A DNA stretch of 64,000 nucleotides. Origin: Thermoanaerobaculia bacterium (GTDB lineage: Bacteria > Acidobacteriota > Thermoanaerobaculia > Gp7-AA8). Below are positions 1 through 64,000 of the stretch, one piece after another. The stretch's first letter is position 1. Every line of letters begins with the position of its first letter. Under the pieces are notes generated by a model. The model did no database searches. It worked only from the letters and a program-made list of their open reading frames with translations, and was not told where the DNA came from. The DNA lies in contig DASVEE010000015.1 in assembly GCA_036380735.1 (NCBI GenBank), forward strand, positions 48,954 to 112,953. The letters run 5' to 3'. Position numbers and translations under genes: made by a program.

Positions 1-190
1 CCACACATCGACCGGACCCGCCGGGCCACCACGATCGATATCCCGACACATCGACGGAGACGGCGGCGCTGCCGTTGACAGCGGATCGGCCTTCGTCATC
101 GATACCCTGCCCATCGAGGGCTCGTGCCGGGCGGCGTCGCTCGATGTCCGGCCCCGTCACGGGCGCGCGATCTTCGGGCATCATAGACAA

Positions 191-784
191 ATGTCCAGTG
201 ATGATCGGCAGACCTCTGTTCGTCGTTCCCAGTCCGTCGTGGCGGATGACACGCCGGCAGCTTCGCCCGCGGCCAGTCTGGATCTCGTGCACGCGGCTCC
301 GCCGGCGCTCGCGGAGCCGGAGATGCTCGTCAAGGGGCTGCGCCAGTTGCAGCGGCGCATCCCTGAGTTCACGCAACTGACGCTGCAGGAAAAGCAGTCG
401 CGCGCACGAGTCGCGAACCTCGATCCTGCTTTCATCGAGAGTGGCCTGCACGCCGCCGAAGCCTGGCCGGACAGCCAGCACTTCATGGGCCGAACGGCCG
501 AGGAGCTGCGGGAGGAAGAGGCGGAGATCCGCCGGTGGGACGCGGTGGTCGTGGAGTTCCGCGCGATCACCGACGGCATCGCCGCCGCGAACCTCAAACG
601 GAAGCACCGCCTCGGCACGACCATCCTGGACATCTACTACAGGCTCGGCAGTCACCTCCGGCGTCATAGCGACCCCGAGGATGTGCCCCTGCGTCCCTAT
701 TACGAGAACATGAAACGGGCGTATCAGCAGTCGCAGCGCCCGCGGAAGCGTAAGAAGAAGGAAGAACCGGGCGGGGACCGATAG
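191..784 (+). CDS. hypothetical protein
   Basis: 197-aa ORF with a basic C-terminus (RPRKRKKKEE) and no recognisable motifs; sits just upstream of the histidine kinase. Confidence 0.4.
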   Translation: MSSDDRQTSVRRSQSVVADDTPAASPAASLDLVHAAPPALAEPEMLVKGLRQLQRRIPEFTQLTLQEKQSRARVANLDPAFIESGLHAAEAWPDSQHFMGRTAEELREEEAEIRRWDAVVVEFRAITDGIAAANLKRKHRLGTTILDIYYRLGSHLRRHSDPEDVPLRPYYENMKRAYQQSQRPRKRKKKEEPGGDR

Positions 785-886
785 GACGAATGGGACCTAT
801 GGGACAAATAGGACGAATGGGACAGCAGCGCTGCGGCCTTGTCCTATCCGTCCTATAAGTCCCATCCGTCCTGTCCGTCCCATCGT
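774..886. repeat. Tandem-repeat-armed hairpin element (GGACnnATN / GTCCTAT-type 8-9-nt units), core CAGCGCTGCGG
   Basis: Left arm ataggacgaatgggacctatgggacaaataggacgaatgggacag, right arm gtcctatccgtcctataagtcccatccgtcctgtccgtcccatcg. Confidence 0.8.
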
Positions 887-921
887 GCTTTGCGCATCCC
901 GTCCCCGTCGTTGGCGCGTCG

Positions 922-2100
922 TTGATCCCGGCTTCACACGCGCCCGCTAATGTCGGCGGCGTGACGGATTTCCCCATCATCGGCGCGCTGGTTACGAACC
1001 ACCGCGCCTTCGTACCGCAGACGCCGGTGCCGACCGTGGCCGCGGAGTTCTCGCGCGATCCGCAGCTCGAGGCCGTGGCCATCGTCGACGGCGCGAAGCC
1101 GGCCGGGCTCGTGACTCGCGGCAAGTTCCTCTCCACGGTGTACCGCCAGTTCGGCTGGGAGATCTACCAGCGCAAGACGATCGCGGCGGTCGCCGAAAAG
1201 GCGCCGCTCGTGCTGCCCGACTGGTCGCGCCTCGACGCGGCGCTCAATCTCGCACTGCAACGGCAGTCGCAGGACCTGTATGACGAAGTGGTCGTCATCC
1301 GCGATGATGGCTCTTTCGCAGGGCTGCTGTCCGTGCGGCAGATGGTGCTGCAGCAGTCGCAGGCGCTGGCCACCGCCATCGTGCAGAAAGAGCTGGCCAC
1401 GGTGCGGGCGCAGGAGCTCGAAGAAGTCGGCCGCATCAAGTCGCAGTTCCTGGCGAACGTGACGCACGAGCTGCGATCGCCGGTGAACGCCATCATCGAG
1501 CTGGCGGAGCTGCTGCGCATGAAGCCCGATGAGCACCGCCTGTCGCTGCTCACCTCCTGCGCCACCAATCTGCGCAGCGTCATCAACAACATGCTGGAGC
1601 TGTCGAAGATCGAGGCGGGCAAGATGCGCGTGGTGAACGACCAGTTCGACCTCGTGCCGCTCCTGCACGAGGTCGCGGAGACGGCGCGCGTGCTCGCCGG
1701 CCGCAAACCGGTCGAGGTCCTCGTCTCCACCGGCGGCCGGACCGTGCCGGTCGTCTCCGACGAGGTGAAGGTGCGGCAGATCGTGCTCAACCTCGCCAGC
1801 AACGCGGTGAAGTTCACCGACGCCGGCCGCATCGTCCTGCAGCAGACCAGTATCGAAGACACCGTAGCGATCGCCGTCATCGACACCGGCATCGGCATCC
1901 GTCCGGACGATCTGGCGAAACTCTTCCTCCCGTTCTCGCAGCTCGAAGACGCCCACACCAAGACGCGCGAAGGCACCGGTCTCGGACTGGCCATCGTCCG
2001 GGAGCTCGCCCAGCTCCTCGGCGGCCGCGTGGCCGTCGAGAGCCGTCATGGCCACGGCAGCCGTTTCACGCTTCACCTACCGAAGGAGATTCCGCAATGA
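922..2100 (+). CDS. Sensor histidine kinase, cytoplasmic, with CBS-like N-terminal sensor region
   Basis: HisKA H-box (FLANVTHELRSPVNAI) and HATPase_c G-boxes (GTGLGLAIVRELAQLLGG); no transmembrane segment; stop overlaps the start of the downstream receiver gene (ATGA). The true start may differ. Confidence 0.85.
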   Translation: MIPASHAPANVGGVTDFPIIGALVTNHRAFVPQTPVPTVAAEFSRDPQLEAVAIVDGAKPAGLVTRGKFLSTVYRQFGWEIYQRKTIAAVAEKAPLVLPDWSRLDAALNLALQRQSQDLYDEVVVIRDDGSFAGLLSVRQMVLQQSQALATAIVQKELATVRAQELEEVGRIKSQFLANVTHELRSPVNAIIELAELLRMKPDEHRLSLLTSCATNLRSVINNMLELSKIEAGKMRVVNDQFDLVPLLHEVAETARVLAGRKPVEVLVSTGGRTVPVVSDEVKVRQIVLNLASNAVKFTDAGRIVLQQTSIEDTVAIAVIDTGIGIRPDDLAKLFLPFSQLEDAHTKTREGTGLGLAIVRELAQLLGGRVAVESRHGHGSRFTLHLPKEIPQ

Positions 2101-2465
2101 TCCGTCAGCGCATTCTCGTCATCGACGACGACCCGGCTCACCTCGATTCCACCCGCGGCATTCTGGAGGCCGAGGGGTATGAGGTGGCGACGCACGACCA
2201 GCCGTTCGGCTCGACCAACGCCATCGTCAAGTTCCAGCCCGACCTCGTCCTGCTCGACGTGAACATGCCCGGCCTGTCGGGCGACAAGCTCGCGGACGTT
2301 TACCGCGCGAACGCCCGGACGCGGAGCACGCGCGTGATGCTCTATTCGTCGAACGACGAAGATGCGTTGCGTGAGGCGTCGAAGCGCCTGCAGCTCGACG
2401 GCTACATCTGCAAGGGGAGCCCGGCCACGCTGCGTATCCGGGTGGCGTCGGTGCTCTCGCGCTGA
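2097..2465 (+). CDS. Response regulator, single receiver domain (CheY-like)
   Basis: ILVIDDDP...D...LLDVNMPGLSG receiver motifs; 122 aa; translationally coupled to the kinase. Confidence 0.85.
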   Translation: MIRQRILVIDDDPAHLDSTRGILEAEGYEVATHDQPFGSTNAIVKFQPDLVLLDVNMPGLSGDKLADVYRANARTRSTRVMLYSSNDEDALREASKRLQLDGYICKGSPATLRIRVASVLSR

Positions 2466-2469
2466 TCTG

Positions 2470-3048
2470 CTACCCGTGCAGCGCCGTCAGCTTCATGTAG
2501 TCGATCCAGACCGGCAGCAGCTTGTCCATGCGGGCGCGGAGGGCCGCGGCGGCGCCGGGGGTCAGGGTGGTGAAGGGGTCCTGGGCCAGGCGTTCCTTCG
2601 CGGCCGGGTCGGTGACGCGGGTGAGGTCCATCTCCAGCGGGCCGTCGATCTTGCCCTGGAAGTCGAGGGTCTCGAAGACGTGGTTCACGGCTTCGCGGGT
2701 GCGGCGGTAGCGGGCCTCGTCGATGGAGGCGGCTTTGGCGGCGGCAGGGATGGTGTGGTCTTCCCACTCCTGCTGGGCGGCGGCGCCGCGCTCGGCCGGC
2801 GTGGCGGCGTTCGCGCCGCGCTCTCGCGCTGCCTTGACCAGCGCGATCTCCTGGGTCAGGCCGCGCTCGTAGAGGTCGAGGTCGGCGGCGGTGAAGTCGG
2901 CCGGGCCGGCCGTGGGCGCAGCGCTCTCTGCGGACGAGGCGGCGGCGGTGGTTTCCTCCGGCGCGGCGCCGTTGGTGGTGTCGGTTTTCGATTCGGCGCC
3001 GCCGCACATGACGGCCAGGAAGGGCAGCAGCAGGATGAGGCGTTTCAT
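2470..3048 (-). CDS. Putative lipoprotein, unknown function
   Basis: Signal peptide plus lipobox (LLLPFLAVMCGG), then a low-complexity Ala/Thr-rich linker. Confidence 0.5.
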   Translation of the reverse strand: MKRLILLLPFLAVMCGGAESKTDTTNGAAPEETTAAASSAESAAPTAGPADFTAADLDLYERGLTQEIALVKAARERGANAATPAERGAAAQQEWEDHTIPAAAKAASIDEARYRRTREAVNHVFETLDFQGKIDGPLEMDLTRVTDPAAKERLAQDPFTTLTPGAAAALRARMDKLLPVWIDYMKLTALHG

Positions 3049-3081
3049 GGCGCCATTATCCGCGAACGCGACGGCGTCCTG

Positions 3082-3486
3082 TCAGGGCAGCGGCGGTTCG
3101 GTGGCCTTCAGCTCGGCCGAGGCGTTGAGCTCGGCGGTGGTCTCCGCGATGAGGACGTTGATGTCGAACGGCTTCTCGATGAAGCGCGCCACCGGGGGAC
3201 ACACCTTCTCCAGGGCGCTGGCGCCGAAGGCTGTCATCACGATCACGTGGGCCAGCTTCTCCGGATGGTGCTCGGTGAGGTACTTCACGACGCCGTAGCC
3301 GTCGATGCGCGGCATCATGAGGTCGAGCACGACGAGGTCGTAGTCGTACGCCAGGATCTTCTCGATGGCCTCGGCACCGTCGCGGGCCGAATCCACCTCG
3401 AAGTCCTGCCGGGCCAGGATGCGCGAGACCAGAATCCGGATCCCCGCATCGTCATCCACTACCAGCACCCGGCGCTTCGCGCTCAT
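3082..3486 (-). CDS. Response regulator, single receiver domain
   Basis: RRVLVVDDDAGIR...DLVVLDLMMP receiver motifs; start taken at the internal Met (MSAKRR). Confidence 0.8.
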   Translation of the reverse strand: MSAKRRVLVVDDDAGIRILVSRILARQDFEVDSARDGAEAIEKILAYDYDLVVLDLMMPRIDGYGVVKYLTEHHPEKLAHVIVMTAFGASALEKVCPPVARFIEKPFDINVLIAETTAELNASAELKATEPPLP

Positions 3487-3637
3487 GGCCACACCCCCCC
3501 GGAGACACCCCTGCCAGTACACCGCGCATTACTACGAGAGGACATTCCAGGGATCGACTTAGCAACGGCACTGCCAAGGTGCACAGGGAAAGCGGCAGAT
3601 GGGGGGTATGAATAAAAAATGACACCAAAGAGAACGA

Positions 3638-3758
3638 GAGGACGAATAGGACAGATAGGACGAATAGGACCTATAGGACCGCCGCCCAAACCCCGCGCGG
3701 AACTGCCCATGGGACCCCGGTGTCCTATTGGTCCTATGGGTCCTATTCGTCCTATCGT
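3638..3758. repeat. Tandem-repeat-armed hairpin element (GAATAGGAC 9-mer arms)
   Basis: gaggacgaataggacagataggacgaataggacctataggac ... gtcctattggtcctatgggtcctattcgtcctatcgttcc. Confidence 0.8.
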
Positions 3759-3855
3759 TCCCCCTTCCCCCAAACCGGAACAATCGTTCGGTCTCCCCGG
3801 TTGATAAAGCCGTACCGATTTGGTACTGTTTCGCTCCTTCTGCCGCGGACTGACC

Positions 3856-4325
3856 ATGCTGAAGATCTCTAAACTCACGGATTACGGCCTGCTGGCTGCT
3901 GTCTACCTCGCCAAAAAAACCGGCGAAGTGGTGGCCGCTCGGGAGATTGCCGAGTTCTACCATCTGCCGGCCCCGGCGGTGACGAAGGTGCTGAAGACGC
4001 TCCATGCGGGCGGTCTCGTCCATTCGCACCGCGGCGTCGGCGGCGGTTATTCTTTTGATGGCGACGCCGAGCTCGTCACGCTCGGCCAGCTCATCGAAGT
4101 CCTCGAAGGACCGTGGGATCTCGTCGAGTGCGAGTCCGTCGACGATACCGGTCACGCGGTCTGCGCGATCCGGGTCGCCTGCCCCTCGCGGCGCTTTCTC
4201 TCCGGGATCAACCGCGCCATCAAGGGCGCCTTCGATCAGGTCACCCTCGGCGACCTCACGCGCGGCAGCATGCCGTTCACCGTCATCGACAAGCAGCGCC
4301 TCAACGGCGCGGAGTCCTCCATCTC

Positions 4326-4329
<4 letters not shown>
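3856..4329 (+). CDS. Rrf2-family transcriptional regulator (IscR/SufR-like), likely regulator of the suf operon
   Basis: [19 protein letters not shown]... Rrf2 helix-turn-helix; three Cys ([12 protein letters not shown]) as in Fe-S-binding Rrf2 regulators; immediately upstream of and overlapping sufB. Confidence 0.75.
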
Positions 4330-5768
<1,439 letters not shown>

Positions 5769-5777
5769 GAAAGAACA

Positions 5778-6535
<758 letters not shown>

Positions 6536-6539
<4 letters not shown>

Positions 6540-7744
6540 CGACCGCCCTCACCAACGAACTGATGAACGATCTTCGCGAGCGGGGAGCGGAGCGCTTCTC
6601 GCAGCTCGGCTGGCCGACGACGCGCATCGAGGAATGGCGCTACACGAACCTGGCGAACGTCGCCAAGGTGGCGTGGCGCAGCGATGACGCGCCGAAAGTG
6701 ATCGAGACGCCGGCGACGCTGGCGGGTCGCGCGACCGTCGAGCTGCTCTTCGTCAACGGACGCCTCGTGCGCACGACGGGCGAAGCGCTGCAGCCGGTCG
6801 AGGCCGAGCGCATCGGCAGCGTCGCGGACTTCGAGAGCCACGCCATGATCGCGCTCAACGCCGCGGAGATGCAGGACGGCGCGCGCTTCCGCGTGCCGGA
6901 CAACGCGGTCGTCGACGGCTTCATCCATCTCCTGTTCGTCGGCAGCGGCGACGGGATCTGGTCGCATCCGCGCAACGTCATCGACGTCGGGCGGAACGCG
7001 CAGGTGCGCATCGTCGAGACCTACGTCGGCAGCGGTGAGTACTTCACGAACGCCGTGACGGAGCTGCTCGCCGCCGAAGGCGCCGTCGTCGATTACACGA
7101 AGGTGGTGTGCGAGGCGGAGAGCGCCACGCACGTCGGCAGCGTGCACGTGCGGCAGGAGCGCTCGTCGAGCGTGACGCTGCACAACATGTCGATCGGCGG
7201 CGCGCTGATCCGCAACGACGTCTACGCGGCCCTGACCGGTGAGGGCGCGAGCGTCGCGCTCGAAGGCCTCTTCGCCGGCGCCGGGAAGCAGCACATCGAC
7301 AACCACACCGTCATCGATCACGTCAGCCCGCACTGCGACAGCCTGGAGCTCTACAAGGGCGTCCTCGACGACCAGGCGCGCGGCGTGTTCGACGGGCGCA
7401 TCATCGTCCGTCCGAACGCCTCGAAGACGGCCTCGAAGCAGTCGAACCACAACCTCCTGCTGTCGGAAACGGCGATCGTCGATTCGAAGCCGACGCTGGA
7501 GATCCACAACGACGACGTGAAGTGCAACCACGGCTCGACGATCGGACAGATCGACGAGGAAGCGCTCTTCTACCTCCGCTCGCGCGGCATCGGCGAGGCG
7601 GAAGCACGCAACCTCCTGGTCTACGCCTTCGCGGCCGAAGTCGTCGACCGCATCAAGATCGAGCCGGTGCGCGAGCAGATCCGGCGCGCGTTGTTCCGCG
7701 CGATTCCGGCGCGCCTGCCGGAGCGCAGGGGAGGTCCACGATGA
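6536..7744 (+). CDS. sufD: Fe-S cluster assembly protein SufD
   Basis: SufB paralog lacking the Cys-rich region, positioned between sufC and sufS; stops and starts overlap. Confidence 0.8.
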
Positions 7745-8985
7745 GCAGCGTTCTCGAACAGAGTGTGACGTACGACGTCGAAGCGATCCGCCGCGACTTT
7801 CCGATCCTCGGCGAACCGATTCACGGCAAGCCGCTCGTCTATCTCGACAACGCCAACACGACGCAGAAGCCGTCGGCGGTGATCGAGCGCATCGACCACT
7901 ACTACCGTCACGAGAACTCCAACGTGCACCGCGGCGTGCATTACCTCTCCGAGGTGGCGACGGCGCAGTACGAAGGGGCGCGGACGACGGTGCGCCGCTT
8001 CATCAACGCCCGCGACGAGAAAGAGATCGTCTTCACGCGCGGCACCACGGAGTCGATCAACCTCGTGGCGCAGACGTGGGGACGCCGCCACATCGGCGAA
8101 GGGGACGAGATCCTCATCTCCGCGATCGAGCACCACTCGAACATCGTGCCGTGGCAGATGCTCTGCCAGGAGAAGGGCGCGACGCTGCGCGTGATCCCGG
8201 TGAGCGACGAAGGGGAACTGCTCCTCGAGGAGTACGAGCGGCTGCTGAATCCGCGCGTGAAGCTGGTTGCCATCGGCCATGCGTCGAACGCGCTCGGCAC
8301 CATCAATCCGCTGGCGCGCATGATCCCGCTGGCGCACGCGAACGGCTCGCTCGTCCTCGTCGACGGCGCGCAGGGCGTGCCGCACATGACGGTCGACGTG
8401 CAGGCGCTCGACTGCGACTTCTACGCGTTCTCCGCGCACAAGGTGTACGGGCCCACCGGCACCGGTGTGCTGTACGGTAAGGAAGCGCTGCTCGAGGCGA
8501 TGCCTCCGTGGCAGGCGGGCGGCGACATGATCCTCTCCGTCACGTTCGAGAAGACGACGTACAACGCGCTGCCGTACAAGTTCGAAGCGGGCACGCCGAA
8601 CATTCAGGGCGTCATCGCTCTCGGTGCCGCGCTCGATTACGTGAGCGGCGTCGGGCTCGACGCGATCGCCGCGTACGAGAACGAGGTGCAGCAGTACGCG
8701 ACCGCGCGGCTGCGCGAGGTCGACGGCGTCCGCCTCATCGGCACGGCGAAACAGAAAGCGGCGGTGATCTCCTTCGTCCTCGAGGGCGTGCATCCGCACG
8801 ACATCGGCACGATCCTGGATAAGGAAGGGATCGCCATCCGTACCGGGCACCACTGCGCGCAGCCGCTGATGATGCGCTTCAAGGTGCCGGCGACGGTGCG
8901 CGCGTCGTTCGGGCTGTACAACACGAAGGAAGAGGCCGATGCGCTCGTCGCCGGCCTCCACAAAGTCGTCGAGGTATTTCGCTGA
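7741..8985 (+). CDS. sufS: Cysteine desulfurase SufS (class II aminotransferase, PLP-dependent)
   Basis: MSSVLEQ... start overlapping the sufD stop; PLP-lysine context (FYAFSAHKVYGPTG) and active-site Cys (RTGHHCAQ). Confidence 0.9.
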   Translation: MSSVLEQSVTYDVEAIRRDFPILGEPIHGKPLVYLDNANTTQKPSAVIERIDHYYRHENSNVHRGVHYLSEVATAQYEGARTTVRRFINARDEKEIVFTRGTTESINLVAQTWGRRHIGEGDEILISAIEHHSNIVPWQMLCQEKGATLRVIPVSDEGELLLEEYERLLNPRVKLVAIGHASNALGTINPLARMIPLAHANGSLVLVDGAQGVPHMTVDVQALDCDFYAFSAHKVYGPTGTGVLYGKEALLEAMPPWQAGGDMILSVTFEKTTYNALPYKFEAGTPNIQGVIALGAALDYVSGVGLDAIAAYENEVQQYATARLREVDGVRLIGTAKQKAAVISFVLEGVHPHDIGTILDKEGIAIRTGHHCAQPLMMRFKVPATVRASFGLYNTKEEADALVAGLHKVVEVFR

Positions 8986-9437
8986 TGTCGTCGGACTTAC
9001 GGGAGCTGTACCAGCAGGTCATCCTCGATCACAACCGCAATCCGCGGAACTACCGTGAGATGGCGGACGCGACGCGCCGCATCGAGGGCTACAACCCTCT
9101 CTGCGGCGATCACTACACGGTGTTCCTGAGCCTCGAGGGCGACACGATCCGCGAAGTCTCCTTCACCGGCAGCGGTTGCGCCATCTCCAAAGCCTCCGCC
9201 TCGGTCATGAGCACGACGGTGAAGGGGAAGACGAAGGAAGAGGCGACGCGCCTCTTCGACACGTTCCACCGCCTCGTCACCGGCGACGCGAGCGGACTGA
9301 GCGCGGCAGATCTCGGCCGCCTCGCGGCGTTCTCAGGAGTGAGCGAGTTCCCCGCGCGCGTCAAGTGCGCGACGCTCGCCTGGCATACGCTCCGCACCGC
9401 CCTCGATGGGGATGCAGAGAGCGTGAGTACGGAGTGA
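8985..9437 (+). CDS. sufU: Zn-dependent sulfur transferase SufU (IscU/NifU-like)
   Basis: NPLCGD...GSGCAIS...C motifs typical of SufU/IscU. Confidence 0.85.
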   Translation: MSSDLRELYQQVILDHNRNPRNYREMADATRRIEGYNPLCGDHYTVFLSLEGDTIREVSFTGSGCAISKASASVMSTTVKGKTKEEATRLFDTFHRLVTGDASGLSAADLGRLAAFSGVSEFPARVKCATLAWHTLRTALDGDAESVSTE

Positions 9438-9515
9438 GGCTGTTTTCGGTTGTTGGTTTTCGGTTGTTGGTTAAAAGCCAAACCGAAAACCAACAACCGA
9501 AATCCGAAAACCAAC
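9438..9515. repeat. Tandem-repeat-armed hairpin element (GGTTTTC/GGTTGTT heptamer arms) between sufU and sufT
   Basis: ggctgttttcggttgttggttttcggttgttgg-ttaaaagcc-aaaccgaaaaccaacaaccgaaatccgaaaaccaac; ends 1 nt before the sufT ATG. Confidence 0.85.
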
Positions 9516-9516
9516 T

Positions 9517-10065
9517 ATGCGCGAAGAAGTCGAATTCAACCGCAACACCGAAGCCATCATGATCCCCAGCGGTGAGCGTGTCCTGGTCCCGAAAGGGGCG
9601 CAGGGAACGATCACGCAGGCTCTCGGCGGCACGTACACGCTCATCACGGACCGCGGCCTCATGGTCCGCATCTCCGGCCGCGAAGTGGAAGCGATCGGCA
9701 AGACGCCGGTCGACGCCCCGGAAGTGCAGCCGTCGGAGCTGACCCCCGAGAAGCTCGAAGAGCTGATCTGGGACGCGCTCCGCACCTGCTTCGACCCCGA
9801 GATCCCGGTCAACATCGTCGACCTCGGCCTGGTCTATCTCTGCGAGCTCAATGACGTGGAAGAAGGCGTCCGCGACGTCCACATCAAGATGACCCTCACC
9901 GCCCCCGGCTGCGGCATGGGCCCGGTCCTCGCCGGCGACGTGAAGTCGAAAGTCGAAGCCATCCCCGGCATCCGCACCGCCGAAGTGGAAGTGGTCTTCG
10001 ACCCGGTGTGGGATCGCAGCATGATGTCCGATGCAGCGAAGCTGCAACTGGGCATGATGTGGTGA
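9517..10065 (+). CDS. sufT: Fe-S assembly protein SufT (DUF59/MIP18 family)
   Basis: FDPEIPVNIVDLGLVY...TLTAPGCGMG DUF59 signature with the SufT-type N-terminal extension; separated from sufU by a repeat hairpin. Confidence 0.75.
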   Translation: MREEVEFNRNTEAIMIPSGERVLVPKGAQGTITQALGGTYTLITDRGLMVRISGREVEAIGKTPVDAPEVQPSELTPEKLEELIWDALRTCFDPEIPVNIVDLGLVYLCELNDVEEGVRDVHIKMTLTAPGCGMGPVLAGDVKSKVEAIPGIRTAEVEVVFDPVWDRSMMSDAAKLQLGMMW

Positions 10066-10068
10066 GTA

Positions 10069-10170
10069 GGGCTCAGGGGTCAGGGCTCAGGGCTCAGGGG
10101 CTGCGCTACACGGACGATGACCGCGCATAGCGGAGCCCCCTGAGCCCTGGGCCCTGAGCCCTGGGCCCCC
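10069..10170. repeat. Tandem-repeat-armed hairpin element (GGGCTCA heptamer arms), core GGCTGCGCTACACGG...CCGCGCATAGCGGAGCC
   Basis: gggctcaggggtcagggctcagggctcagggg ... cccctgagccctgggccctgagccctgggccc. Confidence 0.85.
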
Positions 10171-10188
10171 GTCCGCTACAATGCCGCC

Positions 10189-10752
10189 ATGCCTTTTTGC
10201 GCCAACTGCGGTAGCTCCACGCCCGAAGTGTCTTACGCGCTCTGCCCGAGCTGCGGCAATCCTACGAACGGGGCGCCGCGGCCGATGACGTACTCCCCGG
10301 CGGCGCCGCGGCCGGGCGTCAGCAAGTGGGTGTTCGTCATCGTCGGGCTCTTCCTGCTGATCCCGTTCATGGGGATCGTCGCGGCGATCGCCATCCCGAA
10401 CTTCATGACCGCCATGCAGCGCTCGAAGCAGAAGCGCACGATGGCCGATATCCGCGGCGTCGCGATGAAGGTCGAGGAGTACGGGCTGAAGCACAACCGT
10501 TTTCCGGCCGATCTCGAGAGCGCCGGAATCACCGCGCCGAACGACGCCTGGATGCGGCCGCTCTGGTATACCTGCGTGCCGCAGGTGGAGTGCACCGGCT
10601 ATGCAATCGTGAGCATGGGCGCCGATGGCGCGCTCGAGCATGAGGACATCGCCGAGTATGTGGACGCAGGCGGGACGACGAACTTCAATTCCGACATCGT
10701 CTTCATCGATGGTAAGTTCGTGCAGTATCCCAACACAGTCCAGGTGGAGTAG
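10189..10752 (+). CDS. Zinc-ribbon protein fused to a membrane-anchored pseudopilin-like (GspG-like) domain, no prepilin cleavage motif
   Basis: N-terminal CxxC...CxxC (CANCGS...CPSCGN); TM helix then AIAIPNFMTAMQRSKQ and C-terminal ...IVSMGADG, resembling the GspG/pilin fold; lacks the G/FTLIE leader. Confidence 0.55.
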   Translation: MPFCANCGSSTPEVSYALCPSCGNPTNGAPRPMTYSPAAPRPGVSKWVFVIVGLFLLIPFMGIVAAIAIPNFMTAMQRSKQKRTMADIRGVAMKVEEYGLKHNRFPADLESAGITAPNDAWMRPLWYTCVPQVECTGYAIVSMGADGALEHEDIAEYVDAGGTTNFNSDIVFIDGKFVQYPNTVQVE

Positions 10753-10764
10753 GGAAGGAGAGAT

Positions 10765-11271
10765 ATGTACTGTACGAATTGCGGAAATGATCGTCCCGAC
10801 AATCATCAGCCGTGTCCCAACTGCGGGGCCGTGCCTCAGCATGTGCCGCCGGCATCGCAGCAGCAGTTCGGCTCGTCGCCACAGGAGTTTGGCCAGGTAG
10901 GCAATCCCCAGGGGCAGTACACGCCGCCTCCTCCGCCGTCGATCGGTGGACCGGGGTACGGCGGGCCGGGTGGTCCCGGGATGCCGGTGGGCACGAAGGT
11001 GCCGAACTACCTCATCTTCTCGATCATCATGACGATCTGCTGCTGCCCCCTCGGCTCGCCGTTCGGGATCGTGTCGATCATCTTCGGCGCGTCGGTGAAC
11101 AGCAAGCTCGCCGCGGGTGACTACGCCGGGGCGCAGAAGGCGTCGGCCAACGCGCGCCTGTGGCTGATCATCGGTCTGGTGGTCGCGCTGGCCGGGATGA
11201 TCCTCTCGTTCTTCATGGGTGGTTTCGAGGACATCACGCGGTTGATGAATGAAGGCGCTGCGAATCGCTAG
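10765..11271 (+). CDS. Zinc-ribbon / proline-rich / DUF4190 (CD225-like) membrane protein
   Basis: CTNCGN...CPNCGA zinc ribbon, PPPPPS proline tract, then two-TM IFSIIMTICCCPLGSPFGIVSIIFG...LIIGLVVALAG region typical of DUF4190. Confidence 0.55.
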   Translation: MYCTNCGNDRPDNHQPCPNCGAVPQHVPPASQQQFGSSPQEFGQVGNPQGQYTPPPPPSIGGPGYGGPGGPGMPVGTKVPNYLIFSIIMTICCCPLGSPFGIVSIIFGASVNSKLAAGDYAGAQKASANARLWLIIGLVVALAGMILSFFMGGFEDITRLMNEGAANR

Positions 11272-11626
11272 CGTTGCGGCGGCCGCCCTCGTGGCGGCCG
11301 CCGGCGCGTGGGTGCTGTACCACAACGAACCGACGACCGCCGGGTTCTTCCCGGCGTGTCTATTCCGAAAGCTGACCGGCCTGGATTGCCCCGGCTGCGG
11401 CATGACGCGCGGCCTCTATCATCTGCTGCATGGGCACGTCTGGACGGCGTTCCGCTTCAACCCGCTGATGTTCGTGCTGCTGCCGCTCGTCCTGGGCGGC
11501 GGCACGATCGCCCTCCTGCGCGGTGAGCCACCCGCGCTGACGCGCAAGCCGTGGTTCGGCTGGACGGTGCTGTCGCTGATCTCGGTGTTCTGGGTGGTGC
11601 GGAACACGCCGTTGTGGCCGTTCTGA
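11249..11626 (+). CDS. DUF2752-family membrane protein
   Basis: LTGLDCPGCGMTRGLYHLLHG motif characteristic of DUF2752. Confidence 0.55.
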   Translation: MKALRIASVAAAALVAAAGAWVLYHNEPTTAGFFPACLFRKLTGLDCPGCGMTRGLYHLLHGHVWTAFRFNPLMFVLLPLVLGGGTIALLRGEPPALTRKPWFGWTVLSLISVFWVVRNTPLWPF

Positions 11627-11680
11627 CGGGCACCAGTGAAGAAAAAAGGGGACGGACCCGCGGCCCGTCCCCACATGCTG

Positions 11681-12034
11681 CTAGCGGTGGTCGTTGAAGA
11701 ACGTCCAGTCACCGACCGGGTGTCCCTGCTGAAGCTGCTGCGCCTGCAGGTAGCCGTCGATGGCTGCCACGATGCTGACCAGACCACTGACCGTGCCGAA
11801 GGTGCACAGGCCGAGGACCCACGCCACGATGGCGACGATGCCCTTGGTCTTCTGTCCCATGATCAGGTAGCCCACCCCGCCGAGTACCAGCAGGTTGAGC
11901 ACGAGCACGAGAATCGGATCCTTGGGTGGCTGCGTCGGGTAAACGAGACCACCACCGCTGGGCGGCGGCGGAACCGGCGAGCCGCCGGACGGCGGCGGCG
12001 GGGTGTACGAACCTCCGGGAGTTGTGTTCGACAT
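11681..12034 (-). CDS. Proline-rich small membrane protein (TM2/NINE-like)
   Basis: GGSYTPPPPSGGSPVPPPPSGGG N-terminus, then two TM helices (ILVLVLNLLVLGGVGYLIMG...IVAIVAWVLGL). Confidence 0.5.
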   Translation of the reverse strand: MSNTTPGGSYTPPPPSGGSPVPPPPSGGGLVYPTQPPKDPILVLVLNLLVLGGVGYLIMGQKTKGIVAIVAWVLGLCTFGTVSGLVSIVAAIDGYLQAQQLQQGHPVGDWTFFNDHR

Positions 12035-12043
12035 TGATCCTCC

Positions 12044-12484
12044 TTACATCTTGTCTGCGAAGTCGCTGATGACAGGCACTTTCAAACGCTGGCCCGACGT
12101 TGCTTTCACGATGCAGACCACGATGAGAGCGATGTAGGCGAGCCACAGCACGCAGTTCAGCATGGAGAGGCCGCAGCCGACGCCGCTCGGCAGGAAGCGC
12201 ATGAGGACCGTGATGAGGATGTACACCACGATGTAGGCGACGAAGATGGCCAGGCCGTTCTTCGCGTGCCACTGGACTTCGCGGTCTTCCTTCTTCGTGA
12301 GCAGCGGAATCAGGGCGAGCAGCCCCAGGTAAGAGAGGACGAGCATGATCGTGCGATCGCTGCCCGCGCCGCCCGGTGGCGGGTTGTAGCCTCCGCCCGT
12401 TGGCGGTGGCGGCGGAGTGTAGGAGCCGCCTCCCGGAGGCGGAGGTGTAGCAGGGGGAATCGTGGGCGGAGGAATCTCGCTCAT
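12044..12484 (-). CDS. Proline-rich small membrane protein (DUF4870-like)
   Basis: Start at MSEIPPPTIPPATPPPPGGGSYTPPPPPTGGGYNPPPGG, followed by three TM helices; paralogous N-terminal motif to the neighbouring gene. Confidence 0.5.
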   Translation of the reverse strand: MSEIPPPTIPPATPPPPGGGSYTPPPPPTGGGYNPPPGGAGSDRTIMLVLSYLGLLALIPLLTKKEDREVQWHAKNGLAIFVAYIVVYILITVLMRFLPSGVGCGLSMLNCVLWLAYIALIVVCIVKATSGQRLKVPVISDFADKM

Positions 12485-12522
12485 TGCAGCTCCTTCGTTC
12501 TTTCCGAGTTTGGACGTGAATT

Positions 12523-14184
12523 CTAGCCGGATTCGCCGAGGCGAGTGAGACGGCGCTCGGCGAAACGAATAGGTATCACGGTCAGAGCGGCCGACAGCGT
12601 GAGCGCAGTCACCAGCGGCACCGCCGTCGCGATCCAACCGCTGTCGTCCTGCACGGAGAAGACGCGCCAGAAGAAATAGCGCATGATCGGCCGTGCCATC
12701 AGCACCATCATCGTCCCCACATAGCCCATCGAAAGCGCCATGTAGGCGAAGCCGCCGAGCGACAGGCCGACCTGCAGCGGGTTCTCGGCGTTGAACTGCG
12801 GCGACAGGGCGCCCATGCCGATGCCGAGGCTGACCAGCGTGAAGGAGAGCAGCGAAGCGCCGAACAGCGTGAACGCCCACACGGCCGGCCCGGCGCCGAG
12901 CATCGAGTTGGCCACCGCGGTGAGCACCAGCGCGAGCAGCGTCAACGGCGTGGCGTAGACGAGCGCCTTCACGCGCAGAAACTGCCGGTACGACACCGGC
13001 GCCGTCTGCAGCAGCCAGAACGCCTTCCCTTCGGACGAAACGGACGGATACGCGAAGCGGAGGCAGATCGCGGCCACGACGAAGCCGGCCATGCCGAGGT
13101 TGGCGTACGCGACGATCGTGGCGCGCGCGTCGCCGCCGAGCGGCAGCATGCGGATGTTGTAGAGGTAGATGAACATCAGCGCCGCCATGAGGAAGACCTG
13201 CGACCACTGCGCGACGTCGCGCCCCAGCGTGCGCACTTCCTTCCCGATCATGGCGCGCATCGGGAGATCGGCGCGCGCGAAGAGATGGTCGAGCAGCCAC
13301 GTGGCACGCGTGGCGCCGATCGCGACGGGCGCCATGCTTTCGCGCGCGCGGACGAAGGCCGTGAAGTAGATCGCGCGGCCGATGAGGGCGAAGGCGGTGA
13401 AGAGCAGCAGCGCCACGAGCCAGATCTTCGGCGGGAACAGCGTCGCTCCGCTCTGATCCGTCATCACCTGCGCCAGCGCGGTGCTCGGATAGACGCTCAT
13501 CGCCGGCAGCTCGATCTGCCGCAGCACGCGCACCACGTCATCGGTCCCCACCTCGGAGAAGAAGCGCTCCGGCCGCGCCATCCGGAACGCGACGACGGCG
13601 AACGTCAGGATGAGGATGGCGATCGTGGCCACGATCTGATGCACGCGGCGCACAGGAAACCAGCGCACGAGCACGAGGATCACGAGCGAAGCCAGCGAAA
13701 CGGGGATGGTGAGCAGCAGGAGGAGGTTCCCGACCGTGGTCGGATAGAACGTCCACGGCCGGTCGTACTGCCGCGCGTACGCGACGAAGATCGGCAGCAG
13801 GAAGGCGAAGACGATGGTCGCGCTCTGCGCGAGCGTCTTGAGCCAGCGCGCGAGCAGCACGCGCAGCCGCGAGCGTGGCGCCGCGTGGTAGAGGTCGAGA
13901 TCGAGATCCGCAAAGTACGACCCGATGGCGACCGTCATCGACGAGGAGAACAGCACGATCGTCGCGACGAGAAACACCATCGACAGCAGGTTGCGCAGGA
14001 TGCCGATGGCGAAGAACGGCGTGGTGGCCTCGATCTCCGCCGTGGCCCGGAACAGCCGCGCAAAGAGCACGAAGTCACCGATGAGAAAGCCGGCGAACAG
14101 CGCGCTCACAATGAGCGTCTTGAGCAGCATCGCCGCGTTGAACGGGCGGAGCTTGGCGAAGGTGAGGCGGAGGGACCACATCAA
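12523..14184 (-). CDS. Polytopic membrane protein, ABC-2-type exporter permease-like (about 12 TM), no adjacent ATPase
   Basis: 553 aa, two repeated six-TM halves; family assignment from hydropathy pattern only. Confidence 0.4.
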   Translation of the reverse strand: MMWSLRLTFAKLRPFNAAMLLKTLIVSALFAGFLIGDFVLFARLFRATAEIEATTPFFAIGILRNLLSMVFLVATIVLFSSSMTVAIGSYFADLDLDLYHAAPRSRLRVLLARWLKTLAQSATIVFAFLLPIFVAYARQYDRPWTFYPTTVGNLLLLLTIPVSLASLVILVLVRWFPVRRVHQIVATIAILILTFAVVAFRMARPERFFSEVGTDDVVRVLRQIELPAMSVYPSTALAQVMTDQSGATLFPPKIWLVALLLFTAFALIGRAIYFTAFVRARESMAPVAIGATRATWLLDHLFARADLPMRAMIGKEVRTLGRDVAQWSQVFLMAALMFIYLYNIRMLPLGGDARATIVAYANLGMAGFVVAAICLRFAYPSVSSEGKAFWLLQTAPVSYRQFLRVKALVYATPLTLLALVLTAVANSMLGAGPAVWAFTLFGASLLSFTLVSLGIGMGALSPQFNAENPLQVGLSLGGFAYMALSMGYVGTMMVLMARPIMRYFFWRVFSVQDDSGWIATAVPLVTALTLSAALTVIPIRFAERRLTRLGESG

Positions 14185-14213
14185 AGCGACCGTGGTGTGG
14201 TGAGGTGGGACAT

Positions 14214-14308
14214 GGTTTTCGGTTTTCGGTTTTTGGTTTCTGGTGCTGTGCTACGCGGTGAGTGTCGCGTGGCGCAGCACCGAAAACCAAAAACCGAAAA
14301 CCGAAAAC
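14214..14308. repeat. Tandem-repeat-armed hairpin element (GGTTTTC heptamer arms), core GCTGTGCTACGCGG...CGCGTGGCGCAGCAC
   Basis: ggttttcggttttcggtttttggtttctggtg ... caccgaaaaccaaaaaccgaaaaccgaaaac. Confidence 0.85.
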
Positions 14309-14311
14309 GCC

Positions 14312-15388
14312 TCACACGATCCCCTTCACTTCCTCAAACCACTGCATCATCGATTGCGTCCGCGCCGCGCGCTGTTTCGCGCGTTCCAGGCCCAGCTCGA
14401 GAAGGCGCTCGATGAGGCGGGGGTACTTCATCTCCGTGGCTTCCCACAGCTTGGGGTACATGGAGATGTTGGTGAAGCCCGGGATGGTGTTGATCTCGTT
14501 GATGAAGAGGCGGTTGGTGCCGCGCTCGAGGAAAAAGTCGACGCGGGCGAAGCCGGAGGCGCCGATCGCTTTGAATGCGGTGACGGCGTGGCGGCGGAAC
14601 TCCTCGACCTTCTCCTTCGGCAGCTTCGCCGGGATGAGGAGCTGCGATTTGTTCTCGACGTACTTGTCCATGTAGTCGTAGAACTCGGCGCCGGCGACGA
14701 TCTCGCCCGGGACGGACGCTTCGGGCTTGTCGGTGCCGAGGACGGAGACTTCAATCTCCCGGGCATCGAGGCCGCGCTCGACGAGGACCTTTTCGTCGAA
14801 GCGCAGCGCGTGCTCGATGGCTTTCCCCAGCTCCCCTTCGCCCTTCACTTTCGTCACGCCGACGGAGGAGCCGCTGTTCGCCGGCTTGACGAAGTACGGC
14901 AGGCGCAGCGCGTTGTTGATGGCGCGCGTGACACGTTCGCGCTCGCTCGTCCATTCGCGCTCGTGGACGGCGATGTGGTCGACCATCGGCAGCTTCGCGG
15001 CGGCGAACGCCTGCTTCATGTGCGCCTTGTCCATGCCGATGGCGGAGGAGGTGACGCTGCTGCCGAGATAGGGGAGCCCGAGGATCTCGAGGTAGCCCTG
15101 GAGCGAGCCGTCTTCGCCGCCGCCGCCGTGCACCAGCGGGAAGACGAGGTCGACCTCGACGCCGCGTACCCACTGCTCGAAGAAGAAGCCGGTATCGCCC
15201 TGCTCGCTCTTCTCTTCGCCGGCGAGGATGCGCGCGCTGCGCTCCGGCGCGATGAAGCGGCCGTCTTTCCCGATGCAGATTGGCGTCAGCTCGATGCGCG
15301 GCGGTGCGGCGCCCGCGACCGAGCGCGCGGAGAGGATGGAGACTTCATGCTCGGGGCTGCGGCCGCCGAAGAGGAGGATGACTTTCAT
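14312..15388 (-). CDS. ddl: D-alanine--D-alanine ligase
   Basis: MKVILLFGGRSPEHEVSILSARSV... and ATP-grasp motifs (FVKPANSGSSVGV). Confidence 0.9.
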   Translation of the reverse strand: MKVILLFGGRSPEHEVSILSARSVAGAAPPRIELTPICIGKDGRFIAPERSARILAGEEKSEQGDTGFFFEQWVRGVEVDLVFPLVHGGGGEDGSLQGYLEILGLPYLGSSVTSSAIGMDKAHMKQAFAAAKLPMVDHIAVHEREWTSERERVTRAINNALRLPYFVKPANSGSSVGVTKVKGEGELGKAIEHALRFDEKVLVERGLDAREIEVSVLGTDKPEASVPGEIVAGAEFYDYMDKYVENKSQLLIPAKLPKEKVEEFRRHAVTAFKAIGASGFARVDFFLERGTNRLFINEINTIPGFTNISMYPKLWEATEMKYPRLIERLLELGLERAKQRAARTQSMMQWFEEVKGIV

Positions 15389-15393
15389 TTGGC

Positions 15394-15473
15394 GTCGTTG
15401 TCCGTTGTCCGTTGTCCGTTTTCCGTGGCGCCCGGTGAAACCACGGACAACGGAAAACGGACAACGGACAACG
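15394..15473. repeat. Tandem-repeat-armed hairpin element (GTCCGTT heptamer arms)
   Basis: gtcgttgtccgttgtccgttgtccgttttccgtgg-cgcccggtgaaa-ccacggacaacggaaaacggacaacggacaacg. Confidence 0.85.
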
Positions 15474-15479
15474 CGTCAG

Positions 15480-17018
15480 TTACGGTGTCGGGATCGATCC
15501 CAGCAGGTACTTCAGGTCTTCATCGCGCCAGCGGATGCCGCCGCCGAAGGTGAAGGCGGTGTCGTTGAGGGCGTTGTCGACACCCGAGGTCACGAAGAGG
15601 CGCGGGGAGTTGGGCTTCTCGCGCCGGAACGTGTACTCGGCGAAGGTACGGATGTGGGGGTTGTCGTCGCGCTGCTGCCCGAAGTCGAACGCCTCGGCCG
15701 TCACGCGCAGACGGTCGTTGACGTTGTAGTCGGCGCCGACGCCGCCGGTGGAGTCGAAGAGGCCGATGCGCAGCGCGAGGTCGTCGAACACCCAGCCCGC
15801 CTGCGCGGAGAGGAGGAAGTCGCGCTCGTAGCGGCTCTGCTCCGTCACGATCGTCTCGGACTGGCCCGTGTCCGGATTCGTGCGCGTCTCGACGATGGTC
15901 TTGTCGCGCCGCTTGCCGCGCGGATCGTCGACCAGCTCGATGTTGTAGAAGCGGTTGAGGTCGGGGTTCGGCTGCACGCGCGCCATGACCGCGGTGCGCG
16001 AGCTCCCTTCGAAGCCGGTCTCGACGCCGGTCAGCGGATCGGTCGCGCTGTTCTGGCCGATGTAGTAGTCGCCGCGGATGCCGAGGTCGAGGCGGAGGCG
16101 GCCGATGCGTCCGAGCGTGTTGCGCAGCTCGTTCACGCCGCTTTCGACGGAGCCGAGGGCCGCGGTGAGGCGGTCGTGCGCTTCGTCGCTGTAAATCAGC
16201 TTGCCCACGGTGCCCTGGCCGGTCTGCACCTGGCCGGTGATGGCGTTCAGGTTGTCGGCGGTGGTGCGCAGGTCGGTCGAGAGACCTTTGATGTTCTGCA
16301 CGACGGCGCGGACGTCTTCGCGGTTCTCGCCGACGGTGCCGGCGATCTGATTCGCCACGCGGTCGAGCGAGTCGGCGAGGCGGGGGATCTCGACGCGGAG
16401 CTGCGCCGTGATCTCGCGGGCGTTGCCGAGCGTGGCGTCGACGTTCTCGCGGTTCGCGGAGATGAGGAGGCGCACCTGCATCGTGATGTCGCGGACGTTC
16501 TCGACGATGTCGGTGAGGCGCTGCTCGTTGCCCGGTCCGGCGAGGACCTGGCGCAGCGAGGCGGTGATGGCTTTGACGTCGGTGGCGATGTCGGAGACCT
16601 GCGTCGTGACGTCGTCGATCGAGGCGGGCTGCGTGCCGGAGAGCGTGACGACGTCCGTCTGGATGACCGGCGCTTCAGGGCTGCCGGGATCGAGCTCGAT
16701 GTACTTCTCGCCGAGGAGGCCGAGGTTGGCGACGCGCGCGGAGGCGTTGGCGCGGAGGGGGACGTCGTTGTCGACTTGCAGCGTCACTTCCGCGCGGCCG
16801 TCGGGACGCACCTTGATCGAGCGCACGGTGCCTTTGCGGACGCCGGCGATGCGCACGGCCGACTTTTCATCGAGACCGGCGACGTTGTCGAACAGCACTT
16901 TCACTTCACGGGTGCCGGCCCCTCGTCCGAGGTCGATGTCCTCGATCTTGAGGACGAAGAACCCCAGGACCCCGAGGGCGATGAGCATGACGAGGCCGAC
17001 TTTGGCAGCAGAAGACAT
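15480..17018 (-). CDS. MCE/MlaD-family protein with long C-terminal extension
   Basis: N-terminal TM followed by an MlaD/Mce domain (VKVLFDNVAGLDEKSAVRIAGVRKGTV), then coiled-coil-like repeats. Confidence 0.75.
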   Translation of the reverse strand: MSSAAKVGLVMLIALGVLGFFVLKIEDIDLGRGAGTREVKVLFDNVAGLDEKSAVRIAGVRKGTVRSIKVRPDGRAEVTLQVDNDVPLRANASARVANLGLLGEKYIELDPGSPEAPVIQTDVVTLSGTQPASIDDVTTQVSDIATDVKAITASLRQVLAGPGNEQRLTDIVENVRDITMQVRLLISANRENVDATLGNAREITAQLRVEIPRLADSLDRVANQIAGTVGENREDVRAVVQNIKGLSTDLRTTADNLNAITGQVQTGQGTVGKLIYSDEAHDRLTAALGSVESGVNELRNTLGRIGRLRLDLGIRGDYYIGQNSATDPLTGVETGFEGSSRTAVMARVQPNPDLNRFYNIELVDDPRGKRRDKTIVETRTNPDTGQSETIVTEQSRYERDFLLSAQAGWVFDDLALRIGLFDSTGGVGADYNVNDRLRVTAEAFDFGQQRDDNPHIRTFAEYTFRREKPNSPRLFVTSGVDNALNDTAFTFGGGIRWRDEDLKYLLGSIPTP

Positions 17019-17021
17019 GGT

Positions 17022-17651
17022 TCAGAGCTCCGGCCGCGCATTGTAAAGCGGATTGCCGGACGGATCGCCGGGGCGATTGCTGAGCGGATCGATGCCTGCG
17101 CGGCGCAGCATCTGGAAAAGCGTCGCCAGCGGGAGCCCCACCACGTTCGTGTAGCTGCCGTGGATGGACTCGATGAACATGGCGCCGATGCCCTGCACGG
17201 CGTAGGCGCCGGCCTTATCCATCGGCTCGCCGGTGCTCACGTACCAGGCGATTTCGTCGTCGGAGAGCGGCAGCATGCGCACTTCCGACTCGGCCACGCG
17301 CGTCTCGTGGTGCTTCCGCTCGAGGTTCACCAGCGTCACGCCCGTGTAAACAATGTGGGTCTGGCCGGCGATGGTCTTCAGCATGCGCCGCGCGTCGGCT
17401 TCGTCGACAGGCTTTTCGAGGAGCTGCTCGCCGAGGAGGACGGTGGTGTCGGCGGCGATGACCCAGCGCGAGGGATGCTCCTGCGCCAGCGCCGCCGCTT
17501 TGTCGCGCGAGAGCCGCGCGACGTACTCCTCCGGTGCTTCTCCGTCCGCGCGCACTTCGGGGACGTGCGACGGCAGGACGTCGAAGTCGAGACCGATGGA
17601 CGCGAGCAGCTCGCGCCGCCGCGGCGAAGCGGAAGCCAGGATGAATTTCAC
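17022..17651 (-). CDS. maf: Maf-like nucleoside triphosphate pyrophosphatase
   Basis: KFILASASPRRRELL...; GTG start inferred; its start overlaps the stop of the upstream toxin gene. Confidence 0.8.
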   Translation of the reverse strand: MKFILASASPRRRELLASIGLDFDVLPSHVPEVRADGEAPEEYVARLSRDKAAALAQEHPSRWVIAADTTVLLGEQLLEKPVDEADARRMLKTIAGQTHIVYTGVTLVNLERKHHETRVAESEVRMLPLSDDEIAWYVSTGEPMDKAGAYAVQGIGAMFIESIHGSYTNVVGLPLATLFQMLRRAGIDPLSNRPGDPSGNPLYNARPEL

Positions 17652-17908
17652 CGGAGCGGTCTCTCCTCGATGCGCACGATGGCCAGGATCAGCACATACC
17701 GCGCCTCCGCCACGATCCGGTAGAGGATGCGCAGCCCGCCGATGCGATGGCTCCACAGGCCGCGCAACGGCTCGAAGAGGGGCGTGCCGACGATGGGGTC
17801 CTCGTCGATGATCTCCAGCGTCTTCATGACCAGGGCGCGCTCGTCGGAGTTGAGCGCTGCCCAGTCGTCGGCCACGGATTGGGCCAGGCGGAGGCGGTTA
17901 TGCCACAC
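17648..17908 (-). CDS. RelE/ParE-family type II toxin
   Basis: ...LEIIDEDPIVGTPLFEPLRGLWSHRIGGLRILYRIVAEARYVLILAIVRIEER; start trimmed to the GTG downstream of the repeat hairpin; the longer ORF-track N-terminus is repeat-encoded (TDNGPRTTDN). Confidence 0.65.
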   Translation of the reverse strand: MWHNRLRLAQSVADDWAALNSDERALVMKTLEIIDEDPIVGTPLFEPLRGLWSHRIGGLRILYRIVAEARYVLILAIVRIEERPLR

Positions 17909-17920
17909 ACGCCACCTCGG

Positions 17921-18013
17921 CCGGTTGTCCGTTGTCCGTGGTCCGTTGTCCGTGCTGGCGCTGCACGGACGCATAGCGCAGCACGGAAAACGGAAAACGG
18001 ACAACGGACAACG
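17921..18013. repeat. Tandem-repeat-armed hairpin element (GTCCGTT heptamer arms) between antitoxin and toxin genes
   Basis: ccggttgtccgttgtccgtggtccgttgtccgtgctg-gcgctgcacggacgcatagcgcag-cacggaaaacggaaaacggacaacggacaacg. Confidence 0.85.
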
Positions 18014-18019
18014 CGTCCC

Positions 18020-18277
18020 TCACCCCAGATCCTCCACTTCCAGCACCGCCCCCGCGCGCACCTCTTCTTCCGCGCGGTTCAATCTGGCCGTGACGTTCGC
18101 GTCGTTGGCCAGCTCGATCGTTTCGCGGAGGGCAAAGTATTCGTCGTAGGAGACGAGCATCACGACCGGGCGGCCGTGGCGCTCGAAGATGGTGCGTTTG
18201 CCCGTGAGCTCGCACTCGAGCACGAGCTCGCGAGCGTCGGGCGGAAGGTCGAGGATCTCGGTGCGGCGCTCGCGCAT
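18020..18277 (-). CDS. Phd/YefM-family antitoxin
   Basis: ...FERHGRPVVMLVSYDEYFALRETIELANDANVTARL..., matching the Phd/YefM signature; lies upstream of the RelE-like gene. Confidence 0.65.
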   Translation of the reverse strand: MRERRTEILDLPPDARELVLECELTGKRTIFERHGRPVVMLVSYDEYFALRETIELANDANVTARLNRAEEEVRAGAVLEVEDLG

Positions 18278-18283
18278 GGCGGC

Positions 18284-19207
18284 TTACGGTTTGGTGGCGA
18301 CCTTGCGCGGTCCGCGATGCGAGGCGCGTGGATGCTCGTCGCGGTTGGCCACGAGGTCCTCGATGAACGCGTCGAACTCCTCGCCGAGCTGCTCGTGGCG
18401 CAGCGCGTAGTCGACCGTCGCCTTGAGGTAGCCGAGCTTCTCGCCGGCGTCGTAGCGGCGTCCTTCGAAGACGTAGCCGTAGAAGTCGCCGGTGCGCACC
18501 AGCTCGCGCAGGGCGTCGGTGAGCTGGATCTCGCCGCCGGCGCCGCGCTCGGTCTTCTCAATGAGGGGGAAGACGTCGGGCGGCAGGATGTAGCGGCCGA
18601 TGATGGCGTAGCGCGAGGGGGGATTGACCTTCGGTTTCTCGACCATGTCGCGCACGCGGAAGCGGCGCTCGCCGACCATCTCGCCGGCGACGATGCCGTA
18701 GCGCGAGGTCTGATCGGCGCTCACTTCCATGAGCGCGATCACAGGTCGTCCGGTCTCCTCGAACACGCGGCGCATCTGCAGGAGGCACGGATCGTCGGCG
18801 AGGATCACGTCGTCCGGCAGCACGACGGCGAATGGCTCGTTGCCGACGGCGTCGCGGGCGGTGAGCACGGCGTGCCCGAGCCCGAGGGCTTCCTTCTGGC
18901 GGACCGCGATGAGGTCGGCCATGCGGCTGACTTCCTCCACCTCGGCCAGGAGGTCATCCTTGCCGCGATGGCGCAGCGAGCGCTCCAGCTCCGAGGTGCG
19001 GTCGAAGTGATCGAGGATCGTCTCTTTGCCCTTGGAGGTGACGATGATCAACTTGTCGAGCCCCGACCCGAGCGCCTCCTCGATCCCGTACTGCAGGATC
19101 GGCTTGTCGACGAGCGGCAGCATCTCTTTCGGAATGACCTTGGTGGCCGGAAAGAAGCGGGTGCCGAAGCCGGCGCAGGGAAAGACGCACGTGCGTAGCT
19201 GAGACAT
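18284..19207 (-). CDS. galU: UTP--glucose-1-phosphate uridylyltransferase
   Basis: VFPCAGFGTRFFPATKVIPKEMLPLVDKPILQY nucleotidyltransferase motif. Confidence 0.9.
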   Translation of the reverse strand: MSQLRTCVFPCAGFGTRFFPATKVIPKEMLPLVDKPILQYGIEEALGSGLDKLIIVTSKGKETILDHFDRTSELERSLRHRGKDDLLAEVEEVSRMADLIAVRQKEALGLGHAVLTARDAVGNEPFAVVLPDDVILADDPCLLQMRRVFEETGRPVIALMEVSADQTSRYGIVAGEMVGERRFRVRDMVEKPKVNPPSRYAIIGRYILPPDVFPLIEKTERGAGGEIQLTDALRELVRTGDFYGYVFEGRRYDAGEKLGYLKATVDYALRHEQLGEEFDAFIEDLVANRDEHPRASHRGPRKVATKP

Positions 19208-19223
19208 GAGGCGGTTGTATCAC

Positions 19224-19330
19224 AAAGGACGGAAGGGACCGATGGACCGATCGGACAGACCGCGCAAGTCCGGGTGGGCGGGGTCCCATCCGTCCTATCG
19301 GTCATATACGTCCCATTCGTTCCATCGTCC
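19224..19330. repeat. Tandem-repeat-armed hairpin element (GGACCGAT / GTCCTAT-type arms)
   Basis: aaaggacggaagggaccgatggaccgatcggacag ... gggtcccatccgtcctatcggtcatatacgtcccattcgttccatcgtcc. Confidence 0.7.
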
Positions 19331-19348
19331 GCCCCATTCCCATGCAAA

Positions 19349-20005
19349 ATGCGGCCACGCATGGAACTCCTCCTCTGGCGCTGGAGCACCACAGCGCAGA
19401 TTGCGTCCGCGTTCATGATCGCGGTCTTCTTCGTGGTGCTCAGCCGCCCGGTGCGGCGCGTGGAGCTGCGCCCGTGGGTCGCCGCGTGGCTGGCGATGAC
19501 GCGCTCGAACCGGGACCTGCTCGACGCGCAGGAAGTGCTGCAGGACCTGGTCGACCTCGATCCGCTGACGGGACTGGCCAACCGGCGCGCGCTGCCGGCG
19601 GTGTTCCGCGAGTCGTCCGAGAGCGGCGCGACGATCCTCTTCTTCGACCTCAACGACTTCAAGCGCATCAACGACGCGCACGGCCACGCCGCGGGCGACG
19701 ATTGCCTGAAGCGCTTCGCGCGCGCCCTGCAGTCGTCCTTCCGGCCCGACGATCACCTGATCCGCTACGCCGGCGACGAGTTCGTCGTCGTGGCCCCGGG
19801 AGTCGCGCCGCCCGACCTCGGCCGCCGCATCGACGCGCTACGCGAGCGGCTGAAGTTCGACCGCAACGAAGGACCGGAGATCCGCTTCTCCGTCGGCACC
19901 TCGCATCTGCCGGTGCACGGCGACGCGCAGGCTGCCCTGCGCGCCGCCGATGACGCGATGTACGTGGAGAAGTCGCGGAAGAATCAGCGCGCGGAGCTCG
20001 GCTAG
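19349..20005 (+). CDS. GGDEF-domain protein with degenerate A-site (RYAGDEF) and a single N-terminal TM
   Basis: DPLTGLANRRAL...FFDLNDFKRINDAHGHAAGDDCL...LIRYAGDEFVVV; start set after the GTCCTAT repeat array. Confidence 0.75.
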   Translation: MRPRMELLLWRWSTTAQIASAFMIAVFFVVLSRPVRRVELRPWVAAWLAMTRSNRDLLDAQEVLQDLVDLDPLTGLANRRALPAVFRESSESGATILFFDLNDFKRINDAHGHAAGDDCLKRFARALQSSFRPDDHLIRYAGDEFVVVAPGVAPPDLGRRIDALRERLKFDRNEGPEIRFSVGTSHLPVHGDAQAALRAADDAMYVEKSRKNQRAELG

Positions 20006-20036
20006 CTCACCGCGCGCGCCGGTCATTTCGCCGCAA

Positions 20037-20798
20037 TCATTTCGCGCTGAGCGCCTTCGCCTCGCGCAGCATCTCGTCGGCGCGGGCCCGGACGCGGTAA
20101 TCCTCCGTCAGGTTGCGCCAGCGCACGACGCCGTTGCGATCGATCAGGAACTCCGCCGGCCGTGCGGTCGGTCCGCCGCCCATGCCGGATTTCTCGTGGA
20201 GCAGGTCGTAGCGGCGAATGACGTTACCTTTAGGATCGCCGAGAAATGTGTACGAAAATGCAGATCCGTAATGCTTCTTGGTGACCTCGGCGGGATCGAT
20301 GCTGATCGCGATCGGCTTCACGCCGGCCGCTTCGAATTCGGGAAGACGCTGCTGGATACTCCGTAACTCGGAGTTGCAGAACGGTCACCAGTAGCCGCGG
20401 TAGAAGATGAGCAGGACGCCGTTCGAGCCGGCGAGCGTCTGCGACAGCGTGACCGGCTTGCCGTTCGTGTCGGCCAGCGTGAAGTCGGGCGCCTTCTGTC
20501 CCGGAGCCGGCGAGCCCGCCGCGCCCGGCATCCCGCCGCGCGTGGAGGCGATCGCGAAGACGAAGGCGCCGGCGATGACCACCCCCAGCACGGCCACGAT
20601 CGAGGCCAGCACTTTTTTCGGCGCCCGTCGCCAGCCGGTGACGAGGAGCACCAGCGCGAGGACGAAAAGGGCGTAGTTCACCCAGGGCACATCGCGCGTG
20701 ACGGGATAGTTGACGAACACCGTGAAGTAGGTGAGGAACGCGGCCACACAAAGCAGTAGCCCCGTCCAGAGCGGCCAGTTGAAGCGTTTCTGCTGCAT
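20037..20798 (-). CDS. Redoxin (AhpC/TSA / thioredoxin-fold) with in-frame TGA at the first Cys of the CxxC motif; candidate selenoprotein (UxxC), or a pseudogene
   Basis: One continuous reading frame across two ORF-track fragments; ...GVLLIFYRGYW-TGA-PFCNSELRSIQQRLPEFEAAGVKPIAISID...; the TGA at 20385-20387 falls exactly where Cys is expected; N-terminal TM anchor. Confidence 0.55.
20345..20384 (-). promoter_or_regulatory. Candidate bacterial SECIS-like stem-loop immediately 3' of the in-frame UGA
   Basis: mRNA CUGC-A-ACUCCG-AGUUA-CGGAGU-AUCCA-GCAG beginning about 8 nt after the UGA: 6-bp upper stem, 5-nt loop, 4-bp lower stem. Confidence 0.3.
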
Positions 20799-20872
20799 AG
20801 CCGGAATGATAATGAAACCCACGGCACAAAAAAGACACGATCCCGGTGGCCAGCAAGGGTTGGGCGGCTCAT

Positions 20873-20914
20873 GGGGTCCTATAGGTCCTATCCGTCCATA
20901 CGTCCTATCGTCTC
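20873..20914. repeat. Single-arm GTCCTAT-type tandem array
   Basis: ggggtcctataggtcctatccgtccatacgtcctatcgtctcc; no clear complementary arm. Confidence 0.6.
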
Positions 20915-21006
20915 CCCCTGCCCCTGGTACCGCACCCATCCTTCCCATGGCAGCGAACTTGCGTCCGGCGCCTTGTGGTACAACTAACTCCTCGGACTGG
21001 GCGGGC

Positions 21007-22947
21007 ATGCGTAAATTCCTGATTCTCTTCATCGTTGTTCTTCTTGCGACTCCGGCATTCGCACAGTGGCGGCGGGCGGGTCTCTACGGCGCCGACGTCC
21101 GTGCGCTCATCGTCGACCCGAACGAGCCGGACACGCTCTATCTCGGCACCAGCAGTGGTGAGGTTTACTACTCGGTCGACGGCGCGAAGACGTGGCTGAA
21201 CCCGAGGAACGGCATCCCGTTCCCGAATCACGTCGTGGACAACCTGGTCATCGACCGCGCCGGACGCCTCTGGGTGGCCGCGTGGGGTCTCTGGGGCGGC
21301 GGCGTCATCGCCGTCTCGAACGACCGCGGACGCACCTGGACGCGCCGTGACGCCGGACTCGAGGACTTCTCCGTCCGCGCCATCGCGCTCGATCAGAAGG
21401 ACCCGAACTACGTCGTCGTCGGCGGCCTGACGGGCGTGTACCGCAGCAAGGACGGCGGCGAGCAGTGGCAGAAGATCTCCGAACAGATCAACGTCGAATC
21501 GCTGGCCATCGATCCCCGCTCGCGCGAGCGCATCTTCGTCGGCACGTGGCGCCAGGGATGGCGCACCGACGACGGCGGCAAGAACTGGAAGCACATCGCG
21601 AACGGCATGGTGCTGGACACCGACATGTTCTCGATCACCATCGACGCGAAGAACCCCGACAACATGTGGGTGGCGACGTGCGGCTGGGTCTACAACACGA
21701 AGAACAGCGGCGACCTCTGGACGCGCTACCGCGACGGCTTCAACAACCGCCGCATCCACGCCGTGGAGATCGACCCGTGCAACGCCGACACGGTCTACGC
21801 CGGCTCGGTGGCGGGACTCTACCGCTCCGAAGATCACGGCAAGTCGTGGTACGTCGTCTCCGATGAAGGACTGGTCATCAACTCGATCGTCCTGCATCCG
21901 CAGCGCCCCAACCGCATCATCCTCGCCGTCGAAGGCGATGGCGTTTACGTCTCGCACGACCGTGGGAAGACGCTGAAGCGCACCGCCGACGGGCTGCACA
22001 ACCTCCGCATCACCAGCGTCGTGGCCGACCCGGTCGAAAAGGACCGCGTCTACGCCGCCGTCGCTTTCGGCGGTCAGGCCTCCGGCATCTACTCCTCGGA
22101 GGACGCCGGAAAGACGTGGGCCAAGATGAGCCACGGTGCGACGCTCCCGGAAGTGCTGTCGCTGACGGTCGCCCCGGAGCCCGACGCCGAGGTGCGCTTT
22201 TTCGCCGGCACCGAGAAAGGCTTCTTCTTTAGCAAGGACGGCAAAGAGTGGACGCAGGCGGAGCCTTCCAGCTTCCCGCTGCGCGTGGCGAAGGTCGTCC
22301 GCTTCAACCGCAACCGCTACTTCGCGGCGACGAGTGAAGGCGTGTTCACCTCGAAGGACGGTGGCCAGAACTGGTACCGCCTCGCCGACTCCGACCGCCG
22401 CACCGTCGACATCGCCATCGGCAACGTCGGCGGCAAGCAGGCGCTCTTCGCCCTCACCTCCGATGGCGTGAAGGTCTACGACAGCGGCCGCTGGGCCCCG
22501 GTCGCCGACGCCCCGTCGCAGGGACGCACGCTCGCCGTCCGCAACGTCGCCGGGGGACAGCTCGTCTTCGTCGCCGGCGCGCATGGCGTCAAATCCGGCC
22601 GCATCGACGACGAGCGCCGCTGGCAGCCGGTCGAAGCTCCCGACGCGCAGTACGCCTCCGTCCTCAGCGGCACCCGCTCGGCCGGACAGATGCTGTTCCT
22701 CACGTCACGCCAGCAGCGCGAGATCCTCGTCGGTGACGCCAACGAGAACGACTGGCTGGAACTGGTGATGCCGACACGCAACACCGAGGTCACCGCCGTC
22801 TCCCCCGATCCCTTCGCCGGCGACCGCTACTACGTGGCCACCCTCGGCGAAGGCGTCTACGTCTACGAGGGCAAGACCCGCAAGTACGTGAAGAAGGTCA
22901 CGCCGCCCGCGGAAGAGCGCGCAGCGCTGACCGGCGGGGCCAAGTGA
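21007..22947 (+). CDS. Secreted BNR/Asp-box repeat beta-propeller protein (Ycf48-like / sialidase-like)
   Basis: Signal peptide MRKFLILFIVVLLATPAFA and many S/x-DxGxTW Asp-box repeats (SVDGAKTW, SNDRGRTW, SKDGGEQW, TDDGGKNW, SEDHGKSW, SHDRGKTL, SEDAGKTW, SKDGKEW, SKDGGQNW). Confidence 0.8.
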   Translation: MRKFLILFIVVLLATPAFAQWRRAGLYGADVRALIVDPNEPDTLYLGTSSGEVYYSVDGAKTWLNPRNGIPFPNHVVDNLVIDRAGRLWVAAWGLWGGGVIAVSNDRGRTWTRRDAGLEDFSVRAIALDQKDPNYVVVGGLTGVYRSKDGGEQWQKISEQINVESLAIDPRSRERIFVGTWRQGWRTDDGGKNWKHIANGMVLDTDMFSITIDAKNPDNMWVATCGWVYNTKNSGDLWTRYRDGFNNRRIHAVEIDPCNADTVYAGSVAGLYRSEDHGKSWYVVSDEGLVINSIVLHPQRPNRIILAVEGDGVYVSHDRGKTLKRTADGLHNLRITSVVADPVEKDRVYAAVAFGGQASGIYSSEDAGKTWAKMSHGATLPEVLSLTVAPEPDAEVRFFAGTEKGFFFSKDGKEWTQAEPSSFPLRVAKVVRFNRNRYFAATSEGVFTSKDGGQNWYRLADSDRRTVDIAIGNVGGKQALFALTSDGVKVYDSGRWAPVADAPSQGRTLAVRNVAGGQLVFVAGAHGVKSGRIDDERRWQPVEAPDAQYASVLSGTRSAGQMLFLTSRQQREILVGDANENDWLELVMPTRNTEVTAVSPDPFAGDRYYVATLGEGVYVYEGKTRKYVKKVTPPAEERAALTGGAK

Positions 22948-22950
22948 TGC

Positions 22951-23096
22951 GAACTTCGAATGAAGAATTTCGAATGAAGAATTGAGGTGCGCCGCTTCGC
23001 GGCGGCGCTGTTCATAGCTGCGGTGGCGAAGCCACCGCACACCACAATTCGAAATTCGAACCTCTTCATTCGAACTTCGAAATTCGCCTCTCCTCG
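22951..23096. repeat. Tandem-repeat-armed hairpin element (GAATGAA/GAATTTC/GAACTTC heptamer arms) with long GC-rich core
   Basis: gaacttcgaatgaagaatttcgaatgaagaattg ... aattcgaaattcgaacctcttcattcgaacttcgaaattcg; the core is itself palindromic (cgcttcgcggcggcgctg ... cggtggcgaagccaccg). Confidence 0.85.
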
Positions 23097-23102
23097 AGGC
23101 CT

Positions 23103-23576
23103 TCACCTCGGATCAAAGTATCTGACCGCCATGAACCCCACGCCCTTCTGGCCGTTCTCCGACTTCGGGTCATCGGACAGCACGACGATGACGTTGGGCA
23201 GACGGTCGTCGTAGATCAGGACCGACTTCGTCCCTTTCTTCGGTTGACCGAGGGTCTTGGTCAGGAACTGCTTTTCCTCGGCGAAGGCCTTGCGGACCTC
23301 GGGGAGAAACGAGAACAGCTCGAAGCGGACGGACTTCAGCCGCTCCTTCTGGAACTCCAGGGTGAGGGCGCGCTCGTCGGTGTAGTCGACGAGCATTTCG
23401 TCCGCCTTTTTCCCCTGCTTCACCTGCCAGCCGCCGTCGGAGAGGGTGCGGACGGCGTCGGCGCGGCTCATGCCAATCGTGAGACGGAACGATTCGGGGC
23501 GCATCCAGCCGGTCTGACTGGCGGAGGGGAAGGCCGTGGCGGCCGAGAGCAGGAGAGTGAGGATCGTCGTGAGCAT
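23103..23576 (-). CDS. Hypothetical secreted protein
   Basis: Signal peptide only; no recognisable motifs. Confidence 0.4.
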   Translation of the reverse strand: MLTTILTLLLSAATAFPSASQTGWMRPESFRLTIGMSRADAVRTLSDGGWQVKQGKKADEMLVDYTDERALTLEFQKERLKSVRFELFSFLPEVRKAFAEEKQFLTKTLGQPKKGTKSVLIYDDRLPNVIVVLSDDPKSENGQKGVGFMAVRYFDPR

Positions 23577-24257
23577 TCAGTGTATGTACGGAGAGTCCGG
23601 ACGGGCCGTCGAGCGGCGGGACTGCACGATGGAGGTGGCGAGGAGGACGCGGCGGCCGATCTCGTCCCACTGCTGCGTCTTGACGAGGTCCGGCATCGCC
23701 AGCGAGCCGCCGAGGTTCACGGCGACGCAGCCGGCGTCGAGATAGGAGTCGATGTATTCGAGCGTCACGAGTCCGCCGGCGAGCATCGGGATGTCGCGCA
23801 GCGGTCCGCGGATCGTGCGGATGTAATCGGGTCCGCCGAGCTGCGGCGCGGGGTAGACCTTGACGATGTCGCAGCCCGCTTCCCAGGCGCGCACGATCTC
23901 GGTCGGCGTGGCCGCTCCGGCGACGGAGAGCATGTCGTTCTCGATCGAATAGTCGATGAGGCGGACGTCGGTGTGCGGCGAGACGATGACTTCCGCCCCG
24001 GCGCGACGGGCCAGCGCCGCGTCGTTCGTGCTGCGAACCGTTCCGGCCGCGACGACGATGCCCTGATCCTTGTAGCGCTGCACCATCTTCCCGATCAGCT
24101 CGACGGCGTCGGGCGTGGTGAGGGTGATCTCGAGGACCCGGATTCCGTTACGGGCATAAGCATCAGCGACGGACTCGGCAATGCGAGCGTCATCTTCGCG
24201 AACGACGCCGACGATCTGTTCCGAGCAGACGCGGCGCAAGAGCTCCTTGCGTGACAT
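23577..24257 (-). CDS. eda: KDPG / KHG aldolase (Eda family)
   Basis: ...GIRVLEITLTTPDA...VAAGTV...GAEVIVSPH...VKVYPA... typical of Eda TIM-barrel aldolases. Confidence 0.75.
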   Translation of the reverse strand: MSRKELLRRVCSEQIVGVVREDDARIAESVADAYARNGIRVLEITLTTPDAVELIGKMVQRYKDQGIVVAAGTVRSTNDAALARRAGAEVIVSPHTDVRLIDYSIENDMLSVAGAATPTEIVRAWEAGCDIVKVYPAPQLGGPDYIRTIRGPLRDIPMLAGGLVTLEYIDSYLDAGCVAVNLGGSLAMPDLVKTQQWDEIGRRVLLATSIVQSRRSTARPDSPYIH

Positions 24258-24280
24258 GCGGGTAGGGTAGCACGCGCGAT

Positions 24281-24362
24281 TTATGGGACTAATAGGGCAC
24301 ACACTTCTGCCTCTGTCCTATACGTCCCATTCGTCCTATCGGTCCTATACGTCCTATCGTTC
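24281..24362. repeat. GTCCTAT-type tandem array with weak complementary left arm
   Basis: tatgggactaatagggcac ... tgtcctatacgtcccattcgtcctatcggtcctatacgtcctatcgttcc. Confidence 0.65.
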
Positions 24363-24371
24363 CCCGGCGAT

Positions 24372-26660
24372 TCAATGCACCTTGGCAATCAGACGCCCGA
24401 AGGCCGCCTCTCCGCGAAGTACATCCAGCCGCGGGTCTACCGCCAGAAAGACCATCCAGGCGCTGCGCTCCGCGAAGGCTTCTTCCAGTTTGGCCAGCGC
24501 CGCCGCGCGGTCGCCTAAGCCGGCGTGCACGATGGCGATGTCGTACGCGGAGATGTACCGCTGCTGCGCCTCGTTCATCAGCTCCGCCAGCAGCGCCTCC
24601 GCTTCGCTCCTCCGCCCGGCGATGGCGTACGTGTGGGCCAGCATCGCGCGCAGGATCGGGATGCGGTCCACTTCCAGCGCCCGGCGGAAGGCGTCGAGCG
24701 CTTCGTCGTAGCGGTGCTGCTGCCCGAGGGCCATGCCGAGCCAGCCGTGGGCGGGGATGAAGTTCTCGTCGAGCTCCAGCGCCTTGCGGAAGCGGCGGAT
24801 CGCCGTCTCGTGATCGCGGGCGAAGTAGAACGGCCACCCGGCGTGCACGGCGATGATCAGCGACAGCGGATCGAGGTCGCCCGCCTTCGTCACCTGCTCG
24901 ATCGCCTCGGACGGCCGGTTCCGCGCGCACAGCAGCATGGCGTAGCCGTCGTGTGCCGTGGCGTAGTTTGGATTCAGCTCGATGGCGCGGCGGTACGCCT
25001 GCTCGGCGCCATCCCAGTCCCAGTCGAACCACCACTTCACCGCGCCGAGCGACGCCCACGCTTCGGCGAGCCCGTCGTCGATCTCCAGCGCGCGCATCGC
25101 CGCCGCTTTCGCCTTCGGCATCGCGTCGTTCGGCGGCAGCGGGATGTTGGTGGCCAGCGTCATGAACGAGTCGGCCAAGCCGGCGTACGCGGAGGCGAAC
25201 GACGGATCGGATTCGATCGCCTCGCGGAAGAACGTGATGCCGCGCTTGAGGCTCTCCTCCGTCCGTTTGTTCCAGTGGTAGCGCCCCTTGAGGTAGAGCT
25301 GGTACGCCTCGCTGTTCTCCGTCTGCCGCTTGCGCAGCTTCTTTTTCTCCGCGCCGGTCAGCTTGAGGCGCAGCTTCTCCGTGATCTCGCGCGCCATCTC
25401 TTCCTGCAGCTTGAGGATGTCCGCGAGCTCGCGGTTGTACGTTTCGCCCCAGAGCTGCGAGCCGTCGAACGAATCGACCAGCTCCACGTTGATGAGGAAG
25501 CGATCGCCGAGCTGCGCCAGTCTGCCGGTGAGCACCGCGCGCACGCGCAGCTCGCGGCCGGCCTGTTGCGCATCGGTCTCGCGGTTCTTGTAGCGGAAGA
25601 CGGTGCTGCGCGCCATCACCTTCAGCTTCGGCAGTTGCGACAGCTTGTTGATGATCGCCTCGGTGATGCCGTCGCTGAGGTACTCCGCGTTCGGATCGTT
25701 CGTCGCGTTGCGCAGCGGCAGCACGGCGATGGAATCGATCGACTTCGAGCGGCGCGTGCTCGTCAGCTTCCGCACCAGCTCCCCCTTCATGGTGGAGGAG
25801 CTGCTGCCGATCGCGCGCAGCGTCAGCGCGAGGTCGCGTGTCGACTGGAAGCGCGAGGAGGGGTTCTTCTCGACGCAGCCTTCGATGATGCGCTGGAACT
25901 CGGGTGGTACGGCCTCAGCGAGGAGGTCGCGCGGCAGGTCTTCCTTGAGGATCGCCGCGATGGTGGCAGCGCCGGAGTCGCGGTGGAACGGCTTCCGCGA
26001 GGTGACCATCTCGAAGAGGATGCAGCCGAGGGCGAAGATGTCGGCGGTCGGATCGACGGCTTCGCCGCGGAGCTGCTCGGGCGACATGTAGCCGAGCGTG
26101 CCGATCACCGTGCCCGGATCCGTCTGGAACCACTTCGTGGTGGGGATGTTCGCTTCGTCGCGCTGCATGAGCAGCGGATCGGTCTGCGCGAGCCCGAAGT
26201 CGAGGATCTTCACACGCCCGTCGGCGGTGAGGAAGATGTTCTCCGGCTTCAGGTCGCGATGGATGACCGACTTCGCATGCGCCACCGCCAGCCCTTCGGC
26301 CACTTCGGCGCCGACTTCGACGGCGCGGCGCCAGTTGAGCGGCATGTGCTGCAGCTGATCGCGCAGCGTGCGGCCTTCGAGCAGCTCCATGACCACGTAG
26401 AACGTGCCGTTCTCCCGGCCGACGTCGTGGACGGCGACCAGGTTCGGATGCGACAGCGCGGCGATGGCGCGCGCCTCCCGCTCGAAGCGCGCGACCGCTT
26501 CGGCGTCATGTTGCGAGTCGCGGTGAAGGATCTTGATGGCGACGTCCCGCCCGAGCCGCGGGTCGCGTCCCCGCCAGACCTGCCCCATCCCGCCTTCGCC
26601 CAGGAGCGAAAGCACGTCATAGGGGCCGATCCTGGAGCCGGCGGACAGCACGGGGGACAT
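24372..26660 (-). CDS. Serine/threonine protein kinase with C-terminal TPR repeats
   Basis: GEGGMGQVWRG...VAIK, HRDLKPENI, DFGLA and SPEQ motifs; the C-terminal half is TPR repeats. Confidence 0.9.
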   Translation of the reverse strand: MSPVLSAGSRIGPYDVLSLLGEGGMGQVWRGRDPRLGRDVAIKILHRDSQHDAEAVARFEREARAIAALSHPNLVAVHDVGRENGTFYVVMELLEGRTLRDQLQHMPLNWRRAVEVGAEVAEGLAVAHAKSVIHRDLKPENIFLTADGRVKILDFGLAQTDPLLMQRDEANIPTTKWFQTDPGTVIGTLGYMSPEQLRGEAVDPTADIFALGCILFEMVTSRKPFHRDSGAATIAAILKEDLPRDLLAEAVPPEFQRIIEGCVEKNPSSRFQSTRDLALTLRAIGSSSSTMKGELVRKLTSTRRSKSIDSIAVLPLRNATNDPNAEYLSDGITEAIINKLSQLPKLKVMARSTVFRYKNRETDAQQAGRELRVRAVLTGRLAQLGDRFLINVELVDSFDGSQLWGETYNRELADILKLQEEMAREITEKLRLKLTGAEKKKLRKRQTENSEAYQLYLKGRYHWNKRTEESLKRGITFFREAIESDPSFASAYAGLADSFMTLATNIPLPPNDAMPKAKAAAMRALEIDDGLAEAWASLGAVKWWFDWDWDGAEQAYRRAIELNPNYATAHDGYAMLLCARNRPSEAIEQVTKAGDLDPLSLIIAVHAGWPFYFARDHETAIRRFRKALELDENFIPAHGWLGMALGQQHRYDEALDAFRRALEVDRIPILRAMLAHTYAIAGRRSEAEALLAELMNEAQQRYISAYDIAIVHAGLGDRAAALAKLEEAFAERSAWMVFLAVDPRLDVLRGEAAFGRLIAKVH

Positions 26661-26703
26661 TGTAGATGGGGAGGGACCAACCAACGGGCGATACCGATGA
26701 ACC

Positions 26704-26805
26704 GAATTAAGAATTTCGAATTTCGAATGAAGAATGGCTGCGCTGTCCGGGGGCAGACCGTGGGTGGGGGGGACTTCGAAATTCGAAATTCGAAATTCTT
26801 AATTC
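26704..26805. repeat. Tandem-repeat-armed hairpin element (GAATTTC/GAATGAA heptamer arms), core GGCTGCGCTG...
   Basis: gaattaagaatttcgaatttcgaatgaagaat-ggctgcgctgtccgggggcagaccgtgggtggggggga-cttcgaaattcgaaattcgaaattcttaattc. Confidence 0.85.
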
Positions 26806-26912
26806 ACTCTCCGCCCCCTAAATCCCGAACGATCCGCGATCCAGTTCTCCCCGCCCCCAACGCGACCCCGCTCACAGTCCCCCGCCCACCAACTGGTTTA
26901 ACATCCCGCCCC

Positions 26913-27911
26913 ATGGTCCTGATCAACAAGGCGATCAACGAGGTGACGGTCAAGCTGGTCTACTACGGCCCGGGCCTCTGCGGCAAAACCACGAACCTGG
27001 AAAAGATCTACGGCAACCCGAAGCTCGAGAACAAAGGGAAGATGATCTCGATGGCGACGGAGACCGACCGGACGCTGTTCTTCGACTTCATGCCGATGGA
27101 GCTCGGCACGATCGCCGGGCAGAAGGTGCGTGTGCAGCTCTACACGGTGCCGGGGCAGGTGTTCTACGACGCCACGCGCAAGCTCGTCCTGCGCGGCGCC
27201 GACGGCGTCGTCTTCGTGGCCGACTCGCAGAAGTCGATGCGCGAGTCGAACCTCGTCAGCCTGGAGAACCTGAAGACGAACCTGCGCATCAACCGCATCG
27301 ATCCGGACAAGGTGGCGATCGTCTTCCAGTACAACAAGCGCGATCTGCCGACGGCGGCCACGGTCGAAGAGATGACGGAGTACCTCGAGCCGGGCAATGC
27401 GCCGATCGTCGAAGCGTCGGCCATCAACGGCGCCGGCGTGACGGCGACGCTGCGCGCGGCGGTCTCGAAGATCCTCGACAACCTGAAGAACAACGTCGAC
27501 GTGACGCTGTACGAAGCGGCGCCGCTGGCCGCGCCCGACATGACGCAGAAAGCGGGCGTGACGCCGTCGTCCGCCGGCACGCCGAAGCTGTCGATGAAGA
27601 ACGAAAACCTCATGCGCACCGACCCGGTGCCGGTCGCGTCGTTGCCCCCGGAGCCCGAGCCCGCGCCCTTCGAGGTGCCGTTCGCCGCCGTCGAAGCCGC
27701 GGTCGATACCGCCTTCGACAGCGCCATCGACACCTCGATCGCGGTCGAAGTCCAGGACGATCCGTTCGCCTCGCATCACGAAGAGGAGCCGCGCATCGAC
27801 CTCTCCGCCATGCTGGCAAGCGCCCGCGCGGTCGTGGCGTCGCTGGAAGCCGCGCTGGAAAAAGCGCGGGAACATGAACGGTCGATCCAGGAACAGATGA
27901 ACCGCGGATAG
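26913..27911 (+). CDS. MglA-like Ras-superfamily small GTPase with about 130-aa low-complexity C-terminal extension
   Basis: VKLVYYGPGLCGKTTNLEKI (P-loop), LYTVPGQ (switch II), FQYNKRDL (NKxD); no MglB/roadblock partner adjacent; gene bracketed by two same-family repeat hairpins. Confidence 0.75.
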   Translation: MVLINKAINEVTVKLVYYGPGLCGKTTNLEKIYGNPKLENKGKMISMATETDRTLFFDFMPMELGTIAGQKVRVQLYTVPGQVFYDATRKLVLRGADGVVFVADSQKSMRESNLVSLENLKTNLRINRIDPDKVAIVFQYNKRDLPTAATVEEMTEYLEPGNAPIVEASAINGAGVTATLRAAVSKILDNLKNNVDVTLYEAAPLAAPDMTQKAGVTPSSAGTPKLSMKNENLMRTDPVPVASLPPEPEPAPFEVPFAAVEAAVDTAFDSAIDTSIAVEVQDDPFASHHEEEPRIDLSAMLASARAVVASLEAALEKAREHERSIQEQMNRG

Positions 27912-27915
27912 GCCG

Positions 27916-28010
27916 GAATTTCGAATGAAGAATTTCGAAGTTCGAATGAAGAATGGCTGCTGGCCAGTGCGTTTCTAAATTCAACATTCGAAATTCGAAA
28001 TTCTTCATTC
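27916..28010. repeat. Tandem-repeat-armed hairpin element (GAATTTC/GAATGAA heptamer arms), core GGCTGCTGGCCAGTGCG
   Basis: gaatttcgaatgaagaatttcgaagttcgaatgaagaat ... aaattcaacattcgaaattcgaaattcttcattc. Confidence 0.85.
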
Positions 28011-28072
28011 ACCGTTTCCCTCATCCTCACGTCGTTCCTACTCCCCACCTGTTATAAAGTGCCCCCCGCCCA

Positions 28073-28786
28073 ATGACCTGGTACCAGGAATGGTTCGGCG
28101 AGGAGTACCTCGAGCTCTACGCCTACCGCGATGAAGAGGAAGCGCGGCAGCAGGTCTCCTTCTTTCGCGAGCAGTGCGGCCTCTTTCGCGGACCGGTGCT
28201 CGATCTCGCGTGCGGGATGGGTCGGCACATGGACGAGCTGCGCACCGCCGGCTACGAGCCCGTCGGCTGCGACCTCTCCTACACGCTGCTGCGCACCGGC
28301 ATCACGCAATACGGCACGATGCCCGTCGTGCGGGCCGACATGCGCAGCCTGCCGTTCTGTGACGACACGTTCGACGGCCTGGTCAACTTCTTCACGAGCT
28401 TCGGCTACTTCGCCACGGAAGACGAAAACCTCCAGGTCGTCCGCGAGATGGCGCGCGTCCTCAGCAACAACTCGCCCTTCCTCTTCGACTACCTCAACGT
28501 CCATCGCGAGCTCGAGAAGATGGTGCAGCGGGAGACGCGCACGACGCCGACGGGCGAGGTGAAGCTCGAGCGCTGGTTCGACGGATCTGACCGCTCCTTC
28601 AACAAGCGGATAACGATCGGTGACAAGCGCTATCTGGAGCGGGTTCGCGGCTACGATCTCGACGAAATCTCGATGATGTTCACTTCCTGCAACCTCGCGA
28701 TCCGCAGCGCCTTCGGCGACTTCGACGGCTCGCCGTTCACGCACACCTCGCCGCGGCTGATCCTCGTCGGGAGCTACATCCGATGA
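28073..28786 (+). CDS. Class I SAM-dependent methyltransferase; candidate N-methyl-bacillithiol synthase (NmbA-like), by context
   Basis: VLDLACGMGRH (motif I); overlaps the bshC start (ATGA). Confidence 0.6.
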   Translation: MTWYQEWFGEEYLELYAYRDEEEARQQVSFFREQCGLFRGPVLDLACGMGRHMDELRTAGYEPVGCDLSYTLLRTGITQYGTMPVVRADMRSLPFCDDTFDGLVNFFTSFGYFATEDENLQVVREMARVLSNNSPFLFDYLNVHRELEKMVQRETRTTPTGEVKLERWFDGSDRSFNKRITIGDKRYLERVRGYDLDEISMMFTSCNLAIRSAFGDFDGSPFTHTSPRLILVGSYIR

Positions 28787-30333
28787 GCGAGCCCGGTTGT
28801 CTCCGCGCGCCGCTGGCGCGCTATCCGGGCTTCAATCGCTTCGTCCTCGACTGGCTTTCCTCACGGGAGAGCGCCGTGCGCTTCCTGCCGCGCGCGACGG
28901 AGCTTCGCGAGCGCGGAGCGCAGTCGCCGGAAGTCAGCCAGCGCAAAGCCGAAGTCGCGAATGCGCTGATCGCGACGAACCAGCGCTGGGGCCTCTTCGT
29001 CGAGAACGACGTCCGCCAGTGGGAGTCCGGCGAAGCGGTGACGCTCGTCGCCGGGCAGCAGGTCGGCTTCGCCGGCGGGCCGCTCTACACGCTGGCGAAG
29101 ATCGCGTCGCTCGTGCGCATGAAGCGCGACCTCGAAGCGCAAGGCCGGAAAGCGACCGCGTTCTTCTGGCTGGCGACCGAGGATCATGATTTCGACGAAG
29201 TGGCGAACATCGCGCTGCCGGTGCAGTCGATCGGCGGCGAGAAGAGCGTCAACCGGCAGCTCGACCTCCTGAAGCTGCGCGCCGTGCGCGGGCTCGACGG
29301 GCACTCCGTCGTCGGTTCGCTGCCGCTGCCCGAGGTGCTGATCGCGCAGCTCCTCTCCGTGTACGACATGCCGCGCCCGTCGTGGCTGCGCGAAGGAGTG
29401 AACTTCCGCGACTCGTTCGCGGAGCTGCTGGCCACCGTCTTCGGCGGCGAGATCGTCCTCATCGACGCACTGCAGCCGGAACTGCGCCGCGCCGCCGCAC
29501 CGCTCTTCGACGCCATCACCGCGAAGTGGGACGACGTGCAGCACGCCATCGGCGCGCGCTCGGTGGAGTTGCAGCAGGCCGGCTACGCGCAACAGGTCGT
29601 GCCGCGCGAAGGGGAGTCGTACACGCTGCTCTTTCACGTCTACGAAGACGGCACGCGCAGCGCCCTCGGGCGGCCCGAGCAGCTCGTGCCGGAGCAGACG
29701 TCGACCTCCGCGCTCACACGCCCGCTGCTGCAGGACTTCGTGCTGCAGCCGGACGTCTTCGTCGGCGGTCCCGCCGAAGTCGCCTACTACGCGCAGATCG
29801 CCCCGCTCCACGACCTCCTCGGCGTGCCGATGCCGCGCGTCGCGTTACGCGCGCACGCACTCGTCGCGCCGAAACGCAACGTGCGGGCGATGGAGCGGCT
29901 GCACATCTCCGCCGACGAAGTGTTCGCCAGCGCCGACGAGATCGTCGCCGCTCGTGAGCCTGAGGGCGTGGCGCGCGTGCGCGAGCTCGCCGACGCCGCG
30001 CACAAGGAGCTGCTGACGCGGATCGAGGAGCTCGGGCAGATCGCGCTGCCGGCCGATCACGCGCTGGCGCGCGCGTTCAACCGTTCCGTCGGCCACATCG
30101 AGTTTCATTTCGGGAAGCTCGCCGAGCGCTCCATCAAAGGGCTCGTGCGGAAGGACAAGGAGCGTCACGCCGCCGTGCGCGAGCTCGTGGCCACGCTCTA
30201 TCCCGACCGTCACGTGCAGGACCGCGTCGTGTCGTGGTTCTCGTACTGGTGCCACTATGATCGGTACCTCGTCGACCGTCTGATCGACTGCGTCGAGCCC
30301 GATTCCGATTCCTTTGTGATCGTAGGTCTATGA
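28783..30333 (+). CDS. bshC: Bacillithiol biosynthesis cysteine-adding enzyme BshC
   Basis: 516 aa; BshC/YllA-family architecture and length; sits in an operon with bshB and bshA. Confidence 0.65.
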   Translation: MSEPGCLRAPLARYPGFNRFVLDWLSSRESAVRFLPRATELRERGAQSPEVSQRKAEVANALIATNQRWGLFVENDVRQWESGEAVTLVAGQQVGFAGGPLYTLAKIASLVRMKRDLEAQGRKATAFFWLATEDHDFDEVANIALPVQSIGGEKSVNRQLDLLKLRAVRGLDGHSVVGSLPLPEVLIAQLLSVYDMPRPSWLREGVNFRDSFAELLATVFGGEIVLIDALQPELRRAAAPLFDAITAKWDDVQHAIGARSVELQQAGYAQQVVPREGESYTLLFHVYEDGTRSALGRPEQLVPEQTSTSALTRPLLQDFVLQPDVFVGGPAEVAYYAQIAPLHDLLGVPMPRVALRAHALVAPKRNVRAMERLHISADEVFASADEIVAAREPEGVARVRELADAAHKELLTRIEELGQIALPADHALARAFNRSVGHIEFHFGKLAERSIKGLVRKDKERHAAVRELVATLYPDRHVQDRVVSWFSYWCHYDRYLVDRLIDCVEPDSDSFVIVGL

Positions 30334-31052
30334 GCGAACAAGTCGACATCATCTTCTTCGGCGCGCATCCGGACGACGTCGAGCTCTCCTGCGGCGGCAC
30401 CGTCGCCAAATTCGTGAAAGACGGCGTGCGCGTCGGCATGGTGGACCTCACGCGCGGCGAGATGGGGACGCGCGGCACGCCGCAGACGCGGAAGCGCGAA
30501 GCCGCCGCCTCGGCGAAGATTCTCGGCGCGGCCTTCCGCGAGCAGCTCGACTTCGGCGACGGCGACCTCCGCACCGGCCGCGAGGAACAGTTGCAGGTCA
30601 TCGACGTCATCCGCCGCTACCGGCCGAAGGTCATCTTCACCGCGTGGCCGGACGAGCGTCATCCCGATCACGAGCGCGGCGGCCGGCTGGTCACCGAAGC
30701 CTCGTTCTACGCCGGCCTCAAAGCGCTGGAGACCAAGTACCCCGTGCACCGGCCGCAGACCGTCGTGTACTACCTGCAGAACTACGTCCTCGCGCCGACG
30801 TTCGTCGTCGACGTGACGAGCGCGTGGAAGACGAAGATGCGCTCCGTCGCCGCGTTCAAGTCGCAGTTCTACGACCCGAATTCGAAAGAGCCGAAGACGG
30901 TGCTCTCCGACCCCAGGTTCCTCGAAATGATCGACGCCCGCGGCCGCCACTTCGGCGCGTTGATCGGCGTGAAGTACGGCGAAGCGTTCCTCACGAAACA
31001 GCCGCCGCGGATCGATGATGTGGTGGCTGCGTACAGCGGGCGTGAGGTCTAG
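30330..31052 (+). CDS. bshB: Bacillithiol biosynthesis deacetylase BshB (LmbE/PIG-L family)
   Basis: IIFFGAHPDDVELSCGGT...HPDH LmbE motifs. Confidence 0.75.
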   Translation: MSEQVDIIFFGAHPDDVELSCGGTVAKFVKDGVRVGMVDLTRGEMGTRGTPQTRKREAAASAKILGAAFREQLDFGDGDLRTGREEQLQVIDVIRRYRPKVIFTAWPDERHPDHERGGRLVTEASFYAGLKALETKYPVHRPQTVVYYLQNYVLAPTFVVDVTSAWKTKMRSVAAFKSQFYDPNSKEPKTVLSDPRFLEMIDARGRHFGALIGVKYGEAFLTKQPPRIDDVVAAYSGREV

Positions 31053-32165
31053 ATGAGAATCGGCATCACCTGCTATCCCACTTTCGGCGGTTCCGGCGTC
31101 GTGGCCACGGAGCTCGGTCTCGCCCTGGCGAAGCGGGGCGACGACGTGCACTTCATCAGCTACGCGCTGCCGTCGCGGCTGAACATCCTCCACGAGCGCG
31201 TGCACTTCCACGAGGTCACGGTCACGCCGTACCCGCTGTTCGATCCGTATCCTCCGTACACGCTCGCCCTGGCGACGAAGATGGCAGAGGTCGCGGCGTA
31301 CGAGCGGCTCGACGTGCTGCACGTCCACTACGCGATCCCCCATGCGATCAGCGCGCATCTCGCGAAGCAGATCCTGGCGAACCAGAAGCTGAAGGTCGTC
31401 ACCACGCTGCACGGCACCGACATTACGCTCGTCGGCCGCGACCCCAGCTACCTGCCCATCACCAAGTTTGGCATCGAGGTATCGGACGGCGTCACGGCTG
31501 TCTCGCAGTGGCTGAAGCGGGAGACGGCGCAGAACTTCGCGACCGACAAAGCCATCGAGGTGATCCCCAACTTCGTCGACCCGCAGCGCTTCCGCCGCAC
31601 CGACCAGGCGTATTGCCGGCAGTTCGGCGCGCCGGGCGACAAGCTGCTCTGCCACGTCTCCAACTTCCGCCCGGTGAAACGGATCATGGACGTCGTGGAG
31701 GTCTTCGAGCGCGTCGCGCGTGAAGTCCCGAGCCGCCTGCTGATGGTCGGCGACGGCCCCGATCGTTCGCGCGCCGAGGCGTACTGCCGCGATCACGGCC
31801 TCCGCGACCGCGTCATCTTCATCGGCAGCGTCCCCAACCTGGAAGAGATCGTCGGCTCCACGGACCTCTTCCTGCTGCCCTCGGACGCCGAGTCGTTCGG
31901 TATGGCGGCGCTGGAAGCGCTGGCCTGCGAAGTCCCGGTCATCGCCACGCGCGCCGGAGGCCTACCCGAGGTCGTCGACGACGGCGAAACCGGCTTCCTG
32001 CTGCCGGTGGCGGATGTCGACGGCATGGCTGCCAGAGCCATCGAGATCCTGCGCGACGACGCCCTGCGGAAGAAAATGGGCGCCCGCGGCCGGGAACTGG
32101 CCATTGAGAGGTTCGACGTGAACCGGATTGTGCCCAAGTACCGCGAACTGTACGAAAGCGTGTAG
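31053..32165 (+). CDS. bshA: N-acetyl-alpha-D-glucosaminyl L-malate synthase BshA (GT4 glycosyltransferase)
   Basis: [22 protein letters not shown]... GT4 fold; adjacent to bshB and bshC. Confidence 0.7.
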
Positions 32166-32170
32166 CAGGG

Positions 32171-32296
32171 GAACGATAGGACCTATAGGACGAATAGCAC
32201 CTATAGGACGGATAGGACCCCGCCACCCGAGATCCGCCTTTGACGTTGTCCTCTAGGTCCCATCCGTCCCATCCGTCCTATAGGTCCTATCGTCCC
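32171..32296. repeat. Tandem-repeat-armed hairpin element (ATAGGAC 9-mer arms) between bshA and the slt gene
   Basis: aacgataggacctataggacgaatagcacctataggacggataggac ... gtcctctaggtcccatccgtcccatccgtcctataggtcctatcgtcccc. Confidence 0.8.
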
Positions 32297-32297
32297 C

Positions 32298-34718
32298 TCA
32301 CGGTTCCGCGCGAATGCCGCCAGCCGGGCCACTTCCTCCGTAGATCTCGTTGTACCTTTCGTACGAGTTCATCACTTTGCGGATGTAGTGTTTCGTCTCG
32401 TCGAAGTTAACGGAGGACAGGAAGAAGTCATCCCCTGCGGCGGGCTGGATGCGCGACCACAGGGCGACCTGTTTCGGGCCGGCGTTGTAGGCCGCGGCGA
32501 CGCGGTAGCGGTTGCCGCCGAGTTGCTCCGACAGTTCGCTGACGTACTTGGCGCCGAGCTGGATGATCACCCTCGGGTCGTACAGATCCTCCGGGTCGAC
32601 GTCGACGAGGCCGATGCCGCGGCCGATCTCGCGTGCGGTGGTGATGATGAACTGCAGCAGGCCGCGCGCCGCCGCGACCGACTTTGCGCGCGGGTTGAAG
32701 CGCGACTCTTCGCGCATGATCGACAGCACGAGCGTCGGGTCGGCGCCGAAGCGTTTGGCGTCGGCCGTGATGAACTCGTGGAAGTAGCGCGGGTAGAGCA
32801 GCTCGCGCACGCGGCGCGGCAGCAGCTCCGGGTAGAAGTCCTTCGGCACGCGGTTCATCATCACTTCGATCGCGTAGATCGATTCGCGCGACGCGCTCCC
32901 TCGGTTCAGCGCCAGCGAGCGCGTCAGCGCTTCCTTCGCCGGGCGCAGGTCCCACCGCCGGGTGATGTCGTCGACCGCTTCGTCGTGCAGCCCCATCGCC
33001 ATCAGCAGCAGCGCGCGGTTGTCCGACTCCATCGGGAGCTTCGGGAACGCGTGCGGCTCGAGCGACAGCACCGCCTTGTAGACGCCGAGCTGCTCGTAGA
33101 TCTGGCGCAGGATCGCGAGCTGCTTCGCGTGATCGCGCGACGACAGCAGCAGGCGATCCGTCTGGATCTCCTTCGCTTCCTCGAACTTCTTCTCCGCCAT
33201 CAGCGTGCGCACCTGCGCTTCGCGGCGCGCCAGCTCCTGCGCCAGGCGCGGCGCCATCTGCGCCGAGTCGAGCCGCCGCCGCGCAAAGTACGCAAAGTGC
33301 GCCGGGACGTCGGAGCGCAGGACCGTCAGGTAGTCGCGGAACGCACCCGCGGGATCGCCCGCTTCGAGGGCACGCGCTCGCCAGTACGCAAACTCCGCTT
33401 CGTCGTAGCCGTCGAGCAGCGCGCGCGGCACGGCGTTCAGCGTGCCCACCGCGGCGGTGTGCTGGTTGCGGCCGATCATGCCGATCGCATACGCCAGCGA
33501 CCCTTCGAGCACCGCGCGCTCGTTCGGCGCCAGCTTGCGCAGCAGCGCGAGATCGCCTTGCGCTTCGGCCAGACGTCCGGCGCGTAGCCGCGTACGCAAC
33601 CGCTGCGTCAGCGCGGCCAGCGTCGCAGGGAACTTCCCCGGGATGGCGATCGACTGCGTCATCAGCTTCTCGGCCGTTGCATCGTCGCCGCGCAACTGCG
33701 CCGCACGCGCGGCGTGCCAGAGGAACGTGACCTTCTGCTCCGGCTTTTGCGTCGCCGCCGCACCGGCCAGGTACGTCCGCTGCGCCTCGGCGAACTGCTC
33801 GTTGCCGAAGTAGCTGCGCCCGAGGGCGAAGCGGAGATCGTCGGCGCGCTGGGGGAGGCGGGGGATGGCCATCGACAGCAGCGCCACGGCGCGCGCGTAG
33901 TGGCGGTGATTGCGGAACGTTTCGCCGAGGAGCGCCCACTGCTCCGGGTTCATGCGGCGGATCAGCTCCGGACGGTCGAGCGCGCGCGAGATGCGGTCGG
34001 ACGCGTCGTCCGTCGAGTTGCCGCGCAGCAGCGGGATCCCGTTCGCCAGCGCGCGCTCCTCGTCGCCGCCGCGTACGAGCGTGGCCACGATGCGTGCGTC
34101 GATGTCGCGTTTCTGCTGCGGCGTGGCCGTCACGTTAAGGCGCATGGCGAACGAGAGGAGGGGCCGTGCGTCCTCGAGCCCGCCGAGGTATTCCAGCTCC
34201 TCCTCGATGGCGGTGTCGCGATACATCGCGTCGGGCATGCTGAAGATCAGCGTGTGGCGCGTCTTGCTCGCCGCGGCCGCGTCTCCGCCGGCGTCATCGA
34301 GCGCGGCGCGGTGATACAGCGCCAGCTCGCGGAACGGATTCCCCTCGGCCAGAAACGGCGCGAGGCGCTGTCCCGCTTCCTCGCGGTCGTTCTCCTCGAT
34401 GAGCGCGCGGGCGTGGAGGTAGCCGAGCGACCACTGCTGGTACTCCTTCGGATGCTTCTTCTCGATCTCGTCGAGGAGGTCGTCGAGCGCCGAGGGGTTC
34501 AGTTGCTGGAAGGTCTCGGTCCACTGCTCGACCGGCGGGATGCCGGCGGGCGGTTGCGGTTTCACCTCTCCCGCGGTCGTGCGGAAGACGCGATGGCGGC
34601 GGACGCGCTGCCGGGCGAGGTAGATGGCGGCGAGGGTGACGATCAGGACGAGAGCGACGAGACTGAGGAGGATTACGCGTCGTGGGACGCGTCGATGTTC
34701 ATCGTGTTTCTCGGTCAT
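32298..34718 (-). CDS. Soluble lytic murein transglycosylase (Slt family) with long superhelical N-terminal domain
   Basis: C-terminal SLT catalytic motif (ESRFNPRAKSVAAARGLLQFI...AYNAGP); 806 aa. Confidence 0.8.
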   Translation of the reverse strand: MTEKHDEHRRVPRRVILLSLVALVLIVTLAAIYLARQRVRRHRVFRTTAGEVKPQPPAGIPPVEQWTETFQQLNPSALDDLLDEIEKKHPKEYQQWSLGYLHARALIEENDREEAGQRLAPFLAEGNPFRELALYHRAALDDAGGDAAAASKTRHTLIFSMPDAMYRDTAIEEELEYLGGLEDARPLLSFAMRLNVTATPQQKRDIDARIVATLVRGGDEERALANGIPLLRGNSTDDASDRISRALDRPELIRRMNPEQWALLGETFRNHRHYARAVALLSMAIPRLPQRADDLRFALGRSYFGNEQFAEAQRTYLAGAAATQKPEQKVTFLWHAARAAQLRGDDATAEKLMTQSIAIPGKFPATLAALTQRLRTRLRAGRLAEAQGDLALLRKLAPNERAVLEGSLAYAIGMIGRNQHTAAVGTLNAVPRALLDGYDEAEFAYWRARALEAGDPAGAFRDYLTVLRSDVPAHFAYFARRRLDSAQMAPRLAQELARREAQVRTLMAEKKFEEAKEIQTDRLLLSSRDHAKQLAILRQIYEQLGVYKAVLSLEPHAFPKLPMESDNRALLLMAMGLHDEAVDDITRRWDLRPAKEALTRSLALNRGSASRESIYAIEVMMNRVPKDFYPELLPRRVRELLYPRYFHEFITADAKRFGADPTLVLSIMREESRFNPRAKSVAAARGLLQFIITTAREIGRGIGLVDVDPEDLYDPRVIIQLGAKYVSELSEQLGGNRYRVAAAYNAGPKQVALWSRIQPAAGDDFFLSSVNFDETKHYIRKVMNSYERYNEIYGGSGPAGGIRAEP

Positions 34719-35157
34719 CGTTGGTTTTCTCGATGAGCGTTCCGGATCGGATCGCCTGCGGAGCCCGCCTCAGGATCTCCGCGCGTGCAATCGCGTAGCC
34801 AAGGATGGCGTCCACGAGCAGCCGGCGCCCGTCAGCGGACAGCAGAATGAGCACTTTCCGGCGCACTTCCCGGACCTCGACGATGTCTTCCCACCGCATC
34901 CAGCGGCCCCGGCGGCCGAACAGCTTGAGCAGCCGGTTCTCGTACTTCACCCCCTCGGGCGCCACGTAGATGTGATCGCCGTACTGCATGACGAAGCCGG
35001 CGAGGGTGCCGAAGAAGAGGAGCGCCAGGCCGATCAGGACGAGGATGCTGTAGTCGTTCGGATGCTCCGCCAGGTACATGAAGAAGATCGCCGCCGACCC
35101 GAACGTCGCCGCGCAGGAAACGAGGCGGGAAATGGGCGGGCGCTCGAAGACCAGCAT
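34699..35157 (-). CDS. Membrane-anchored bacterial PH-domain protein (DUF304-like)
   Basis: Two N-terminal TM helices followed by a bPH_2-like segment. Confidence 0.4.
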   Translation of the reverse strand: MLVFERPPISRLVSCAATFGSAAIFFMYLAEHPNDYSILVLIGLALLFFGTLAGFVMQYGDHIYVAPEGVKYENRLLKLFGRRGRWMRWEDIVEVREVRRKVLILLSADGRRLLVDAILGYAIARAEILRRAPQAIRSGTLIEKTNDDRETR

Positions 35158-35216
35158 TCGGGCGGAATTGTATGGGACCTCCTCGAAAACACGCCCTGCT
35201 ACAATCCCGGTCCTTT

Positions 35217-36947
35217 ATGCGCTGGTCTCAATACTTCCTCAACACGCTCCGTGAAGTCCCCTCGGATGCCGACGTCATCTCGCAGAAGCTGATGATGCGG
35301 TCCGGGATGATCCGTAAGGTCGCTGCCGGCATCTATACATACCTGCCGCTCGGCCTCCGCTCCATCCGCAAGCTCGAGAACATCGTCCGCGAAGAGATGA
35401 ACCGCGCGGGCGCGGCCGAGCTGCTGATGCCGGCCATCCAGCCGGCCGAGCTCTGGATGGAATCGGGGCGCTGGCAGAAGTACGGGAAGGAGCTCCTGCG
35501 CATCAAGGACCGTCACGACCGCGACTTCGTGTTCGGCCCCACGCACGAGGAAGTCATCACCGAGTCGGTGCGCGACGCCATCTCCTCGTACCGCCAGCTC
35601 CCGATCAACCTCTACCAGATCCAGACGAAGTTCCGCGATGAAGTGCGGCCCCGCTTCGGCCTGATGCGCGGCCGCGAGTTCATTATGAAGGACGCGTACT
35701 CCTTCCACACGAGCCGCGAGTCGCTCGACGAGACGTACGACAAGATGCGCGAGGCCTACACGCGCATCTTCCACCGCTGCGCGCTGGATCACGTCCCGGT
35801 CGAAGCCGACACCGGCAACATCGGCGGCTCGGCGTCGCACGAGTTCATGGTGCTGGCCGGTTCCGGCGAGGACGCGGTCGTGAGCTGCCCCAGCTGCCGG
35901 TACGGCGCGAACATGGAGAAGGCCACGTCGAAGTTCTTCAGCGACGAGCCGGAGCCGGCGCCCGCGCAGCTCGAAGAGCTCGCGCCGCTGCACACCCCCG
36001 GCACGCAGTCGATCGACGACGTCGGCAAGTTCCTCGGCAAACCGACCTCCCAGCTCGTCAAGACGCTGATCTTCGACACCGACCTCGGGCCGGTGATGGT
36101 CCTCGTGCGCGGCGACCGCGAAGGCAACGAGGTCAAGATCAAGAACCACCTCGGCGCGCAGTGGATGGAGATGCTCCCGGACTCCCGCTTCGAAGCGGAG
36201 ACCGGCGGCGTCGTCGGCTACTGCGGCCCGGTCGGGACGAAGTGCAAGCGCGTGCTCGCCGACGTCTCGCTCAAAGGCTTCAAGCGCTGGATCATCGGCG
36301 GCAACAAGAAGGACACGCACCTCGACCACGCCTCACCAGGCCGCGATTTCCCCGAGCCGGAGTACGGCGACTTCACGACGGTTTACGCCGGCGACGCGTG
36401 CCCCCGCTGCGGCACCGCGCTGGAGATCTACCGCGGCATCGAGGTCGGCCACATCTTCAAGCTCGGGACGAAGTACTCCGAGGCGATGCACTGCGAGTAT
36501 CTCGACGAGAAGGGGCAGCGCGTTCCGATGATCATGGGGTGCTACGGCCTCGGCATCGGCCGCACCGTCGCCTCCGCCGTCGAGCAGAGCCACGACGACG
36601 ACGGCATCATCTGGCCCATGCCGATCGCGCCGTTCGAGGTGGTCGTCACCTCGGTCGGCAAGGACGAAGCGGTCATCGCCGAGGCGACGCGGATCTACTC
36701 GGAGCTGCTTGCGGCCGGTGTCGACGTGCTGCTCGACGATCGTGACGAGCGTCCCGGGGTGAAGTTCAAGGACGCCGATCTGGTCGGCTTCCCTCTCCGG
36801 GTAGTCATCGGCGGTAAGAGCCTGGCGAACGGCCAGATCGAATGGAGCTGGCGCAAAGACAAGGAGAAGCAACTCTCCACCCCGCAGGAGATCGTCGGCT
36901 TGATCGGTGAGCACGTGCGCACGGGACGTCTGGCCGGGATTCAGTGA
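35217..36947 (+). CDS. proS: Proline--tRNA ligase
   Basis: MRWSQYFLNTLREVPSDADVISQKLMMRSGMIRKV...; class II aaRS motifs and a C-terminal anticodon-binding domain. Confidence 0.9.
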   Translation: MRWSQYFLNTLREVPSDADVISQKLMMRSGMIRKVAAGIYTYLPLGLRSIRKLENIVREEMNRAGAAELLMPAIQPAELWMESGRWQKYGKELLRIKDRHDRDFVFGPTHEEVITESVRDAISSYRQLPINLYQIQTKFRDEVRPRFGLMRGREFIMKDAYSFHTSRESLDETYDKMREAYTRIFHRCALDHVPVEADTGNIGGSASHEFMVLAGSGEDAVVSCPSCRYGANMEKATSKFFSDEPEPAPAQLEELAPLHTPGTQSIDDVGKFLGKPTSQLVKTLIFDTDLGPVMVLVRGDREGNEVKIKNHLGAQWMEMLPDSRFEAETGGVVGYCGPVGTKCKRVLADVSLKGFKRWIIGGNKKDTHLDHASPGRDFPEPEYGDFTTVYAGDACPRCGTALEIYRGIEVGHIFKLGTKYSEAMHCEYLDEKGQRVPMIMGCYGLGIGRTVASAVEQSHDDDGIIWPMPIAPFEVVVTSVGKDEAVIAEATRIYSELLAAGVDVLLDDRDERPGVKFKDADLVGFPLRVVIGGKSLANGQIEWSWRKDKEKQLSTPQEIVGLIGEHVRTGRLAGIQ

Positions 36948-36955
36948 TCTAGCCC

Positions 36956-37027
36956 GAGGACGAATAGGACCTATGGGACGCCCTATTTGTCCCATCTGTC
37001 CTATAGGTCCTATTCGTCCTATCGAGC
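36956..37027. repeat. Tandem-repeat-armed hairpin element (ATAGGAC 9-mer arms, very short loop)
   Basis: gaggacgaataggacctatgggacg-ccctatttgtcccatctgtcctataggtcctattcgtcctatcgagcc. Confidence 0.75.
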
Positions 37028-37048
37028 CCATGCCCTAAACTCAGCAGC

Positions 37049-38455
37049 ATGCGTATCCGCACTTTGACCGTTTTTCTTGCGTTCGCCCTGACGGCGGGCG
37101 TTCACGCCCAGAACACCGACATCGAGGCTCTGGCCGGGCTGCAGTTCAACTTCGGGAACCCCGGGGCCCGTTCGCTCGGCATGGGCGGCGCGTTCCTCGG
37201 GCTGGCTGACGATGCTTCGGCGGCCGAGGCGAATCCCGCCGGGTTGTCGATCCTGAGGAAGGCGGAGGTCTCGCTCGAGGTCCGCAACTACCTCGAGAAC
37301 CAGATCCTCACCACCAGCGGCACCTTCCCCGACTTCGAGCGCACCGCGTTCGGCCACCACAGCGACCGCGCCGTCATCAGCTTCGCCAGCGCCGTCGTCC
37401 CGGTGCGCAACTTCACCTTCGGCGCCTACTTCCACGAGCCGCTGCGCAACCAGGGCGCCGGGGCCGTCATCCCGCAGCGCAATCCGCTGACCGGACAGAT
37501 CGAGAAAGACCTCCCGGTCTTCTACATGGAGCAGCAGAACAACCAGCCGATCGGCGGGCCGCTCAGCTTCGAGGAGTGCGAAGCCGTCAAGGACCGCAAC
37601 AACGATCCGTTCTCCTGCCTCGGCTATGAGGTCTTCCCCTTCATCTCCGCGCTCGACGTCCAGCAGCGCACGTTCGGCGTCGCCGGTGCGTGGCAGGTGA
37701 CGCCGAAGTTCTCCGTCGGCGCCACCGCGCGCTACCACACGTTCAAAGAGGACGCGTTCACCTTCCGCATCGACCGCTTCTTCAACTTCGTCGGCTACGC
37801 CGTGCAGGCCACCGGCGATGTGAGTGAAGACGGCACCGAGATCGAGATCAAGGAAGAGACCGACTTCACCTTCACCGCCGGCTTCAAGTGGGCGCCGAGC
37901 GACAAGCTCAGCTTCGGCGGCGTGTACAAGAAGGGTCCGACCTTCGACGCGCCGACGTTCCTCGCCACCGACGCCACCGACCGTCTCTTCGTGCGCGTCG
38001 GCAACACCGAGTTCCACACGCCGGACGTGGCGGGCCTCGGCGTCTCGTACCGCCCGATCCCGGTGCTGACGATCAACTTCGACGCGGTGCACGTGAAGTA
38101 CACGAACCTCGTCGACGACTTCACCACGACCGTGGCCATCGGCGACCTCGATGAGCCGTACATCACCCACGACGTCACCGAGCTCCACCTCGGCGGCGAA
38201 TACTTCTTCGCCACCCGCATCCCGTTCGCCATCCGCGCCGGCTACTGGCGCGAGCCGGCCCACGCCATCGAGTACAACGGGCCCCTCGACACCCCGGACC
38301 GCATCGCGGCCGCGTTCATCTATCCCGAGGGGAAGGACCAGAACCACTTCTCCATCGGCGCCGGCATCGCGCTGCCGCGGTTCCAGATCGACTTTGCGTA
38401 CGACACGTCGGACACGTACAAGGTCGGATCGATCTCGATGGTGACTCGGTTCTAG
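37049..38455 (+). CDS. Outer-membrane beta-barrel protein, FadL/TodX-like (or PorV-like)
   Basis: Signal peptide, then GARSLGMGGAFLGLADDASAAEANPAGL, the conserved N-terminal hatch motif of the FadL/OMPP1 family. Confidence 0.6.
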   Translation: MRIRTLTVFLAFALTAGVHAQNTDIEALAGLQFNFGNPGARSLGMGGAFLGLADDASAAEANPAGLSILRKAEVSLEVRNYLENQILTTSGTFPDFERTAFGHHSDRAVISFASAVVPVRNFTFGAYFHEPLRNQGAGAVIPQRNPLTGQIEKDLPVFYMEQQNNQPIGGPLSFEECEAVKDRNNDPFSCLGYEVFPFISALDVQQRTFGVAGAWQVTPKFSVGATARYHTFKEDAFTFRIDRFFNFVGYAVQATGDVSEDGTEIEIKEETDFTFTAGFKWAPSDKLSFGGVYKKGPTFDAPTFLATDATDRLFVRVGNTEFHTPDVAGLGVSYRPIPVLTINFDAVHVKYTNLVDDFTTTVAIGDLDEPYITHDVTELHLGGEYFFATRIPFAIRAGYWREPAHAIEYNGPLDTPDRIAAAFIYPEGKDQNHFSIGAGIALPRFQIDFAYDTSDTYKVGSISMVTRF

Positions 38456-38545
38456 GAATTGAGAATTCCGAATTGAGAATTGAGAATTGGCTTCGCTGGC
38501 CGGTGCGCAGCTATCTCAATTCTCAATTCCCCAATTCTCAATTCC
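38456..38545. repeat. Tandem-repeat-armed hairpin element (GAATTGA heptamer arms), core GGCTTCGCTGGCCGGTGCGCAGC
   Basis: gaattgagaattccgaattgagaattgagaattg-gcttcgctggccggtgcgcagctatc-tcaattctcaattccccaattctcaattcc; the right arm overlaps the last codons of the VanX-like gene. Confidence 0.85.
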
Positions 38546-39230
38546 GGATCTCCGTCAGCGGCACGTTCATCAGGTCGAACCTCTGCCACCCGCCAAAGTC
38601 GTAGTGCCACCATTCCGACGGCAGCGGTTCGAAGCCGTGCTTCACCATCACGTCACGTAGCCTTGCGCGATTGACCAGCACGTCGGCCGACAGGTCGTTG
38701 AAGTCGTGGCGGGCTCTCGGGGTGAAGTCGTCGTACGGGGTGGGCATCGCCAGCTCTTCGCCGGTGCGCAGGTCGATCAGCGTCAGATCGACCGCCGCGC
38801 CGCGGTTGTGGCGCGAGCCCTTCGACGGATCGGCAACGTAGTCGGGGTTCTTGATCGGCTCCCACATCCGTTCCGTGATGCTGTAGGGGCGGTAGCCGTC
38901 GAAGACCTTCAGCCCGAGACCGTCGGCGGCGAGCTCCTGCTGCACGGCGGCGAGAGCTCGTGCGGCGGGCGCGCGGAGATACGCCTTTGCCACCGGGTAC
39001 AGCGTCGTCTTCATGAAGTTGTTGTCGGTGGCGTAGCGGATGTCGAGACGCACGCCGGGAATGGTGGAGAGGTCGACGAGACGCGTCTCCGCGTTAGCAG
39101 CGGCGAGCCGCTCGTACGTCGCGGCGTCAGGGACGACGCGCAGCCCGTATCGGTTGGCGGGGATGTCGGGCGCGGAGGCGCAGGCGGCAACCAGCAGCAG
39201 AAGCGGGATCAGACGTCGCATGCCGCGCAT
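38538..39230 (-). CDS. D-Ala-D-Ala dipeptidase (VanX/DdpX, peptidase M15D), secreted
   Basis: ...SRHNRGAAVDLTLID...E...HYDF motifs, so His/Asp/His zinc ligands are present; signal peptide; the last codons lie inside a repeat-hairpin arm. Confidence 0.7.
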   Translation of the reverse strand: MRGMRRLIPLLLLVAACASAPDIPANRYGLRVVPDAATYERLAAANAETRLVDLSTIPGVRLDIRYATDNNFMKTTLYPVAKAYLRAPAARALAAVQQELAADGLGLKVFDGYRPYSITERMWEPIKNPDYVADPSKGSRHNRGAAVDLTLIDLRTGEELAMPTPYDDFTPRARHDFNDLSADVLVNRARLRDVMVKHGFEPLPSEWWHYDFGGWQRFDLMNVPLTEIRN

Positions 39231-39297
39231 GCTACCGCCCCTTCGCCCCATTCGTCCCCTCCCCCCGCTCGATCCACCCGGTGATACCTTACGCGCG

Positions 39298-40485
39298 ATG
39301 GAACTCGACATCTTCTTTTCGATCTGCCAGACGGAAGTGAACGGCTATCTGCCGAGCGAGCGCGTCATGTTCGAGAACTTCTTCGAACAGGTCGACCTCG
39401 CCGACCGCCTCGGCTTCGGCACCGCGTGGGTGGCGGAGAGCCATCTCTCCACGGAAGTGCAGAAGACGAACCCCGGCGCGGTGATCCCTCACTTCGTCGG
39501 CGAGATCGGGCTCAACACCGACATTCTCCAACTCGCGCACAAGGTGTTCGCGCGGACGAAGCGGATCGGCATCGGCTCCGCGATCCTCAACATCCTCTGC
39601 AACGGCGGCCCGATCGCGCACGCGGAGCGGATCAAGACGTTCCTCTCGCTCCATGGGCTCGACCCGCACGAAACGCGCACGCTGACGATCGGCTTCGCGT
39701 CCGGCCGCTTTCCCTTCATCAACATCCCGTACGGCATCGTGCCGCGGAATGCGGTGGAGGAGGCGGCGTGGCCGGTGGTGAAGAACAAGATCTTCGAGGA
39801 GGCGACGGAGATTTTTCTCCGCCTGCTCAAAGGGGAGACGCTCAACTCCTCGATGATTGCCACGCGCACGATGAAGCGGGCCGACTTCCGCAAAGACGAG
39901 GACTGGCAGCGTGTGCAGGAAGCCTACGGGCAGCCGGCGGAGGAGATTCCGCTCGCCGCGCGCTGGCCGTTCCCCAACCTCAAGATCGTGCCCGAGGAGC
40001 CGCGGATGGAACTGCTGCGCCTCTCGATCGGCTCGCACGACCCGGCTACGCAGATCTTCGCCAACACGATCCTCCCGGTCGGCGTCTTCAACCTCTCGAT
40101 CACCCCTGGGGACGAGATCGAGAAGACGAACGAGCGGATGCAGACGCACTACCACCCCGACGGCGGCGGCTGGCAGCGCCGGCTGATGCCGCGGACGGTC
40201 CTGGTCTTCATCAACGACGACGATCCGGCGAAGGCGCACCAGGAGGCGCGCGACGCGCTGTCCAACTACTGGCGCGCGCTCGAAGGGACTCTGGACGAGG
40301 AGAAAGTGCGCCGCGCCACGAACAACGCGCTGGTCGGCAACGCCGAACAGATCGCCGCCCAGATGCAGGAGCGCTTCCATTCGGACGACCGCCTGATGCT
40401 GTGGTTCGACTTCAATAATCACGACTCGAAGAGAGTCATGAAAAACATGCACGATTTCATGACGAAGATACCGCATAACAAATAG
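39298..40485 (+). CDS. LLM-class (luciferase-like) flavin-dependent oxidoreductase
   Basis: Bacterial-luciferase TIM-barrel family features; start at MELDIFFSI. Confidence 0.6.
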   Translation: MELDIFFSICQTEVNGYLPSERVMFENFFEQVDLADRLGFGTAWVAESHLSTEVQKTNPGAVIPHFVGEIGLNTDILQLAHKVFARTKRIGIGSAILNILCNGGPIAHAERIKTFLSLHGLDPHETRTLTIGFASGRFPFINIPYGIVPRNAVEEAAWPVVKNKIFEEATEIFLRLLKGETLNSSMIATRTMKRADFRKDEDWQRVQEAYGQPAEEIPLAARWPFPNLKIVPEEPRMELLRLSIGSHDPATQIFANTILPVGVFNLSITPGDEIEKTNERMQTHYHPDGGGWQRRLMPRTVLVFINDDDPAKAHQEARDALSNYWRALEGTLDEEKVRRATNNALVGNAEQIAAQMQERFHSDDRLMLWFDFNNHDSKRVMKNMHDFMTKIPHNK

Positions 40486-40594
40486 GACGAATAGGACGAA
40501 TAGGACCAACAGGACCGATGGGACCGACAGCACCTACCGACAGCCGGGCGCAGCGTCCCGTTCGTCCTATTCGTCCTATAGGTCGTCCTATCGT
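40481..40594. repeat. Tandem-repeat-armed hairpin element (ATAGGAC 9-mer arms), core contains GGGCGCAGC
   Basis: aataggacgaataggacgaataggaccaacaggaccgatgggaccgacag ... gtcccgttcgtcctattcgtcctataggtcgtcctatcgttgcc. Confidence 0.75.
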
Positions 40595-41282
40595 TGCCCT
40601 GCTGCTGGCTGCAGGGCTGCTGCTGTTTGGCGCCTTCCACCTCAGCCGGTCCCGGACCTTCCAGCTTTTCGGCACGATCGTCCAGCGCGTCGACACCGAG
40701 CGCCGCGTCGTGGCGCTGACCTTCGACGACGGGCCGACGCGCGAGTACACGGACAGCGTCCTGGCCACGCTGCGGCAGCACAACGTCCGCGGGTCTTTCT
40801 ACCTCGTCGGGCGCGACGTTCAGCGGAACCCGGACCTCGTGCGGCGCATCCTGGCCGAGGGGCATGAGGTCGGGAACCACTCCTGGTCGCATGAGCGGAT
40901 GCTGCTGAAGTCGCCCTCCTGGATTCGCGGCGAGGTGGAGAATACCGACCGCGTCCTGCGCGCCGCCGGCGTCACCGGCCCGATCCACTTCCGCGCGCCG
41001 TACTGCAAGAAGCTCGTCGGTCTGCCGTGGTACCTCGCCCGGACGAACCGCACGCACGTCACCTTCGACGTCGAGCCCGAGACCGAGGAGCGGGTGGCCG
41101 CGTCCGCCCAGCTCATTGCCGATGACGTCCTGCAGAAGGTGCAGCCCGGATCGATCATCCTGCTCCACGTGATGTTCCGCAGCCGGGAAGAGTCGCGCAA
41201 GGCGCTGCCGCTGATCATTCCGCGCCTGCGCGCGGCCGGCTATGACTTTGTGACCGTGTCGGAGCTGCTGGCAATGCGGTAG
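40518..41282 (+). CDS. Polysaccharide deacetylase (NodB-homology domain), membrane-anchored; 5' end uncertain
   Basis: VALTFDDGP...HNVRGSFYLVGRD...GHEVGNHSWSH NodB motifs; the annotated N-terminus overlaps a GTCCTAT repeat array, so the real start is probably near [10 protein letters not shown]. Confidence 0.75.
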   Translation: MGPTAPTDSRAQRPVRPIRPIGRPIVALLLAAGLLLFGAFHLSRSRTFQLFGTIVQRVDTERRVVALTFDDGPTREYTDSVLATLRQHNVRGSFYLVGRDVQRNPDLVRRILAEGHEVGNHSWSHERMLLKSPSWIRGEVENTDRVLRAAGVTGPIHFRAPYCKKLVGLPWYLARTNRTHVTFDVEPETEERVAASAQLIADDVLQKVQPGSIILLHVMFRSREESRKALPLIIPRLRAAGYDFVTVSELLAMR

Positions 41283-41288
41283 AAGCTT

Positions 41289-41392
41289 GAACGCAGAACG
41301 CAGAACGCAGAATGCAGAACGCAGAACGCAGAATTGAGAACGCGGTTGCCCCTTTTCAACGTTCTGCGTTCTGCGTTCTGCATTCTGCATTC
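41289..41392. repeat. Tandem-repeat-armed hairpin element (GAACGCA heptamer arms)
   Basis: gaacgcagaacgcagaacgcagaatgcagaacgcagaacgcag-aattgagaacgcggttgccccttttcaac-gttctgcgttctgcgttctgcattctgcattc. Confidence 0.85.
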
Positions 41393-41461
41393 ACGGTTCT
41401 GCCTTCAAACCCCGGCGCAATAGGACAGAGGCGCCCCACCGTTTAGAATGGCCGCCTCGCC

Positions 41462-42553
41462 ATGACCACCATCGATCAGGCACCAGCCACCTTCGACGAA
41501 TCGCAGGCCGTCAGTTTTGCCCGGGCCATGCCGAACTGGCAGCCGCTCGTGGAGTACCGGCGGAACGGCGTCGCGGAGAACACGATTCACGGCGCCGTTT
41601 CGTGGGTGTCGGGGAAGAACCTCATCTACTCGTTCGGCGGCAACGTCGAGGTCTACGGACGCTCGATGGTGAAGCCGATCATGATGAAAGTCTTCGCTCG
41701 CGAGTTCTCCGGCGCGCTCGATCCGGAACAGCAGGCGATCTCCGTCGCCTCGCACAACGGCGACAGCGACCACGTGCGCGTCGCGCGCTCCATCCTCCGC
41801 GAAGGGGAATGGGGGCTGATGCAGACGCCGCACGATGTGCCGCTCGTGCAGTTCGGCCGGCAGGTGCGCCGTCCACGGCGCTGGTATCACTGCTGCTCCG
41901 GCGAGCACGCGGCCATCCTCCGCGGCTGCAAGATCAAAGGGTGGTCGCGCGTCGGCTACGTCTGGCCGCATCACCCCTTCTTCCAGGAGCACCTCCGCTA
42001 CATCCGCGAGGTCCTCGGCCCCGACTGGAAAGCCGGCACCATCGCCAAGGACGGCTGCGGCCTGCCGACCGTCTCCATGACGGTCACCGATCTGGCCAGG
42101 CTCTTCGCCAACATGGTCACGGAGAAGGACTCCGACTGGATCTGGGGAGCGATGACGGCGCATCCCGACCTCATCGGCGGTTTCAACCGTCTCGACTCGA
42201 CCGTGCTCAAAGCCTGTGGCGGCCGCGTGCTGGCCAAGGAAGGCGCCGACGGTCTCCTCGGGCTGGCCATCGAGCATCCCGAATATCCGGAAGGGCTCGG
42301 CGTGGTGGTGAAGATCGCGCACGGCTGGAACCCGCAGGCCACCTGGTACATCGCCCGCTACATCCTCGGCGTCCTCGGCTTCGAGTTCCGCAACCCGTAC
42401 AAGCTGCGGCGCCAGAAGGCCTTCATCGTGCCGGAGGTGATTCCGCCGAACCTTCGCGAGCGCATGGCGGCGATCACGCCGTGGGATTCGTGGGATCCGG
42501 ACATCGACCGCTGGGAGTTCGAACCGGAGGAATTCGTTGCAGCCCCACGGTAA
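41462..42553 (+). CDS. Asparaginase-II-family protein (PF06089-like)
   Basis: SMVKPIMMKVF...SVASHNGDSDH...HCCSGEHAAIL pattern characteristic of the Asparaginase_II family. Confidence 0.5.
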   Translation: MTTIDQAPATFDESQAVSFARAMPNWQPLVEYRRNGVAENTIHGAVSWVSGKNLIYSFGGNVEVYGRSMVKPIMMKVFAREFSGALDPEQQAISVASHNGDSDHVRVARSILREGEWGLMQTPHDVPLVQFGRQVRRPRRWYHCCSGEHAAILRGCKIKGWSRVGYVWPHHPFFQEHLRYIREVLGPDWKAGTIAKDGCGLPTVSMTVTDLARLFANMVTEKDSDWIWGAMTAHPDLIGGFNRLDSTVLKACGGRVLAKEGADGLLGLAIEHPEYPEGLGVVVKIAHGWNPQATWYIARYILGVLGFEFRNPYKLRRQKAFIVPEVIPPNLRERMAAITPWDSWDPDIDRWEFEPEEFVAAPR

Positions 42554-43964
42554 CTTCATCGACGGGAAGTTCGTCCCGCCGGTCCACGGTCAGTACCTCG
42601 ACGACATCGGCCCGGCTACCGGCGAAGTGATCGCGCGGATTCCCGACAGCGATGCGGCGGACGTGGCGAACGCCGTAGCCGCGGCGGAGCGCGCCTTCAA
42701 GACGTGGTCGCGCACACCGGCCTCTGAGCGCTCGCGCCTGCTGCTGAAGCTCGCGGACCTGATCGAACAGCATCTCGACGAGCTGGCGCAGCTCGAGTCG
42801 CGCGACAACGGCAAGCCGGTGGCGCTGGCGAAGCGGATGGACATTCCCCGCGCCGTCGCCAACTTCCGCTTCTTCGCCACCGCCATCCTCCATCACTCCA
42901 CCGGCGCGCACGTCACGGACGGTGCGGCGCTGAACTACACGCTGCGTCATCCGCTCGGCGTCGCGGGGCTGATCTCGCCGTGGAACCTGCCGCTCTATCT
43001 GCTCTCATGGAAGATCGCGCCGGCCATCGCCTCCGGCAACACGTGCGTGGCGAAGCCGTCGGAGCTGACGCCGCTCACCGCCAACCGCATGGCGGAGCTG
43101 GCGAACGAAGCGGGCATCCCGCCGGGCGTCATCAACATCGTGCACGGCCTCGGCGCCAAAGCGGGGGCCGCGATCTGCGAGCATCCGGGCGTGCCGGTGA
43201 TCTCGTTCACCGGCGGCACGGTCACGGGACAGAAAGTTGCCGCCACCGCCGCGCCGATGTTCAAGAAGCTGTCGCTCGAGCTGGGAGGCAAGAACCCGAA
43301 CGTCATCTTCGCCGACGCCGATCTCGAGCAGGCGATCCCCACCTCGATCCAGTCGAGCTTCGCGAACCAGGGCGAGATCTGCCTTTGCGGCTCGCGTATC
43401 TTCGTCGAGCGCACCATCTACGATGAGTTCTGCGAGCACTTCGTCGCCGCGACGAAGAAGCTGCGCATCGGCGATCCGGCCGATGCGGCGACGGACGTCG
43501 GCGCGCTCATCTCGCAGGCGCACCTCGACAAAGTCCTCGGCTACATCGCCCTGGCCCAAGAAGAAGGCGGCGTCATTGCCGCCGGCGGCAACCGCGTCGA
43601 CCGTCCCGGTTACTTTGTCGAGCCGACGGTCGTCACAGGCCTCGGGTGCGAATGCCGCGTGCTGCAGGAAGAGATCTTCGGTCCCGTCGTCACGATCACG
43701 CCGTTCGAGTCGGAGGAGGAAGCGGTCGGCTTCGCCAACTCGACGAAGTACGGGCTGTCGGCGTCGCTCTGGACGCGCGACCTGCAGCGCGCCCACCGCG
43801 TCGCGGCGGCGCTCGACAGCGGCACCGTCTGGGTGAATTGCTGGCTCCTGCGCGACCTGCGTGTCCCCTTCGGCGGCGTGAAGGAGAGCGGCGTCGGACG
43901 CGAAGGCGGCTTTGAATCGCTGGAGTTTTTTACCGAAGCCAAGAACGTCTGCGTGAAACTTTAG
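42537..43964 (+). CDS. NAD(P)-dependent aldehyde dehydrogenase (2-aminomuconate / 2-hydroxymuconate semialdehyde dehydrogenase-like)
   Basis: ALDH glutamate and cysteine active-site motifs (LELGGKNP, FANQGEICLCGSRIF); context with the amnB-like genes. Confidence 0.85.
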   Translation: MQPHGNFIDGKFVPPVHGQYLDDIGPATGEVIARIPDSDAADVANAVAAAERAFKTWSRTPASERSRLLLKLADLIEQHLDELAQLESRDNGKPVALAKRMDIPRAVANFRFFATAILHHSTGAHVTDGAALNYTLRHPLGVAGLISPWNLPLYLLSWKIAPAIASGNTCVAKPSELTPLTANRMAELANEAGIPPGVINIVHGLGAKAGAAICEHPGVPVISFTGGTVTGQKVAATAAPMFKKLSLELGGKNPNVIFADADLEQAIPTSIQSSFANQGEICLCGSRIFVERTIYDEFCEHFVAATKKLRIGDPADAATDVGALISQAHLDKVLGYIALAQEEGGVIAAGGNRVDRPGYFVEPTVVTGLGCECRVLQEEIFGPVVTITPFESEEEAVGFANSTKYGLSASLWTRDLQRAHRVAAALDSGTVWVNCWLLRDLRVPFGGVKESGVGREGGFESLEFFTEAKNVCVKL

Positions 43965-44044
43965 GAATTGAGAATTGGCGAATTGAGAATTGAGAATCGC
44001 GTAGCGCAACCCATTCTCAATTCTCAATTCCGAATTCTCAATTG
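43965..44044. repeat. Tandem-repeat-armed hairpin element (GAATTGA heptamer arms), core CGCGTAGCGCAACCC
   Basis: gaattgagaattggcgaattgagaattgagaat-cgcgtagcgcaaccc-attctcaattctcaattccgaattctcaattg; ends 9 nt before the downstream ATG (GAGGAAG Shine-Dalgarno partly inside the arm). Confidence 0.85.
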
Positions 44045-44053
44045 AGGAAGCCC

Positions 44054-45295
44054 ATGACCGCCACCGCCCTTCCCTTCGCCATCCCTGCCGAACCGACGGC
44101 CACGTGGAGCATCGCCAAGCGCCTCACCTTCCGCTTTGCGTTCGTCTATCTGATCCTTTACAGCCTGCCGTTCCCGCTGATGATGCTGCGGGAGCCGTGG
44201 CAGAACCTGTGGAACGCCATCGTGCCGGCCGTGGCCACGAGCGTCTTCGGCGTCGCGGCCGACGTGCTGCCGAATGGGAGCGGGGACACGACGTGGAACT
44301 ACGTGCAGGTGTTCTGCTTCGCGTCGTTCGCGCTGCTGGCGACGCTGCTGTGGACCGCGCTCACGCGGGCGAAGAGCCACCCGAAGCTGTACGCGGCGCT
44401 GCGCATTTACGTGCGCTTCTCGCTGGCGATGGTGATGGTCCAGTACGGTGCGGTGAAGGTGATCCAGGCGCAGTTCCCGTCGCCGACACTCGAGCGGCTC
44501 GTGCAGCCGTACGGCGCCTCGTCACCGATGGGGATTCTCTGGACGTTCATGGGCGTCTCTGCCGCGTACAACCTCTTCGCCGGGCTCGGTGAAGTCATCG
44601 GTGGGGTGCTCCTCACGATGCGCCGCACCACCCTCGCCGGCGCGCTGCTGTCGCTGGCGGTGATGGGGCACGTGGCGATCCTCAACTACTGCTACGACGT
44701 GCCGGTGAAGCTCTTTTCGACGCACCTGGTGCTGATGGCGCTGTTCCTCGCCGCGCCCGACCTGCCGCGCGTGCTGCGCTTCTTCACCGAATGGAGCGGC
44801 GGCCACGGGAAGCGGTGGCTAGTCCTCGCCCGCACAGTCGTCGTCGCCGGCTTCGTCGGCTATTCGTTGTTCGTCGCTCAGCAGGGGCGGACGTTGTATG
44901 GCGATCTTTCACCGCGCTCGCCGCTGCGCGGCATCTGGAACGTCGACGAGCTGACGGTTGACGGCGTCAGCCGTCCGCCTCTGGTCACGGACGCCAGCCG
45001 CTGGCGCCGTGTCATCTTCGACAACCCGCGCTTTTCGTCGATCTACACGATGGATGACGTGCGCCAGCGCTTCGCGTCCACGCTGACGGGGAAAACGCTG
45101 GAGCTGACCGACCGTGATGATCCGCAGCGGAAGATCGTGCTGACGTACGCCCGCGTCGACGCGAAGACGCTGCGGCTCGAAGGGAAGGTCGACGGAAAAC
45201 AGATCGCCGCCACCTGCCACCTGCAGGACGAAGGGCAGTTCCTGCTGAAGACGCGCGGCTTCCACTGGACCAATGAGTACCCGTTCAACCGGTAG
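44054..45295 (+). CDS. Membrane protein (DoxX-like N-terminal TM domain plus about 140-aa soluble C-terminal domain), function unknown
   Basis: Multiple TM helices (FRFAFVYLILYSLPFPLMML...); embedded in the aromatic-amine cluster. Confidence 0.35.
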   Translation: MTATALPFAIPAEPTATWSIAKRLTFRFAFVYLILYSLPFPLMMLREPWQNLWNAIVPAVATSVFGVAADVLPNGSGDTTWNYVQVFCFASFALLATLLWTALTRAKSHPKLYAALRIYVRFSLAMVMVQYGAVKVIQAQFPSPTLERLVQPYGASSPMGILWTFMGVSAAYNLFAGLGEVIGGVLLTMRRTTLAGALLSLAVMGHVAILNYCYDVPVKLFSTHLVLMALFLAAPDLPRVLRFFTEWSGGHGKRWLVLARTVVVAGFVGYSLFVAQQGRTLYGDLSPRSPLRGIWNVDELTVDGVSRPPLVTDASRWRRVIFDNPRFSSIYTMDDVRQRFASTLTGKTLELTDRDDPQRKIVLTYARVDAKTLRLEGKVDGKQIAATCHLQDEGQFLLKTRGFHWTNEYPFNR

Positions 45296-45378
45296 GATCG
45301 GATTGAGGATGGCTTCGCTGGGCGGAACGTTTCGCCGAGCGCAGCCATCCTCAATCCTCAATCCTTCATCCTCAATCC
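45296..45378. repeat. Tandem-repeat-armed hairpin element (GGATTGA heptamer arms), core GGCTTCGCTGGGCGGAACGTTTCGCCGAGCGCAGCC
   Basis: ggatcggattgaggat ... atcctcaatcctcaatccttcatcctcaatcc; the right arm is longer than the left. Confidence 0.8.
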
Positions 45379-45384
45379 CGATAG

Positions 45385-46311
<927 letters not shown>

Positions 46312-46317
46312 CAACCC

Positions 46318-46414
46318 GAACGCAGAACGCAGAACGCAGAATGACGAATTGAGAAAGGGGACCGATCGTGGTGCGCAGCATTTCTTCGTTCGACGTTCTG
46401 CGTTCTGCGTTCTG
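46318..46414. repeat. Tandem-repeat-armed hairpin element (GAACGCA heptamer arms)
   Basis: gaacgcagaacgcagaacgcag-...ggtgcgcagc...-cgttctgcgttctgcgttctg. Confidence 0.85.
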
Positions 46415-46419
46415 ACTTC

Positions 46420-47880
46420 ATGAATCCAATCCTCAAGGCTTACGTAGTCCCTGGACAGCCCCACATTCTTCTCGGCGATCGGCAGAACGCCGGCTGGGCC
46501 AAACTGAAACATGCCTACGAACAAATCGGTCGTGAGATCGAACGGTCCGGGGCGGAGCTGATTCTCCTTTACTCGACGCAGTGGTTCTCCGTCATCGGGC
46601 ATCTGTTCCAGATCGATCCGCGGCCGAAGTGGACGCTGGTCGATCAGAACTGGTACGAGCTCGGGGAAATCCCTTACGAGTTTCGTGTCGATCCGAACTT
46701 CGGGGAGCTGTATTGCCGCACGGTGAAAGACGCGGGGATGCAGGCGGCGACGGTCGCGTATCACGGCTTTCCGATCGACACCGGGACGGTCGTGGCGCTG
46801 AAGCTGATGAACCCGAACAACGCGGTGCCGGCGTCGATGGTCTCGTGCAACATCTACGCGGAGCGCGAGGAGACCCGCGCCCTCGGCTTCGCCGCACGCA
46901 AAGCGATCGAGGCGTACGGGAAGAAGACGATCGTCGTCGCGGTGACGAACTTCTCGAACCGCTACGAGGTGGCGGAGATCGATCCGGCGAAGGACCGTAT
47001 CTCCTCGCAGAAGGATGACGAGTGGAACCGTAAGCTCCTCGAGATGTTCGCCGAGGGGCGGCTGGAGGATGTGGCGCAGGTGGCGCGTGATTTTGCGCGC
47101 GAGGCCAACGCCGACATGGGCTTCAAAGCCATCTGGTGGCTCGGCGCGGTGATGGGGGAGCACAACAGGTACGACGGCAAGGTGTGGGAGTACCAGCCTG
47201 TCTGGGGCACCGGCAGCGCCATCGTCGAGCTGACCCCGAACGACCGCAAGCAGATCGACTGGGAGAAAGAGTTCGACGAAGGACCGGTCCCGGTCTTCGA
47301 CAGCGCGGGCTCCGGCGGTTCCAGCGGCACCGGCCTGGAAACGCACAACGTGCTGGAACGCGGGCCCGATGTGCACCAGCAAAGCGAAATGAACTCCCAG
47401 GAGGATTCCTCGACGGGACGGTCCAGTCCGATGAGGTCCATCAGTCCTCTACGTGCGATCGGTCCTGATGACACCGCGGTGCGCACCGATCGCGCGCCTG
47501 CGCCGGTCGGCCCGTATCCGCACGCGCGGCGTGTCGGTGATTTCCTGTTCCTTTCCGGGATCGGGCCGCGCAAGCCGGGAACGGGGGAGATCCCGGGGCT
47601 CATTCGGGATGCGGCGGGCTCGGTGATCGATCACGACATCGAGGTGCAGACGCGCGCGTGCATCGAGAACATCCGCGCGATCCTGGAGGACGCGGGCAGC
47701 TCGCTGGAGAAGGTGCTCGACGTGACGGTGTACCTCACCGACATGCAGCGCGATTTCGACCGCTTCAACAAGGTCTACGCCGAGTACTTCGGGCAGATCC
47801 AGCCGACGCGCACGAGCGTCGGGGTCGATTCGCTGCCGACGCCGATCGCCGTGGAGTTGAAAGTGATCGCGGCGCGATGA
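46420..47880 (+). CDS. Fusion protein: LigB-family AmnA-like domain + Ser/Gly-rich linker + RidA/YjgF-family (AmnD-like 2-aminomuconate deaminase) domain
   Basis: N-terminal about 300 aa paralogous to the preceding gene (ILLYSTQWFSVIGH...); C-terminal about 130 aa with the RidA fold (PAPVGPYPHARRVGDFLFLSGIGP...VTVYLTDM...F); single ORF of 486 aa. Confidence 0.6.
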   Translation: MNPILKAYVVPGQPHILLGDRQNAGWAKLKHAYEQIGREIERSGAELILLYSTQWFSVIGHLFQIDPRPKWTLVDQNWYELGEIPYEFRVDPNFGELYCRTVKDAGMQAATVAYHGFPIDTGTVVALKLMNPNNAVPASMVSCNIYAEREETRALGFAARKAIEAYGKKTIVVAVTNFSNRYEVAEIDPAKDRISSQKDDEWNRKLLEMFAEGRLEDVAQVARDFAREANADMGFKAIWWLGAVMGEHNRYDGKVWEYQPVWGTGSAIVELTPNDRKQIDWEKEFDEGPVPVFDSAGSGGSSGTGLETHNVLERGPDVHQQSEMNSQEDSSTGRSSPMRSISPLRAIGPDDTAVRTDRAPAPVGPYPHARRVGDFLFLSGIGPRKPGTGEIPGLIRDAAGSVIDHDIEVQTRACIENIRAILEDAGSSLEKVLDVTVYLTDMQRDFDRFNKVYAEYFGQIQPTRTSVGVDSLPTPIAVELKVIAAR

Positions 47881-48503
47881 AGCTCATCGACATCTCGCCG
47901 CTGATCGACGAGTCGATCGGCGTCTGGCCGGGCGACACGCCGTTCCGGCAGAACGTTAGCGTGGACATGCATCAGGGAGCGAACCTCACGCTCTCCGACG
48001 TCCACACGACGCTGCACGTCGGCGCGCACACCGACGCGCCGAACCATTACGTCGCGGACGGCGAGGACATCGCGCAGCGGCGGCTGGAGCTGTACATCGG
48101 AGCGTGCAACGTGATCCACGTGGACGTCGCCCGCGGCGAGCGCATCATGCCGTCGCACCTCGCGGGGAAGGCGATCACCGCCGCGCGCGTGCTCTTCCGC
48201 ACCAACACGTTCCCCGATCCCCGCGCGTGGAACGACGACTTTGCCAGCCTCTCGCCGGAGCTCATCGAGGTGCTGCACGATCGCGGCGTCGTCCTCGTCG
48301 GGCTTGATACGCCGTCGGTCGATCCGTTCGAATCGAAAGCGCTCGAAGCGCACAACGCGCTCGCGCTGCACGACATGGCCAACCTCGAAGGGGTCGTGCT
48401 CGAAGGCGTTCCGGAAGGGGAGTACGAGCTGATCGCGCTGCCGCTGCGGATCAGGGGAGGAGACGCAAGTCCCGTACGAGCGGTGTTGCGAACGCTCGAT
48501 TGA
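47877..48503 (+). CDS. Cyclase-family protein / kynurenine (aryl) formamidase KynB-like
   Basis: DISPLIDESIGVWPGDTPF...HVGAHTDAPNHY, the HxGTHxDxPxH metal-binding motif; ATGA overlap with the upstream gene. Confidence 0.7.
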   Translation: MKLIDISPLIDESIGVWPGDTPFRQNVSVDMHQGANLTLSDVHTTLHVGAHTDAPNHYVADGEDIAQRRLELYIGACNVIHVDVARGERIMPSHLAGKAITAARVLFRTNTFPDPRAWNDDFASLSPELIEVLHDRGVVLVGLDTPSVDPFESKALEAHNALALHDMANLEGVVLEGVPEGEYELIALPLRIRGGDASPVRAVLRTLD

Positions 48504-50418
48504 GCTGCTCGTCGAGCTCCGCGGCCGGCACCGGCTTGCTGTAGTAGTAGCCCTGAATGAGGTCGCAGTCCTTGCGCCGCAGCAGCTCGAGCTGCTCCTT
48601 CGTCTCGACGCCCTCGGCGACCACCGTCATCTCCAGGCTGTGCGCCATGGCAATCACGGCGGAGACGATCGCCGCGTCGACGCTGTCGCTCGTCACGTCG
48701 TGCACGAACGACTGGTCGAGCTTGAGCGTGTCGATGGGGAAGCGCTTGAGGTAGTTGAGCGAGGAGTAGCCGGTGCCGAAATCGTCCATCGCGATCTTCA
48801 CGCCGAGGGCGCGGAGCTCGCGCAGCGTGAACATGGTGCTCTCGGCGTTCTGCATCGCGTTGGACTCGGTGATCTCGAGCTGCAACTGCGCCGGATTGAT
48901 GCCGGTGTCGGCGATGACAGCGCGGATCTGGTCGACGAGATCGGGCTGCCCGAACTGCCGCGCGGAGAGGTTGACCGACATGGTGAGCCCGTGCTGCTCC
49001 CACGCGCGGATCTGGCGGCAGGCGGTGGCGAGCACCCACTGGCCGAGGGGGATGATGAGGCCCGACAGCTCGGCGACGGTGATGAATTGCGCGGGCCCGA
49101 GGAGGCCGAGCTCCGGGTGCCGCCAGCGGACGAGGGCTTCGGCGCCGACGATCTGCTCCGTGCGTGCGTCGATGACGGGCTGGTAGTGCAGCACGAGCTC
49201 GTCGTGGGTCAGCGCCTTGCGCAGCATGTTCTCCAGCGCGAGCCGTTCGAGCGCGCGTGCGTTCATCGCCGGCGCGTAGAGCTGGTAGTTGTCGCGCCCC
49301 TGCTCTTTCGCGCGGTACATGGCGGTGTCGGCATTGCGCACGAGCGTCTCGGGATCGAGGCCGTCCTCGGGGAAGAGGCTCACGCCGATCGACGTCGTGA
49401 CGAACAGCTCGCGAGCGTGGATGAAGAACGGGAGCTTCAGCGTCTCGATGATCTTGTGGGCGATGGTGGCGGCGTTTTCGACGCTCTCGACGCGCGGGAT
49501 CAGCAGCGTGAACTCGTCGCCGCCGAAGCGCGCGACGGTGTCGCCCTCGCGGATGCAACTGCGGATGCGCTCGGCGACGGACTTGAGCAGCGCGTCGCCG
49601 GTGGAATGCCCGAGGGAGTCGTTGATGTCCTTGAAACGATCGAGATCGAGGAAGAAGACGGCGAGCTTCTGCTGTCCGCGCTGCGCCTGCGCGAGCGCGA
49701 CGATGAGGCGGTCGACGAACAGCGGTCGGTTCGGCAGGCCGGTGAGTGCGTCGTGGTAGGCGAGGTGCTCGATCTCGTTCGCGGCCAGCTCGGCGGCTTC
49801 GCGCTCGTCCTCGAGCAGCGAGGCGATCATGCCGATGCCGAGGACGGCCTGCATCAGGAAGTCGATGTAGCCGAGGTAGGTGATGGGGGTGAGGTAGCGA
49901 AGCTGGGCGGTGCCGTAGAGGGCGAAGGCGCCGGCGAGGATGGCGAAGCCGATCCCTTCGCGGCGCATGCGGGCGCGCCAGAGAGCGACGGCGGCGACGA
50001 AGAAGGCCAGGGAGGCGGCGCCGGCACGCAGCTCGGGCAGCAACCACGCGGCGAGACCGAGCGCCGTCAGCGCGAGAGTGATGCGCTGCGCATCGACGAG
50101 CCGGACCGGACGGCGACGCAGCAGCTCGTAGACGCCGAAGAGGAGCCACGCGATCTCGAGCCAGCCGGCGACGCTCGCGGTGATCTTCGCCGTGATGCTG
50201 AAGGGATGGTGGGCAGGATACTGCCATAACGACTGGATCGCGATCGTCAGTCCGGAGGCGAGGTTGAACACTGCCAGCGCGCCCCAGGCGCACGTCCAGT
50301 GCAGAAGATAGGACTTGCGGTACTGCCGGTGGAAGCTGAGCAAAAGCAGAGCGAGCACGATCGCTCCCAGCGTTTGCGCAGTAAAGGTGGCAGCAACGAC
50401 GATGTTGTATTCGGACAT
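48451..50418 (-). CDS. Membrane-anchored GGDEF-EAL protein (diguanylate cyclase/phosphodiesterase)
   Basis: Start at MSEYNIVV; about 7 TM helices, then GGDEF (RFGGDEFTLL) and EAL (QLEITES...DDFGTGYSSL) domains. Confidence 0.85.
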   Translation of the reverse strand: MSEYNIVVAATFTAQTLGAIVLALLLLSFHRQYRKSYLLHWTCAWGALAVFNLASGLTIAIQSLWQYPAHHPFSITAKITASVAGWLEIAWLLFGVYELLRRRPVRLVDAQRITLALTALGLAAWLLPELRAGAASLAFFVAAVALWRARMRREGIGFAILAGAFALYGTAQLRYLTPITYLGYIDFLMQAVLGIGMIASLLEDEREAAELAANEIEHLAYHDALTGLPNRPLFVDRLIVALAQAQRGQQKLAVFFLDLDRFKDINDSLGHSTGDALLKSVAERIRSCIREGDTVARFGGDEFTLLIPRVESVENAATIAHKIIETLKLPFFIHARELFVTTSIGVSLFPEDGLDPETLVRNADTAMYRAKEQGRDNYQLYAPAMNARALERLALENMLRKALTHDELVLHYQPVIDARTEQIVGAEALVRWRHPELGLLGPAQFITVAELSGLIIPLGQWVLATACRQIRAWEQHGLTMSVNLSARQFGQPDLVDQIRAVIADTGINPAQLQLEITESNAMQNAESTMFTLRELRALGVKIAMDDFGTGYSSLNYLKRFPIDTLKLDQSFVHDVTSDSVDAAIVSAVIAMAHSLEMTVVAEGVETKEQLELLRRKDCDLIQGYYYSKPVPAAELDEQLNRAFATPLVRDLRLLP

Positions 50419-50449
50419 GGGGGCGAGGCGGACCTGCCGCCGATTGTAA

Positions 50450-51520
50450 TCACAGTACGGCTGAATACGCCGTAATGAGTCGGGTTGCCGCTGCCCGGTA
50501 GCCGAACTGTTGCGAGTGCGTCGCGACGCGCGTCCGAAACGGGCGAACCTCGTTCGCCAGCAGCGCCTGCACTTTCGTGGCGAGCGCTTGCGGTGTGGCG
50601 GCATCGGCGATGAGCCGCGGGGCGAGGTCGCCGAGGAGGGCGTGGACGCCGTCGAGTGGAAAGACGGCGGGAGGCACGCCACAGGCCATGGCTTCGAGGA
50701 TGGCTCGATGCCCCTCGTCGGAGCCGCGAGCGGTGAAGAGGAGCAGATCGGACGCGCGGTAGTGATCGGCGAGGTCGACCTCGTGATAGCCGGCCCAGAG
50801 GACGTCGGCGGCGATGTCGAGATCGCGCGCGAGCTGCTCGAGCACCGGGCGGTGAGGGCCGTGGCCGATGACCATCATGCGCGCGCTCGGCAGATCGCGC
50901 CGCACGAGCGCGAAGGTGCGCAGCGCGTCCTCGAAGCCGCGCCGCGGGGCGAGCTTGCCGATGACCGTGATGAGCTTCGCGTCGTCGGGGATGGCGTAGG
51001 TGACGCGGACGTCGTCGCCGTGGGGGTCGAACTGGCGGTGATCGAGCGGCGGCGGCGTGAAGACGGCGTCGCGTCCGCGGAGCGCCTCGGCATCGCGGAA
51101 GGTGTCGTTCACGACGCAGAGCAGTTTCGTGCGGCGGATCAGTGCGCGCGTGAAGGGATCGGTGCGAAGGACGCGCTCCGCGTGAAACGTGCGCGCGACG
51201 GTGACGCGGCGGCCGACGGCGAGGAAGCGGGCGAGCCAGTGGTCGTACGTGAGGTGCGCGTGGATGACGTCGAAGCCGTGACGGTCCAGCATCCGCCCGA
51301 GCGCCGCGAGCGTCCGCCGGAAGGCGAGCGGGTTCTGCGCCTTCTCGATCAGCGGGTGCGCGAAATCGTGGTGCGCGAGCTTCTCCTGCAGCTTGTAGCC
51401 GCCGACGTAGGCATAGTGCGCGTCGACGCCCGCCTCACGCAGAGCTTCAACCTCGGCGAAAGCCGGCGCCGCGGCCCCGGTCCAGCGGTTGCCGGCGGCC
51501 AGGTGGAGGATCTTCAACAC
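50450..51520 (-). CDS. Glycosyltransferase family 4
   Basis: GT-B C-terminal motif (...EGHRAILEAMACGVP...). Confidence 0.7.
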   Translation of the reverse strand: MLKILHLAAGNRWTGAAAPAFAEVEALREAGVDAHYAYVGGYKLQEKLAHHDFAHPLIEKAQNPLAFRRTLAALGRMLDRHGFDVIHAHLTYDHWLARFLAVGRRVTVARTFHAERVLRTDPFTRALIRRTKLLCVVNDTFRDAEALRGRDAVFTPPPLDHRQFDPHGDDVRVTYAIPDDAKLITVIGKLAPRRGFEDALRTFALVRRDLPSARMMVIGHGPHRPVLEQLARDLDIAADVLWAGYHEVDLADHYRASDLLLFTARGSDEGHRAILEAMACGVPPAVFPLDGVHALLGDLAPRLIADAATPQALATKVQALLANEVRPFRTRVATHSQQFGYRAAATRLITAYSAVL

Positions 51521-51646
51521 GCGCGCGCATTATGCCGGAGGCGTGCGGGGATGGAACCGATGGCCGAATGGGACACCACGATGTTGACCACGACACATCC
51601 TCCGTCCCATCGGCCTTTCCCGGCCGTCTGATATATTCGCGCGCCT

Positions 51647-51886
51647 ATGGCCGTCGATCAGGAACTGCTTGCCATCCTTGCCTGTCCCCTGTGCAAACAG
51701 GAAGTGAAAGTCGTCCCGCTCACGGAGGCGCGGCGCTCCGCGGTGCGCGACAAGTACCGGGAGAAGTTCCGCGGCGAGGAGCCGGTCGTCGAGAGCGGCC
51801 TCCGTTGCGTGAAGTGCGGCCGCGTCTACCCCGTCGTCAGCGACATCCCGATCATGCTCGTCGAAGAAGCCTACGATGAGCCCTGA
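51647..51886 (+). CDS. Trm112-family protein (DUF343)
   Basis: LLAILACPLCKQ...LRCVKCGRVYPVVSDIPIML zinc-ribbon-like Trm112 signature. Confidence 0.7.
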   Translation: MAVDQELLAILACPLCKQEVKVVPLTEARRSAVRDKYREKFRGEEPVVESGLRCVKCGRVYPVVSDIPIMLVEEAYDEP

Positions 51887-51889
51887 GTC

Positions 51890-53128
51890 GTGCTAGCCCG
51901 TCTGCTGGCTGGAGTCCGCTCGGAGTTCTCCAGCCTCAGTCCTCACGGTCTCCTCCGCTGGGCCGGCTTCTTCTACTTCGCCCACATCCTTTTCCAGGGA
52001 AAGATCGCCCCCTCGGAGCTCGGCGCGTTCTGGTTCATCTTCTGTCTCGGCTGGGCCATGGTCCGCCGCGAGGCGCGCTTCTCGTTCCACATCCTCTATT
52101 ACCCCCTGATCCTCTACGGCGTCGTCTCGACGCTCTCCGCCGCCGTGGCGCAGGCGCGCATCCACGCCGGGTTCGAGTCGATGCTGTGGTTCAAGATGCT
52201 GATCTTCCCGGCGGCGCTGATCTACTTCCGGATGATCCCGCGCGCGCGGACGCTCGCGCTCTGGGCGCACGTCGTGTTCGGCGTCGGCATCGCTGCGTGG
52301 GGCATCTTCGAGTTTCTCGTCCTCGACCAGCGCGATCTGGAGCGGCGGATCAACGGTCCGTCGACGCACGTCATGACGTTCTCCGGGCTGCTGCTGCCGC
52401 TGTCGCTGATGCTGCTGATGATGTGGTGGCACCAGCGGAAGGCGTGGCAACTCGCCGCCACCACGGTCATCTCCCTCACGCTCGTCCTGACGTTCACGCG
52501 CGGCGTCTGGCTCGGCTGGATCTTCGCGGTCGTCGTGATTCTCGTCGTCGCGCGGCCGCGGCTCCTCCTCTATCTGCCCATCGTGCTGGTGTGGGGACTC
52601 GTCCTCATGCCGTTGCCGGTCTTCGGACGGCTGATGTCGATCTTCGATCCGACGCAGTCGTCGAACCTGGACCGCATCCGGATGATCGAGGCGGGGGTGG
52701 AGATGATCCGCGACTATCCGGTCCTGGGTGTTGGGCCGGCGAACGTGAAAGAGGTGTATCCGCTCTACAAGAAGCCGGACGCTCCCCGCTTCCGGCCGCC
52801 GCACCTCCATAACAACGTGATCCAGCTCTGGGCGGAGCGCGGGGTCCTTGGGGTGGTCGCCTACATTCTGTTGCTCGCCCTCTTCCTCCGCGAATGCGCC
52901 AAGGGGTGGCGCTCGCCGGGGGAGGGGAGGATGTGGGCCGAGATCGGGATCGTCATCACGGCCGGCCTGACCTGGGCCGGGCTGTTCGAGTTCAACTTCG
53001 GCGATACCGAGGTCTTCTACATCATGCTCGACCTCTTCGCCCTCGTGATCGCTTCCATCGAGGCGAGCGCGGCCGAGCCGGTGAATGAACCGGCAGTAGG
53101 GGCTGTTCCGGCGATGTCAGCAGCTTAG
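51890..53128 (+). CDS. O-antigen ligase-family membrane protein (Wzy_C)
   Basis: Polytopic, with a large periplasmic loop containing TFTRGVWLGW; non-ATG start probable. Confidence 0.6.
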   Translation: MLARLLAGVRSEFSSLSPHGLLRWAGFFYFAHILFQGKIAPSELGAFWFIFCLGWAMVRREARFSFHILYYPLILYGVVSTLSAAVAQARIHAGFESMLWFKMLIFPAALIYFRMIPRARTLALWAHVVFGVGIAAWGIFEFLVLDQRDLERRINGPSTHVMTFSGLLLPLSLMLLMMWWHQRKAWQLAATTVISLTLVLTFTRGVWLGWIFAVVVILVVARPRLLLYLPIVLVWGLVLMPLPVFGRLMSIFDPTQSSNLDRIRMIEAGVEMIRDYPVLGVGPANVKEVYPLYKKPDAPRFRPPHLHNNVIQLWAERGVLGVVAYILLLALFLRECAKGWRSPGEGRMWAEIGIVITAGLTWAGLFEFNFGDTEVFYIMLDLFALVIASIEASAAEPVNEPAVGAVPAMSAA

Positions 53129-53160
53129 GGCCCTGAGCCCTCAGGCTGCCCGAAACCATT

Positions 53161-53781
53161 TTGATCATGCTTCCGTCGAAGAGCCGAGACATAGGGGAAA
53201 TGAAACACCTGAGCGATCAGGAGCTCATGCGAATCGTTCAGGCGGGTGACTACTCCCCGGCCTCCGAGATTTATGACCGCTACAGCGGACGGATCTACAA
53301 CTTCGCGTTTCGTTTCTTGAAGAATGCGGAAGCGGCCGAGGACGCGACGCAGGAAGTATTCGTCAAGATGATCAAACACGCCAATCAGTTCCACGGGGAT
53401 GCAAAGCTGTCGACGTGGCTCTTCTCCATCACGGCCAACTGGTGCCGTGACTACCTCCGGAAAGCGGACAACAAGTCGAAGGAATCCGACGATGTGCTGG
53501 TGACTCTGCCGGCGCCGGCGGAGAACGCGCCCGACCGCAATCTGGAGCAGAGGGAGAACGAGATCCGCGTACGCCGCGCGCTCCAGGAACTGACGCCGGA
53601 ACAGAGAGAAGCGATCCTGCTCTCACGCTACCAGGGACTGTCGTACGCCGAGATCGCGCAGATCGCCGGCTGTTCCGAAGGTGCCGTGAAGACGCGGGTT
53701 TTTCGCGCGATGGAAACATTGAAAAAAGCGCTCGCGGGTGACGTGGGCGGAGGTGCCCGATGGCCGATTGCAGTGCGCTGA
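53161..53781 (+). CDS. ECF-type RNA polymerase sigma factor
   Basis: Sigma-70 region 2 (FSITANWCRDYLRK) and region 4 (LSYAEIAQIAGCSEGAVKTRVFRA). Confidence 0.85.
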   Translation: MIMLPSKSRDIGEMKHLSDQELMRIVQAGDYSPASEIYDRYSGRIYNFAFRFLKNAEAAEDATQEVFVKMIKHANQFHGDAKLSTWLFSITANWCRDYLRKADNKSKESDDVLVTLPAPAENAPDRNLEQRENEIRVRRALQELTPEQREAILLSRYQGLSYAEIAQIAGCSEGAVKTRVFRAMETLKKALAGDVGGGARWPIAVR

Positions 53782-54830
53782 GAGAGAACCTGCCGATGCT
53801 TCTGACCGAGTCGATCGACCCGGCCCGGCGGGAGCTCACTCACGAGCACATCGAGAGCTGCGAAGCCTGTACGGCGGAGTGGCTCGCGTACAAAGAAACC
53901 TGGAACGTGCTCGACGAGCTGCCGGAAGTCGAAGTGCCGGCGCGCGTGAAGCAGCGATTCCTCGCCGCGGTCAACCCGCAGGCGGTGGTCGCTCCCGTCG
54001 TCGCTCCGGCGCCCGCGGAGAAGGCCGATAACGTCGTGCCCTTCACGCGGAAGCCGGCCTTCAAGTGGGTCGCGCAGGCCGCGGCCGTCGCCCTGCTCGT
54101 GGGCGGCTCCTACTTTGCGGGTCAGCGCACCGCGACGCCGGAACCGGCGCCGATGGTCGCGCAGCAGCAGGAACTGACGCCTGCGCGGATCAACAGCGTG
54201 CAGGAGTTCTCGCCCGTCTCCATGTCGCTGGCCGAGACGCGCGTCCTCGACGCGAGCACGCTCAGTCCGAACATCGAAGGGCGCCCCGACATCACGAACG
54301 TGAAGTTCGTCGACGCCGATCCCAGCGATGACGCCATCGGCGTCTCGTTCGACATCACCTCGCGCTGGACCGTGAAGGGCAGCCCGAACGACAAGAGCAT
54401 GGTGCGCCTCCTTTCGTACGTGCTGGAGAGCGAAGGGCAGTCGTCCTCGCCGCGCTCCGACGCCATCGACTGGGTGCGCCAGACCTACTCCGATCCGCAG
54501 TACTCGCACCCCGAGATCGCGAATGCGCTGGCCAAAGTGCTGCGCACCGACGATCACGAAGGCGCCCGCATCAACGCCGTCGACACGCTGAAGACGCTGC
54601 CGGCTTCCTCGACCCAGCAGACGCGCGAGGCACTGATCGAAGCGCTCAAGAGCGATCCGAATCCCGCGGTCCGCATGAAGGCCGTCGATGCGCTGGCGAA
54701 GCTCGCCGCCGCCGGTGAGCGCCTCGATCCGGCCGCGCTCGACATGCTCCGCCAGAAGGCCGGCCAGGCCGATGAGAACGTCTACGTCCGCGTCAAAGCG
54801 GCAGAAGCCCTTGGGAACATCCGTCCGTAA
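53760..54830 (+). CDS. Anti-sigma factor: N-terminal zinc-finger (ZAS-like HxxxCxxC), single TM, C-terminal HEAT-repeat domain
   Basis: HEHIESCEACTAEW; TM helix AAAVALLVGGSYFAG; HEAT-like ...VRMKAVDALAKL...VYVRVKAAEALGNI. Confidence 0.7.
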   Translation: MADCSALRENLPMLLTESIDPARRELTHEHIESCEACTAEWLAYKETWNVLDELPEVEVPARVKQRFLAAVNPQAVVAPVVAPAPAEKADNVVPFTRKPAFKWVAQAAAVALLVGGSYFAGQRTATPEPAPMVAQQQELTPARINSVQEFSPVSMSLAETRVLDASTLSPNIEGRPDITNVKFVDADPSDDAIGVSFDITSRWTVKGSPNDKSMVRLLSYVLESEGQSSSPRSDAIDWVRQTYSDPQYSHPEIANALAKVLRTDDHEGARINAVDTLKTLPASSTQQTREALIEALKSDPNPAVRMKAVDALAKLAAAGERLDPAALDMLRQKAGQADENVYVRVKAAEALGNIRP

Positions 54831-56432
54831 ATGAACAGCATCCGCACACTTTCGGCCGCGCTCGCGCTCGCGCTCCTCGTCGCCTCGCCGCTCCTCGCGG
54901 CGACGACGAAGACGAGCAAGTTCGAGCGCGCACTGCCGCTCGGCATGGCCGGCGTCCTGACGGTCCGCACCACGACCGGCAGCGTCGAGGTCGTCGGCGT
55001 CGATGAAGGTGGTGTGCGCTTCACCGCGATCAAAACCGTCACCGCGTTCAACACCGACAAGGAGAAGGAAAAGGCGCTCCTCGCCGAGGCCGACCGCCTG
55101 GTCGAGCTCCGCGAGGCCGTTTCCGCCGACGGCCGCAACGCCCTGATCCACACGCTCGCGCCGGCGATGAGCGGCCGTGGCTGGCGCGTCGACGTGCGCT
55201 ACGTCGTCTGGATGCCGCGCACCGCCGATCTGCGCGTCGAGGTCGTCAAATCGCAGCAGATCCGCGTCGTGAACATGATCGGCAACGTCAGCGTGAAGAA
55301 CTTCTCCGGCACGATCGTGCTGGAGCGTGTCACCGGCGTTGCCAACGTCGAAAGCACCAACGGCGGCATCGTCTACATGCCGCAGCAGCGCCTCGGCGGC
55401 AACGTCACGCTGAAGACCGTCAACGGCAACATCGAGGCGATCGTCCCCGACGGCATCGGGTTCCAGTGGGCCGCGGAAGCGCTCGCGGGCGATGTACGCT
55501 CGACGATCCCCGGCGTGCGTGGGCGGCTCAGCGGCCCCGCGTTCCGCGGCAGCGTCAATGCTCCGGGCGGACCGACGCTGACGACGGCCACCGTCACGGG
55601 CAACGTGTTCCTCCTCCGCGCCGGTACGCAGGCCGCGGCGGCGCGTTCTCTGCGCGAGACGATTCCGCAGGCGCCCGTTCCGCCGTCGCAACAGCAGCCG
55701 GCCGCGGCGACGCTGGCCGCCTCACGTGCCGGACGGCGCGACATGACGCAGCAGTTCGTCCAGGGACGCGTCGATTTCGCCACGAACATCGGCGACATCT
55801 CCATCAGCGAGCTGCGCGGCGACGCCACGCTCTCCACCGGCGCCGGCGAAGTCCGCCTCGGCACCGTGACCGGCACCTGCCGCGTCACGTCGCTCGGCGG
55901 GCCGCTCGAGCTGGGCGACATTTTCGGGTTGCTCGATGCCCGGACGCAGGCCGGCGACGTCACGATCCAGGCCGCGCGTTCCGGCGGCTCCGTGCAGACC
56001 GGCGGCGGCATCATCCGCCTGGTGTATGCCGGCGGACCGACGTCGCTGAGCTCGGCCGGCGGCGACATCATCGTGCGCCAGGCCGCGTCCTCGGTGAACG
56101 CGGAGACGCGCTCGGGCGACATTTCCATCTCCGTCGATCCCGGCGCCAAGACCCAGCGTCTCGGCGCGAAGACGGCGAAGGGGAACGTCGTGCTGTTCCT
56201 CCCTCCGCGCTTCGGCGCCGACGTCGACATCACCGTCATCACGACGGATGCGAATGCGACGCACCTCATCGAGTCGTCTTTCGGCGCGCTGAGCGTGCAG
56301 AGGGAACAGATCGCCGGCGGCAAGACCCGCCTCCGCGCCAGCGGCAAGATCAACGGCGGCGGCGAGCGCCTGGAGCTGTTCGCCGAAGGTGGCGGCGTGC
56401 AGATCAAGACGCAGCCGGTGCCGGGCCGCTGA
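54831..56432 (+). CDS. Secreted DUF4097-family (putative adhesin / beta-helix) protein
   Basis: Signal peptide; repeated GDV/GNV beta-strand units (VNGNIEA, TGNVFL, AGDVTIQA, GGDIIV, SGDISIS, KGNVVL). Confidence 0.65.
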   Translation: MNSIRTLSAALALALLVASPLLAATTKTSKFERALPLGMAGVLTVRTTTGSVEVVGVDEGGVRFTAIKTVTAFNTDKEKEKALLAEADRLVELREAVSADGRNALIHTLAPAMSGRGWRVDVRYVVWMPRTADLRVEVVKSQQIRVVNMIGNVSVKNFSGTIVLERVTGVANVESTNGGIVYMPQQRLGGNVTLKTVNGNIEAIVPDGIGFQWAAEALAGDVRSTIPGVRGRLSGPAFRGSVNAPGGPTLTTATVTGNVFLLRAGTQAAAARSLRETIPQAPVPPSQQQPAAATLAASRAGRRDMTQQFVQGRVDFATNIGDISISELRGDATLSTGAGEVRLGTVTGTCRVTSLGGPLELGDIFGLLDARTQAGDVTIQAARSGGSVQTGGGIIRLVYAGGPTSLSSAGGDIIVRQAASSVNAETRSGDISISVDPGAKTQRLGAKTAKGNVVLFLPPRFGADVDITVITTDANATHLIESSFGALSVQREQIAGGKTRLRASGKINGGGERLELFAEGGGVQIKTQPVPGR

Positions 56433-56515
56433 TCGGACGAATCGGACCTACAAGACCAAAGCGCCGGTCCCATTCGTCCTATAGGTCCTATTCGTCCTAT
56501 TTGTCCTATCGGACC
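56431..56515. repeat. Tandem-repeat-armed hairpin element (GGACGAAT / GTCCTAT-type arms)
   Basis: gatcggacgaatcggacctacaagacc-aaagcgccg-gtcccattcgtcctataggtcctattcgtcctatttgtcctatcggaccc. Confidence 0.75.
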
Positions 56516-56601
56516 CATCCTGCGGCCACCATTGCGTCCCACCGGTTTTCCCGCATAGCATTCGCCGCCTGTATGAACCGCTGATCCGGAGGACTTTCCA
56601 T

Positions 56602-57324
56602 TTGAAATCGATTTTGTACGGAGCACTGCTGTTTGCCCTCGTGGCCTGCAACGCGACCGATCCTGCCAACACGACGGCTGGCACGGAGGCGGAAGGCACC
56701 ACTGCGACGGCGACCGACACGAGCGCCTCGACCACCGCGGCCGCGACCGACACCAACAGCACGGCGCCGGCGGCGCCTGCGCAACAGGAGAAACCAATGA
56801 GCGAATACCAGGACCAGGTAGCGGTGATCAAGACCACCGCGGGCGAGATCCAGATCCGCTTCTTCCCCGACGTCGCCCCGAACCACGTGAAGAACTTCAT
56901 CGACCTGGCGAACCAGGGCTTCTACAACGGCACGAAGTTCCACCGCGTCATTCCCGGCTTCATGATCCAGGGCGGTGACCCGAACACCAAGAGCGGCGAC
57001 CCGTACACCTGGGGCACGGGCGGCTCGCCGAACCGCCTGCGCGCGGAGTTCAACAACGTCAAGCACAAGCGCGGCATCGTCTCGATGGCGCGCTCGACCG
57101 ATCCGAACAGCGCCTCGTCGCAGTTCTTCATCATGGTCGCGGACTACCCGTCGCTCGACAACCAGTACTCGGTCTTCGGCCAGGTGCTCTCCGGCATGGA
57201 AGTCGTCGACAAGATCGTGAGCGCGAAGACGGAGCGCGAACGTCCGGTCGAGCCGACCGCCATCGAGAGCATCACGTTCCGGGCGGCCACGGACGCGGAG
57301 AAGGGGCCGGCGCCCCAGGCGTGA
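56602..57324 (+). CDS. Peptidyl-prolyl cis-trans isomerase, cyclophilin type, lipoprotein
   Basis: Lipobox (LFALVACN), low-complexity Thr/Ala-rich linker, then FHRVIPGFMIQGGDP...MAR...SQFFI cyclophilin motifs. Confidence 0.9.
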   Translation: MKSILYGALLFALVACNATDPANTTAGTEAEGTTATATDTSASTTAAATDTNSTAPAAPAQQEKPMSEYQDQVAVIKTTAGEIQIRFFPDVAPNHVKNFIDLANQGFYNGTKFHRVIPGFMIQGGDPNTKSGDPYTWGTGGSPNRLRAEFNNVKHKRGIVSMARSTDPNSASSQFFIMVADYPSLDNQYSVFGQVLSGMEVVDKIVSAKTERERPVEPTAIESITFRAATDAEKGPAPQA

Positions 57325-58298
57325 CGCTTCCGGACGAAGTCGCGGTCGTCGTGAGCGAGTGGCTGGGTGAAGGTTGGACCGCGCAGCCACTCGCGGGCGA
57401 CGCCTCCGTGCGTGCGTACTTTCGCATCGCGCACGGCGGGCAGACGTACATGCTCGCGTATTACCCGGAAGAGGTGCGGTCGCAGCTGAAGCGTTTCCTG
57501 GACGCGTACGCTGCGGTCGCACCGAGCGGCCGCATCCCGGCAGTCCTGCACGACAGCGCATTCGCGGTGCTGCAGCACGACGTCGGCGACCGCACGCTCT
57601 TCGACATCCTGCACGAGCACCGCGACGAAGGTGTGCGTCTCTACCACGAGGCCATCGAGCTGCTCGTGGCGTTCCAGCAGGCGCGCGCGGAGGTGAACCC
57701 TCCGTTCACGGCGGAATCGTTCTTCGCGGAGCTGGAGATGGCGCGCGACTTCTACGCCGGTCAGCTCATGGGTGCGCCGTCCGAAGAGCTGAAAACACTT
57801 TTCGAGAAGCTGTCACAGAAAGTCGCACAGCATCCGTATGTTTTATGTCATCGCGATTTTCACGGACAAAACCTGCATGTTTTAAATGACACGGTTTATC
57901 TCATCGACTATCAGGATCTGAGAATGGGTCCGGATACGTACGATCTCGCCTCGCTGCTGCGCGACCGCGGCGTCGCGCGCATCCTCGGCGAAGCGACGGA
58001 GCTCGACCTGCTCGAGCACTACCGCCGCGTCACCGGCGCCGATGAGACCATCCGCCGCCGCTACTTCGAAACGCTGCTGCAACGCTCCGTCAAGATCCTC
58101 GGCACGTTCTCCAAGCAGCCGATCGTCCGCGGCCGCATGCACTATCTCAAGTTCATCCCCCCGACGCTCGAAAGCATCCGCCGCTGCCTCGACGAGCTGC
58201 CGGAGTTCGCCGCGCTCGGCCAGCAACTGCCGATGGAGTTCTCCCTGGAAGCGGCACAGGAACGCGCGCGCTCTCTCTACGAAGCCGTGCAATCATGA
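57321..58298 (+). CDS. Phosphotransferase-family kinase (APH fold; AmgK/anomeric sugar kinase-like)
   Basis: HRDFHGQNL catalytic loop and IDYQD motif. Confidence 0.6.
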   Translation: MTLPDEVAVVVSEWLGEGWTAQPLAGDASVRAYFRIAHGGQTYMLAYYPEEVRSQLKRFLDAYAAVAPSGRIPAVLHDSAFAVLQHDVGDRTLFDILHEHRDEGVRLYHEAIELLVAFQQARAEVNPPFTAESFFAELEMARDFYAGQLMGAPSEELKTLFEKLSQKVAQHPYVLCHRDFHGQNLHVLNDTVYLIDYQDLRMGPDTYDLASLLRDRGVARILGEATELDLLEHYRRVTGADETIRRRYFETLLQRSVKILGTFSKQPIVRGRMHYLKFIPPTLESIRRCLDELPEFAALGQQLPMEFSLEAAQERARSLYEAVQS

Positions 58299-58367
58299 TT
58301 TCCGCTTTCCGAGTGCCGGTTTCCGCGCTGCCTCGCGCCGGAAGCCGGCAATCGGAAATCCGAAATC
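58297..58367. repeat. Tandem-repeat-armed hairpin element (GATTTCC heptamer arms), core CGCTGCCTCGCG
   Basis: gatttccgctttccgagtgccggtttccg-cgctgcctcgcg-ccggaagccggcaatcggaaatccgaaatc; overlaps the stop of the kinase-like gene. Confidence 0.75.
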
Positions 58368-58379
58368 GAGGTAAGACAG

Positions 58380-59408
58380 ATGGCTAAACACAAGATCACC
58401 CTGCTCCCCGGCGACGGGATCGGCCCGGAAGTCACGGCCGCCGTGGTGCAGATCATCGAATGCGCGGGTGTCGACGTCGAATGGGAGAAGTACTTCGTCG
58501 GCGCGGAAGCGCTCACACGCTCCGGCGATCCGCTGCCGCAGGAAGTGCTCGACTCGATCCTGCGCAACAAGGTCGCGCTCAAAGGGCCGGTGACGACGCC
58601 CGTCGGAACCGGCTTCGCGTCGATCAACGTCCGGCTGCGCAAGACGCTCGACCTCTACTCGAACCTCCGCCCGGTGCGCTCGATGCCGAACATCAAGACG
58701 CGCTACGAGGACATCGATCTCGTGGTCGTGCGTGAGAACACCGAAAGCCTCTACGCGGGTCTCGAGCACGAGGTGATCCCCGGCGTCGTCGAGTCGCTGA
58801 AGATCATCACGGAGAAGGCGTCGACGCGCATCGCCCGCTTCGCGTTCGAGTACGCGCGCCAGCACGGACGCAAGCGCGTCACGGCCGTCCACAAGGCGAA
58901 CATCATGAAGCTGTCGGACGGCCTGTTCCTGCAGTGCTTCCGCAACGTGGCGAAGGAGTACCCGAACATCGAGGCGGACGACAAGATCGTCGACAACCTC
59001 TGCATGCAGCTCGTGACGAACCCGAACCAGTTCGACATCCTGCTGCTCGAGAACCTGTACGGCGACATCGTCTCCGACCTGACCGCGGGCCTCGTCGGCG
59101 GCCTGGGCGTCGTCGCCGGCGCGAACATCGGCGAGAACGGCGCGGTCTTCGAAGCGGTGCACGGCAGCGCGCCCGACATCGCCGGCCAGAACAAGGCGAA
59201 CCCGCTGGCGCTCCTGCAGTCGGCCGTCCTCATGCTGCATCACATCGGCGAGCCGCAGGCTGCCCAGCGCATCCACACCGCGATCCTCAAAGTGCTGGCC
59301 ATGGGACCGGAGCACCGCACGAAAGACATCGACGGCACCGGCTCCACCACCGACTTCACCGTGGCCATCTGTGACGTGCTGCGGAAAGGTGTGCGCTCCA
59401 CGGATTAG
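58380..59408 (+). CDS. NAD-dependent isocitrate/homoisocitrate dehydrogenase (IDH3-like beta-decarboxylating dehydrogenase)
   Basis: LLPGDGIGPEV, LKGPVTTPVG...LRKTLDLYSNLRPV and VRENTESLYAGLEH, closely matching the NAD-IDH pattern. Confidence 0.8.
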   Translation: MAKHKITLLPGDGIGPEVTAAVVQIIECAGVDVEWEKYFVGAEALTRSGDPLPQEVLDSILRNKVALKGPVTTPVGTGFASINVRLRKTLDLYSNLRPVRSMPNIKTRYEDIDLVVVRENTESLYAGLEHEVIPGVVESLKIITEKASTRIARFAFEYARQHGRKRVTAVHKANIMKLSDGLFLQCFRNVAKEYPNIEADDKIVDNLCMQLVTNPNQFDILLLENLYGDIVSDLTAGLVGGLGVVAGANIGENGAVFEAVHGSAPDIAGQNKANPLALLQSAVLMLHHIGEPQAAQRIHTAILKVLAMGPEHRTKDIDGTGSTTDFTVAICDVLRKGVRSTD

Positions 59409-59416
59409 CCTCGACC

Positions 59417-59502
59417 GGATTGAGGATTGAGGATGGAGGATCGAGGAAAGAAGCCTGGCCATGCGCAGCGATCCTCAATCCTCGATTCCCGATCCTCAAT
59501 CC
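59417..59502. repeat. Tandem-repeat-armed hairpin element (GGATTGA heptamer arms), core AAGCCTGGCCATGCGCAGCG
   Basis: ggattgaggattgaggatggaggatcgagga ... atcctcaatcctcgattcccgatcctcaatcc. Confidence 0.85.
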
Positions 59503-59838
59503 TTTCTCGCCGAGGGCGTGGCCCACTTCAATTTCCACCGATTCTGGGAAGCACATGAATCGTGGGAGCACCTCTGGCTGGCCGACCGTACGCCCGAGCG
59601 CGAGTTCCTTCAGGGGCTGATCCAGCTCGCCGCGGCGTACTACCACGTGCGGCGCGGCAACGTCCGCGGGGCGACGCGCCTGTTCGACGCGGGGCTGCGC
59701 CGTCTCGATCCGTTTCCTCCCCGCTTCCGTGGCATCGACCGTGAGGCCGCGGTCGAGGCGGCGCGCCGTCACCGCGACGTGATCGCCGGCGGGGGCACCG
59801 TCCCGGCTGACGCTTTCCCGAAGCTTTCGATGACGTAA
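59461..59838 (+). CDS. DUF309-family protein; true start probably downstream of the repeat hairpin (about 59500)
   Basis: FN.HRFWEAHE.WE.LW......REFLQGLIQLAAAYYHVRRGNVRGATRL signature. Confidence 0.5.
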   Translation: MRSDPQSSIPDPQSFLAEGVAHFNFHRFWEAHESWEHLWLADRTPEREFLQGLIQLAAAYYHVRRGNVRGATRLFDAGLRRLDPFPPRFRGIDREAAVEAARRHRDVIAGGGTVPADAFPKLSMT

Positions 59839-59920
59839 GTTTTCCGCACCAGAGTCCGGCGGAAGGACTACAATCGAGCCCTCATCCAATCGAAAAATCC
59901 TCACGTCGCGAGGGTCAACA

Positions 59921-60937
59921 ATGCACGAGATCGATCAACGGGACCGGGAGCTTTTGAACGCTCTGCAGGGGGAGATTCCGCTCGTCTCGACGCCGTTTGC
60001 CGTTCTGGGCCAGCAGCTCGACATGTCCGAGAAAGAAGTGATCAAACGGACGGAGCGGCTCCGGCGCGAAGGACTGGTGCGGCAGGTCGCGCCTCAATTC
60101 GATTCGCGCGCGCTCGGCTACCGCTCGTGCCTCGTCGCGGCGCGCGTCATGCCCGAGCGCATCGACGATGCGGCGGCGACGATCGGCGCGCATCCCGGCG
60201 TCACCCAGAACTACCGGCGCAACAACGACTTCAACCTCTGGTTCACGATCCACGTCTCGCCGCTGTCGAAGCTGGGACTCGAAAAGACGATCGAGATCCT
60301 CGGCGATGAAGCCGAATGCCAGATCGTCCGGCCGCTGCCGACGCTGAAGCTCTTCAAGACCACGAGCGCCGACGGTGATTCGCACGCCGAGAACGAGACG
60401 CACGAGCCGGCGGCGCTGACGCCGCTGGAGATCGAATGCGTGCGCGTACTGCAGCGCGAAGTGCCGCTGCAACCGCGTCCCTTCGACGCGCTGGCGCGCG
60501 CCGCGAACCTCGGCGCCGACGAAGTGCTCGCGGCTGCACGCGCGCTGCTCGAGCGCGGCCAGATCCGCCGCTTCTCCGCCACGGTGACGCCGCGCAAGGC
60601 CGGCTTCGTCGCCAGCGCCATGGGCGTGTGGGCGGTGCCGCCCGACAGCGCCGACACGTTCGGCGCGCAACTCTCGCAGCACAAAGCGGTGTCGCACTGC
60701 TACCTCCGCCCGGTCTACGAGGACTGGCCGTACAACCTCTACACGACCGTGCATGGGCGCAGCGTCGATGAGTGCGAATCGATCATCAACGACCTCGCGA
60801 TCGACACCGGCCTGACGCAGAAGCAGGCGCTCTATCCGACCAAGGAGTACAAGAAGGCGCGTCTTCAGCTCTTCTCGCACGAGGCGGAAGAGTGGGAAGC
60901 GACGCACGCGTCGCGCCGCGCCGCCGCCGCGTCGTAG
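59921..60937 (+). CDS. Siroheme decarboxylase, fused NirD/NirL (AhbA/AhbB)-type Lrp/AsnC-like tandem domains
   Basis: Two repeats of LLNALQGEIPLV...PF..LG...SE.EV......L...G..R.....D..ALGY...L.A and AHP.VTQNYRR...FNLWF, typical of NirD/NirL/AhbA/AhbB. Confidence 0.65.
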   Translation: MHEIDQRDRELLNALQGEIPLVSTPFAVLGQQLDMSEKEVIKRTERLRREGLVRQVAPQFDSRALGYRSCLVAARVMPERIDDAAATIGAHPGVTQNYRRNNDFNLWFTIHVSPLSKLGLEKTIEILGDEAECQIVRPLPTLKLFKTTSADGDSHAENETHEPAALTPLEIECVRVLQREVPLQPRPFDALARAANLGADEVLAAARALLERGQIRRFSATVTPRKAGFVASAMGVWAVPPDSADTFGAQLSQHKAVSHCYLRPVYEDWPYNLYTTVHGRSVDECESIINDLAIDTGLTQKQALYPTKEYKKARLQLFSHEAEEWEATHASRRAAAAS

Positions 60938-60941
60938 CCGC

Positions 60942-61259
60942 TTGTTCGAGTCGTTTCAGGAGCCGCAGCCGGCCGAGCGCCTCCGCGCCGTGGCCGCGGC
61001 TCCGGTCGCGGCGTTTCTCCTCGCGCAGTTCTACTTCTCGCTGTACCCGCTGCTGAGCCGCGTGCCCGCGTGGCTGTTCTGGCTCATCGTGGCCATTCTC
61101 TTCGCGGGCACCGCGTGGGGCTTCTTTGCTACCGCGCGCATCGTGGTCAGACACGGCCGCAGCCTTGGGTGGCGGGGGATCGTCTGGCTGGTCTTCGCGG
61201 TGCTGGCGTCGCTGGTCTGCGGTTGGCTGCTGCTGTCGTTGACGCTGCCGTGGTTGTAG
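60942..61259 (+). CDS. Small hypothetical membrane protein (3 TM)
   Basis: Hydrophobic helices only. Confidence 0.35.
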   Translation: MFESFQEPQPAERLRAVAAAPVAAFLLAQFYFSLYPLLSRVPAWLFWLIVAILFAGTAWGFFATARIVVRHGRSLGWRGIVWLVFAVLASLVCGWLLLSLTLPWL

Positions 61260-61274
61260 GCCCGGGGGACGCAT

Positions 61275-61312
61275 CTGTCCTATACGTCCCATACGTCCTA
61301 TAGGTCCTATTA
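61275..61312. repeat. Single-arm GTCCTAT-type tandem array
   Basis: tgtcctatacgtcccatacgtcctataggtcctatt. Confidence 0.6.
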
Positions 61313-61329
61313 GAAATGAGGCCTCTCGC

Positions 61330-61992
61330 ATGACCTATCCCACCATCCCCTACACCCGTGAGCGCCGCTCCGAAATCGAGATGATCGAGGCCGCGCGCGC
61401 GTTCCTGCACACGCTTCTCCAGCGGCGCACGGTGCGTGAGTTCGCTCCCGATCCGATTCCGGACGAGGTGCTCGAGCTCGCGATCGCGGCCGCCAACGCC
61501 GCGCCCTCCGGCGCCAACATGCAGCCGTGGAAGTTCGTCGTCGTGAAGGATCCGGCGATCAAACGCGAGATCCGGCTCGCCGCGGAGAAGGAGGAGTACG
61601 ACAGCTACCACGGCCGCATGCCCGAAGAGTGGCTGCGCGCGCTCGCGCCGCTGCAGACCGACTGGCACAAGGAGTTCCTGGAGGTCGCCCCGGCGCTGAT
61701 CGTCATCTTCAAGGAGGACTTCGGCCTCGCGGAGGATGGGACGAAGGTGACGCACTACTACGTCAACGAATCAGTCGGCATCGCGTGCGGCTTCCTCCTC
61801 GCCGCGCTCAACGCCGCCGGACTGGCCACCCTCACTCATACGCCCAGTCCCATGGGCTTCCTTCGCGACATTCTGGGCCGCCCGAAGAACGAGAAGGCCT
61901 ACCTCCTCATCCCCGTCGGCTACCCGGCGGAGAATTGCCGCGTCCCCGACATCCGCAAAAAGACGCTCGACGAAGTACGGATCGTCCGTTGA
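61330..61992 (+). CDS. Nitroreductase-family flavoprotein (iodotyrosine deiodinase/BluB-like subfamily)
   Basis: RRTVREF...PSGANMQPWKFVVV nitroreductase N-terminal motif. Confidence 0.75.
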   Translation: MTYPTIPYTRERRSEIEMIEAARAFLHTLLQRRTVREFAPDPIPDEVLELAIAAANAAPSGANMQPWKFVVVKDPAIKREIRLAAEKEEYDSYHGRMPEEWLRALAPLQTDWHKEFLEVAPALIVIFKEDFGLAEDGTKVTHYYVNESVGIACGFLLAALNAAGLATLTHTPSPMGFLRDILGRPKNEKAYLLIPVGYPAENCRVPDIRKKTLDEVRIVR

Positions 61993-62222
61993 GGCCAACT
62001 TTTTTGACAAGCCATCAGGCGTAAGTCACTGAGCCCACGTGACCGGCATGCGGAACGCCGCGTGGAAAGACGCTCTCCCGAAAGGAGATGCGCATGGACC
62101 ACGATTGGATGGACGAAGACTTCATCCAGGACATGGACGAGATCGTGACGAGGGTGGAATCGCGCGACCTCACAGGGTGGGAAAAAGTCGTGTTTGTTGT
62201 TGGGACCGAGGAGGACTAACCT

Positions 62223-62420
62223 TTGACTATCATGACGATTCCCAAAGACAGAGTTCGTCGCCTGCTCGATTCTCTGCCGGACGAAGTGTCGTACGACGAC
62301 ATCCAGTACCACATCTACGCTCAGCAGAAGATCGATCGCGGACTCGATGCCTCGGCGCGGGGAGACTTCATCTCCGATGCCGAGATCGAGCAACGGATCG
62401 CTCGATGGGCTGGCGAGTAA
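62223..62420 (+). CDS. Small antitoxin-like protein (putative addiction-module component)
   Basis: 65 aa, acidic; 16-nt overlap with the downstream ParE-like gene. Confidence 0.45.
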   Translation: MTIMTIPKDRVRRLLDSLPDEVSYDDIQYHIYAQQKIDRGLDASARGDFISDAEIEQRIARWAGE

Positions 62421-62713
62421 AGTGGACGACGCCCGCATGGAATGACGTCGAGCACGCAGCTCGGTTCATCGCCCGCGATTCTCCGCATTATGCGGTGGTC
62501 CTGCAGCGCGAAGCTCAGGCCGCGGCGAATGCCTTGCGCCAGTTCGCGAAACGCGGACGAATAGTCCCGGAGCGTGAAGACGAGCGGCTGCGCGAGCTCT
62601 TCGTCGTCAGGACGTACCGCCTGATCTACAGGATCGTGGCTGACGACGAGGTGCACATCATCGCCTTCATCCATGGCGCCCGCCAGTTGGACTTGAGCGA
62701 TCGGCTCAACTAA
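62405..62713 (+). CDS. RelE/ParE-family type II toxin
   Basis: WTTPAWNDVEHAARFIA...RELFVVRTYRLIYRIVADDEVHIIAFIHGARQLD, a ParE signature; start at MGWRVKW inside the longer ORF. Confidence 0.65.
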   Translation: MGWRVKWTTPAWNDVEHAARFIARDSPHYAVVLQREAQAAANALRQFAKRGRIVPEREDERLRELFVVRTYRLIYRIVADDEVHIIAFIHGARQLDLSDRLN

Positions 62714-62940
62714 CTCTTCGTGCCGTCGTCCGGGTTCTCCACCGCCTGGACGGCGGCGATCGCTCCCTGGAAGCCGATCTTGGAGTGGGTGCCGTCGCAG
62801 AACGGCTTCATGGTCGAGCCGCCGCAGCGGCAGAGGGCGGCTTTCTTCACCGGGACCTCGTTGCCCTGCGCGTCGACGAGTTTGAACTCACCTTCGACTA
62901 TCAGCGGACCGTTATCGCGAATCTTGATCGTGACGCTCAT
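62710..62940 (-). CDS. CDGSH iron-sulfur domain protein
   Basis: CRCGGSTMKPFCDGTH motif. Confidence 0.85.
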   Translation of the reverse strand: MSVTIKIRDNGPLIVEGEFKLVDAQGNEVPVKKAALCRCGGSTMKPFCDGTHSKIGFQGAIAAVQAVENPDDGTKS

Positions 62941-62949
62941 CGGCTCTCC

Positions 62950-63336
62950 TTAGAAGATCGGGTTTTCGGCCACGTGGTGGAAGTTCCACTCGTACGTGAA
63001 GCCGGGGAACGGCACGGGCACCATGTACTTGACGTCGATACGGATGGAGTCGCGGCGGCGGACGATCTCGATGTCTTCCTTGCCGACCGGCAGGTTGAGA
63101 CGTTCCGCCTCGCCCAGAATCGCGCGGATGATCTGCGGGTCCTCGTGCGTGCCGGCGGCGCGGGCTTCGTCCGTCACGGTCTGACGGAGATCGGCGGTTC
63201 TCACCTTCACCGGAATCATCTTGTACGCGATGAACACCCCGGCAAGCAGCAAAAGCACACCGAAAATACAGCCGAGCTGACCCTCGCCCCGTTCGCGGCG
63301 GTTACCACCCATAGACCCTCCGATGATTTTCGACAT
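62950..63336 (-). CDS. Small N-terminally anchored hypothetical protein
   Basis: One TM helix (IFGVLLLLAGVFIAY); no motif recognised. Confidence 0.4.
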   Translation of the reverse strand: MSKIIGGSMGGNRRERGEGQLGCIFGVLLLLAGVFIAYKMIPVKVRTADLRQTVTDEARAAGTHEDPQIIRAILGEAERLNLPVGKEDIEIVRRRDSIRIDVKYMVPVPFPGFTYEWNFHHVAENPIF

Positions 63337-63351
63337 CTGGACGGCCGCATT

Positions 63352-63903
63352 CTACTCGATTGGAACGAGCGGGCGCGTCGCGGCGTGCGCGACGTTGTCA
63401 CGAGACGACGACGACCAGAGGATCAGCCGCGCGCGTCCGACGATGTACTCCGCCGGCAGCGGTCCCCAGTTGCGGCTGTCGTACGAGGCGTCGCGGTTGT
63501 CGCCCATCACGAAGTAGCAGTTGGAGGGGACGAGTTGCGCTCCGATCTCGCCGCTGGCGGAGGCACGGCGCACGTAGGGCTCCGGCAGTGTCTGCCTGCC
63601 GATGCGCACCTGCCCGAACGCCGAGTCGATCAGGTCGCCGGGCGTGGCGATGACCCGCTTCACCACGATCTCGTCCGGCTTCAGCGGCGAGCGGAAGACG
63701 ACCACGTCGCCGCGCCGCGGCTCATTGCCGAAGACGTACGGCGTCACCAGGATGTGGTCGCCCACCTGCAGCGTCGGGGACATCGACTCCGAGGGGATGG
63801 CATAGATGCCGATGGCCACCCGGACGAGCAGCGCCAGCCCGACCGCTACGGCGAGCGGCTCCAGAACCAGGCGAACGACGGACTTCTGGCGCATCAACAC
63901 CAC
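63352..63903 (-). CDS. lepB: Signal peptidase I
   Basis: SESMSPTL (Ser box), VVKRVIATPGD (Lys box), GDNRDASYDSR. Confidence 0.85.
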   Translation of the reverse strand: MVLMRQKSVVRLVLEPLAVAVGLALLVRVAIGIYAIPSESMSPTLQVGDHILVTPYVFGNEPRRGDVVVFRSPLKPDEIVVKRVIATPGDLIDSAFGQVRIGRQTLPEPYVRRASASGEIGAQLVPSNCYFVMGDNRDASYDSRNWGPLPAEYIVGRARLILWSSSSRDNVAHAATRPLVPIE

Positions 63904-64000
63904 GATAACGAACGAAGGGCCCTGGAAGTTCCGCGGGCGACAGCTACAGCGGGCACGACGGAAAAGCTGCCTACAGCGGAGCCGCGTGGAACGTCTCGTT

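Follow-up and report, generated by a model that had tools for sequence, protein, structure and literature searches.

Tandem-unit hairpins fill the gene spacers of the window

The window, a 64-kb stretch of DNA analysed here as a whole, comes from the genome of a soil Thermoanaerobaculia bacterium (Acidobacteriota). Its gene spacers are occupied by hairpins whose arms are tandem arrays of short units, which raises the question of what these elements are and how they came to lie there. A preliminary description had counted about 25 of them. Using Tandem Repeats Finder (TRF), an inverted-repeat search, and folding, we located 26 at the same places and with the same repeat units: 21 two-armed hairpins, one mini hairpin, one weak hairpin of reversed polarity, and three mostly one-armed copies. 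The units are 7–9 nt long, with a median of 4.4 per arm (4–5 units in 35 of 45 arms). The minimum free energies range from -39 to -90 kcal/mol. When 20 elements were scored against dinucleotide shuffles, 19 gave z-scores of -4.9 to -12; the exception is a weak, degenerate 8/9-mer element at 19236..19330 (divergent gap; TRF; z -1.45 when folded as 19225-19335). The arms were originally thought to be perfectly symmetrical. Their complementarity (72–100% in the inverted-repeat search) is high yet short of perfect, some copies are one-armed, and the sufU-sufT element of the closest relative, L001, has drifted arms.

On the GC3-based gene map made for this analysis, all 26 elements are intergenic, as first described. 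They occupy 26 of the 30 gaps that are 40 nt or longer (87%) and account for 57% of such intergenic DNA. All five divergent gaps, 18 of 21 co-directional gaps, and three of four convergent gaps are filled, as are gaps within operons, including the suf operon. Copies abut start codons, in agreement with the earlier observation (element end/start at 9512/9517, 44043/44054, 45378/45394, and 46419/46420). CRISPR arrays, canonical REP/BIME elements, and intrinsic terminators were rejected, again in line with the preliminary description. No T-tract was found on either side of the window elements, GTAG/CGTC REP heads occur at just 6 of 44 element ends, and all divergent gaps are filled. A conserved core had also been proposed. 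The GCGCAGC/GCTGCGC motif is present in nine of the 26 elements (3.1 expected from element length), but it is not family-wide and is not conserved in related genomes.

The largest unit family consists of ATAGGACNN 9-mers (11 of 26 elements). The hairpin at 775..884 pairs GGACNNATR x4.4 with GTCCYATNN x4.9 (-69.2 kcal/mol, z -7.55) and on its left runs into the stop of the preceding gene. Another lies ahead of the suf operon regulator, in a divergent gap (3632..3760; arms 39 nt, 90%; z -7.53). Further 9-mer hairpins are found at 32169..32297 (convergent gap; termini GGGGAACGATAGGAC / GTCCTATCGTCCCC; arms 57 nt, 77%; z -8.53), 36958..37022 (-42.1 kcal/mol, z -8.57), and 40481..40584 (arms 30 nt, 87%; z -7.28). 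At the last of these, the upstream gene takes its TAG stop from the first unit. One copy is reduced to a right arm of GTCCTATNN x4 ending in GTCCTATCGTCTCCC (20876..20912; TRF, terminus search), one has five right units and two left units at ~24283-24300 (24315..24364; terminus GTCCTATCGTTCCCC; TRF, fold), and one retains the right arm only (61277..61310; TRF, fold). An asymmetric element has ~3 left and 4.8 right units (56434..56509; TRF, fold), and a mini 9-mer-type hairpin, GAATGGGAC ... GTCCCATCG, has ~1 unit per arm (51560..51615; sequence, fold).

GAATTGA or GGATTGA units build four elements: the GAATTGA hairpins at 38456..38545 (core GGCTTCGCTGG..GCGCAGC; TRF; z -8.43) and 43965..44043 (ending 10 nt before the following start codon; TRF; z -9.31), and the GGATTGA hairpins at 45300..45378 (upstream of the LigB gene; core GGCTTCGCTGG...GCGCAGCC; arms 29 nt, 90%; z -8.64) and 59417..59503 (core with GCGCAGC; arms 50 nt, 72%; z -4.87). 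The right arm of 38456..38545 overlaps the end of a convergent gene. Three hairpins have GAATTTC/GAATGAA units, at 22951..23086 (convergent gap; arms 43 nt, 81%; z -8.47), 26703..26805 (core GGCTGCGCT; arms 25 nt, 100%; z -7.87), and 27916..28010 (divergent gap; arms 32 nt, 91%; z -6.08). Two use GAACGCA: 41287..41408 has six such units and an inner GAATTGA unit (arms 47 nt, 89%; z -11.88), and 46318..46419, which fills the LigB / LigB-L-PSP gap, has outer GAACGCA and inner GAATGAC/GAATTGA units (arms 39 nt, 82%; z -7.34).

The remaining families are GGTTTTC/GGTTGTT (two elements), GTTGTCC (two), and GGGCTCA (one). A GGTTTTC hairpin lies at 14214..14308 (arms 43 nt, 91%; z -12.05), and alternating GTTTTCG/GTTGTTG units form a hairpin between sufU and sufT that stops 5 nt short of the sufT start (9442..9512; TRF; z -7.75). 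CGTTGTC and GTTGTCC units form the hairpins at 15396..15473 (arms 33 nt, 94%; z -8.71) and 17924..18013 (core with GCGCAGC; arms 34 nt, 91%; z -9.39), respectively. The GGGCTCA hairpin at 10068..10168 (core GGCTGCGCT...AGCGGAGCC; arms 32 nt, 91%; -90 kcal/mol, z -8.33) belongs to the only window family that contains G3 runs. One weak element stands outside these families, a doubtful CGGAAAT member with a C/T-rich 5' arm (58300..58368; TRF; -40.3 kcal/mol).

Related genomes carry a four-helix-bundle gene between the same arrays

In at least six relatives, intact four-helix-bundle genes (TIGR02436/PF05635, 23S-rRNA-IVS/Avd family) are located between inverted GAATTGA or GGATTGA arrays. The gene in L057 (142-480(-); TIGR02436, 81 bits) sits between (GAATTGA)x5 and its inverse. 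GAATTGA arrays, which match the unit of 38456..38545, also flank such ORFs in L213 and L227, and GGATTGA arrays, which match that of 45300..45378, flank them in L221, L224, and L230. The arms enclosing the ORF in six Thermoanaerobaculia cassettes are 19–39 bp long and 91–100% complementary, with loops of 336–455 nt. The cassettes in six genomes are placed between the LigB and LigB-L-PSP genes, in synteny with window positions 42537-53781, where the counterpart is just the 102-nt hairpin 46318-46419. The inner units of this hairpin match the L227 and L057 arrays. Window units bracket intact ORFs in related Thermoanaerobaculia, including at the exact orthologous site of this element. In L230, a GC hairpin resembling the core separates the array from the ORF's SD; aligning the window core with the ends of the ORFs gave no significant match. 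The array/ORF/inverted-array layout recurs in two other phyla, in Bacteroidaceae and Anaerolineae, where the units are CAATTGA.

The 9-mers lead to a second type of gene. ATAGGACNN arrays flank suffix-type genes (TIGR04258) in L117 and L201, and ATAGGACNN is the cis motif that "four helix bundle suffix" cassettes conserve on three metagenomic contigs (GC 0.48–0.70). It is kept inside the ORF, with atypical codons, in the 70% GC contig and adjoins the start or stop in those of GC 0.65 and 0.48. A suffix-type copy on a Prevotella plasmid is followed by related TAGGAAnnn units. In the window, a relic of a suffix-domain C-terminus, TERLFRFGGRGNDRTNRT (3760..3800, -), reads into the right arm of 3632-3760 and matches the L117 protein (tblastn E=0.001, 69% identity over 26 aa).

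Direct ties to four-helix-bundle genes exist only for the GAATTGA/GGATTGA and 9-mer families, which comprise 15 of the 26 elements, or 20 when derived GAA-type units are included. The GGTTTTC, GTTGTCC, and GGGCTCA families are linked to the cassettes by architecture alone. We consider it probable, at roughly 60%, that the window hairpins are ORF-less miniatures of hairpin-bounded four-helix-bundle cassettes. A cognate protein that reads the repeats had been suggested earlier. The pentameric four-helix-bundle protein, encoded between such arrays in relatives, fits this role (2RLD, its closest solved relative, has five chains). However, no such gene was found in the window or, except in L057, in 80 SufD loci, and the trans-acting protein therefore stays a candidate here.

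Turnover among relatives and alternative origins

Tandem-unit hairpins are present in ~45 of 72 Thermoanaerobaculia loci and in none of eight outgroup loci, and G exceeds C in the 5' arm in 82 of 85 cases. The preliminary description had considered that elements without copy-number variation between strains might be ordinary terminators. Comparison with L001 (83–89% nucleotide identity) revealed presence and absence of elements, sites at which one unit family stands in place of another, and nesting in element centres. The L001 orthologue of 10068..10168 contains nested insertions; the site of 14214..14308 has a GTTGTCC element with a 9-mer element nested inside; that of 15396..15473 has a GGTTGGC element instead of CGTTGTC. 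A decayed orthologue of 9442..9512 is also present, and its two arms have drifted to unlike units. The elements are polymorphic, nested, and intergenic.

Some of this turnover would also be expected if the hairpins were primarily host structures, that is, slippage-born arrays symmetrised by intra-hairpin repair or conversion and kept as factor-independent terminators, attenuators, or 3' hairpins that stabilise mRNA. Homogenisation within arms can be seen, the drifted sufU-sufT arms and the change of unit family at orthologous sites fit such a process, the stems are very stable, and most co-directional and convergent gaps are occupied. However, a terminator role agrees poorly with the lack of T-tracts and with the filling of every divergent gap and the suf operon gaps. 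Arm mismatches show no bias toward G:U pairs for the transcribed strand (14 vs. 13), giving no sign of selection for sense-strand RNA structure, and in relatives such as L227 these genes are packed together with neither spacer nor hairpin. Units, and even the order of unit variants, recur between species, the 9-mer termini are conserved, and unit types co-vary with the four-helix-bundle subfamily across phyla. A host origin would treat the genes as unrelated selfish ORFs that entered hairpin loops by chance. We regard this origin as unlikely. The reverse derivation, in which four-helix-bundle ORFs are secondary insertions into pre-existing hairpins, could also account for the cassettes.

If the hairpins were ordinary non-autonomous transposable elements (MITEs or REPIN-like doublets) that depend on a transposase or RAYT gene elsewhere in the genome, this would explain the many intergenic copies, their terminal inverted symmetry, the presence/absence polymorphism and nesting, and the conserved 9-mer termini. 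Like REP/BIME/REPIN elements and MITEs, the window elements are short, abundant, intergenic, hairpin-forming, and polymorphic between relatives. They differ in that they are without a GTAG/CGTC head at most ends and that their arms are tandem arrays of a variable unit. Furthermore, no target-site duplication was recognisable between filled and empty sites of the window and L001, no transposase, RAYT, or other mobility enzyme was identified in the loci analysed, and the sole ORF identified between arms encodes a four-helix-bundle protein. A long-span search of ~2 Mb of loci returned only two periodic inverted-array pairs, one around the four-helix-bundle gene of L057 and the other in L036. The conserved 9-mer terminus is itself the 3' end of the suffix-domain coding sequence. 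These observations make a conventional transposable element quite improbable.

Comparison with known systems

Similar arrays have been reported in two other bacterial groups. Geobacter metallireducens classes 1–3 (Aklujkar et al. 2009, PMC2700814) also comprise several unit classes per genome (8 nt GTTGCTYN, 9 nt TCTCCGTSY, and 7 nt MTYCTGA), with 3–5 units per array in opposite-strand pairs at variable distance, but in tens of copies rather than thousands. They were read as IHF/HU sites, and hairpins or an associated ORF lay outside that analysis. The Xanthomonas GGGAATC repeats (Rehm et al. 2015, PMC4692102) form intergenic arrays of ~4 heptamers that vary in length between species, 70–75 of them in inverted pairs with the G-rich strand inward. 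In contrast to the window, there is a single unit type per genome (~186 arrays per 5 Mb). These repeats were read as G-quadruplex formers and were not linked to four-helix-bundle genes in that study, although the start of XCC0516, the gene of the pentameric S23p protein that has been crystallised, lies within one such array (PMC4692102 supplement). Binding sites for nucleoid-associated or global regulators (IHF/HU-type), or G-quadruplex-forming repeats, would suit the Geobacter-like architecture, the L056 octamer GGTTGCTG that fits the class 1 consensus, and the convergent G-rich polarity, but we hold both to be very improbable because at least eight unrelated units within 64 kb would need many regulators, 87% gap occupancy is unlike a regulon, G-quadruplexes cannot be general when G3 runs are limited to GGGCTCA, and the XCC0516 array itself overlaps an S23p gene.

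The cassette reading finds a close parallel in those 23S rRNA intervening sequences (IVS) of Coxiella and Leptospira that contain an ORF (S23p, PF05635). These have a long terminal inverted repeat (stem of at least 20 bp), and their protein belongs to the family encoded by the full-length relatives of the window elements. In Coxiella, the terminal stem of the IVS measures 28 bp and is cut by RNase III, and tandem heptamers (GACAGAT x3) lie immediately ahead of the S23p start; unit number varies between strains, and horizontal transfer is suspected (PMC4990558). For XCC0516 and the Coxiella IVS, the published data are limited to tandem heptamers where the ORF begins (PMC4692102, PMC4990558). 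Unlike the IVS, the window copies are ORF-less, lie in protein-gene spacers rather than rRNA helices, and number dozens per 64 kb in many unit families. PF05635 is also homologous to Avd of diversity-generating retroelements (DGRs) (2GSC vs. 4DWL; PMC10053308), so that the cassette ORFs and Avd belong to one superfamily, but no reverse transcriptase, template repeat, or variable repeat was found near the examined cassettes.

Proposed mechanism

By our model, a full-length cassette would consist of a 5' array of 4–5 units of 7–9 nt, a small four-helix-bundle gene (TIGR02436/PF05635; S23p/IVS/Avd-like), and the inverted array, and the ORF-containing 23S rRNA IVS would be the same kind of element seated in an rRNA helix. 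Each unit family may serve its own four-helix-bundle subfamily as the cognate nucleic-acid site, with perhaps one unit bound per protomer of the pentamer. At the DNA level, the hairpins would spread and turn over as selfish intergenic elements, with intergenic spacers and the centres of existing hairpins as their preferred targets. RNase III excision has been shown for the 23S rRNA IVS only; by analogy with the Coxiella IVS, the 20–50-bp stems may be cut by RNase III when transcribed. In that case, the main effect on the cell would be intercistronic mRNA processing or the formation of 3'-end hairpins.

Structure and placement of the hairpin elements

The G+C content of the window is approximately 65%, and Tandem Repeats Finder detected ~45 short arrays with a period of 7, 8 or 9. 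In an inverted-repeat search, the arrays pair as arms of 23–57 nt that are 72–100% complementary and 0–52 nt apart, and tandem 7–9-mers make up all of the arms. The 26 elements comprise 21 two-armed hairpins, one mini copy (51560–51615), one weak copy with reversed polarity (58300–58368) and three mostly one-armed copies (starting at 20876, 24315 and 61277). The median number of units per arm is 4.4, with 4–5 units in 35 of 45 arms. Folding energies range from −39 to −90 kcal/mol. Compared with 200 dinucleotide shuffles, 19 of the 20 folded elements had z-scores of −4.9 to −12, and the element at 19225–19335 was weak (z = −1.45). The preliminary description of a family of about 25 hairpins with tandem-array arms is borne out by the 26 copies and by arms that do pair on folding. 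Its conserved core stands in part: GCGCAGC/GCTGCGC is present in 9 of the 26 elements against 3.1 expected by length, but related genomes have other cores.

An element occupies 26 of the 30 intergenic gaps of at least 40 nt (~87%) on our own GC3-based gene map, which is approximate and for which a few start codons were picked with the elements in view. The occupied gaps are co-directional (18 of 21), convergent (3 of 4) and divergent (5 of 5), and the elements cover 57% of the DNA in such gaps. Protein genes border every copy in the window, in agreement with the intergenic location claimed earlier, and gaps inside the suf operon are also filled.

Arrays overlap the 3′ ends of host genes at 775–784, 38538–38545 and 40481–40485 of the window and at 4561–4606 of the metagenomic contig L117. 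Stop codons come from the arrays themselves (TAG in ATAGGAC and TGA in GAATTGA). The upstream PLP-enzyme gene of L117 has an odd array-derived tail, ending in EIGPVGPLGPIGMKE, and in the homologous protein P0070 an N-terminal extension is encoded by an array. Two regions of the window have a deviating composition. The segment at 61990–62715 has a lower third-position GC, carries two small tandem ORFs (~62230–62420 and ~62420–62713) and no hairpin element, and looks like an acquired module, possibly a toxin-antitoxin pair. A 325-aa ORF on the minus strand (26898–27875) has a third-position GC of 0.62 versus ~0.9 in its neighbours, is flanked by hairpin elements at either end and could be foreign or a gene-calling error.

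Turnover between closely related genomes

The closest relative, L001, is syntenic with window positions 3775–17195 at 73–90% nucleotide identity. The GGTTTTC element at 14214–14308 is replaced in L001 by a GTTGTCC element with a 9-mer element nested in its centre, and the CGTTGTC element at 15396–15473 by a GGTTGGC element. The L001 counterpart of the element at 10068–10168 has two further elements nested in its centre. An element is present at L001 15443–15494 and absent from the corresponding window segment, 11626–11681. Over the divergence of congeners, hairpins have thus been gained and lost, exchanged for others and nested; the anticipated presence/absence variation at orthologous loci was found, together with family replacement and nesting.

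The gap between sufU and sufT holds an element in both genomes, and the L001 arms have drifted to different units. Homogenisation within an arm is therefore a further mode of arm evolution, and the two arms do not remain strictly symmetric. Together with the incomplete complementarity and the mostly one-armed copies in the window, this contradicts the perfect arm symmetry of the preliminary description.

The 9-nt sufB–sufC spacer of the window (5768–5777) corresponds in L001 to a 144-nt hairpin without clear tandem units (9080–9224), probably representing another type of small insertion element that this lineage carries. A short conventional GC-rich hairpin (GGGGACGG..CCGTCCCC) lies between convergent genes at window 11648–11673 and is kept in L001 at ~15520–15545; a tandem-unit element is located just upstream of it in L001 and none is there in the window.

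Comparison with known element classes

The window elements have the features of inverted heptanucleotide SSR pairs, namely 3–5 units of 7–9 nt, an inverted partner, the G-rich strand inward and an intergenic position, and they share these with the Xanthomonas GGGAATC arrays and Geobacter classes 1–3. They also have the long stems (terminal inverted repeats of at least 20 bp) of cassettes of the rRNA intervening sequence (IVS) type. The rRNA-helix location of IVSs (helix 9, 25 or 45 of 23S rRNA) is rejected, as the copies lie between protein genes and the window has no rRNA; an Rfam search of the window gave nothing at gathering thresholds, and it contains no tRNA or tmRNA genes.

Intrinsic (Rho-independent) terminators combine a GC-rich stem of 5–15 bp with a U-tract behind it. 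The element stems, at 23–57 bp versus 5–15 bp, are several-fold longer, all five divergent gaps are filled, and no T-run follows either arm (0–6 T in the adjoining 12 nt). REP/BIME/REPIN elements, imperfect palindromes of 20–40 bp, are rejected on their conserved heads, since GTAG or CGTC is found within 18 nt at 6 of 44 ends, and no RAYT (IS200/IS605-like TnpA) gene was noticed among the scanned window ORFs. A CRISPR array is rejected because the 7–9-nt units are contiguous, in contrast to 23–50-nt repeats with unique spacers. The earlier exclusion of these three classes is upheld by unit size, heads and absent T-tracts.

Among the arm mismatches in the window, 14 are G:U on the transcribed strand and 13 are G:U on the other strand only; therefore, there is no sign of selection on the sense-strand RNA. 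No transposase or reverse transcriptase was seen at the elements and cassettes examined. MITEs are marked by target-site duplications and by an autonomous IS that has a transposase and shares their terminal inverted repeats. No target-site duplication was recognisable between filled and empty sites of the window and L001, whose flanks are too diverged to set boundaries, and one of the two long-span array pairs described below encloses a four-helix-bundle gene.

Range and polarity in relatives

With the window SufD as a query against species-representative genomes, 80 loci were obtained. The closer ones are nearly all named Thermoanaerobaculia or Acidobacteriota soil MAGs, and the closest is L001 (88% amino-acid identity). 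An exact look-up of one window protein gave no entry. A purpose-written detector of periodic-arm hairpins, which recovers 14 of the window's elements, found similar hairpins in ~45 of 72 Thermoanaerobaculia loci and in none of the eight outgroup loci (Terriglobia, Bryobacteraceae and Bacteroidota). The units vary by genome yet recur (GTGCTGA, GTTGTCG, GGTTGGC, GAAGGCA, GAACGCA, AGGGCCG, AGTCGGC, GTTGTTA and ATAGGACNN), and their period is mostly 7, sometimes 8 or 9. An octamer hairpin at L056 9087–9165, with units GGTTGCTG, fits the Geobacter metallireducens class 1 consensus GTTGCTYN.

The 5′ arm contains more G than C in 82 of the 85 periodic hairpins (999 G versus 421 C); non-periodic hairpins are split 54 versus 38. 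Because an X-core-rc(X) structure reads identically on both strands, this G-rich polarity of the 5′ arm cannot be put down to strand and is a genuine constraint.

9-mer arrays and suffix-type four-helix-bundle genes

The copies of the 9-mer family have common termini, GGGGAACGATAGGAC ... GTCCTATCGTTCCCC. A metagenome scan with the 15-mer GGGGAACGATAGGAC returned nearly all chance matches, and 9-mer arrays were present in 4 of 120 loci. Two of these four, L117 and L144, carry the same gene with an identical protein and supplied the key lead. In L117, arrays lie around and inside a gene whose product matches the profiles TIGR02436 (four helix bundle protein) and TIGR04258 (four helix bundle suffix domain) and, weakly, PF05635 (the 23S rRNA-intervening sequence protein family). 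The 9-mer "terminus" is this gene's 3′ coding end (..A R G N D R T N R T..). A relic of the suffix-type gene, TERLFRFGGRGNDRTNRT, adjoins the element at 3632–3760 on the minus strand (tblastn E = 0.001) and spans 40 nt (3760–3800).

The suffix-type protein has more than 8000 homologues. The matches listed for the query L117:4611–5237 (P0001–P0120) show an unusual degree of conservation (75–91% identical), and the few named organisms among them are Nitrospirae, Pyrinomonadaceae and Ignavibacteria MAGs; this suggests recent horizontal spread under strong constraint. The gene is wedged into unrelated operons (ortB|x|oraS, carA|x|rlmL and cas7|x|cas4). In three contigs with GC contents of 0.70, 0.65 and 0.48, ATAGGAC/GTCCTAT is retained beside the start and/or the stop codon. 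The motif also persists within the ORF (AATAGGTCCTATGAGTCCTATCAGTCCTAT, coding NRSYESYQSY), and its AAT, AGG and TAT codons there are unusual for a genome of 70% GC, which speaks for a constraint at the level of nucleotides. The only match of a tblastn search of plasmids was a suffix-type gene on a Prevotella plasmid, followed by TAGGAAnnn 9-mers.

Full-length cassettes at the LigB site

When ~2 Mb of loci were searched for inverted periodic arrays at distances of up to 1.6 kb, two long-span pairs came up, in L057 and, in divergent orientation, in L036. On the chromosome-scale contig L057 (Thermoanaerobaculia), an ORF of 112 aa lies between (GAATTGA)x5 and its inverse and matches TIGR02436 with 81 bits against a cut-off of 24. 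Homologues in five further Thermoanaerobaculia genomes are always located between the LigB and LigB/L-PSP genes. In at least six relatives, the enclosing arms, composed of GAATTGA/GAATTGT or GGATTGA, are 19–39 nt long and 91–100% complementary, with a loop of 336–455 nt. The 5′ array reaches the start codon, the Shine-Dalgarno sequence is derived from GGATTGAGGA, and the inverse array follows the stop codon. In L230, a GC-rich core-like segment (GGCCTCCGCGCTACTCCGGTGGCGCAC) lies between the 5′ array and the ribosome-binding site of the ORF.

The gene order around these ORFs (aldehyde dehydrogenase, LigB, LigB/L-PSP, cyclase, GT4, Trm112, Wzy and ECF sigma) equals that of window 42537–53781, where a 102-nt ORF-less hairpin (46318–46419) occupies the position of the cassette. 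Its inner units (GAATGAC GAATTGA GAAAG ... TTCTTCG) agree on either side with the arrays of L227 and L057, and GAATTGA/GGATTGA are also the units of the window elements at 38456, 43965, 45300 and 59417. No four-helix-bundle ORF was found in the window apart from the 40-nt relic. As the ORF is present at the orthologous site in at least six relatives, the window copies appear to be ORF-less derivatives of the cassettes and not full members. The reverse order, with ORFs inserted into existing hairpins, is also conceivable. The core of 46318–46419 was compared with the ends of the ORF as a possible leftover of its deletion; array matches aside, the local alignments were no better than those of shuffles, and this origin of the core was rejected. 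An HMM of these proteins detected no further copies in all loci collected, and their alignment had no match in viral contigs.

Counterparts in other phyla and published precedents

The profile of the cassette proteins matches PDB 2RLD (E = 2e-27), an entry with five chains. Three ORFs homologous to 2RLD were examined. All three are bracketed by arrays of roughly four CAATTGA-type heptamers in inverted orientation; the arms measure 31–36 nt and are 86–97% complementary. Two are in Bacteroidaceae, at araD-x-araA (contig GC 0.42) and aminotransferase-x-DAHP synthase (0.53), and one is in an hsdS-x-hsdR operon of Anaerolineae (0.48). CAATTGA differs from the Thermoanaerobaculia unit GAATTGA by one base. 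At L233 736–799, the 5′ array before a Bacteroides-type four-helix-bundle ORF has a short local inverted partner; therefore, it can pair locally or with the distal 3′ array, and translation of the ORF might be regulated by these alternatives.

The Coxiella 23S rRNA IVS has a 28-bp terminal stem that is cut by RNase III, and three tandem GACAGAT units, whose number differs among strains, precede its S23p start codon (PMC4990558). In the Thermoanaerobaculia, Bacteroidaceae and Anaerolineae cassettes, an array likewise lies beside the ORF start. Xanthomonas genomes contain 70–75 convergent array pairs each (PMC4692102). Repeat #15 (GGGAATC x4), between XCC0517 and XCC0516, overlaps the start codon of XCC0516 (PMC4692102 supplement), which encodes a member of the S23p family whose crystal structure is a four-helix-bundle pentamer. 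The text of that paper does not mention S23 or four-helix-bundle proteins. Geobacter metallireducens has several classes of paired 7-, 8- and 9-mer arrays, and S23 or four-helix genes are not mentioned in the supplements (PMC2700814). The PF05635 proteins share homology with Avd from diversity-generating retroelements (PMC10053308), and their genes have been noticed scattered in cas operons. In a literature search outside most subscription journals, the Coxiella IVS paper alone linked four-helix-bundle genes with heptamer arrays.

Discussion

The window hairpins and the cassettes have common units, architecture and polarity and, in one case, the exact genomic site. Across phyla, the unit type follows the protein subfamily: TAGGAC 9-mers accompany the suffix type, [GC]AATTGA the 2RLD/L057 type, GGGAATC XCC0516 and GACAGAT the Coxiella S23p. 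A direct tie to a four-helix-bundle gene exists for the unit families of 15 of the 26 window elements. The number becomes 20 with GAATGAA/GAATTTC and GAACGCA, families that include GAATTGA units or have units similar to them. The link of GGTTTTC, GTTGTCC and GGGCTCA to the cassettes is one of architecture alone.

We infer that the arrays are cognate sites of the pentameric protein; the 4–5 units per arm fit this reading without proving it. Duplex RNA some two helical turns long is cleaved by RNase III largely irrespective of its sequence, which is why the stems, once transcribed, would be expected to be its substrates by analogy with the IVS. Spread would occur at the DNA level and be largely selfish. 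Taken together, the arrays and the S23p/Avd-like proteins may form a single unrecognised class of selfish elements, in which the gene lies in the hairpin loop and the pentamer reads the array; we hold this reading tentatively, with a probability of roughly 0.3. About one unit would be bound per protomer, on single-stranded RNA or DNA, aiding spread or maintenance, and ORF-less copies would then be able to colonise most intergenic spacers of a genome. If true, the single class would account for how ORF-containing rRNA intervening sequences arose, why, as has long been noted, heptanucleotide repeats are overabundant in Xanthomonas, Geobacter, cyanobacteria and Beggiatoaceae, and why four-helix-bundle genes are found scattered and wedged into operons, cas operons included.

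The feature is genuine and striking. It is not new from nothing, because S23p genes carried by hairpins and inverted arrays of heptamers had both been seen separately before. What is new is the extreme, ORF-less, multi-family variant, which joins two unexplained phenomena and makes them testable. Bacterial genomes commonly contain four-helix-bundle (S23p/IVP) genes and also heptanucleotide tandem repeats, and neither has been explained. The window is an extreme case: gene-less hairpins from several families of units fill ~87% of its intergenic spacers, and the lineage is an abundant, uncultured one from soil. At one orthologous site, comparison with its relatives gives a natural series that leads from copies with the ORF to copies without it. 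If the link holds, it would provide a testable function, that of a sequence-specific repeat binder, for a large orphan protein family and a source for rRNA intervening sequences, and RNase III would be predicted to cleave operon transcripts in these bacteria at almost all gene boundaries. In practical terms, the elements would be expected to break short-read assemblies and to mislead gene callers, and the arrays append stop codons and unusual C-terminal tails (for example GPIGPIG) to host proteins.

Follow-up and report, generated by a model that had tools for sequence, protein, structure and literature searches.

The window, by which we mean the whole 64-kb stretch of DNA analysed, contains 14 intergenic hairpins whose arms, 25-45 nt long, are built of tandem heptamers. 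Their RNA-fold z-scores range from -5.2 to -14.2 and none of the shuffles (0/200) matched their folding. Thirteen had been listed in a sequence-only reading of this DNA and were found again with an offset of 0-3 nt; the fourteenth, a singleton with the unit GGGCTCA at 10066-10170, was absent from that list, as was a second class of hairpins, composed of tandem nonamers, that occurs in the same intergenic regions. Families were assigned from the exact 12-mers that copies have in common, without visual judgement, giving six families and one singleton, that is seven unit families within 64 kb, and the six reproduce exactly the unit families proposed earlier, which are real subfamilies. Each hairpin is designated here by a family letter and a number, the singleton being X. 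Copies of one family have in common 14-mers or longer, the order of units and terminal motifs, and their flanks are without homology. Co-directional genes lie on both sides of 11 of the 14 hairpins, which often fill the spacer from stop to start.

A1 (9438-9516; GGTTTTC/GGTTGTT heptamers; z = -7.8) forms the entire spacer between a NifU-like gene (8985-9437, plus strand) and an FeS-assembly gene (9517-10065, plus), and is followed by X (10066-10170; GGGCTCA/GGGGTCA; z = -10.1), the loop of which is related to those of A2 and B2. A2 (14212-14310; GGTTTTC; z = -14.2) lies between the minus-strand genes ABC_tran_2 (12523-14184) and ddl (14312-15388), and B1 (15394-15475; z = -7.4), whose unit GTCCGTT (= GTTGTCC/GTTTTCC) differs from the A unit by one base, lies between ddl and an MlaD-like gene (15480-17018, minus). 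The B1 unit recurs in B2 (17921-18015; z = -9.5), between a phd antitoxin gene (18020-18277, minus) and a parE toxin gene (17648-~17910, minus). C1 (22949-23090; outer GAATGAA/GAATTTC, loop-adjoining GAATTGA; z = -8.1) separates the convergent genes 20731-22947 (plus) and 23103-23576 (minus). C2 (26702-26807; GAATTTC/GAATGAA; z = -8.2) occupies the divergent spacer of a Ser/Thr kinase gene (24372-26684, minus) and an MglA-like GTPase gene (26913-27911, plus), and C3 (27914-28012; units of C1 and C2; z = -6.1) begins 3 nt past the MglA-like stop codon, upstream of a methyltransferase gene (28073-28786, plus), so that C2 and C3 do enclose the GTPase gene alone, as had been noted.

D1 (38454-38548; GAATTGA) begins on the TAG stop of a Toluene_X gene, in the convergent spacer that this gene forms with an M15 peptidase gene, and E1 (41285-41410; outer GAACGCA/GAATGCA, inner GAATTGA; z = -12.9) lies downstream of an inserted polysaccharide-deacetylase gene (40518-41282). 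D2 (43963-44046; GAATTGA) and F1 (45294-45380; GGATTGA) likewise begin on TAG stops, those of an aldehyde dehydrogenase gene and of gX (44054-45295) respectively. E2 (46316-46422; outer GAACGCA, inner GAATTGA) sits at the LigB|LigB-RidA junction, and F2 (59415-59506; GGATTGA/GGATCGA; z = -5.2) between an isocitrate/isopropylmalate dehydrogenase gene (58380-59408, plus) and a DUF309 gene (59461-59838, plus). GAATTGA adjoins the loop in every element of families C to F, as it does in the full cassettes of other phyla described below.

Distribution of same-unit copies

Same-family copies in the window are on average 5.2 kb apart, against 18.6 kb when labels are permuted, and a mean as small arose in 54 of 200,000 permutations, so that the clustering claimed in the sequence-only reading exceeds chance (p ~3e-4, for one 64-kb window). 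Sorted by distance, 7/20 pairs at <6 kb, 1/20 at 6-15 kb and 0/51 at >15 kb have the same unit (Fisher p = 6.6e-5). The pairs also interleave, as that reading held, in the order D1, E1, D2, F1, E2. Among soil relatives the unit was the same in 9/37 pairs <4 kb apart versus 0/22 at >=4 kb (p = 0.02, the loci not being independent), and on pNPUN01, a complete Nostoc punctiforme plasmid, in 7/15 pairs <15 kb apart versus 2/76 beyond (permutation 314/20,000, p = 0.016). In other genomes elements on separate contigs have the same unit as frequently (4/15) as those within 8 kb of each other (6/26), and in a relative (QHVT01000005.1) AAAGCAG elements lie ~277 kb apart; these distant copies show that unit families are not purely local.

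Cassettes and their slots in relatives

The LigB|LigB-RidA slot holds heptamer arrays of xxATTGA units in 19 of 36 collinear soil relatives. Most of these span 390-510 nt and consist of a heptamer array, a ~120-aa ORF and an inverted array. The ORF matches TIGR02436 (E = 1.8e-26) and PF05635 (E = 1.3e-20), the 23S rRNA intervening-sequence protein, as well as PDB 2RLD. The full element is a heptamer run, a ~120-aa four-helix-bundle gene of the S23p/Avd-like family and an inverted run. Other Acidobacteriota carry four-helix-bundle homologues of 62-75% identity at this LigB|LigB-RidA junction, where the arms consist of GAATTGA/GAATTGT or GGATTGA, and inverted heptamer arrays surround this gene family in six phyla, with lineage-specific units in Ignavibacteria (L041), a deltaproteobacterial MAG (L193), Nostoc, Planktothrix, Chlorohelix and Treponema. 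On pNPUN01 every annotated four-helix-bundle gene (3/3) is bracketed in this way, with solo hairpins nearby. Within the window a narrow HMM found no four-helix-bundle ORF or remnant of at least 35 aa.

In 12 relatives and the outgroup L002 the same slot is an uninterrupted overlapping stop/start, and the cassettes in general lie at gene boundaries, often splitting such overlaps. Occupied slots form a size series of 506, about 450, 312, 110 (L143), 108 (the window) and 44-46 nt (a stub in L178), which we read as successive internal deletions that erode the ORF. E2 retains the 5′ end of the ORF in its loop, GAGAAAGGGGACCGA, and the E2 and L143 loops begin GAGAAAGGGG(A)C(C)GA, agreeing with the 5′ end of the ORF in L113, GAGAAAAGGCACCGAC. 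L113, the closest relative (11.9% nucleotide divergence), carries GGATTGA, the F1/F2 unit, at this slot, and CATGAATCAATCCTCAA at its junction of ORF and right arm; direct comparison with 46420-46440 (plus strand) of the window, ATGAATCCAATCCTCAAGG, suggests that the latter is what remains of an earlier right arm of GGATTGA type and now supplies the first codons of LigB-RidA. At E2 at most TGA/ATGA is duplicated. The repeat unit of one resident element varies by lineage, and the ORF-adjoining (G/A)(G/A)ATTGA, which overlaps the apparent TTG start of the ORF, is kept. In the LigB tree empty, full and ORF-less alleles are interspersed, which fits recurrent insertion, precise loss or recombination alike.

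Elsewhere collinear relatives mostly lack hairpins, slot occupancy being 2/13 for D1, 0/12 for D2, 1/20 for F1 and 1/25 for E1, and by this comparison the hairpins are insertions. No transposase, target-site duplication or mobility intermediate was identified. The link of the elements other than E2 to the cassette rests on common arms, the inner GAATTGA and short loop motifs. Loops show similarity between arm families (D1-F1 score 27, the D1 loop being the closest match of the F1 loop, and X-B2 score 24; 99.9% null 23.4) and are dissimilar within same-arm pairs, a pattern that simple copying and pasting of whole hairpins does not predict.

A model of local spread and its alternatives

We propose a model that most reasonably fits these observations, in which the 14 hairpins are probably ORF-less descendants of a palindromic, selfish cassette of the IVS type that spreads locally. 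Slippage, together with copying from one arm of the palindrome to the other, would change the arms and give each lineage a private unit. New copies would land preferentially 1-15 kb from their parent, producing the same-unit pairs and triplets, and the long-resident LigB|LigB-RidA element, now E2, may have seeded D1, D2, F1, E1 and F2. In transcripts the long perfect stems would be cut by RNase III like those of rRNA IVSs, and cleavage would make insertions between cistrons tolerable. For the copying step our preferred guess is a hairpin or single-stranded DNA event linked to the replication fork, in which the four-helix-bundle protein may or may not assist. Between the local duplication and gene conversion suggested in the sequence-only reading, we favour duplication, with new copies inserted close to a related one, since the D1, D2, F1 and E1 slots are mostly array-free in relatives and yet bear the local xxATTGA unit family here, and since L113 has the F1/F2 unit at the E2 slot; conversion between neighbours may have contributed to the differing histories of loops and arms.

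A larger part for such conversion, in which hairpins of any unit insert independently and the arms of neighbours are later homogenised by conversion or template switching, with no local transposition, is unlikely but deserves some weight. It accommodates the same arms and different loops of D1 and D2, the match of the D1 loop to those of F1, C2 and C3, and the lineage-specific units of orthologous elements in one slot, which imply that arms turn over in place. However, the nearly always empty D2, F1, D1 and E1 slots place those insertions in this lineage, the inserted copies are already of the local unit family, and separate loss of the ORF from independently inserted full copies, of which intermediates are seen, explains the loops equally well. 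That slippage and fold-back synthesis built each hairpin in place out of a local 7-nt seed, neighbours being alike by chance or through similar flanks, is very improbable: heptanucleotide tandem repeats, ascribed to slippage, are reportedly the most abundant long simple repeats of many bacteria (Mrazek 2007, cited in PMC4679880), and the right arm of some relatives continues in phase into the gene start ATCCTCAAGG, but the 14-mers and unit order common to copies with non-homologous flanks, the loop-adjoining GAATTGA across families and phyla, and the permutation result, which rejects chance, all speak against it.

The sequence-only reading had also entertained cassette-like bracketing of blocks of one to six genes; unit-matched pairs would then be the ends of composite units that move the enclosed genes. 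Pairs do flank gene blocks, and two single genes, 40518-41282 and 44054-45295, are hairpin-flanked and extra relative to L001. Nevertheless L001, L002 and dozens of soil relatives have collinear versions of the enclosed blocks without the hairpins, gene order being unchanged both in the D1-D2 block (M15 peptidase, luciferase-like, asparaginase II and aldehyde dehydrogenase) and in the E1-E2 block; the hairpins flanking the extra genes mismatch (nonamer with GAACGCA; GAATTGA with GGATTGA); gX is present in 20 relatives and 19 gX|LigB junctions are empty; and the pairs interleave, unlike nested cassettes. As the blocks are ancestral synteny, we give bracketing almost no credence and attribute its appearance to the occupation of successive intergenic slots; the actual cassette is the element itself, when complete two inverted heptamer arrays around a four-helix-bundle gene. 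Selection for matched units, whereby same-unit hairpins pair as RNA or DNA or bind one factor and so coordinate processing, termination or looping in neighbouring operons, is improbable. The prevalence of co-directional neighbours and filled spacers would suit it, the stems are long enough to serve as substrates of RNase III, which has been shown to act on rRNA IVS stems (PMC4990558), and an influence on transcript stability or translational coupling has been suggested for the heptamer hairpins of cyanobacteria (PMC2670836). A conserved, sequence-specific role is disfavoured, because members of a pair often differ in strand or in transcription unit (A1/A2, C1/C2, D1/D2), relatives that have these genes leave the slots empty, and units differ between orthologous elements.

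Relation to known repeat systems

These elements have features in common with several described systems. Like REP sequences and REPINs (mobilised by RAYTs; PMC3116915, PMC2817692, PMC3733652), they are abundant extragenic palindromes between genes, and REPINs, as inverted doublets, likewise fold into long hairpins and make up a population of copies that evolves within a genome. The earlier remark that classical REP systems are different is fair: these variable-unit tandem heptamers have neither a conserved REP sequence nor a GTAG/CGTC head, the partner gene encodes a four-helix bundle rather than an IS200/IS605-type tyrosine transposase, and no RAYT was identified. They resemble MITEs, the non-autonomous deletion derivatives of IS elements, in being short and internally deleted, in keeping the terminal inverted repeats of a longer parent with a gene and in outnumbering it, but the parent here has no recognisable transposase, target-site duplication is not clear, and the terminal repeats are periodic and fast-evolving.

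Cyanobacterial STRRs (short tandemly repeated repetitive sequences) are reportedly treated in Mazel 1990 and Vioque 1997. STRRs (PMC2670836) are also 7-bp tandem repeats that are intergenic or intercistronic and hairpin-capable, for example between hupS and hupL, and on pNPUN01 of Nostoc punctiforme such arrays, in inverted pairs, bracket the four-helix-bundle genes; our literature search found no paper tying STRRs to such genes. STRRs comprise a few fixed heptamers of heterocystous cyanobacteria, whereas here an acidobacterium (Thermoanaerobaculia-like) carries seven unit families. The TAACTGA repeats of Beggiatoaceae, Cyanobacteria and Bacteroidetes (PMC4679880) are intergenic tandem heptamers near start codons, patchy across phyla, and TAACTGA-like motifs flank a four-helix-bundle gene of Chondrinema. 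They differ in having one fixed unit in near-always direct repeats (inverted in 1/170), with neither an ORF association nor a hairpin architecture reported (PMC4679880).

The 23S rRNA IVSs of Coxiella burnetii and Leptospira carry the same ORF family, PF05635/TIGR02436, in the loop of a stem of terminal inverted repeats (PMC4990558). In Coxiella the stem region holds 2-3 tandem GACAGAT heptamers, their number varying between strains, the ORF is decaying, and the stem is cut by RNase III (PMC4990558), a cut demonstrated for IVSs only. Our elements resemble IVSs in these stem-region heptamers of variable copy number, in the decay of the ORF by deletion and in a sporadic, selfish-like distribution. 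They differ in lying between protein-coding genes rather than in helix 45 of 23S rRNA and in a local clustering of same-unit copies that is undescribed for IVSs; their arms are almost wholly heptamers with a unit that varies from copy to copy, and ORF-less hairpins, 14 in 64 kb with no ORF, far exceed full copies.

Tandem-heptamer hairpins and their unit families

The window has a G+C content of 65%, and the nearest matches of its proteins come from Thermoanaerobaculia/Acidobacteriota MAGs and soil metagenome contigs. Repeat scans combined with direct reading of the window sorted its intergenic palindromes into two classes. One comprises 14 hairpins with arms of tandem heptamers, 13 of them named in the sequence-only reading and one further at 10066-10170 (unit GGGCTCA), all lying between protein-coding genes. 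Their stems are 25-45 bp long and all 14 fold far better than shuffled controls (z -5.2 to -14.2). The flanking genes are co-directional at 11 of the hairpins, convergent at two and divergent at one, and several hairpins span from the upstream stop codon to the next start codon. An intrinsic (Rho-independent) terminator was ruled out, as direct reading of both strands found no T-run after the stem of any of the 14 elements and many of them adjoin the next start codon. Rfam gave no match in the window at gathering thresholds, and no rRNA was detected; by E-value, generic hairpin (miRNA-like) models alone were returned, far below threshold. One hairpin, B2 (17921), sits inside a type II toxin-antitoxin pair formed by phd (18020-18277, minus strand) and parE (17648 to ~17910, minus strand). 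The longest parE ORF crosses B2, so the true parE start probably lies downstream of the hairpin.

The second class, of about equal density, is built from tandem nonamers (GGACNNATN/GTCCTATNN) that form hairpins at 775-884, 3629-3755, 19236-19330, 32176-32296, 36958-37022 and 40481-40579, and single arrays at 20876-20912, 24315-24364, 56466-56509 and 61277-61310. A search of genome contigs with the nonamer pattern GTCCTATNNGTCCTATNNGTCC returned more than 104 stretches from more than 10 phyla, mostly intergenic-looking and often hairpins, and Rfam holds no family for these repeats. Nonamer arrays lie within or adjoin heptamer arrays in two of the compared loci (L028 and L038). Furthermore, GACAGAT, the heptamer of the Coxiella 23S rRNA intervening sequence (IVS), is contained in the window nonamer GGACAGATA (3649-3657), which may be a coincidence or may reflect kinship of nonamer and heptamer arrays.

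Grouping the 14 heptamer elements by exact 12-mers in common, on either strand, reproduced exactly the six unit families of the sequence-only reading: A (9438, 14212), B (15394, 17921), C (22949, 26702, 27914), D (38454, 43963), E (41285, 46316) and F (45294, 59415), plus the hairpin at 10066-10170 as a singleton, X. A single base separates the A unit (GTTTTCG) from the B unit (GTTTTCC), GAATTGA adjoins the loop in every element of families C to F, and the units form two super-families that occupy 9-18 kb and 23-60 kb of the window, respectively. A, B, X and the C-F group have no 10-mers in common with one another, and the arms are wholly different between families. Same-unit copies lie closer together than chance predicts, with a mean same-family distance of 5.2 kb against a null of 18.6 kb (54 of 200,000 label permutations over the 14 positions were as small). 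Indeed, the unit is the same in 7 of 20 pairs closer than 6 kb, in 1 of 20 at 6-15 kb and in none of 51 beyond 15 kb (Fisher p = 6.6e-5). The clustering recurs on a complete replicon, Nostoc punctiforme pNPUN01 (354.6 kb, 350 kb analysed), which carries 14 heptamer elements; 7 of 15 pairs within 15 kb have the same unit, compared with 2 of 76 beyond (314 of 20,000 permutations), and inverted arrays bracket all three of its annotated four-helix-bundle genes. The suggestion that the hairpins propagate locally and fall into subfamilies is supported.

Membership of a unit family also extends beyond neighbours. Elsewhere, elements share units as often between contigs of one genome (4 of 15) as within 8 kb (6 of 26), and AAAGCAG elements lie ~277 kb apart on one acidobacterial contig. 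A contrast of 6/26 within loci with 18/1744 between loci was withdrawn as a replication of locality, since the same-genome, other-contig control of 4/15 shows it to reflect genome-level unit families. In the window, loops resemble one another above the 99.9% null among D1, F1, C2 and C3 and among X, A2 and B2, while the loops of same-arm pairs are dissimilar. This mismatch fits either separate insertions of full copies followed by independent loss of the ORF, or conversion of arms between neighbours, and gene conversion between neighbouring hairpins is a live alternative for part of the pattern.

Insertion into an older gene order and the hub cassette

Two relatives, a MAG contig whose LigB is 90% identical at the amino acid level (L001) and a more distant locus (L002), are collinear with 37-55 kb of the window and carry neither heptamer nor nonamer arrays across that segment. 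Hairpin E2 (46316) is a clean insert of ~100 nt between LigB and LigB-RidA, genes that overlap or abut in both relatives. The gene boundaries orthologous to other window hairpins are mostly array-free (D1 in 11 of 13 relatives, D2 in 12 of 12, F1 in 19 of 20 and E1 in 24 of 25), and the LigB junction is occupied by arrays in 19 of 36. The hairpin pairs had also been suggested to bracket blocks of genes in the manner of cassettes. This is unsupported because the enclosed genes are ancestral synteny, present in the same order in relatives without hairpins, and the sole true cassette is the element itself. Neither the gene at 44054-45295 (gX) nor the polysaccharide-deacetylase gene at 40518-41282 is hairpin cargo; both were ruled out in that role, gX being widespread without hairpins. 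It has no Pfam or NCBIfam match, reaches just 41-57% identity in relatives that have a LigB of ~90% identity, and is variably present, with two copies in L152 and L187. Collinear relatives lack the deacetylase gene, which in the window has a nonamer hairpin on one side and E1 on the other.

The D1 boundary in L001 (L001:1117-1344), the closest of the relatives that come from a genome, holds a different, non-periodic hairpin with 27-bp arms (GGGGTCAGGTCTTGATTTTTGCGTTTC...) in two tandem copies, so that this one convergent spacer houses different palindromic elements in different lineages. Near the same boundary, in the spacer adjoining an M15 peptidase gene of a Thermoanaerobaculia relative (L191/L192:3882-4106), are two abutting arrays of 21-nt period, TCCTTAAATTTTAAGGATCGG x5.7 and CTTCAACTTTAAGAACGATCG x5.6.

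The LigB|LigB-RidA junction, or hub, shows what the inserted element looks like when complete. A metagenome scan with LigB yielded 80 soil loci at 87-93% amino acid identity, and the junction was an uninterrupted overlapping stop/start in 12 loci and carried heptamer arrays in 19. Most occupied alleles are 390-510 nt long and consist of a left array whose unit is AAATTGA, GAATTGA or GGATTGA, followed by an ORF of ~120 aa and then by the inverted array. The ORF encodes a four-helix-bundle protein (TIGR02436, E = 1.8e-26; PF05635, "23S rRNA-intervening sequence protein", E = 1.3e-20) and matches PDB 2RLD. Shorter alleles form a series of 312 nt with a truncated ORF, 110 nt (L143), 108 nt (E2 in the window) and a 44-nt stub (L178), and the first bases of the ORF are kept in E2 and L143 (GAGAAAGGGGACCGA, compared with GAGAAAAGGCACCGAC in L113). 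The size series and the retained bases identify E2 as an ORF-less derivative of the hub cassette, the link from loop to ORF being the E2/L143 junction alignment alone; in blastn-short comparisons of the window hairpins with full-length cassettes the signal comes mainly from the arms, and the matching stretches of loop lack the length needed for significance. A narrow HMM search found no PF05635/TIGR02436 ORF, or remnant of at least 35 aa, in the window, and since the ORF is present in relatives at the E2 boundary, we class the window hairpins as derivatives that fall short of full membership of the cassette class. Some relatives have the LigB stop codon within the left array, and in others the right array encodes the N-terminus of LigB-RidA, as in ATGACCCAATCCTCAATCC...; in L141, L163, L164 and L166 the arrays at this junction have been co-opted as coding sequence.

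Homologues of the ORF, 62-75% identical and with xxATTGA arrays on their flanks, occupy the same junction in other Acidobacteriota. The hub element has thus been resident for a long time, and its arm unit has been replaced in situ. L113, which is the closest relative (11.9% nucleotide divergence in LigB), has at the hub a full element with GGATTGA, the unit of F1 and F2 in the window. A probable relic of a right arm of this GGATTGA type lies just right of E2, where ATGAATCCAATCCTCAAGG matches CATGAATCAATCCTCAA. Occupied neighbouring boundaries in relatives carry the hub unit of their own genome or a close variant, with AAATTGA twice in L112/L114 and AAATTGA beside GGATTGA in L162. On a crude UPGMA tree of LigB, the empty, full and solo hub alleles are intermixed, which at this resolution is compatible with one insertion at the hub as well as with several.

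A model of seeding, ORF loss and arm drift

We propose a model in which a resident cassette would seed copies at nearby gene boundaries, the seeded copies would lose their ORF, and the arms in each lineage would then drift through slippage and arm-to-arm copying. This is the simplest reading of our observations. We infer the copying mechanism, since neither a transposase nor a clear target duplication nor an intermediate came to light. It is conceivable, if rather unlikely, that the four-helix-bundle (S23p/Avd-like, TIGR02436) protein serves as the specificity or mobility factor of widespread, unrecognised palindromic selfish elements with fast-evolving tandem-heptamer ends, each protein lineage recognising its own unit and promoting short-range copying of the stem. 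Were this so, it would account jointly for the cyanobacterial short tandemly repeated repetitive heptamers (STRRs), for rRNA intervening sequences that carry an ORF and for the swarms of hairpins in the window.

The same architecture, with a unit particular to each lineage, exists in other bacteria. Four-helix-bundle genes lie between inverted heptamer arrays in an Ignavibacteria MAG (CGATTGT), a deltaproteobacterial MAG (AATGTAG outer, AATTGAG inner) and isolate plasmids of Nostoc punctiforme (GTCGGAG), Planktothrix (AATCCCC/AATCGTA), Chlorohelix (GAAGGAT/GAATTAT) and Treponema. A tblastn search matched 31 plasmids, of which 23 come from cyanobacterial genera, including 16 from Nostoc. The four-helix-bundle genes on plasmids of Anabaena cylindrica, Chlorohelix and Planktothrix (L195, L198 and L199) sit within defence operons, at cas2|cas1, helicase|N6-methylase and drmD|pglX sites. 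TAACTGA-like motifs flank the four-helix-bundle gene on a Chondrinema litorale plasmid (L197), a possible link between the heptamer-cassette class and the direct TAACTGA repeats present in Beggiatoaceae, Cyanobacteria and Bacteroidetes (PMC4679880).

Three long-separate puzzles, namely where tandem-heptamer STRR hairpins come from, what role the very common four-helix-bundle/23S rRNA IVS genes have and how they spread, and how rRNA intervening sequences move, fall together in one architecture across at least 7 phyla. To this is added a population-genetic signature, a lineage-private repeat unit with kilobase-scale spread around a resident copy, which gives an ill-defined class of repeats a selfish-element model that can be tested; the swarm in this acidobacterial chromosome displays the local, unit-tagged pattern with unusual clarity. 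Finally, heptamer hairpins occupy intercistronic sites in operons, among them those of toxin-antitoxin pairs and, in the case of plasmids, of defence systems, a position that makes effects on mRNA processing and on gene-boundary annotation likely.

Comparison with known systems

REP/REPIN elements have a common palindrome of 20-40 nt with a GTAG or CGTC head, which the window hairpins lack, and no RAYT (IS200/IS605-like Y1 transposase) was found among the ~30 window proteins scanned with Pfam. Like a MITE, the hairpins are deletion derivatives with the terminal inverted repeats of their parent, as seen from the size series and the 5′ bases of the ORF in E2 and L143. However, the parent of a MITE encodes a transposase, whereas the hub ORF is a four-helix-bundle protein without a transposase domain, and in place of the target-site duplications of MITEs there is only a possible TGA/ATGA duplication at E2. 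No Rfam family matches the heptamer elements, and our literature search found no paper that joins four-helix-bundle cassettes, IVS heptamers and STRRs. Small dispersed repeats in Nostoc were reportedly described by Elhai in 2008, and an STRR in RNase P RNA is said to have been described by Vioque in 1997.

The STRRs of cyanobacteria consist of 7-bp repeats and fold into hairpins in intergenic DNA, their function being obscure (PMC2670836). The window elements are likewise tandem 7-bp, intergenic and hairpin-forming, but STRRs have canonical units and heterocystous cyanobacterial hosts, whereas the window is Thermoanaerobaculia/Acidobacteriota-like and has other units. The Coxiella burnetii 23S rRNA IVS is 428 nt long and has 2-3 tandem GACAGAT at its 5′ end; its inverted repeats form a stem of 28 bp that is cut by RNase III, and the loop holds a decaying S23p ORF (PMC4990558). 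IVS-type cassettes and window hairpins both have a long, stable inverted-repeat stem, and stem heptamers occur in the window arms, in the Coxiella IVS (GACAGAT x2-3) and in six other lineages. The PF05635/TIGR02436 ORF between the repeats is missing in the window and present in relatives at the E2 boundary, and the IVS sits in the 23S rRNA gene (helix 25 or 45), whereas the window elements do not. The element is an IVS-type four-helix-bundle cassette together with its STRR-like solo stems.

What the first reader, a model, noticed from the sequence alone, without database searches (positions are those of the whole stretch)
10189..12484. Cluster of five small membrane proteins with zinc-ribbon and poly-proline modules, one with an unprocessed pseudopilin-like domain
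Five adjacent small genes sit in a divergent arrangement, and all encode membrane proteins with a shared modular grammar:
- (i) A cytoplasmic CxxC...CxxC zinc ribbon, a transmembrane helix, and a type II secretion pseudopilin-like (GspG-like) periplasmic domain (AIAIPNF...QRSKQ, ...SMGADG). It lacks the prepilin-peptidase leader (G/FTLIE), so it should stay anchored rather than be assembled into a pseudopilus.
- (ii) A zinc ribbon, a PPPPP tract and a DUF4190 domain.
- (iii) A DUF2752 protein with a CPGCG motif.
- (iv) and (v), on the opposite strand, carry near-identical GGGSYTPPPP(S/T)GGG N-termini followed by TM2-like and DUF4870-like helices.
The gene pairs overlap, for example 11249 against 11271. 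Repeated co-occurrence of these domains of unknown function suggests one functional module, possibly an envelope-stress or septal complex; none of the domains has a characterised function. A large orphan ABC-2-like permease (12523-14184) follows.
Basis: partly seen in the sequence, partly recalled or inferred. Interest (0 to 1): 0.6.

Follow-up and report, generated by a model that had tools for sequence, protein, structure and literature searches.

The report
Anchored pilin-like protein with CD225–DUF2752 operon
Five small membrane-protein genes in an uncultured soil acidobacterium are really two separate operons, one of which pairs a pilin-shaped protein that cannot be cut or built into a filament with two widely conserved membrane proteins whose function nobody has studied.

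Summary
The five genes are real and conserved, in a Thermoanaerobaculia (Acidobacteriota) MAG. Three do not:
- g2 carries CD225/dispanin, not DUF4190.
- g4 is only TM2-like.
- The arrangement is convergent, not divergent.

They are not one module. g1-g2-g3 (+ strand) stay together in 48/48 genomes. In about 10 of these the trio lies away from g4/g5. In other genomes, ABC_tran_2-g5-g4 abuts the suf genes with no trio between. So there are two operons, juxtaposed in this lineage.

g1 has an invariant four-Cys zinc ribbon, a plain TM helix and a confident GspG-like pilin fold. It has no N_methyl motif, no Gly(-1) and no Glu5 (0/78 homologues). It derives from the clade's canonical prepilins, whose head domain is also fused to other membrane anchors. 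I infer it stays anchored.

The CD225→DUF2752 pair recurs in Verrucomicrobiota and Actinomycetota. DUF2752 usually sits beside small hairpin proteins and has no solved fold relative. g2, g4 and g5 share a conserved SYTPPPPP tail motif. Relatives of g4 carry zinc ribbons, GYF, kinase or TIR domains, so the "modular grammar" is real.

Function is untested. My best guess is static inner-membrane complexes, not a pseudopilus.

The parts
10189..10752 (+). g1, 187 aa: cytoplasmic four-Cys zinc ribbon (res 1-30), TM/alpha1 helix (res 42-102), GspG-like pilin head (res ~103-187). No class III signal peptide.
   Evidence: Pfam T2SSG 29.5 bits against cutoff 21, with no N_methyl hit. C4, C7, C19 and C22 are invariant in 78 homologues. 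AF2 model has pLDDT 93. Top Foldseek hits are EpsG/GspG at prob 1.00. Position -1 is never Gly, position +5 is never Glu, and there are no acidic residues in the TM in 0/78.
10765..11271 (+). g2, 168 aa: zinc ribbon (res 2-22), Pro/Gly-rich linker with QYTPPPPP (res 51-58, nt 10915-10938), CD225/dispanin domain (res 80-147) with a CCC motif.
   Evidence: Pfam CD225 68.9 bits and Zn_Ribbon_1 26.7 bits. NCBIfam CCC_membrane, weak. Lies next to g1 in 48/48 loci. AAGGAG lies 7 nt before the ATG.
11249..11626 (+). g3, 125 aa: DUF2752 polytopic membrane protein. Its invariant C37-x9-C47-P-G-C50-G-x-x-R54 motif is at nt 11357-11410. Overlaps g2 by 23 nt.
   Evidence: Pfam DUF2752 77.6 bits. Invariant columns listed. 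AF2 pLDDT 88, all-helical. No solved fold relative. Follows g2 in 47/48 loci; the exception is a contig end.
11648..11672 (-). Intrinsic-terminator-like hairpin (11-bp stem, 9 GC pairs) followed by TTTTTTCTTC on the minus strand, 9 nt after the g4 stop. It lies between the two convergent operons.
   Evidence: sequence.
11681..12034 (-). g4, 117 aa: Pro-rich tail with SYTPPPP (nt 11990-12010) and LVYPTQPPKDP, then a two-helix membrane hairpin and a conserved C-tail (DGYLQAQQLQQGHPVGxWTFF). Belongs to a TM2-like family not covered by Pfam.
   Evidence: No Pfam family reaches threshold. 812 close homologues with 74% mean column identity. 329 cluster representatives at E<=1e-3. Relatives carry Zn-ribbon, GYF_2, Pkinase, TIR or FHA N-termini, and 14/68 hit TM2. 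GGAGG lies 5 nt before the ATG.
12044..12484 (-). g5, 146 aa: Pro-rich tail (MSEIPPPTIPPATPPPPGGGSYTPPPPP; motif at nt 12404-12424), then a three-helix DUF4870/HOTT (MamF/Tic20-like) domain.
   Evidence: Pfam DUF4870 32.1 bits against cutoff 25. Precomputed annotation MamF_MmsF. Tail is almost invariant in orthologues. Family context from PMC11628618.
12523..14184 (-). 553-aa polytopic protein of PF16949 (ABC_tran_2). It is the first gene of the minus-strand unit ABC_tran_2-g5-g4.
   Evidence: Pfam 252 bits. Co-occurs with g5 and g4 in 31/31 loci, and in L095-L097 without the trio.

Best explanation
The interval holds the 3' halves of two convergent operons of inner-membrane proteins. Each operon is conserved independently.

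**Operon A: g1-g2-g3**
- The core is an old two-gene cassette: a small CD225/dispanin hairpin protein with a cytoplasmic zinc ribbon, followed by the polytopic DUF2752 protein.
- Thermoanaerobaculia have added g1 to this cassette.
- g1 arose from the clade's own canonical prepilin. The leader, cleavage site and first half of helix alpha1 (including Glu5) were replaced by a cytoplasmic zinc ribbon and a plain TM helix.
- Inferred: g1 inserts N-in/C-out. It is not a substrate for prepilin peptidase and cannot be extracted into a filament. It displays a pilin-type head in the periplasm as a fixed binding module, held in a complex with g2 and g3 through TM and zinc-ribbon contacts.

**Operon B: ABC_tran_2-g5-g4**
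- This is the end of an envelope-gene run (maf-mlaD-ddl-ABC_tran_2). It adds a HOTT/DUF4870 protein and a TM2-like hairpin protein.
- Inferred: the conserved SYTPPPPP tails of g4 and g5, shared with long-form g2, are cytoplasmic docking motifs for a proline-motif reader.

**Shown:** gene content, folds, absence of the processing motif, separability of the two units, the cross-phylum CD225-DUF2752 link, and motif conservation.

**Inferred:** topology, physical complexes, and any physiological role. The most likely role is membrane or envelope organisation, not secretion or piliation.
For: **Two separable units**
- The g1-g2-g3 trio is present in 48/48 loci with a full-length g1.
- About 10 of those loci lack g4, g5 and ABC_tran_2. 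One example is L082, where the trio lies between ABC exporter genes and a DUF3800 gene.
- L095 and L096 have mlaD-ddl-ABC_tran_2-DUF4870-g4 facing FeS_assembly_P-sufU-sufS directly, with no trio between.
- g4, g5 and ABC_tran_2 co-occur in 31/31/31 loci.
- Insertions fall only between the units, never inside them.
- Transcription is convergent, with a terminator between the units and a Shine-Dalgarno site or gene overlap inside each unit.

**g1**
- It matches T2SSG above the Pfam cutoff and has no N_methyl hit.
- A canonical paralogue from a related genome hits both N_methyl and T2SSG.
- The family profile hits PilA (5e-10) and PulG (3e-9) among solved structures.
- The AF2 model has pLDDT 93. 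Its best fold matches are EpsG/GspG at prob 1.0 and TM 0.57-0.61.
- None of 78 homologues has Gly at -1, Glu at +5 or any acidic residue in the TM. Gly14 and Pro22 are invariant.
- The same head domain is fused to a ZnR plus multi-TM anchor, to another multi-TM anchor, and to a signal peptide plus a large periplasmic domain.

**CD225-DUF2752**
- GYF_2-CD225 x2 followed by DUF2752 in Luteolibacter and relatives.
- ZnR-CD225 x2 followed by DUF2752, without g1.
- CD225 followed by DUF2752 in Nonomuraea.
- DUF2752 lies beside TM2, MpPF26, DUF4190 or GYF_2-UPF0259 proteins in other genomes.

**Tail motif and grammar**
- [YF]xPPP occurs in g5 in 30/34 loci, g4 in 20/36 and g2 in 15/39. It occurs in none of the other six conserved proteins scored (g1, g3, ABC_tran_2, Ddl, SufS, MlaD).
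- Codons differ among the three copies in the window, so this is not a recent gene conversion.
- g4-type hairpins elsewhere follow Zn ribbons, GYF_2, FHA, kinase or TIR domains with no intervening TM. This places the hairpin's N-terminus in the cytoplasm.
Against: - Nothing here tests protein-protein contact, topology, metal binding, expression or phenotype.
- The positive-inside rule, applied by hand to g4 and g5, would put their charge-free tails outside. This conflicts with the homology-based inference (my reading).
- The window's genome was not checked for canonical prepilins, a prepilin peptidase or a GYF_2 protein outside the 64 kb. None was found in the window.
- 3 of 11 independent DUF2752 contexts have no small hairpin neighbour, so the partnership is frequent but not obligatory.
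- In many genomes the long-form g2, g4 and g5 all carry the motif and lie side by side. Some cross-talk between the two operons therefore remains possible.
Confidence: 0.6

Rival explanations
1. All five small proteins, perhaps with ABC_tran_2, form one envelope-stress or septal complex.
For: - The five genes are adjacent in 31 of 41 genomes with enough flanking sequence.
- g2, g4 and g5 share a conserved SYTPPPPP motif. It is absent from g2 in the relocated trios (0/8).
- Elsewhere DUF2752 sits beside TM2-like and DUF4190-like proteins, the class g4 belongs to.
- g4 and g5 lie in a run with mlaD and ddl.
Against: - The trio and the g5-g4 pair each occur without the other.
- They are transcribed convergently, with a terminator between them.
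- The conserved block also contains suf and ddl genes, so synteny alone carries little weight.
- The link between the motif and adjacency follows phylogeny, so the genomes are not independent observations.
Confidence: 0.15
2. g1 is a working pseudopilin or pilin-system component. It might dock on a type IV pilus or T2SS platform as a non-extractable base subunit or stopper, or report the membrane pilin pool to the cytoplasm through its zinc ribbon.
For: - The second half of alpha1 (GILAAIAIPNLLTAMQRSKQKRTMAD) is almost identical to that of canonical prepilins in related genomes.
- Gly14 and Pro22 are invariant.
- The head fold is GspG-like.
- Public annotations call family members GspG.
Against: - No processing motif and no Glu5 in 78 homologues.
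- The score against the GspG equivalog TIGR01710 is 38 bits, against a cutoff of 88.85.
- No secretion or pilus genes are listed next to the trio in the annotated loci. The invariant partners are CD225 and DUF2752.
- The same head is fused to unrelated anchors, including one without the hydrophobic alpha1N. This points to a stand-alone binding domain.
Confidence: 0.15
3. The trio is an anti-phage or membrane-fusion-blocking defence, by analogy with IFITM, the animal CD225 proteins.
For: - g2 is a bona fide CD225 protein with the CCC motif.
- Bacterial dispanins are proposed ancestors of IFITMs, and mycobacterial ones restrict influenza virus in human cells (PMC3282796; PMC4488726, abstract).
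Against: - No hit to any PADLOC model.
- The genes sit in a stable housekeeping neighbourhood and are kept in every genome examined, unlike patchy defence islands.
Confidence: 0.05

Closest known systems
Major pseudopilin GspG/PulG/EpsG of the type II secretion system, and type IVa pilins such as Myxococcus PilA
   Same: Pfam T2SSG head domain. Long alpha1 helix with Gly14, Pro22 and the AIAIPN motif. Alpha-beta pilin fold. Best structural matches are 4lw9, 3gn9 and 3fu1.
   Different: No leader, no Gly(-1), no Glu5 and no N_methyl motif. A 30-residue cytoplasmic zinc ribbon takes their place. g1 is encoded with CD225 and DUF2752 rather than with secretion or pilus genes. Its score is far below the GspG equivalog cutoff.
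CD225/dispanin family (IFITM, PRRT2; bacterial dispanins)
   Same: g2 matches PF04505 well above threshold. It has the conserved Cys cluster in the first hydrophobic segment and a Pro-rich N-terminal region, as in PRRT2 and IFITM3 (PMC3282796).
   Different: g2 has an N-terminal zinc ribbon and is translationally coupled to a DUF2752 gene. No bacterial function is known, and bacteria are not known to S-palmitoylate the Cys cluster (PMC3282796).
DUF2752 (PF10825)
   Same: g3 is a typical member, with the invariant C-x9-CPGCG-x-x-R motif.
   Different: Nothing to compare it with. No paper in the searchable library mentions the family and no solved structure resembles the model.
HOTT/DUF4870 family (MamF, MmsF; distant Tic20 relatives)
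   Same: g5 matches PF09685 above threshold. It has the helix, charged loop and two further helices described for the family (PMC11628618).
   Different: g5 has a 45-residue Pro-rich tail. It is not from a magnetotactic organism, and the non-magnetosome members are uncharacterised (PMC11628618).
TM2 domain proteins (PF05154) and DUF6677
   Same: The g4 hairpin has the same layout (G-x-G-x-x-x-x-G-Q-x-x-K-G ... D-[AG]-Y). 14 of 68 distant relatives hit TM2 and 7 hit DUF6677.
   Different: g4 itself hits neither at E<0.1. hhalign against a Streptomyces TM2 protein gives only 41% probability. The conserved PPKDP and GxPVGEWEFF ends are specific to the g4 family.

Membership tests
T2SS major pseudopilin GspG / type IV pilin class | Pilin/pseudopilin globular domain (Pfam T2SSG) and pilin fold | tested here: met
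   29.5 bits against cutoff 21. Foldseek gives EpsG/GspG at prob 1.00 and TMt 0.57-0.61.
T2SS major pseudopilin GspG / type IV pilin class | Class III signal peptide: short basic leader, Gly(-1), Phe/Met(+1), Glu(+5) (Pfam N_methyl) | tested here: not met
   No N_methyl hit at E<=0.1. Among 78 homologues, position -1 is I/V/A/L, position +5 is G/V/L/A, and none has an acidic residue in the TM. A canonical paralogue hits N_methyl at 43 bits.
T2SS major pseudopilin GspG / type IV pilin class | Equivalog-level match to GspG (NCBIfam TIGR01710) | tested here: not met
   38.1 bits against cutoff 88.85; only residues 49-108 matched.
T2SS major pseudopilin GspG / type IV pilin class | Encoded with secretion or pilus machinery genes (GspD/E/F, PilB/C/D) | tested here: inconclusive
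   No such genes appear in the annotated neighbourhoods L081 and L082. No other prepilin motif is present in the 64-kb window. The rest of the genome was not examined.
CD225/dispanin (PF04505), for g2 | HMM match above the gathering score, with a two-hydrophobic-segment layout and a Cys cluster | tested here: met
   68.9 bits against cutoff 27.1, residues 80-147. ICCCPLG is present.
   Not listed for g2 at E<=0.1. For g4 it scores 16.7 bits against a cutoff of 35.
DUF2752 (PF10825), for g3 | HMM match above the gathering score; CPGCG motif | tested here: met
   77.6 bits against cutoff 27. C37, C47, G49, C50, G51 and R54 are invariant in 47 sequences.
DUF4870/HOTT (PF09685), for g5 | HMM match above the gathering score | tested here: met
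   32.1 bits against cutoff 25, residues 55-142.
TM2 domain (PF05154), for g4 | HMM match above the gathering score | tested here: not met
   No hit for the window protein. 2/37 close homologues hit at E 0.007. hhalign probability is 41%. 14/68 distant relatives hit at best 3e-5. This is a superfamily-level resemblance only.
PF16949 ABC_tran_2, for 12523-14184 | Full-length HMM match | tested here: met
   252 bits, profile positions 5-539 of 542.
Known anti-phage defence systems (PADLOC) | Any model match | tested here: not met
   0 families for all six proteins at E<=0.01.

The most novel reading that the evidence does not exclude
Small hairpin membrane modules (CD225, the TM2-like g4 family, HOTT/DUF4870, DUF4190, MpPF26) form a widespread bacterial membrane-scaffold network that has not been studied.
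- Interchangeable cytoplasmic handles tie the modules together. Zinc ribbons, GYF_2, FHA, kinase and TIR domains would act as readers or effectors. Pro-rich tails such as SYTPPPPP would be their ligands.
- DUF2752 would be a dedicated partner of these hairpins. With its invariant CxxC-type motif it could act on them as a thiol-redox, metal-dependent or Cys-modifying factor, for example on the CD225 Cys cluster that is palmitoylated in animals.
- In Thermoanaerobaculia a decommissioned pilin head would have been recruited as the periplasmic arm of this complex.
Probability: 0.12. Interest if true: 0.75.

Novelty: new variant of a known kind. Interest (0 to 1): 0.5.

Why it matters
- **Annotation.** Public pipelines label well over a thousand proteins of the g1 type as GspG pseudopilin. 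They lack the features needed for processing and assembly, so counts of secretion or pilus components in Acidobacteriota are inflated.
- **Pilin evolution.** A pilin head has been detached from filament biology and reused as a fixed ectodomain on several different anchors. This is an unusual evolutionary route for this fold.
- **Entry points to unknown families.** The CD225→DUF2752 pairing across phyla gives a concrete, testable way into two families with no known bacterial function. One of them is the ancestor family of the animal antiviral IFITMs.
- **Testable interaction hypothesis.** GYF_2 domains and Pro-rich tails recur on the same hairpin families. This suggests a specific interaction that could be tested.

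Tried and rejected
- **PADLOC scan** of all six proteins: nothing.
- **Literature:** no paper mentions DUF2752. No paper found describes a zinc-ribbon-pilin fusion.
- **tblastn of ABC_tran_2 against plasmids:** no match.
- **Pfam placement of g4:** below threshold for every family. Pairwise hhalign to a TM2 protein was weak.
- **Regex search of the window** for other prepilins, GYF_2-like domains or further g4-like hairpins: none.
- **Neighbourhoods of the canonical prepilin paralogues (L071, L077):** I tried to see whether they sit in T2SS or pilus loci. ORF lists alone did not settle it, and I did not spend Pfam calls on it.
- **Recent gene conversion as the source of the shared tails:** rejected, because the codons differ.
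- **SPase I cleavage at AIA|IP releasing the g1 head:** considered and judged unlikely. The same sequence sits inside alpha1 of all canonical pilins, the model shows one continuous helix 42-102, and a 43-residue folded n-region is atypical for a signal peptide. This was not tested.
Full report
**What is there**

The window is about 65% G+C. Its genes match MAGs of the class Thermoanaerobaculia (Acidobacteriota). g4 and g3 are identical to NCBI proteins of a "MAG TPA: Thermoanaerobaculia bacterium" on a 216,896-bp contig.

The interval holds five genes:
- g1, 10189-10752 (+), 187 aa
- g2, 10765-11271 (+), 168 aa
- g3, 11249-11626 (+), 125 aa
- g4, 11681-12034 (-), 117 aa
- g5, 12044-12484 (-), 146 aa

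A 553-aa gene follows at 12523-14184 (-).

Pfam gives these assignments:
- g1: T2SSG, 29.5 bits against a cutoff of 21, plus weak zinc-ribbon hits.
- g2: Zn_Ribbon_1 and CD225 (68.9 bits).
- g3: DUF2752 (77.6 bits).
- g4: nothing above threshold (DUF4190 16.7 bits against a cutoff of 35).
- g5: DUF4870 (32.1 bits against a cutoff of 25).
- The 553-aa protein: PF16949 ABC_tran_2 (252 bits).

There are three corrections:
- g2 carries CD225/dispanin, not DUF4190.
- g4 is not a TM2 or DUF4190 member by any threshold.
- The two gene groups are convergent, not divergent.

A hairpin with an 11-bp stem followed by TTTTTTCTTC lies on the minus strand at 11672-11648, just after the g4 stop. Inside each group the genes are tightly linked:
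- AAGGAG lies before g2.
- g2 and g3 overlap by 23 nt.
- GAAGGAG lies before g5.
- GGAGG lies 5 nt before g4.

**Is it one module?**

I scanned one genome per species for relatives of g1 (80 loci). I then searched the window's eleven neighbouring proteins against all ORFs of those loci.

- Forty-eight loci encode a full-length g1 with the zinc ribbon.
- All 48 have a CD225 gene next to g1, often two. 47 have DUF2752 after it; the exception is a contig end.
- Of the 41 loci with at least 4.5 kb downstream, 31 have g4, g5 and ABC_tran_2. Those three always occur together.
- These 31 loci share a longer syntenic block: sufS-sufU-FeS_assembly_P / g1-g2-g3 / g4-g5-ABC_tran_2-ddl-mlaD. Because the block includes housekeeping genes, its conservation says little about function.
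- Ten loci keep only the trio. An annotated example is L082, where the trio lies between two ABC exporter genes and a DUF3800 gene.
- The converse also exists. In L095 and L096 the run maf-mlaD-ddl-ABC_tran_2-DUF4870-g4 faces FeS_assembly_P-sufU-sufS directly, with no trio between.
- Extra DNA in other loci falls between g3 and g4, or before g1. It never falls inside a unit.

The five genes are therefore two separable units: g1-g2-g3 and ABC_tran_2-g5-g4. They happen to abut in this lineage.

**g1**

The family is large, with 1,471 hits at E<=1e-3. Several sources name its members GspG or PulG.

- 118 of the 120 listed homologues start with a CxxC-x(11-12)-CxxC motif. The two exceptions are a copy of g1 itself called from a later start and a 304-aa protein. 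None of the 120 has a G-F-T-L-I-E type site.
- In a 78-sequence alignment C4, C7, C19 and C22 are invariant. So are G62 and P70, which correspond to Gly14 and Pro22 of pilins.
- The column equivalent to Gly(-1) holds I, V, A or L. The column equivalent to Glu5 holds G, V, L or A. No sequence has an acidic residue in the TM segment.
- The family profile matches solved pilins and pseudopilins: M. xanthus PilA at 5e-10, and PulG at 3e-9 over profile positions 50-161.
- The AlphaFold model is confident (pLDDT 93). It shows a zinc-ribbon-like knuckle, one helix spanning residues 42-102, and a beta-sheet head.
- The best PDB matches are the major pseudopilins EpsG/GspG (4lw9, 3gn9, 3fu1; prob 1.00, TM 0.57-0.61), followed by type IV pilins.
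- Against the GspG equivalog model, g1 reaches 38 bits of the 88.85 required.

g1 therefore has the pilin fold. It fails the test that defines pilins as assembly substrates.

**Where g1 came from**

The other loci from the scan show the same head domain in several architectures. The domain is recognisable by AAIAIPNLLTAMQRSKQKRTMADxR ... DIVFSNGxFVQYPEG.
- (a) Canonical prepilins (MKKRQKGFTLIELLIVVAIIGILAAIAIPN...), often in tandem. These hit both N_methyl (43 bits) and T2SSG.
- (b) The g1 form.
- (c) Zinc ribbon plus about four TM helices plus the head.
- (d) Another multi-TM anchor plus the head.
- (e) Signal peptide plus a roughly 300-aa periplasmic domain plus the head, with no hydrophobic alpha1N at all.

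The simplest reading is that a clade-specific pilin head has been reused repeatedly as a stand-alone extracytoplasmic module. g1 would be the version on a zinc-ribbon anchor. This is inference from architectures, not a tested phylogeny.

**g2 and g3**

DUF2752 has only three invariant cysteines (C37, C47, C50) plus G49, G51, R54 and G62.
- No paper in the library mentions the family.

I looked at eleven independent DUF2752 contexts outside the g1 clade. Eight have small hairpin membrane proteins next to it:
- GYF_2-CD225 twice in Luteolibacter and relatives.
- Zn_Ribbon_1-CD225 twice, with priA upstream and no g1.
- A Gly/Pro/Gln-rich DUF4190-like protein plus a Gly/Pro/Gln-rich CD225 protein in Nonomuraea (my reading of the ORFs).
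- TM2 on both sides in Streptomyces.
- MpPF26 twice in a flavobacterium.
- DUF4190 twice in a planctomycete-type contig.
- GYF_2-UPF0259.
- A small Cys-containing membrane protein in Paenibacillus, with the family not verified.

Three contexts have none.

The CD225→DUF2752 pair is thus older and wider than g1, and g1 is a lineage-specific addition. Bacterial dispanins were noted in 2012, including the conserved Cys cluster that cannot be palmitoylated in bacteria (PMC3282796). I found no functional work on them.

**g4, g5 and the shared tails**

- g5 belongs to the DUF4870 family. That family was renamed HOTT and linked to MamF and Tic20. Apart from the magnetosome proteins it is described as completely uncharacterised (PMC11628618).
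- g4 is the most conserved of the five, with 74% mean column identity against 54% for g1 and 32% for g3.
- A search of 1.84 billion cluster representatives with g4's 81-residue membrane domain found 329 relatives at E<=1e-3.
- In a sample of 68 relatives the domain usually lies at the C-terminus. N-terminal regions include zinc ribbons (23), GYF_2 (6), protein kinase (2) and TIR (2). One further protein has an FHA-like N-terminus by my reading of its sequence. 14 hit TM2 and 7 hit DUF6677.
- In the fusions I inspected, no extra hydrophobic segment separates the soluble domain from the hairpin. I infer that the hairpin's N-terminus, and hence g4's tail, faces the cytoplasm.
- A hand application of the positive-inside rule would suggest the opposite for g4 and g5. 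Topology is therefore unresolved.
- The tails share a motif: SYTPPPP in g4, SYTPPPPP in g5 and QYTPPPPP in g2.
- Across orthologues, [YF]xPPP occurs in g5 in 30/34 loci, g4 in 20/36 and g2 in 15/39. It occurs in none of the other six conserved proteins scored, and in none of the 8 relocated trios.
- The codons differ among the three copies in the window, so selection acts on the peptide.

GYF domains are known to bind proline-rich peptides (established knowledge). Finding GYF_2 and Pro-rich tails in the same position on the same hairpin families suggests a reader-ligand relationship. This is a lead, not a result.

**How it most likely works**

*Shown:*
- Two operons.
- g1 has a pilin fold without a processing site.
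- The CD225-DUF2752 link spans phyla.
- The tail motif is conserved.

*Inferred:*
- g1 inserts with the zinc ribbon in the cytoplasm and the head in the periplasm. It has three basic residues before the TM, and a nearly invariant Cys pair (C129/C135) in the head.
- It is neither cleaved nor polymerised.
- It acts as a fixed periplasmic binding arm of a complex with the CD225 hairpin and DUF2752.
- g4 and g5 work with ABC_tran_2 in an envelope-related operon.
- The SYTPPPPP tails recruit a common cytoplasmic partner.

I put about 0.6 on this overall picture. I put much less, about 0.2-0.3, on any particular physiological role.

*Rivals:*
- The single-module view, 0.15.
- A pilus- or T2SS-associated anchor or sensor role for g1, 0.15.
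- An IFITM-like defence role, 0.05. There are no PADLOC hits and the genes sit in a stable core-genome context.

**Novelty and score**

All the domains belong to known families, so nothing here is categorically new. Three things appear to be undescribed in the literature I could search:
- A large family of non-processable pilin-fold proteins on a zinc-ribbon anchor, currently annotated as GspG.
- The reuse of that pilin head on several different anchors.
- The cross-phylum CD225-DUF2752 cassette.

I rate this a new variant of a known kind, with interest 0.5.

Noticed in passing
window 9442-9512, 10068-10168, 14213-14308, 15396-15473, 17924-18013, 22951-23086, 38456-38545, 41289-41406, 43965-44043, 46318-46414; nonamer type at 775-884, 3639-3755, 19283-19330, 20876-20912, 24315-24364, 32176-32296, 40481-40525, 56466-56509, 61277-61310: At more than ten sites, apparently intergenic, there is a long hairpin in which each arm is 4-6 tandem copies of a 7-nt or 9-nt unit. 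A further set of nonamer repeat arrays was not checked for hairpin form. The architecture is the same everywhere but the unit sequence differs from site to site (AGGGCTC, GGTTTTC, CGTTGTC, GAACGCA, GAATTGA; GTCCTATCC/AGGACGAAT). One hairpin lies directly upstream of g1 and one lies between ddl and ABC_tran_2. Their nature is unexplained; they could be a terminator, a REP-like element or a slippage product.
   Followed up: partly
L049, L065, L070 (ZnR + multi-TM + pilin head); L045, L050, L060, L066 (multi-TM + head); L055, L073, L075, L078 (signal peptide + ~300-aa domain + head): In related Acidobacteriota the same pilin-type head domain is fused to at least three other kinds of N-terminal region. 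One of these lacks the hydrophobic alpha1N altogether. The N-terminal domains themselves have no Pfam family.
   Followed up: partly
L002, L004, L008, L010 and about 15 other loci, just downstream of g1: Many genomes have two tandem CD225 genes. One is a short form (zinc ribbon joined directly to CD225). The other is a long form with the SYTPPPPP linker. The window and its closest relative L001 have only the long form. Relocated trios have only the short form.
   Followed up: partly
L081 2423-2890 (same DNA as window g1): An automatic gene call for g1 in a public assembly starts at Met33, giving 155 aa and cutting off the conserved zinc ribbon. Some database entries for this family are therefore N-terminally truncated.
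   Followed up: yes
L095 1678-7336; L096 1671-7345: In genomes without the trio at this site, maf, mlaD, ddl, ABC_tran_2, DUF4870 and g4 are packed with overlapping or near-touching ends. This suggests one long envelope-related operon. In the window, a 127-nt spacer with a repeat hairpin separates ddl from ABC_tran_2.
   Followed up: no
L089-L091 (DUF2752 at 4001-4522): One DUF2752 lineage (173 aa) sits after two thioredoxin/redoxin-type genes and a TPR protein, and before an alpha/beta hydrolase. There is no small hairpin neighbour. Given the invariant CPGC motif, the redoxin neighbours may be worth a look.
   Followed up: no
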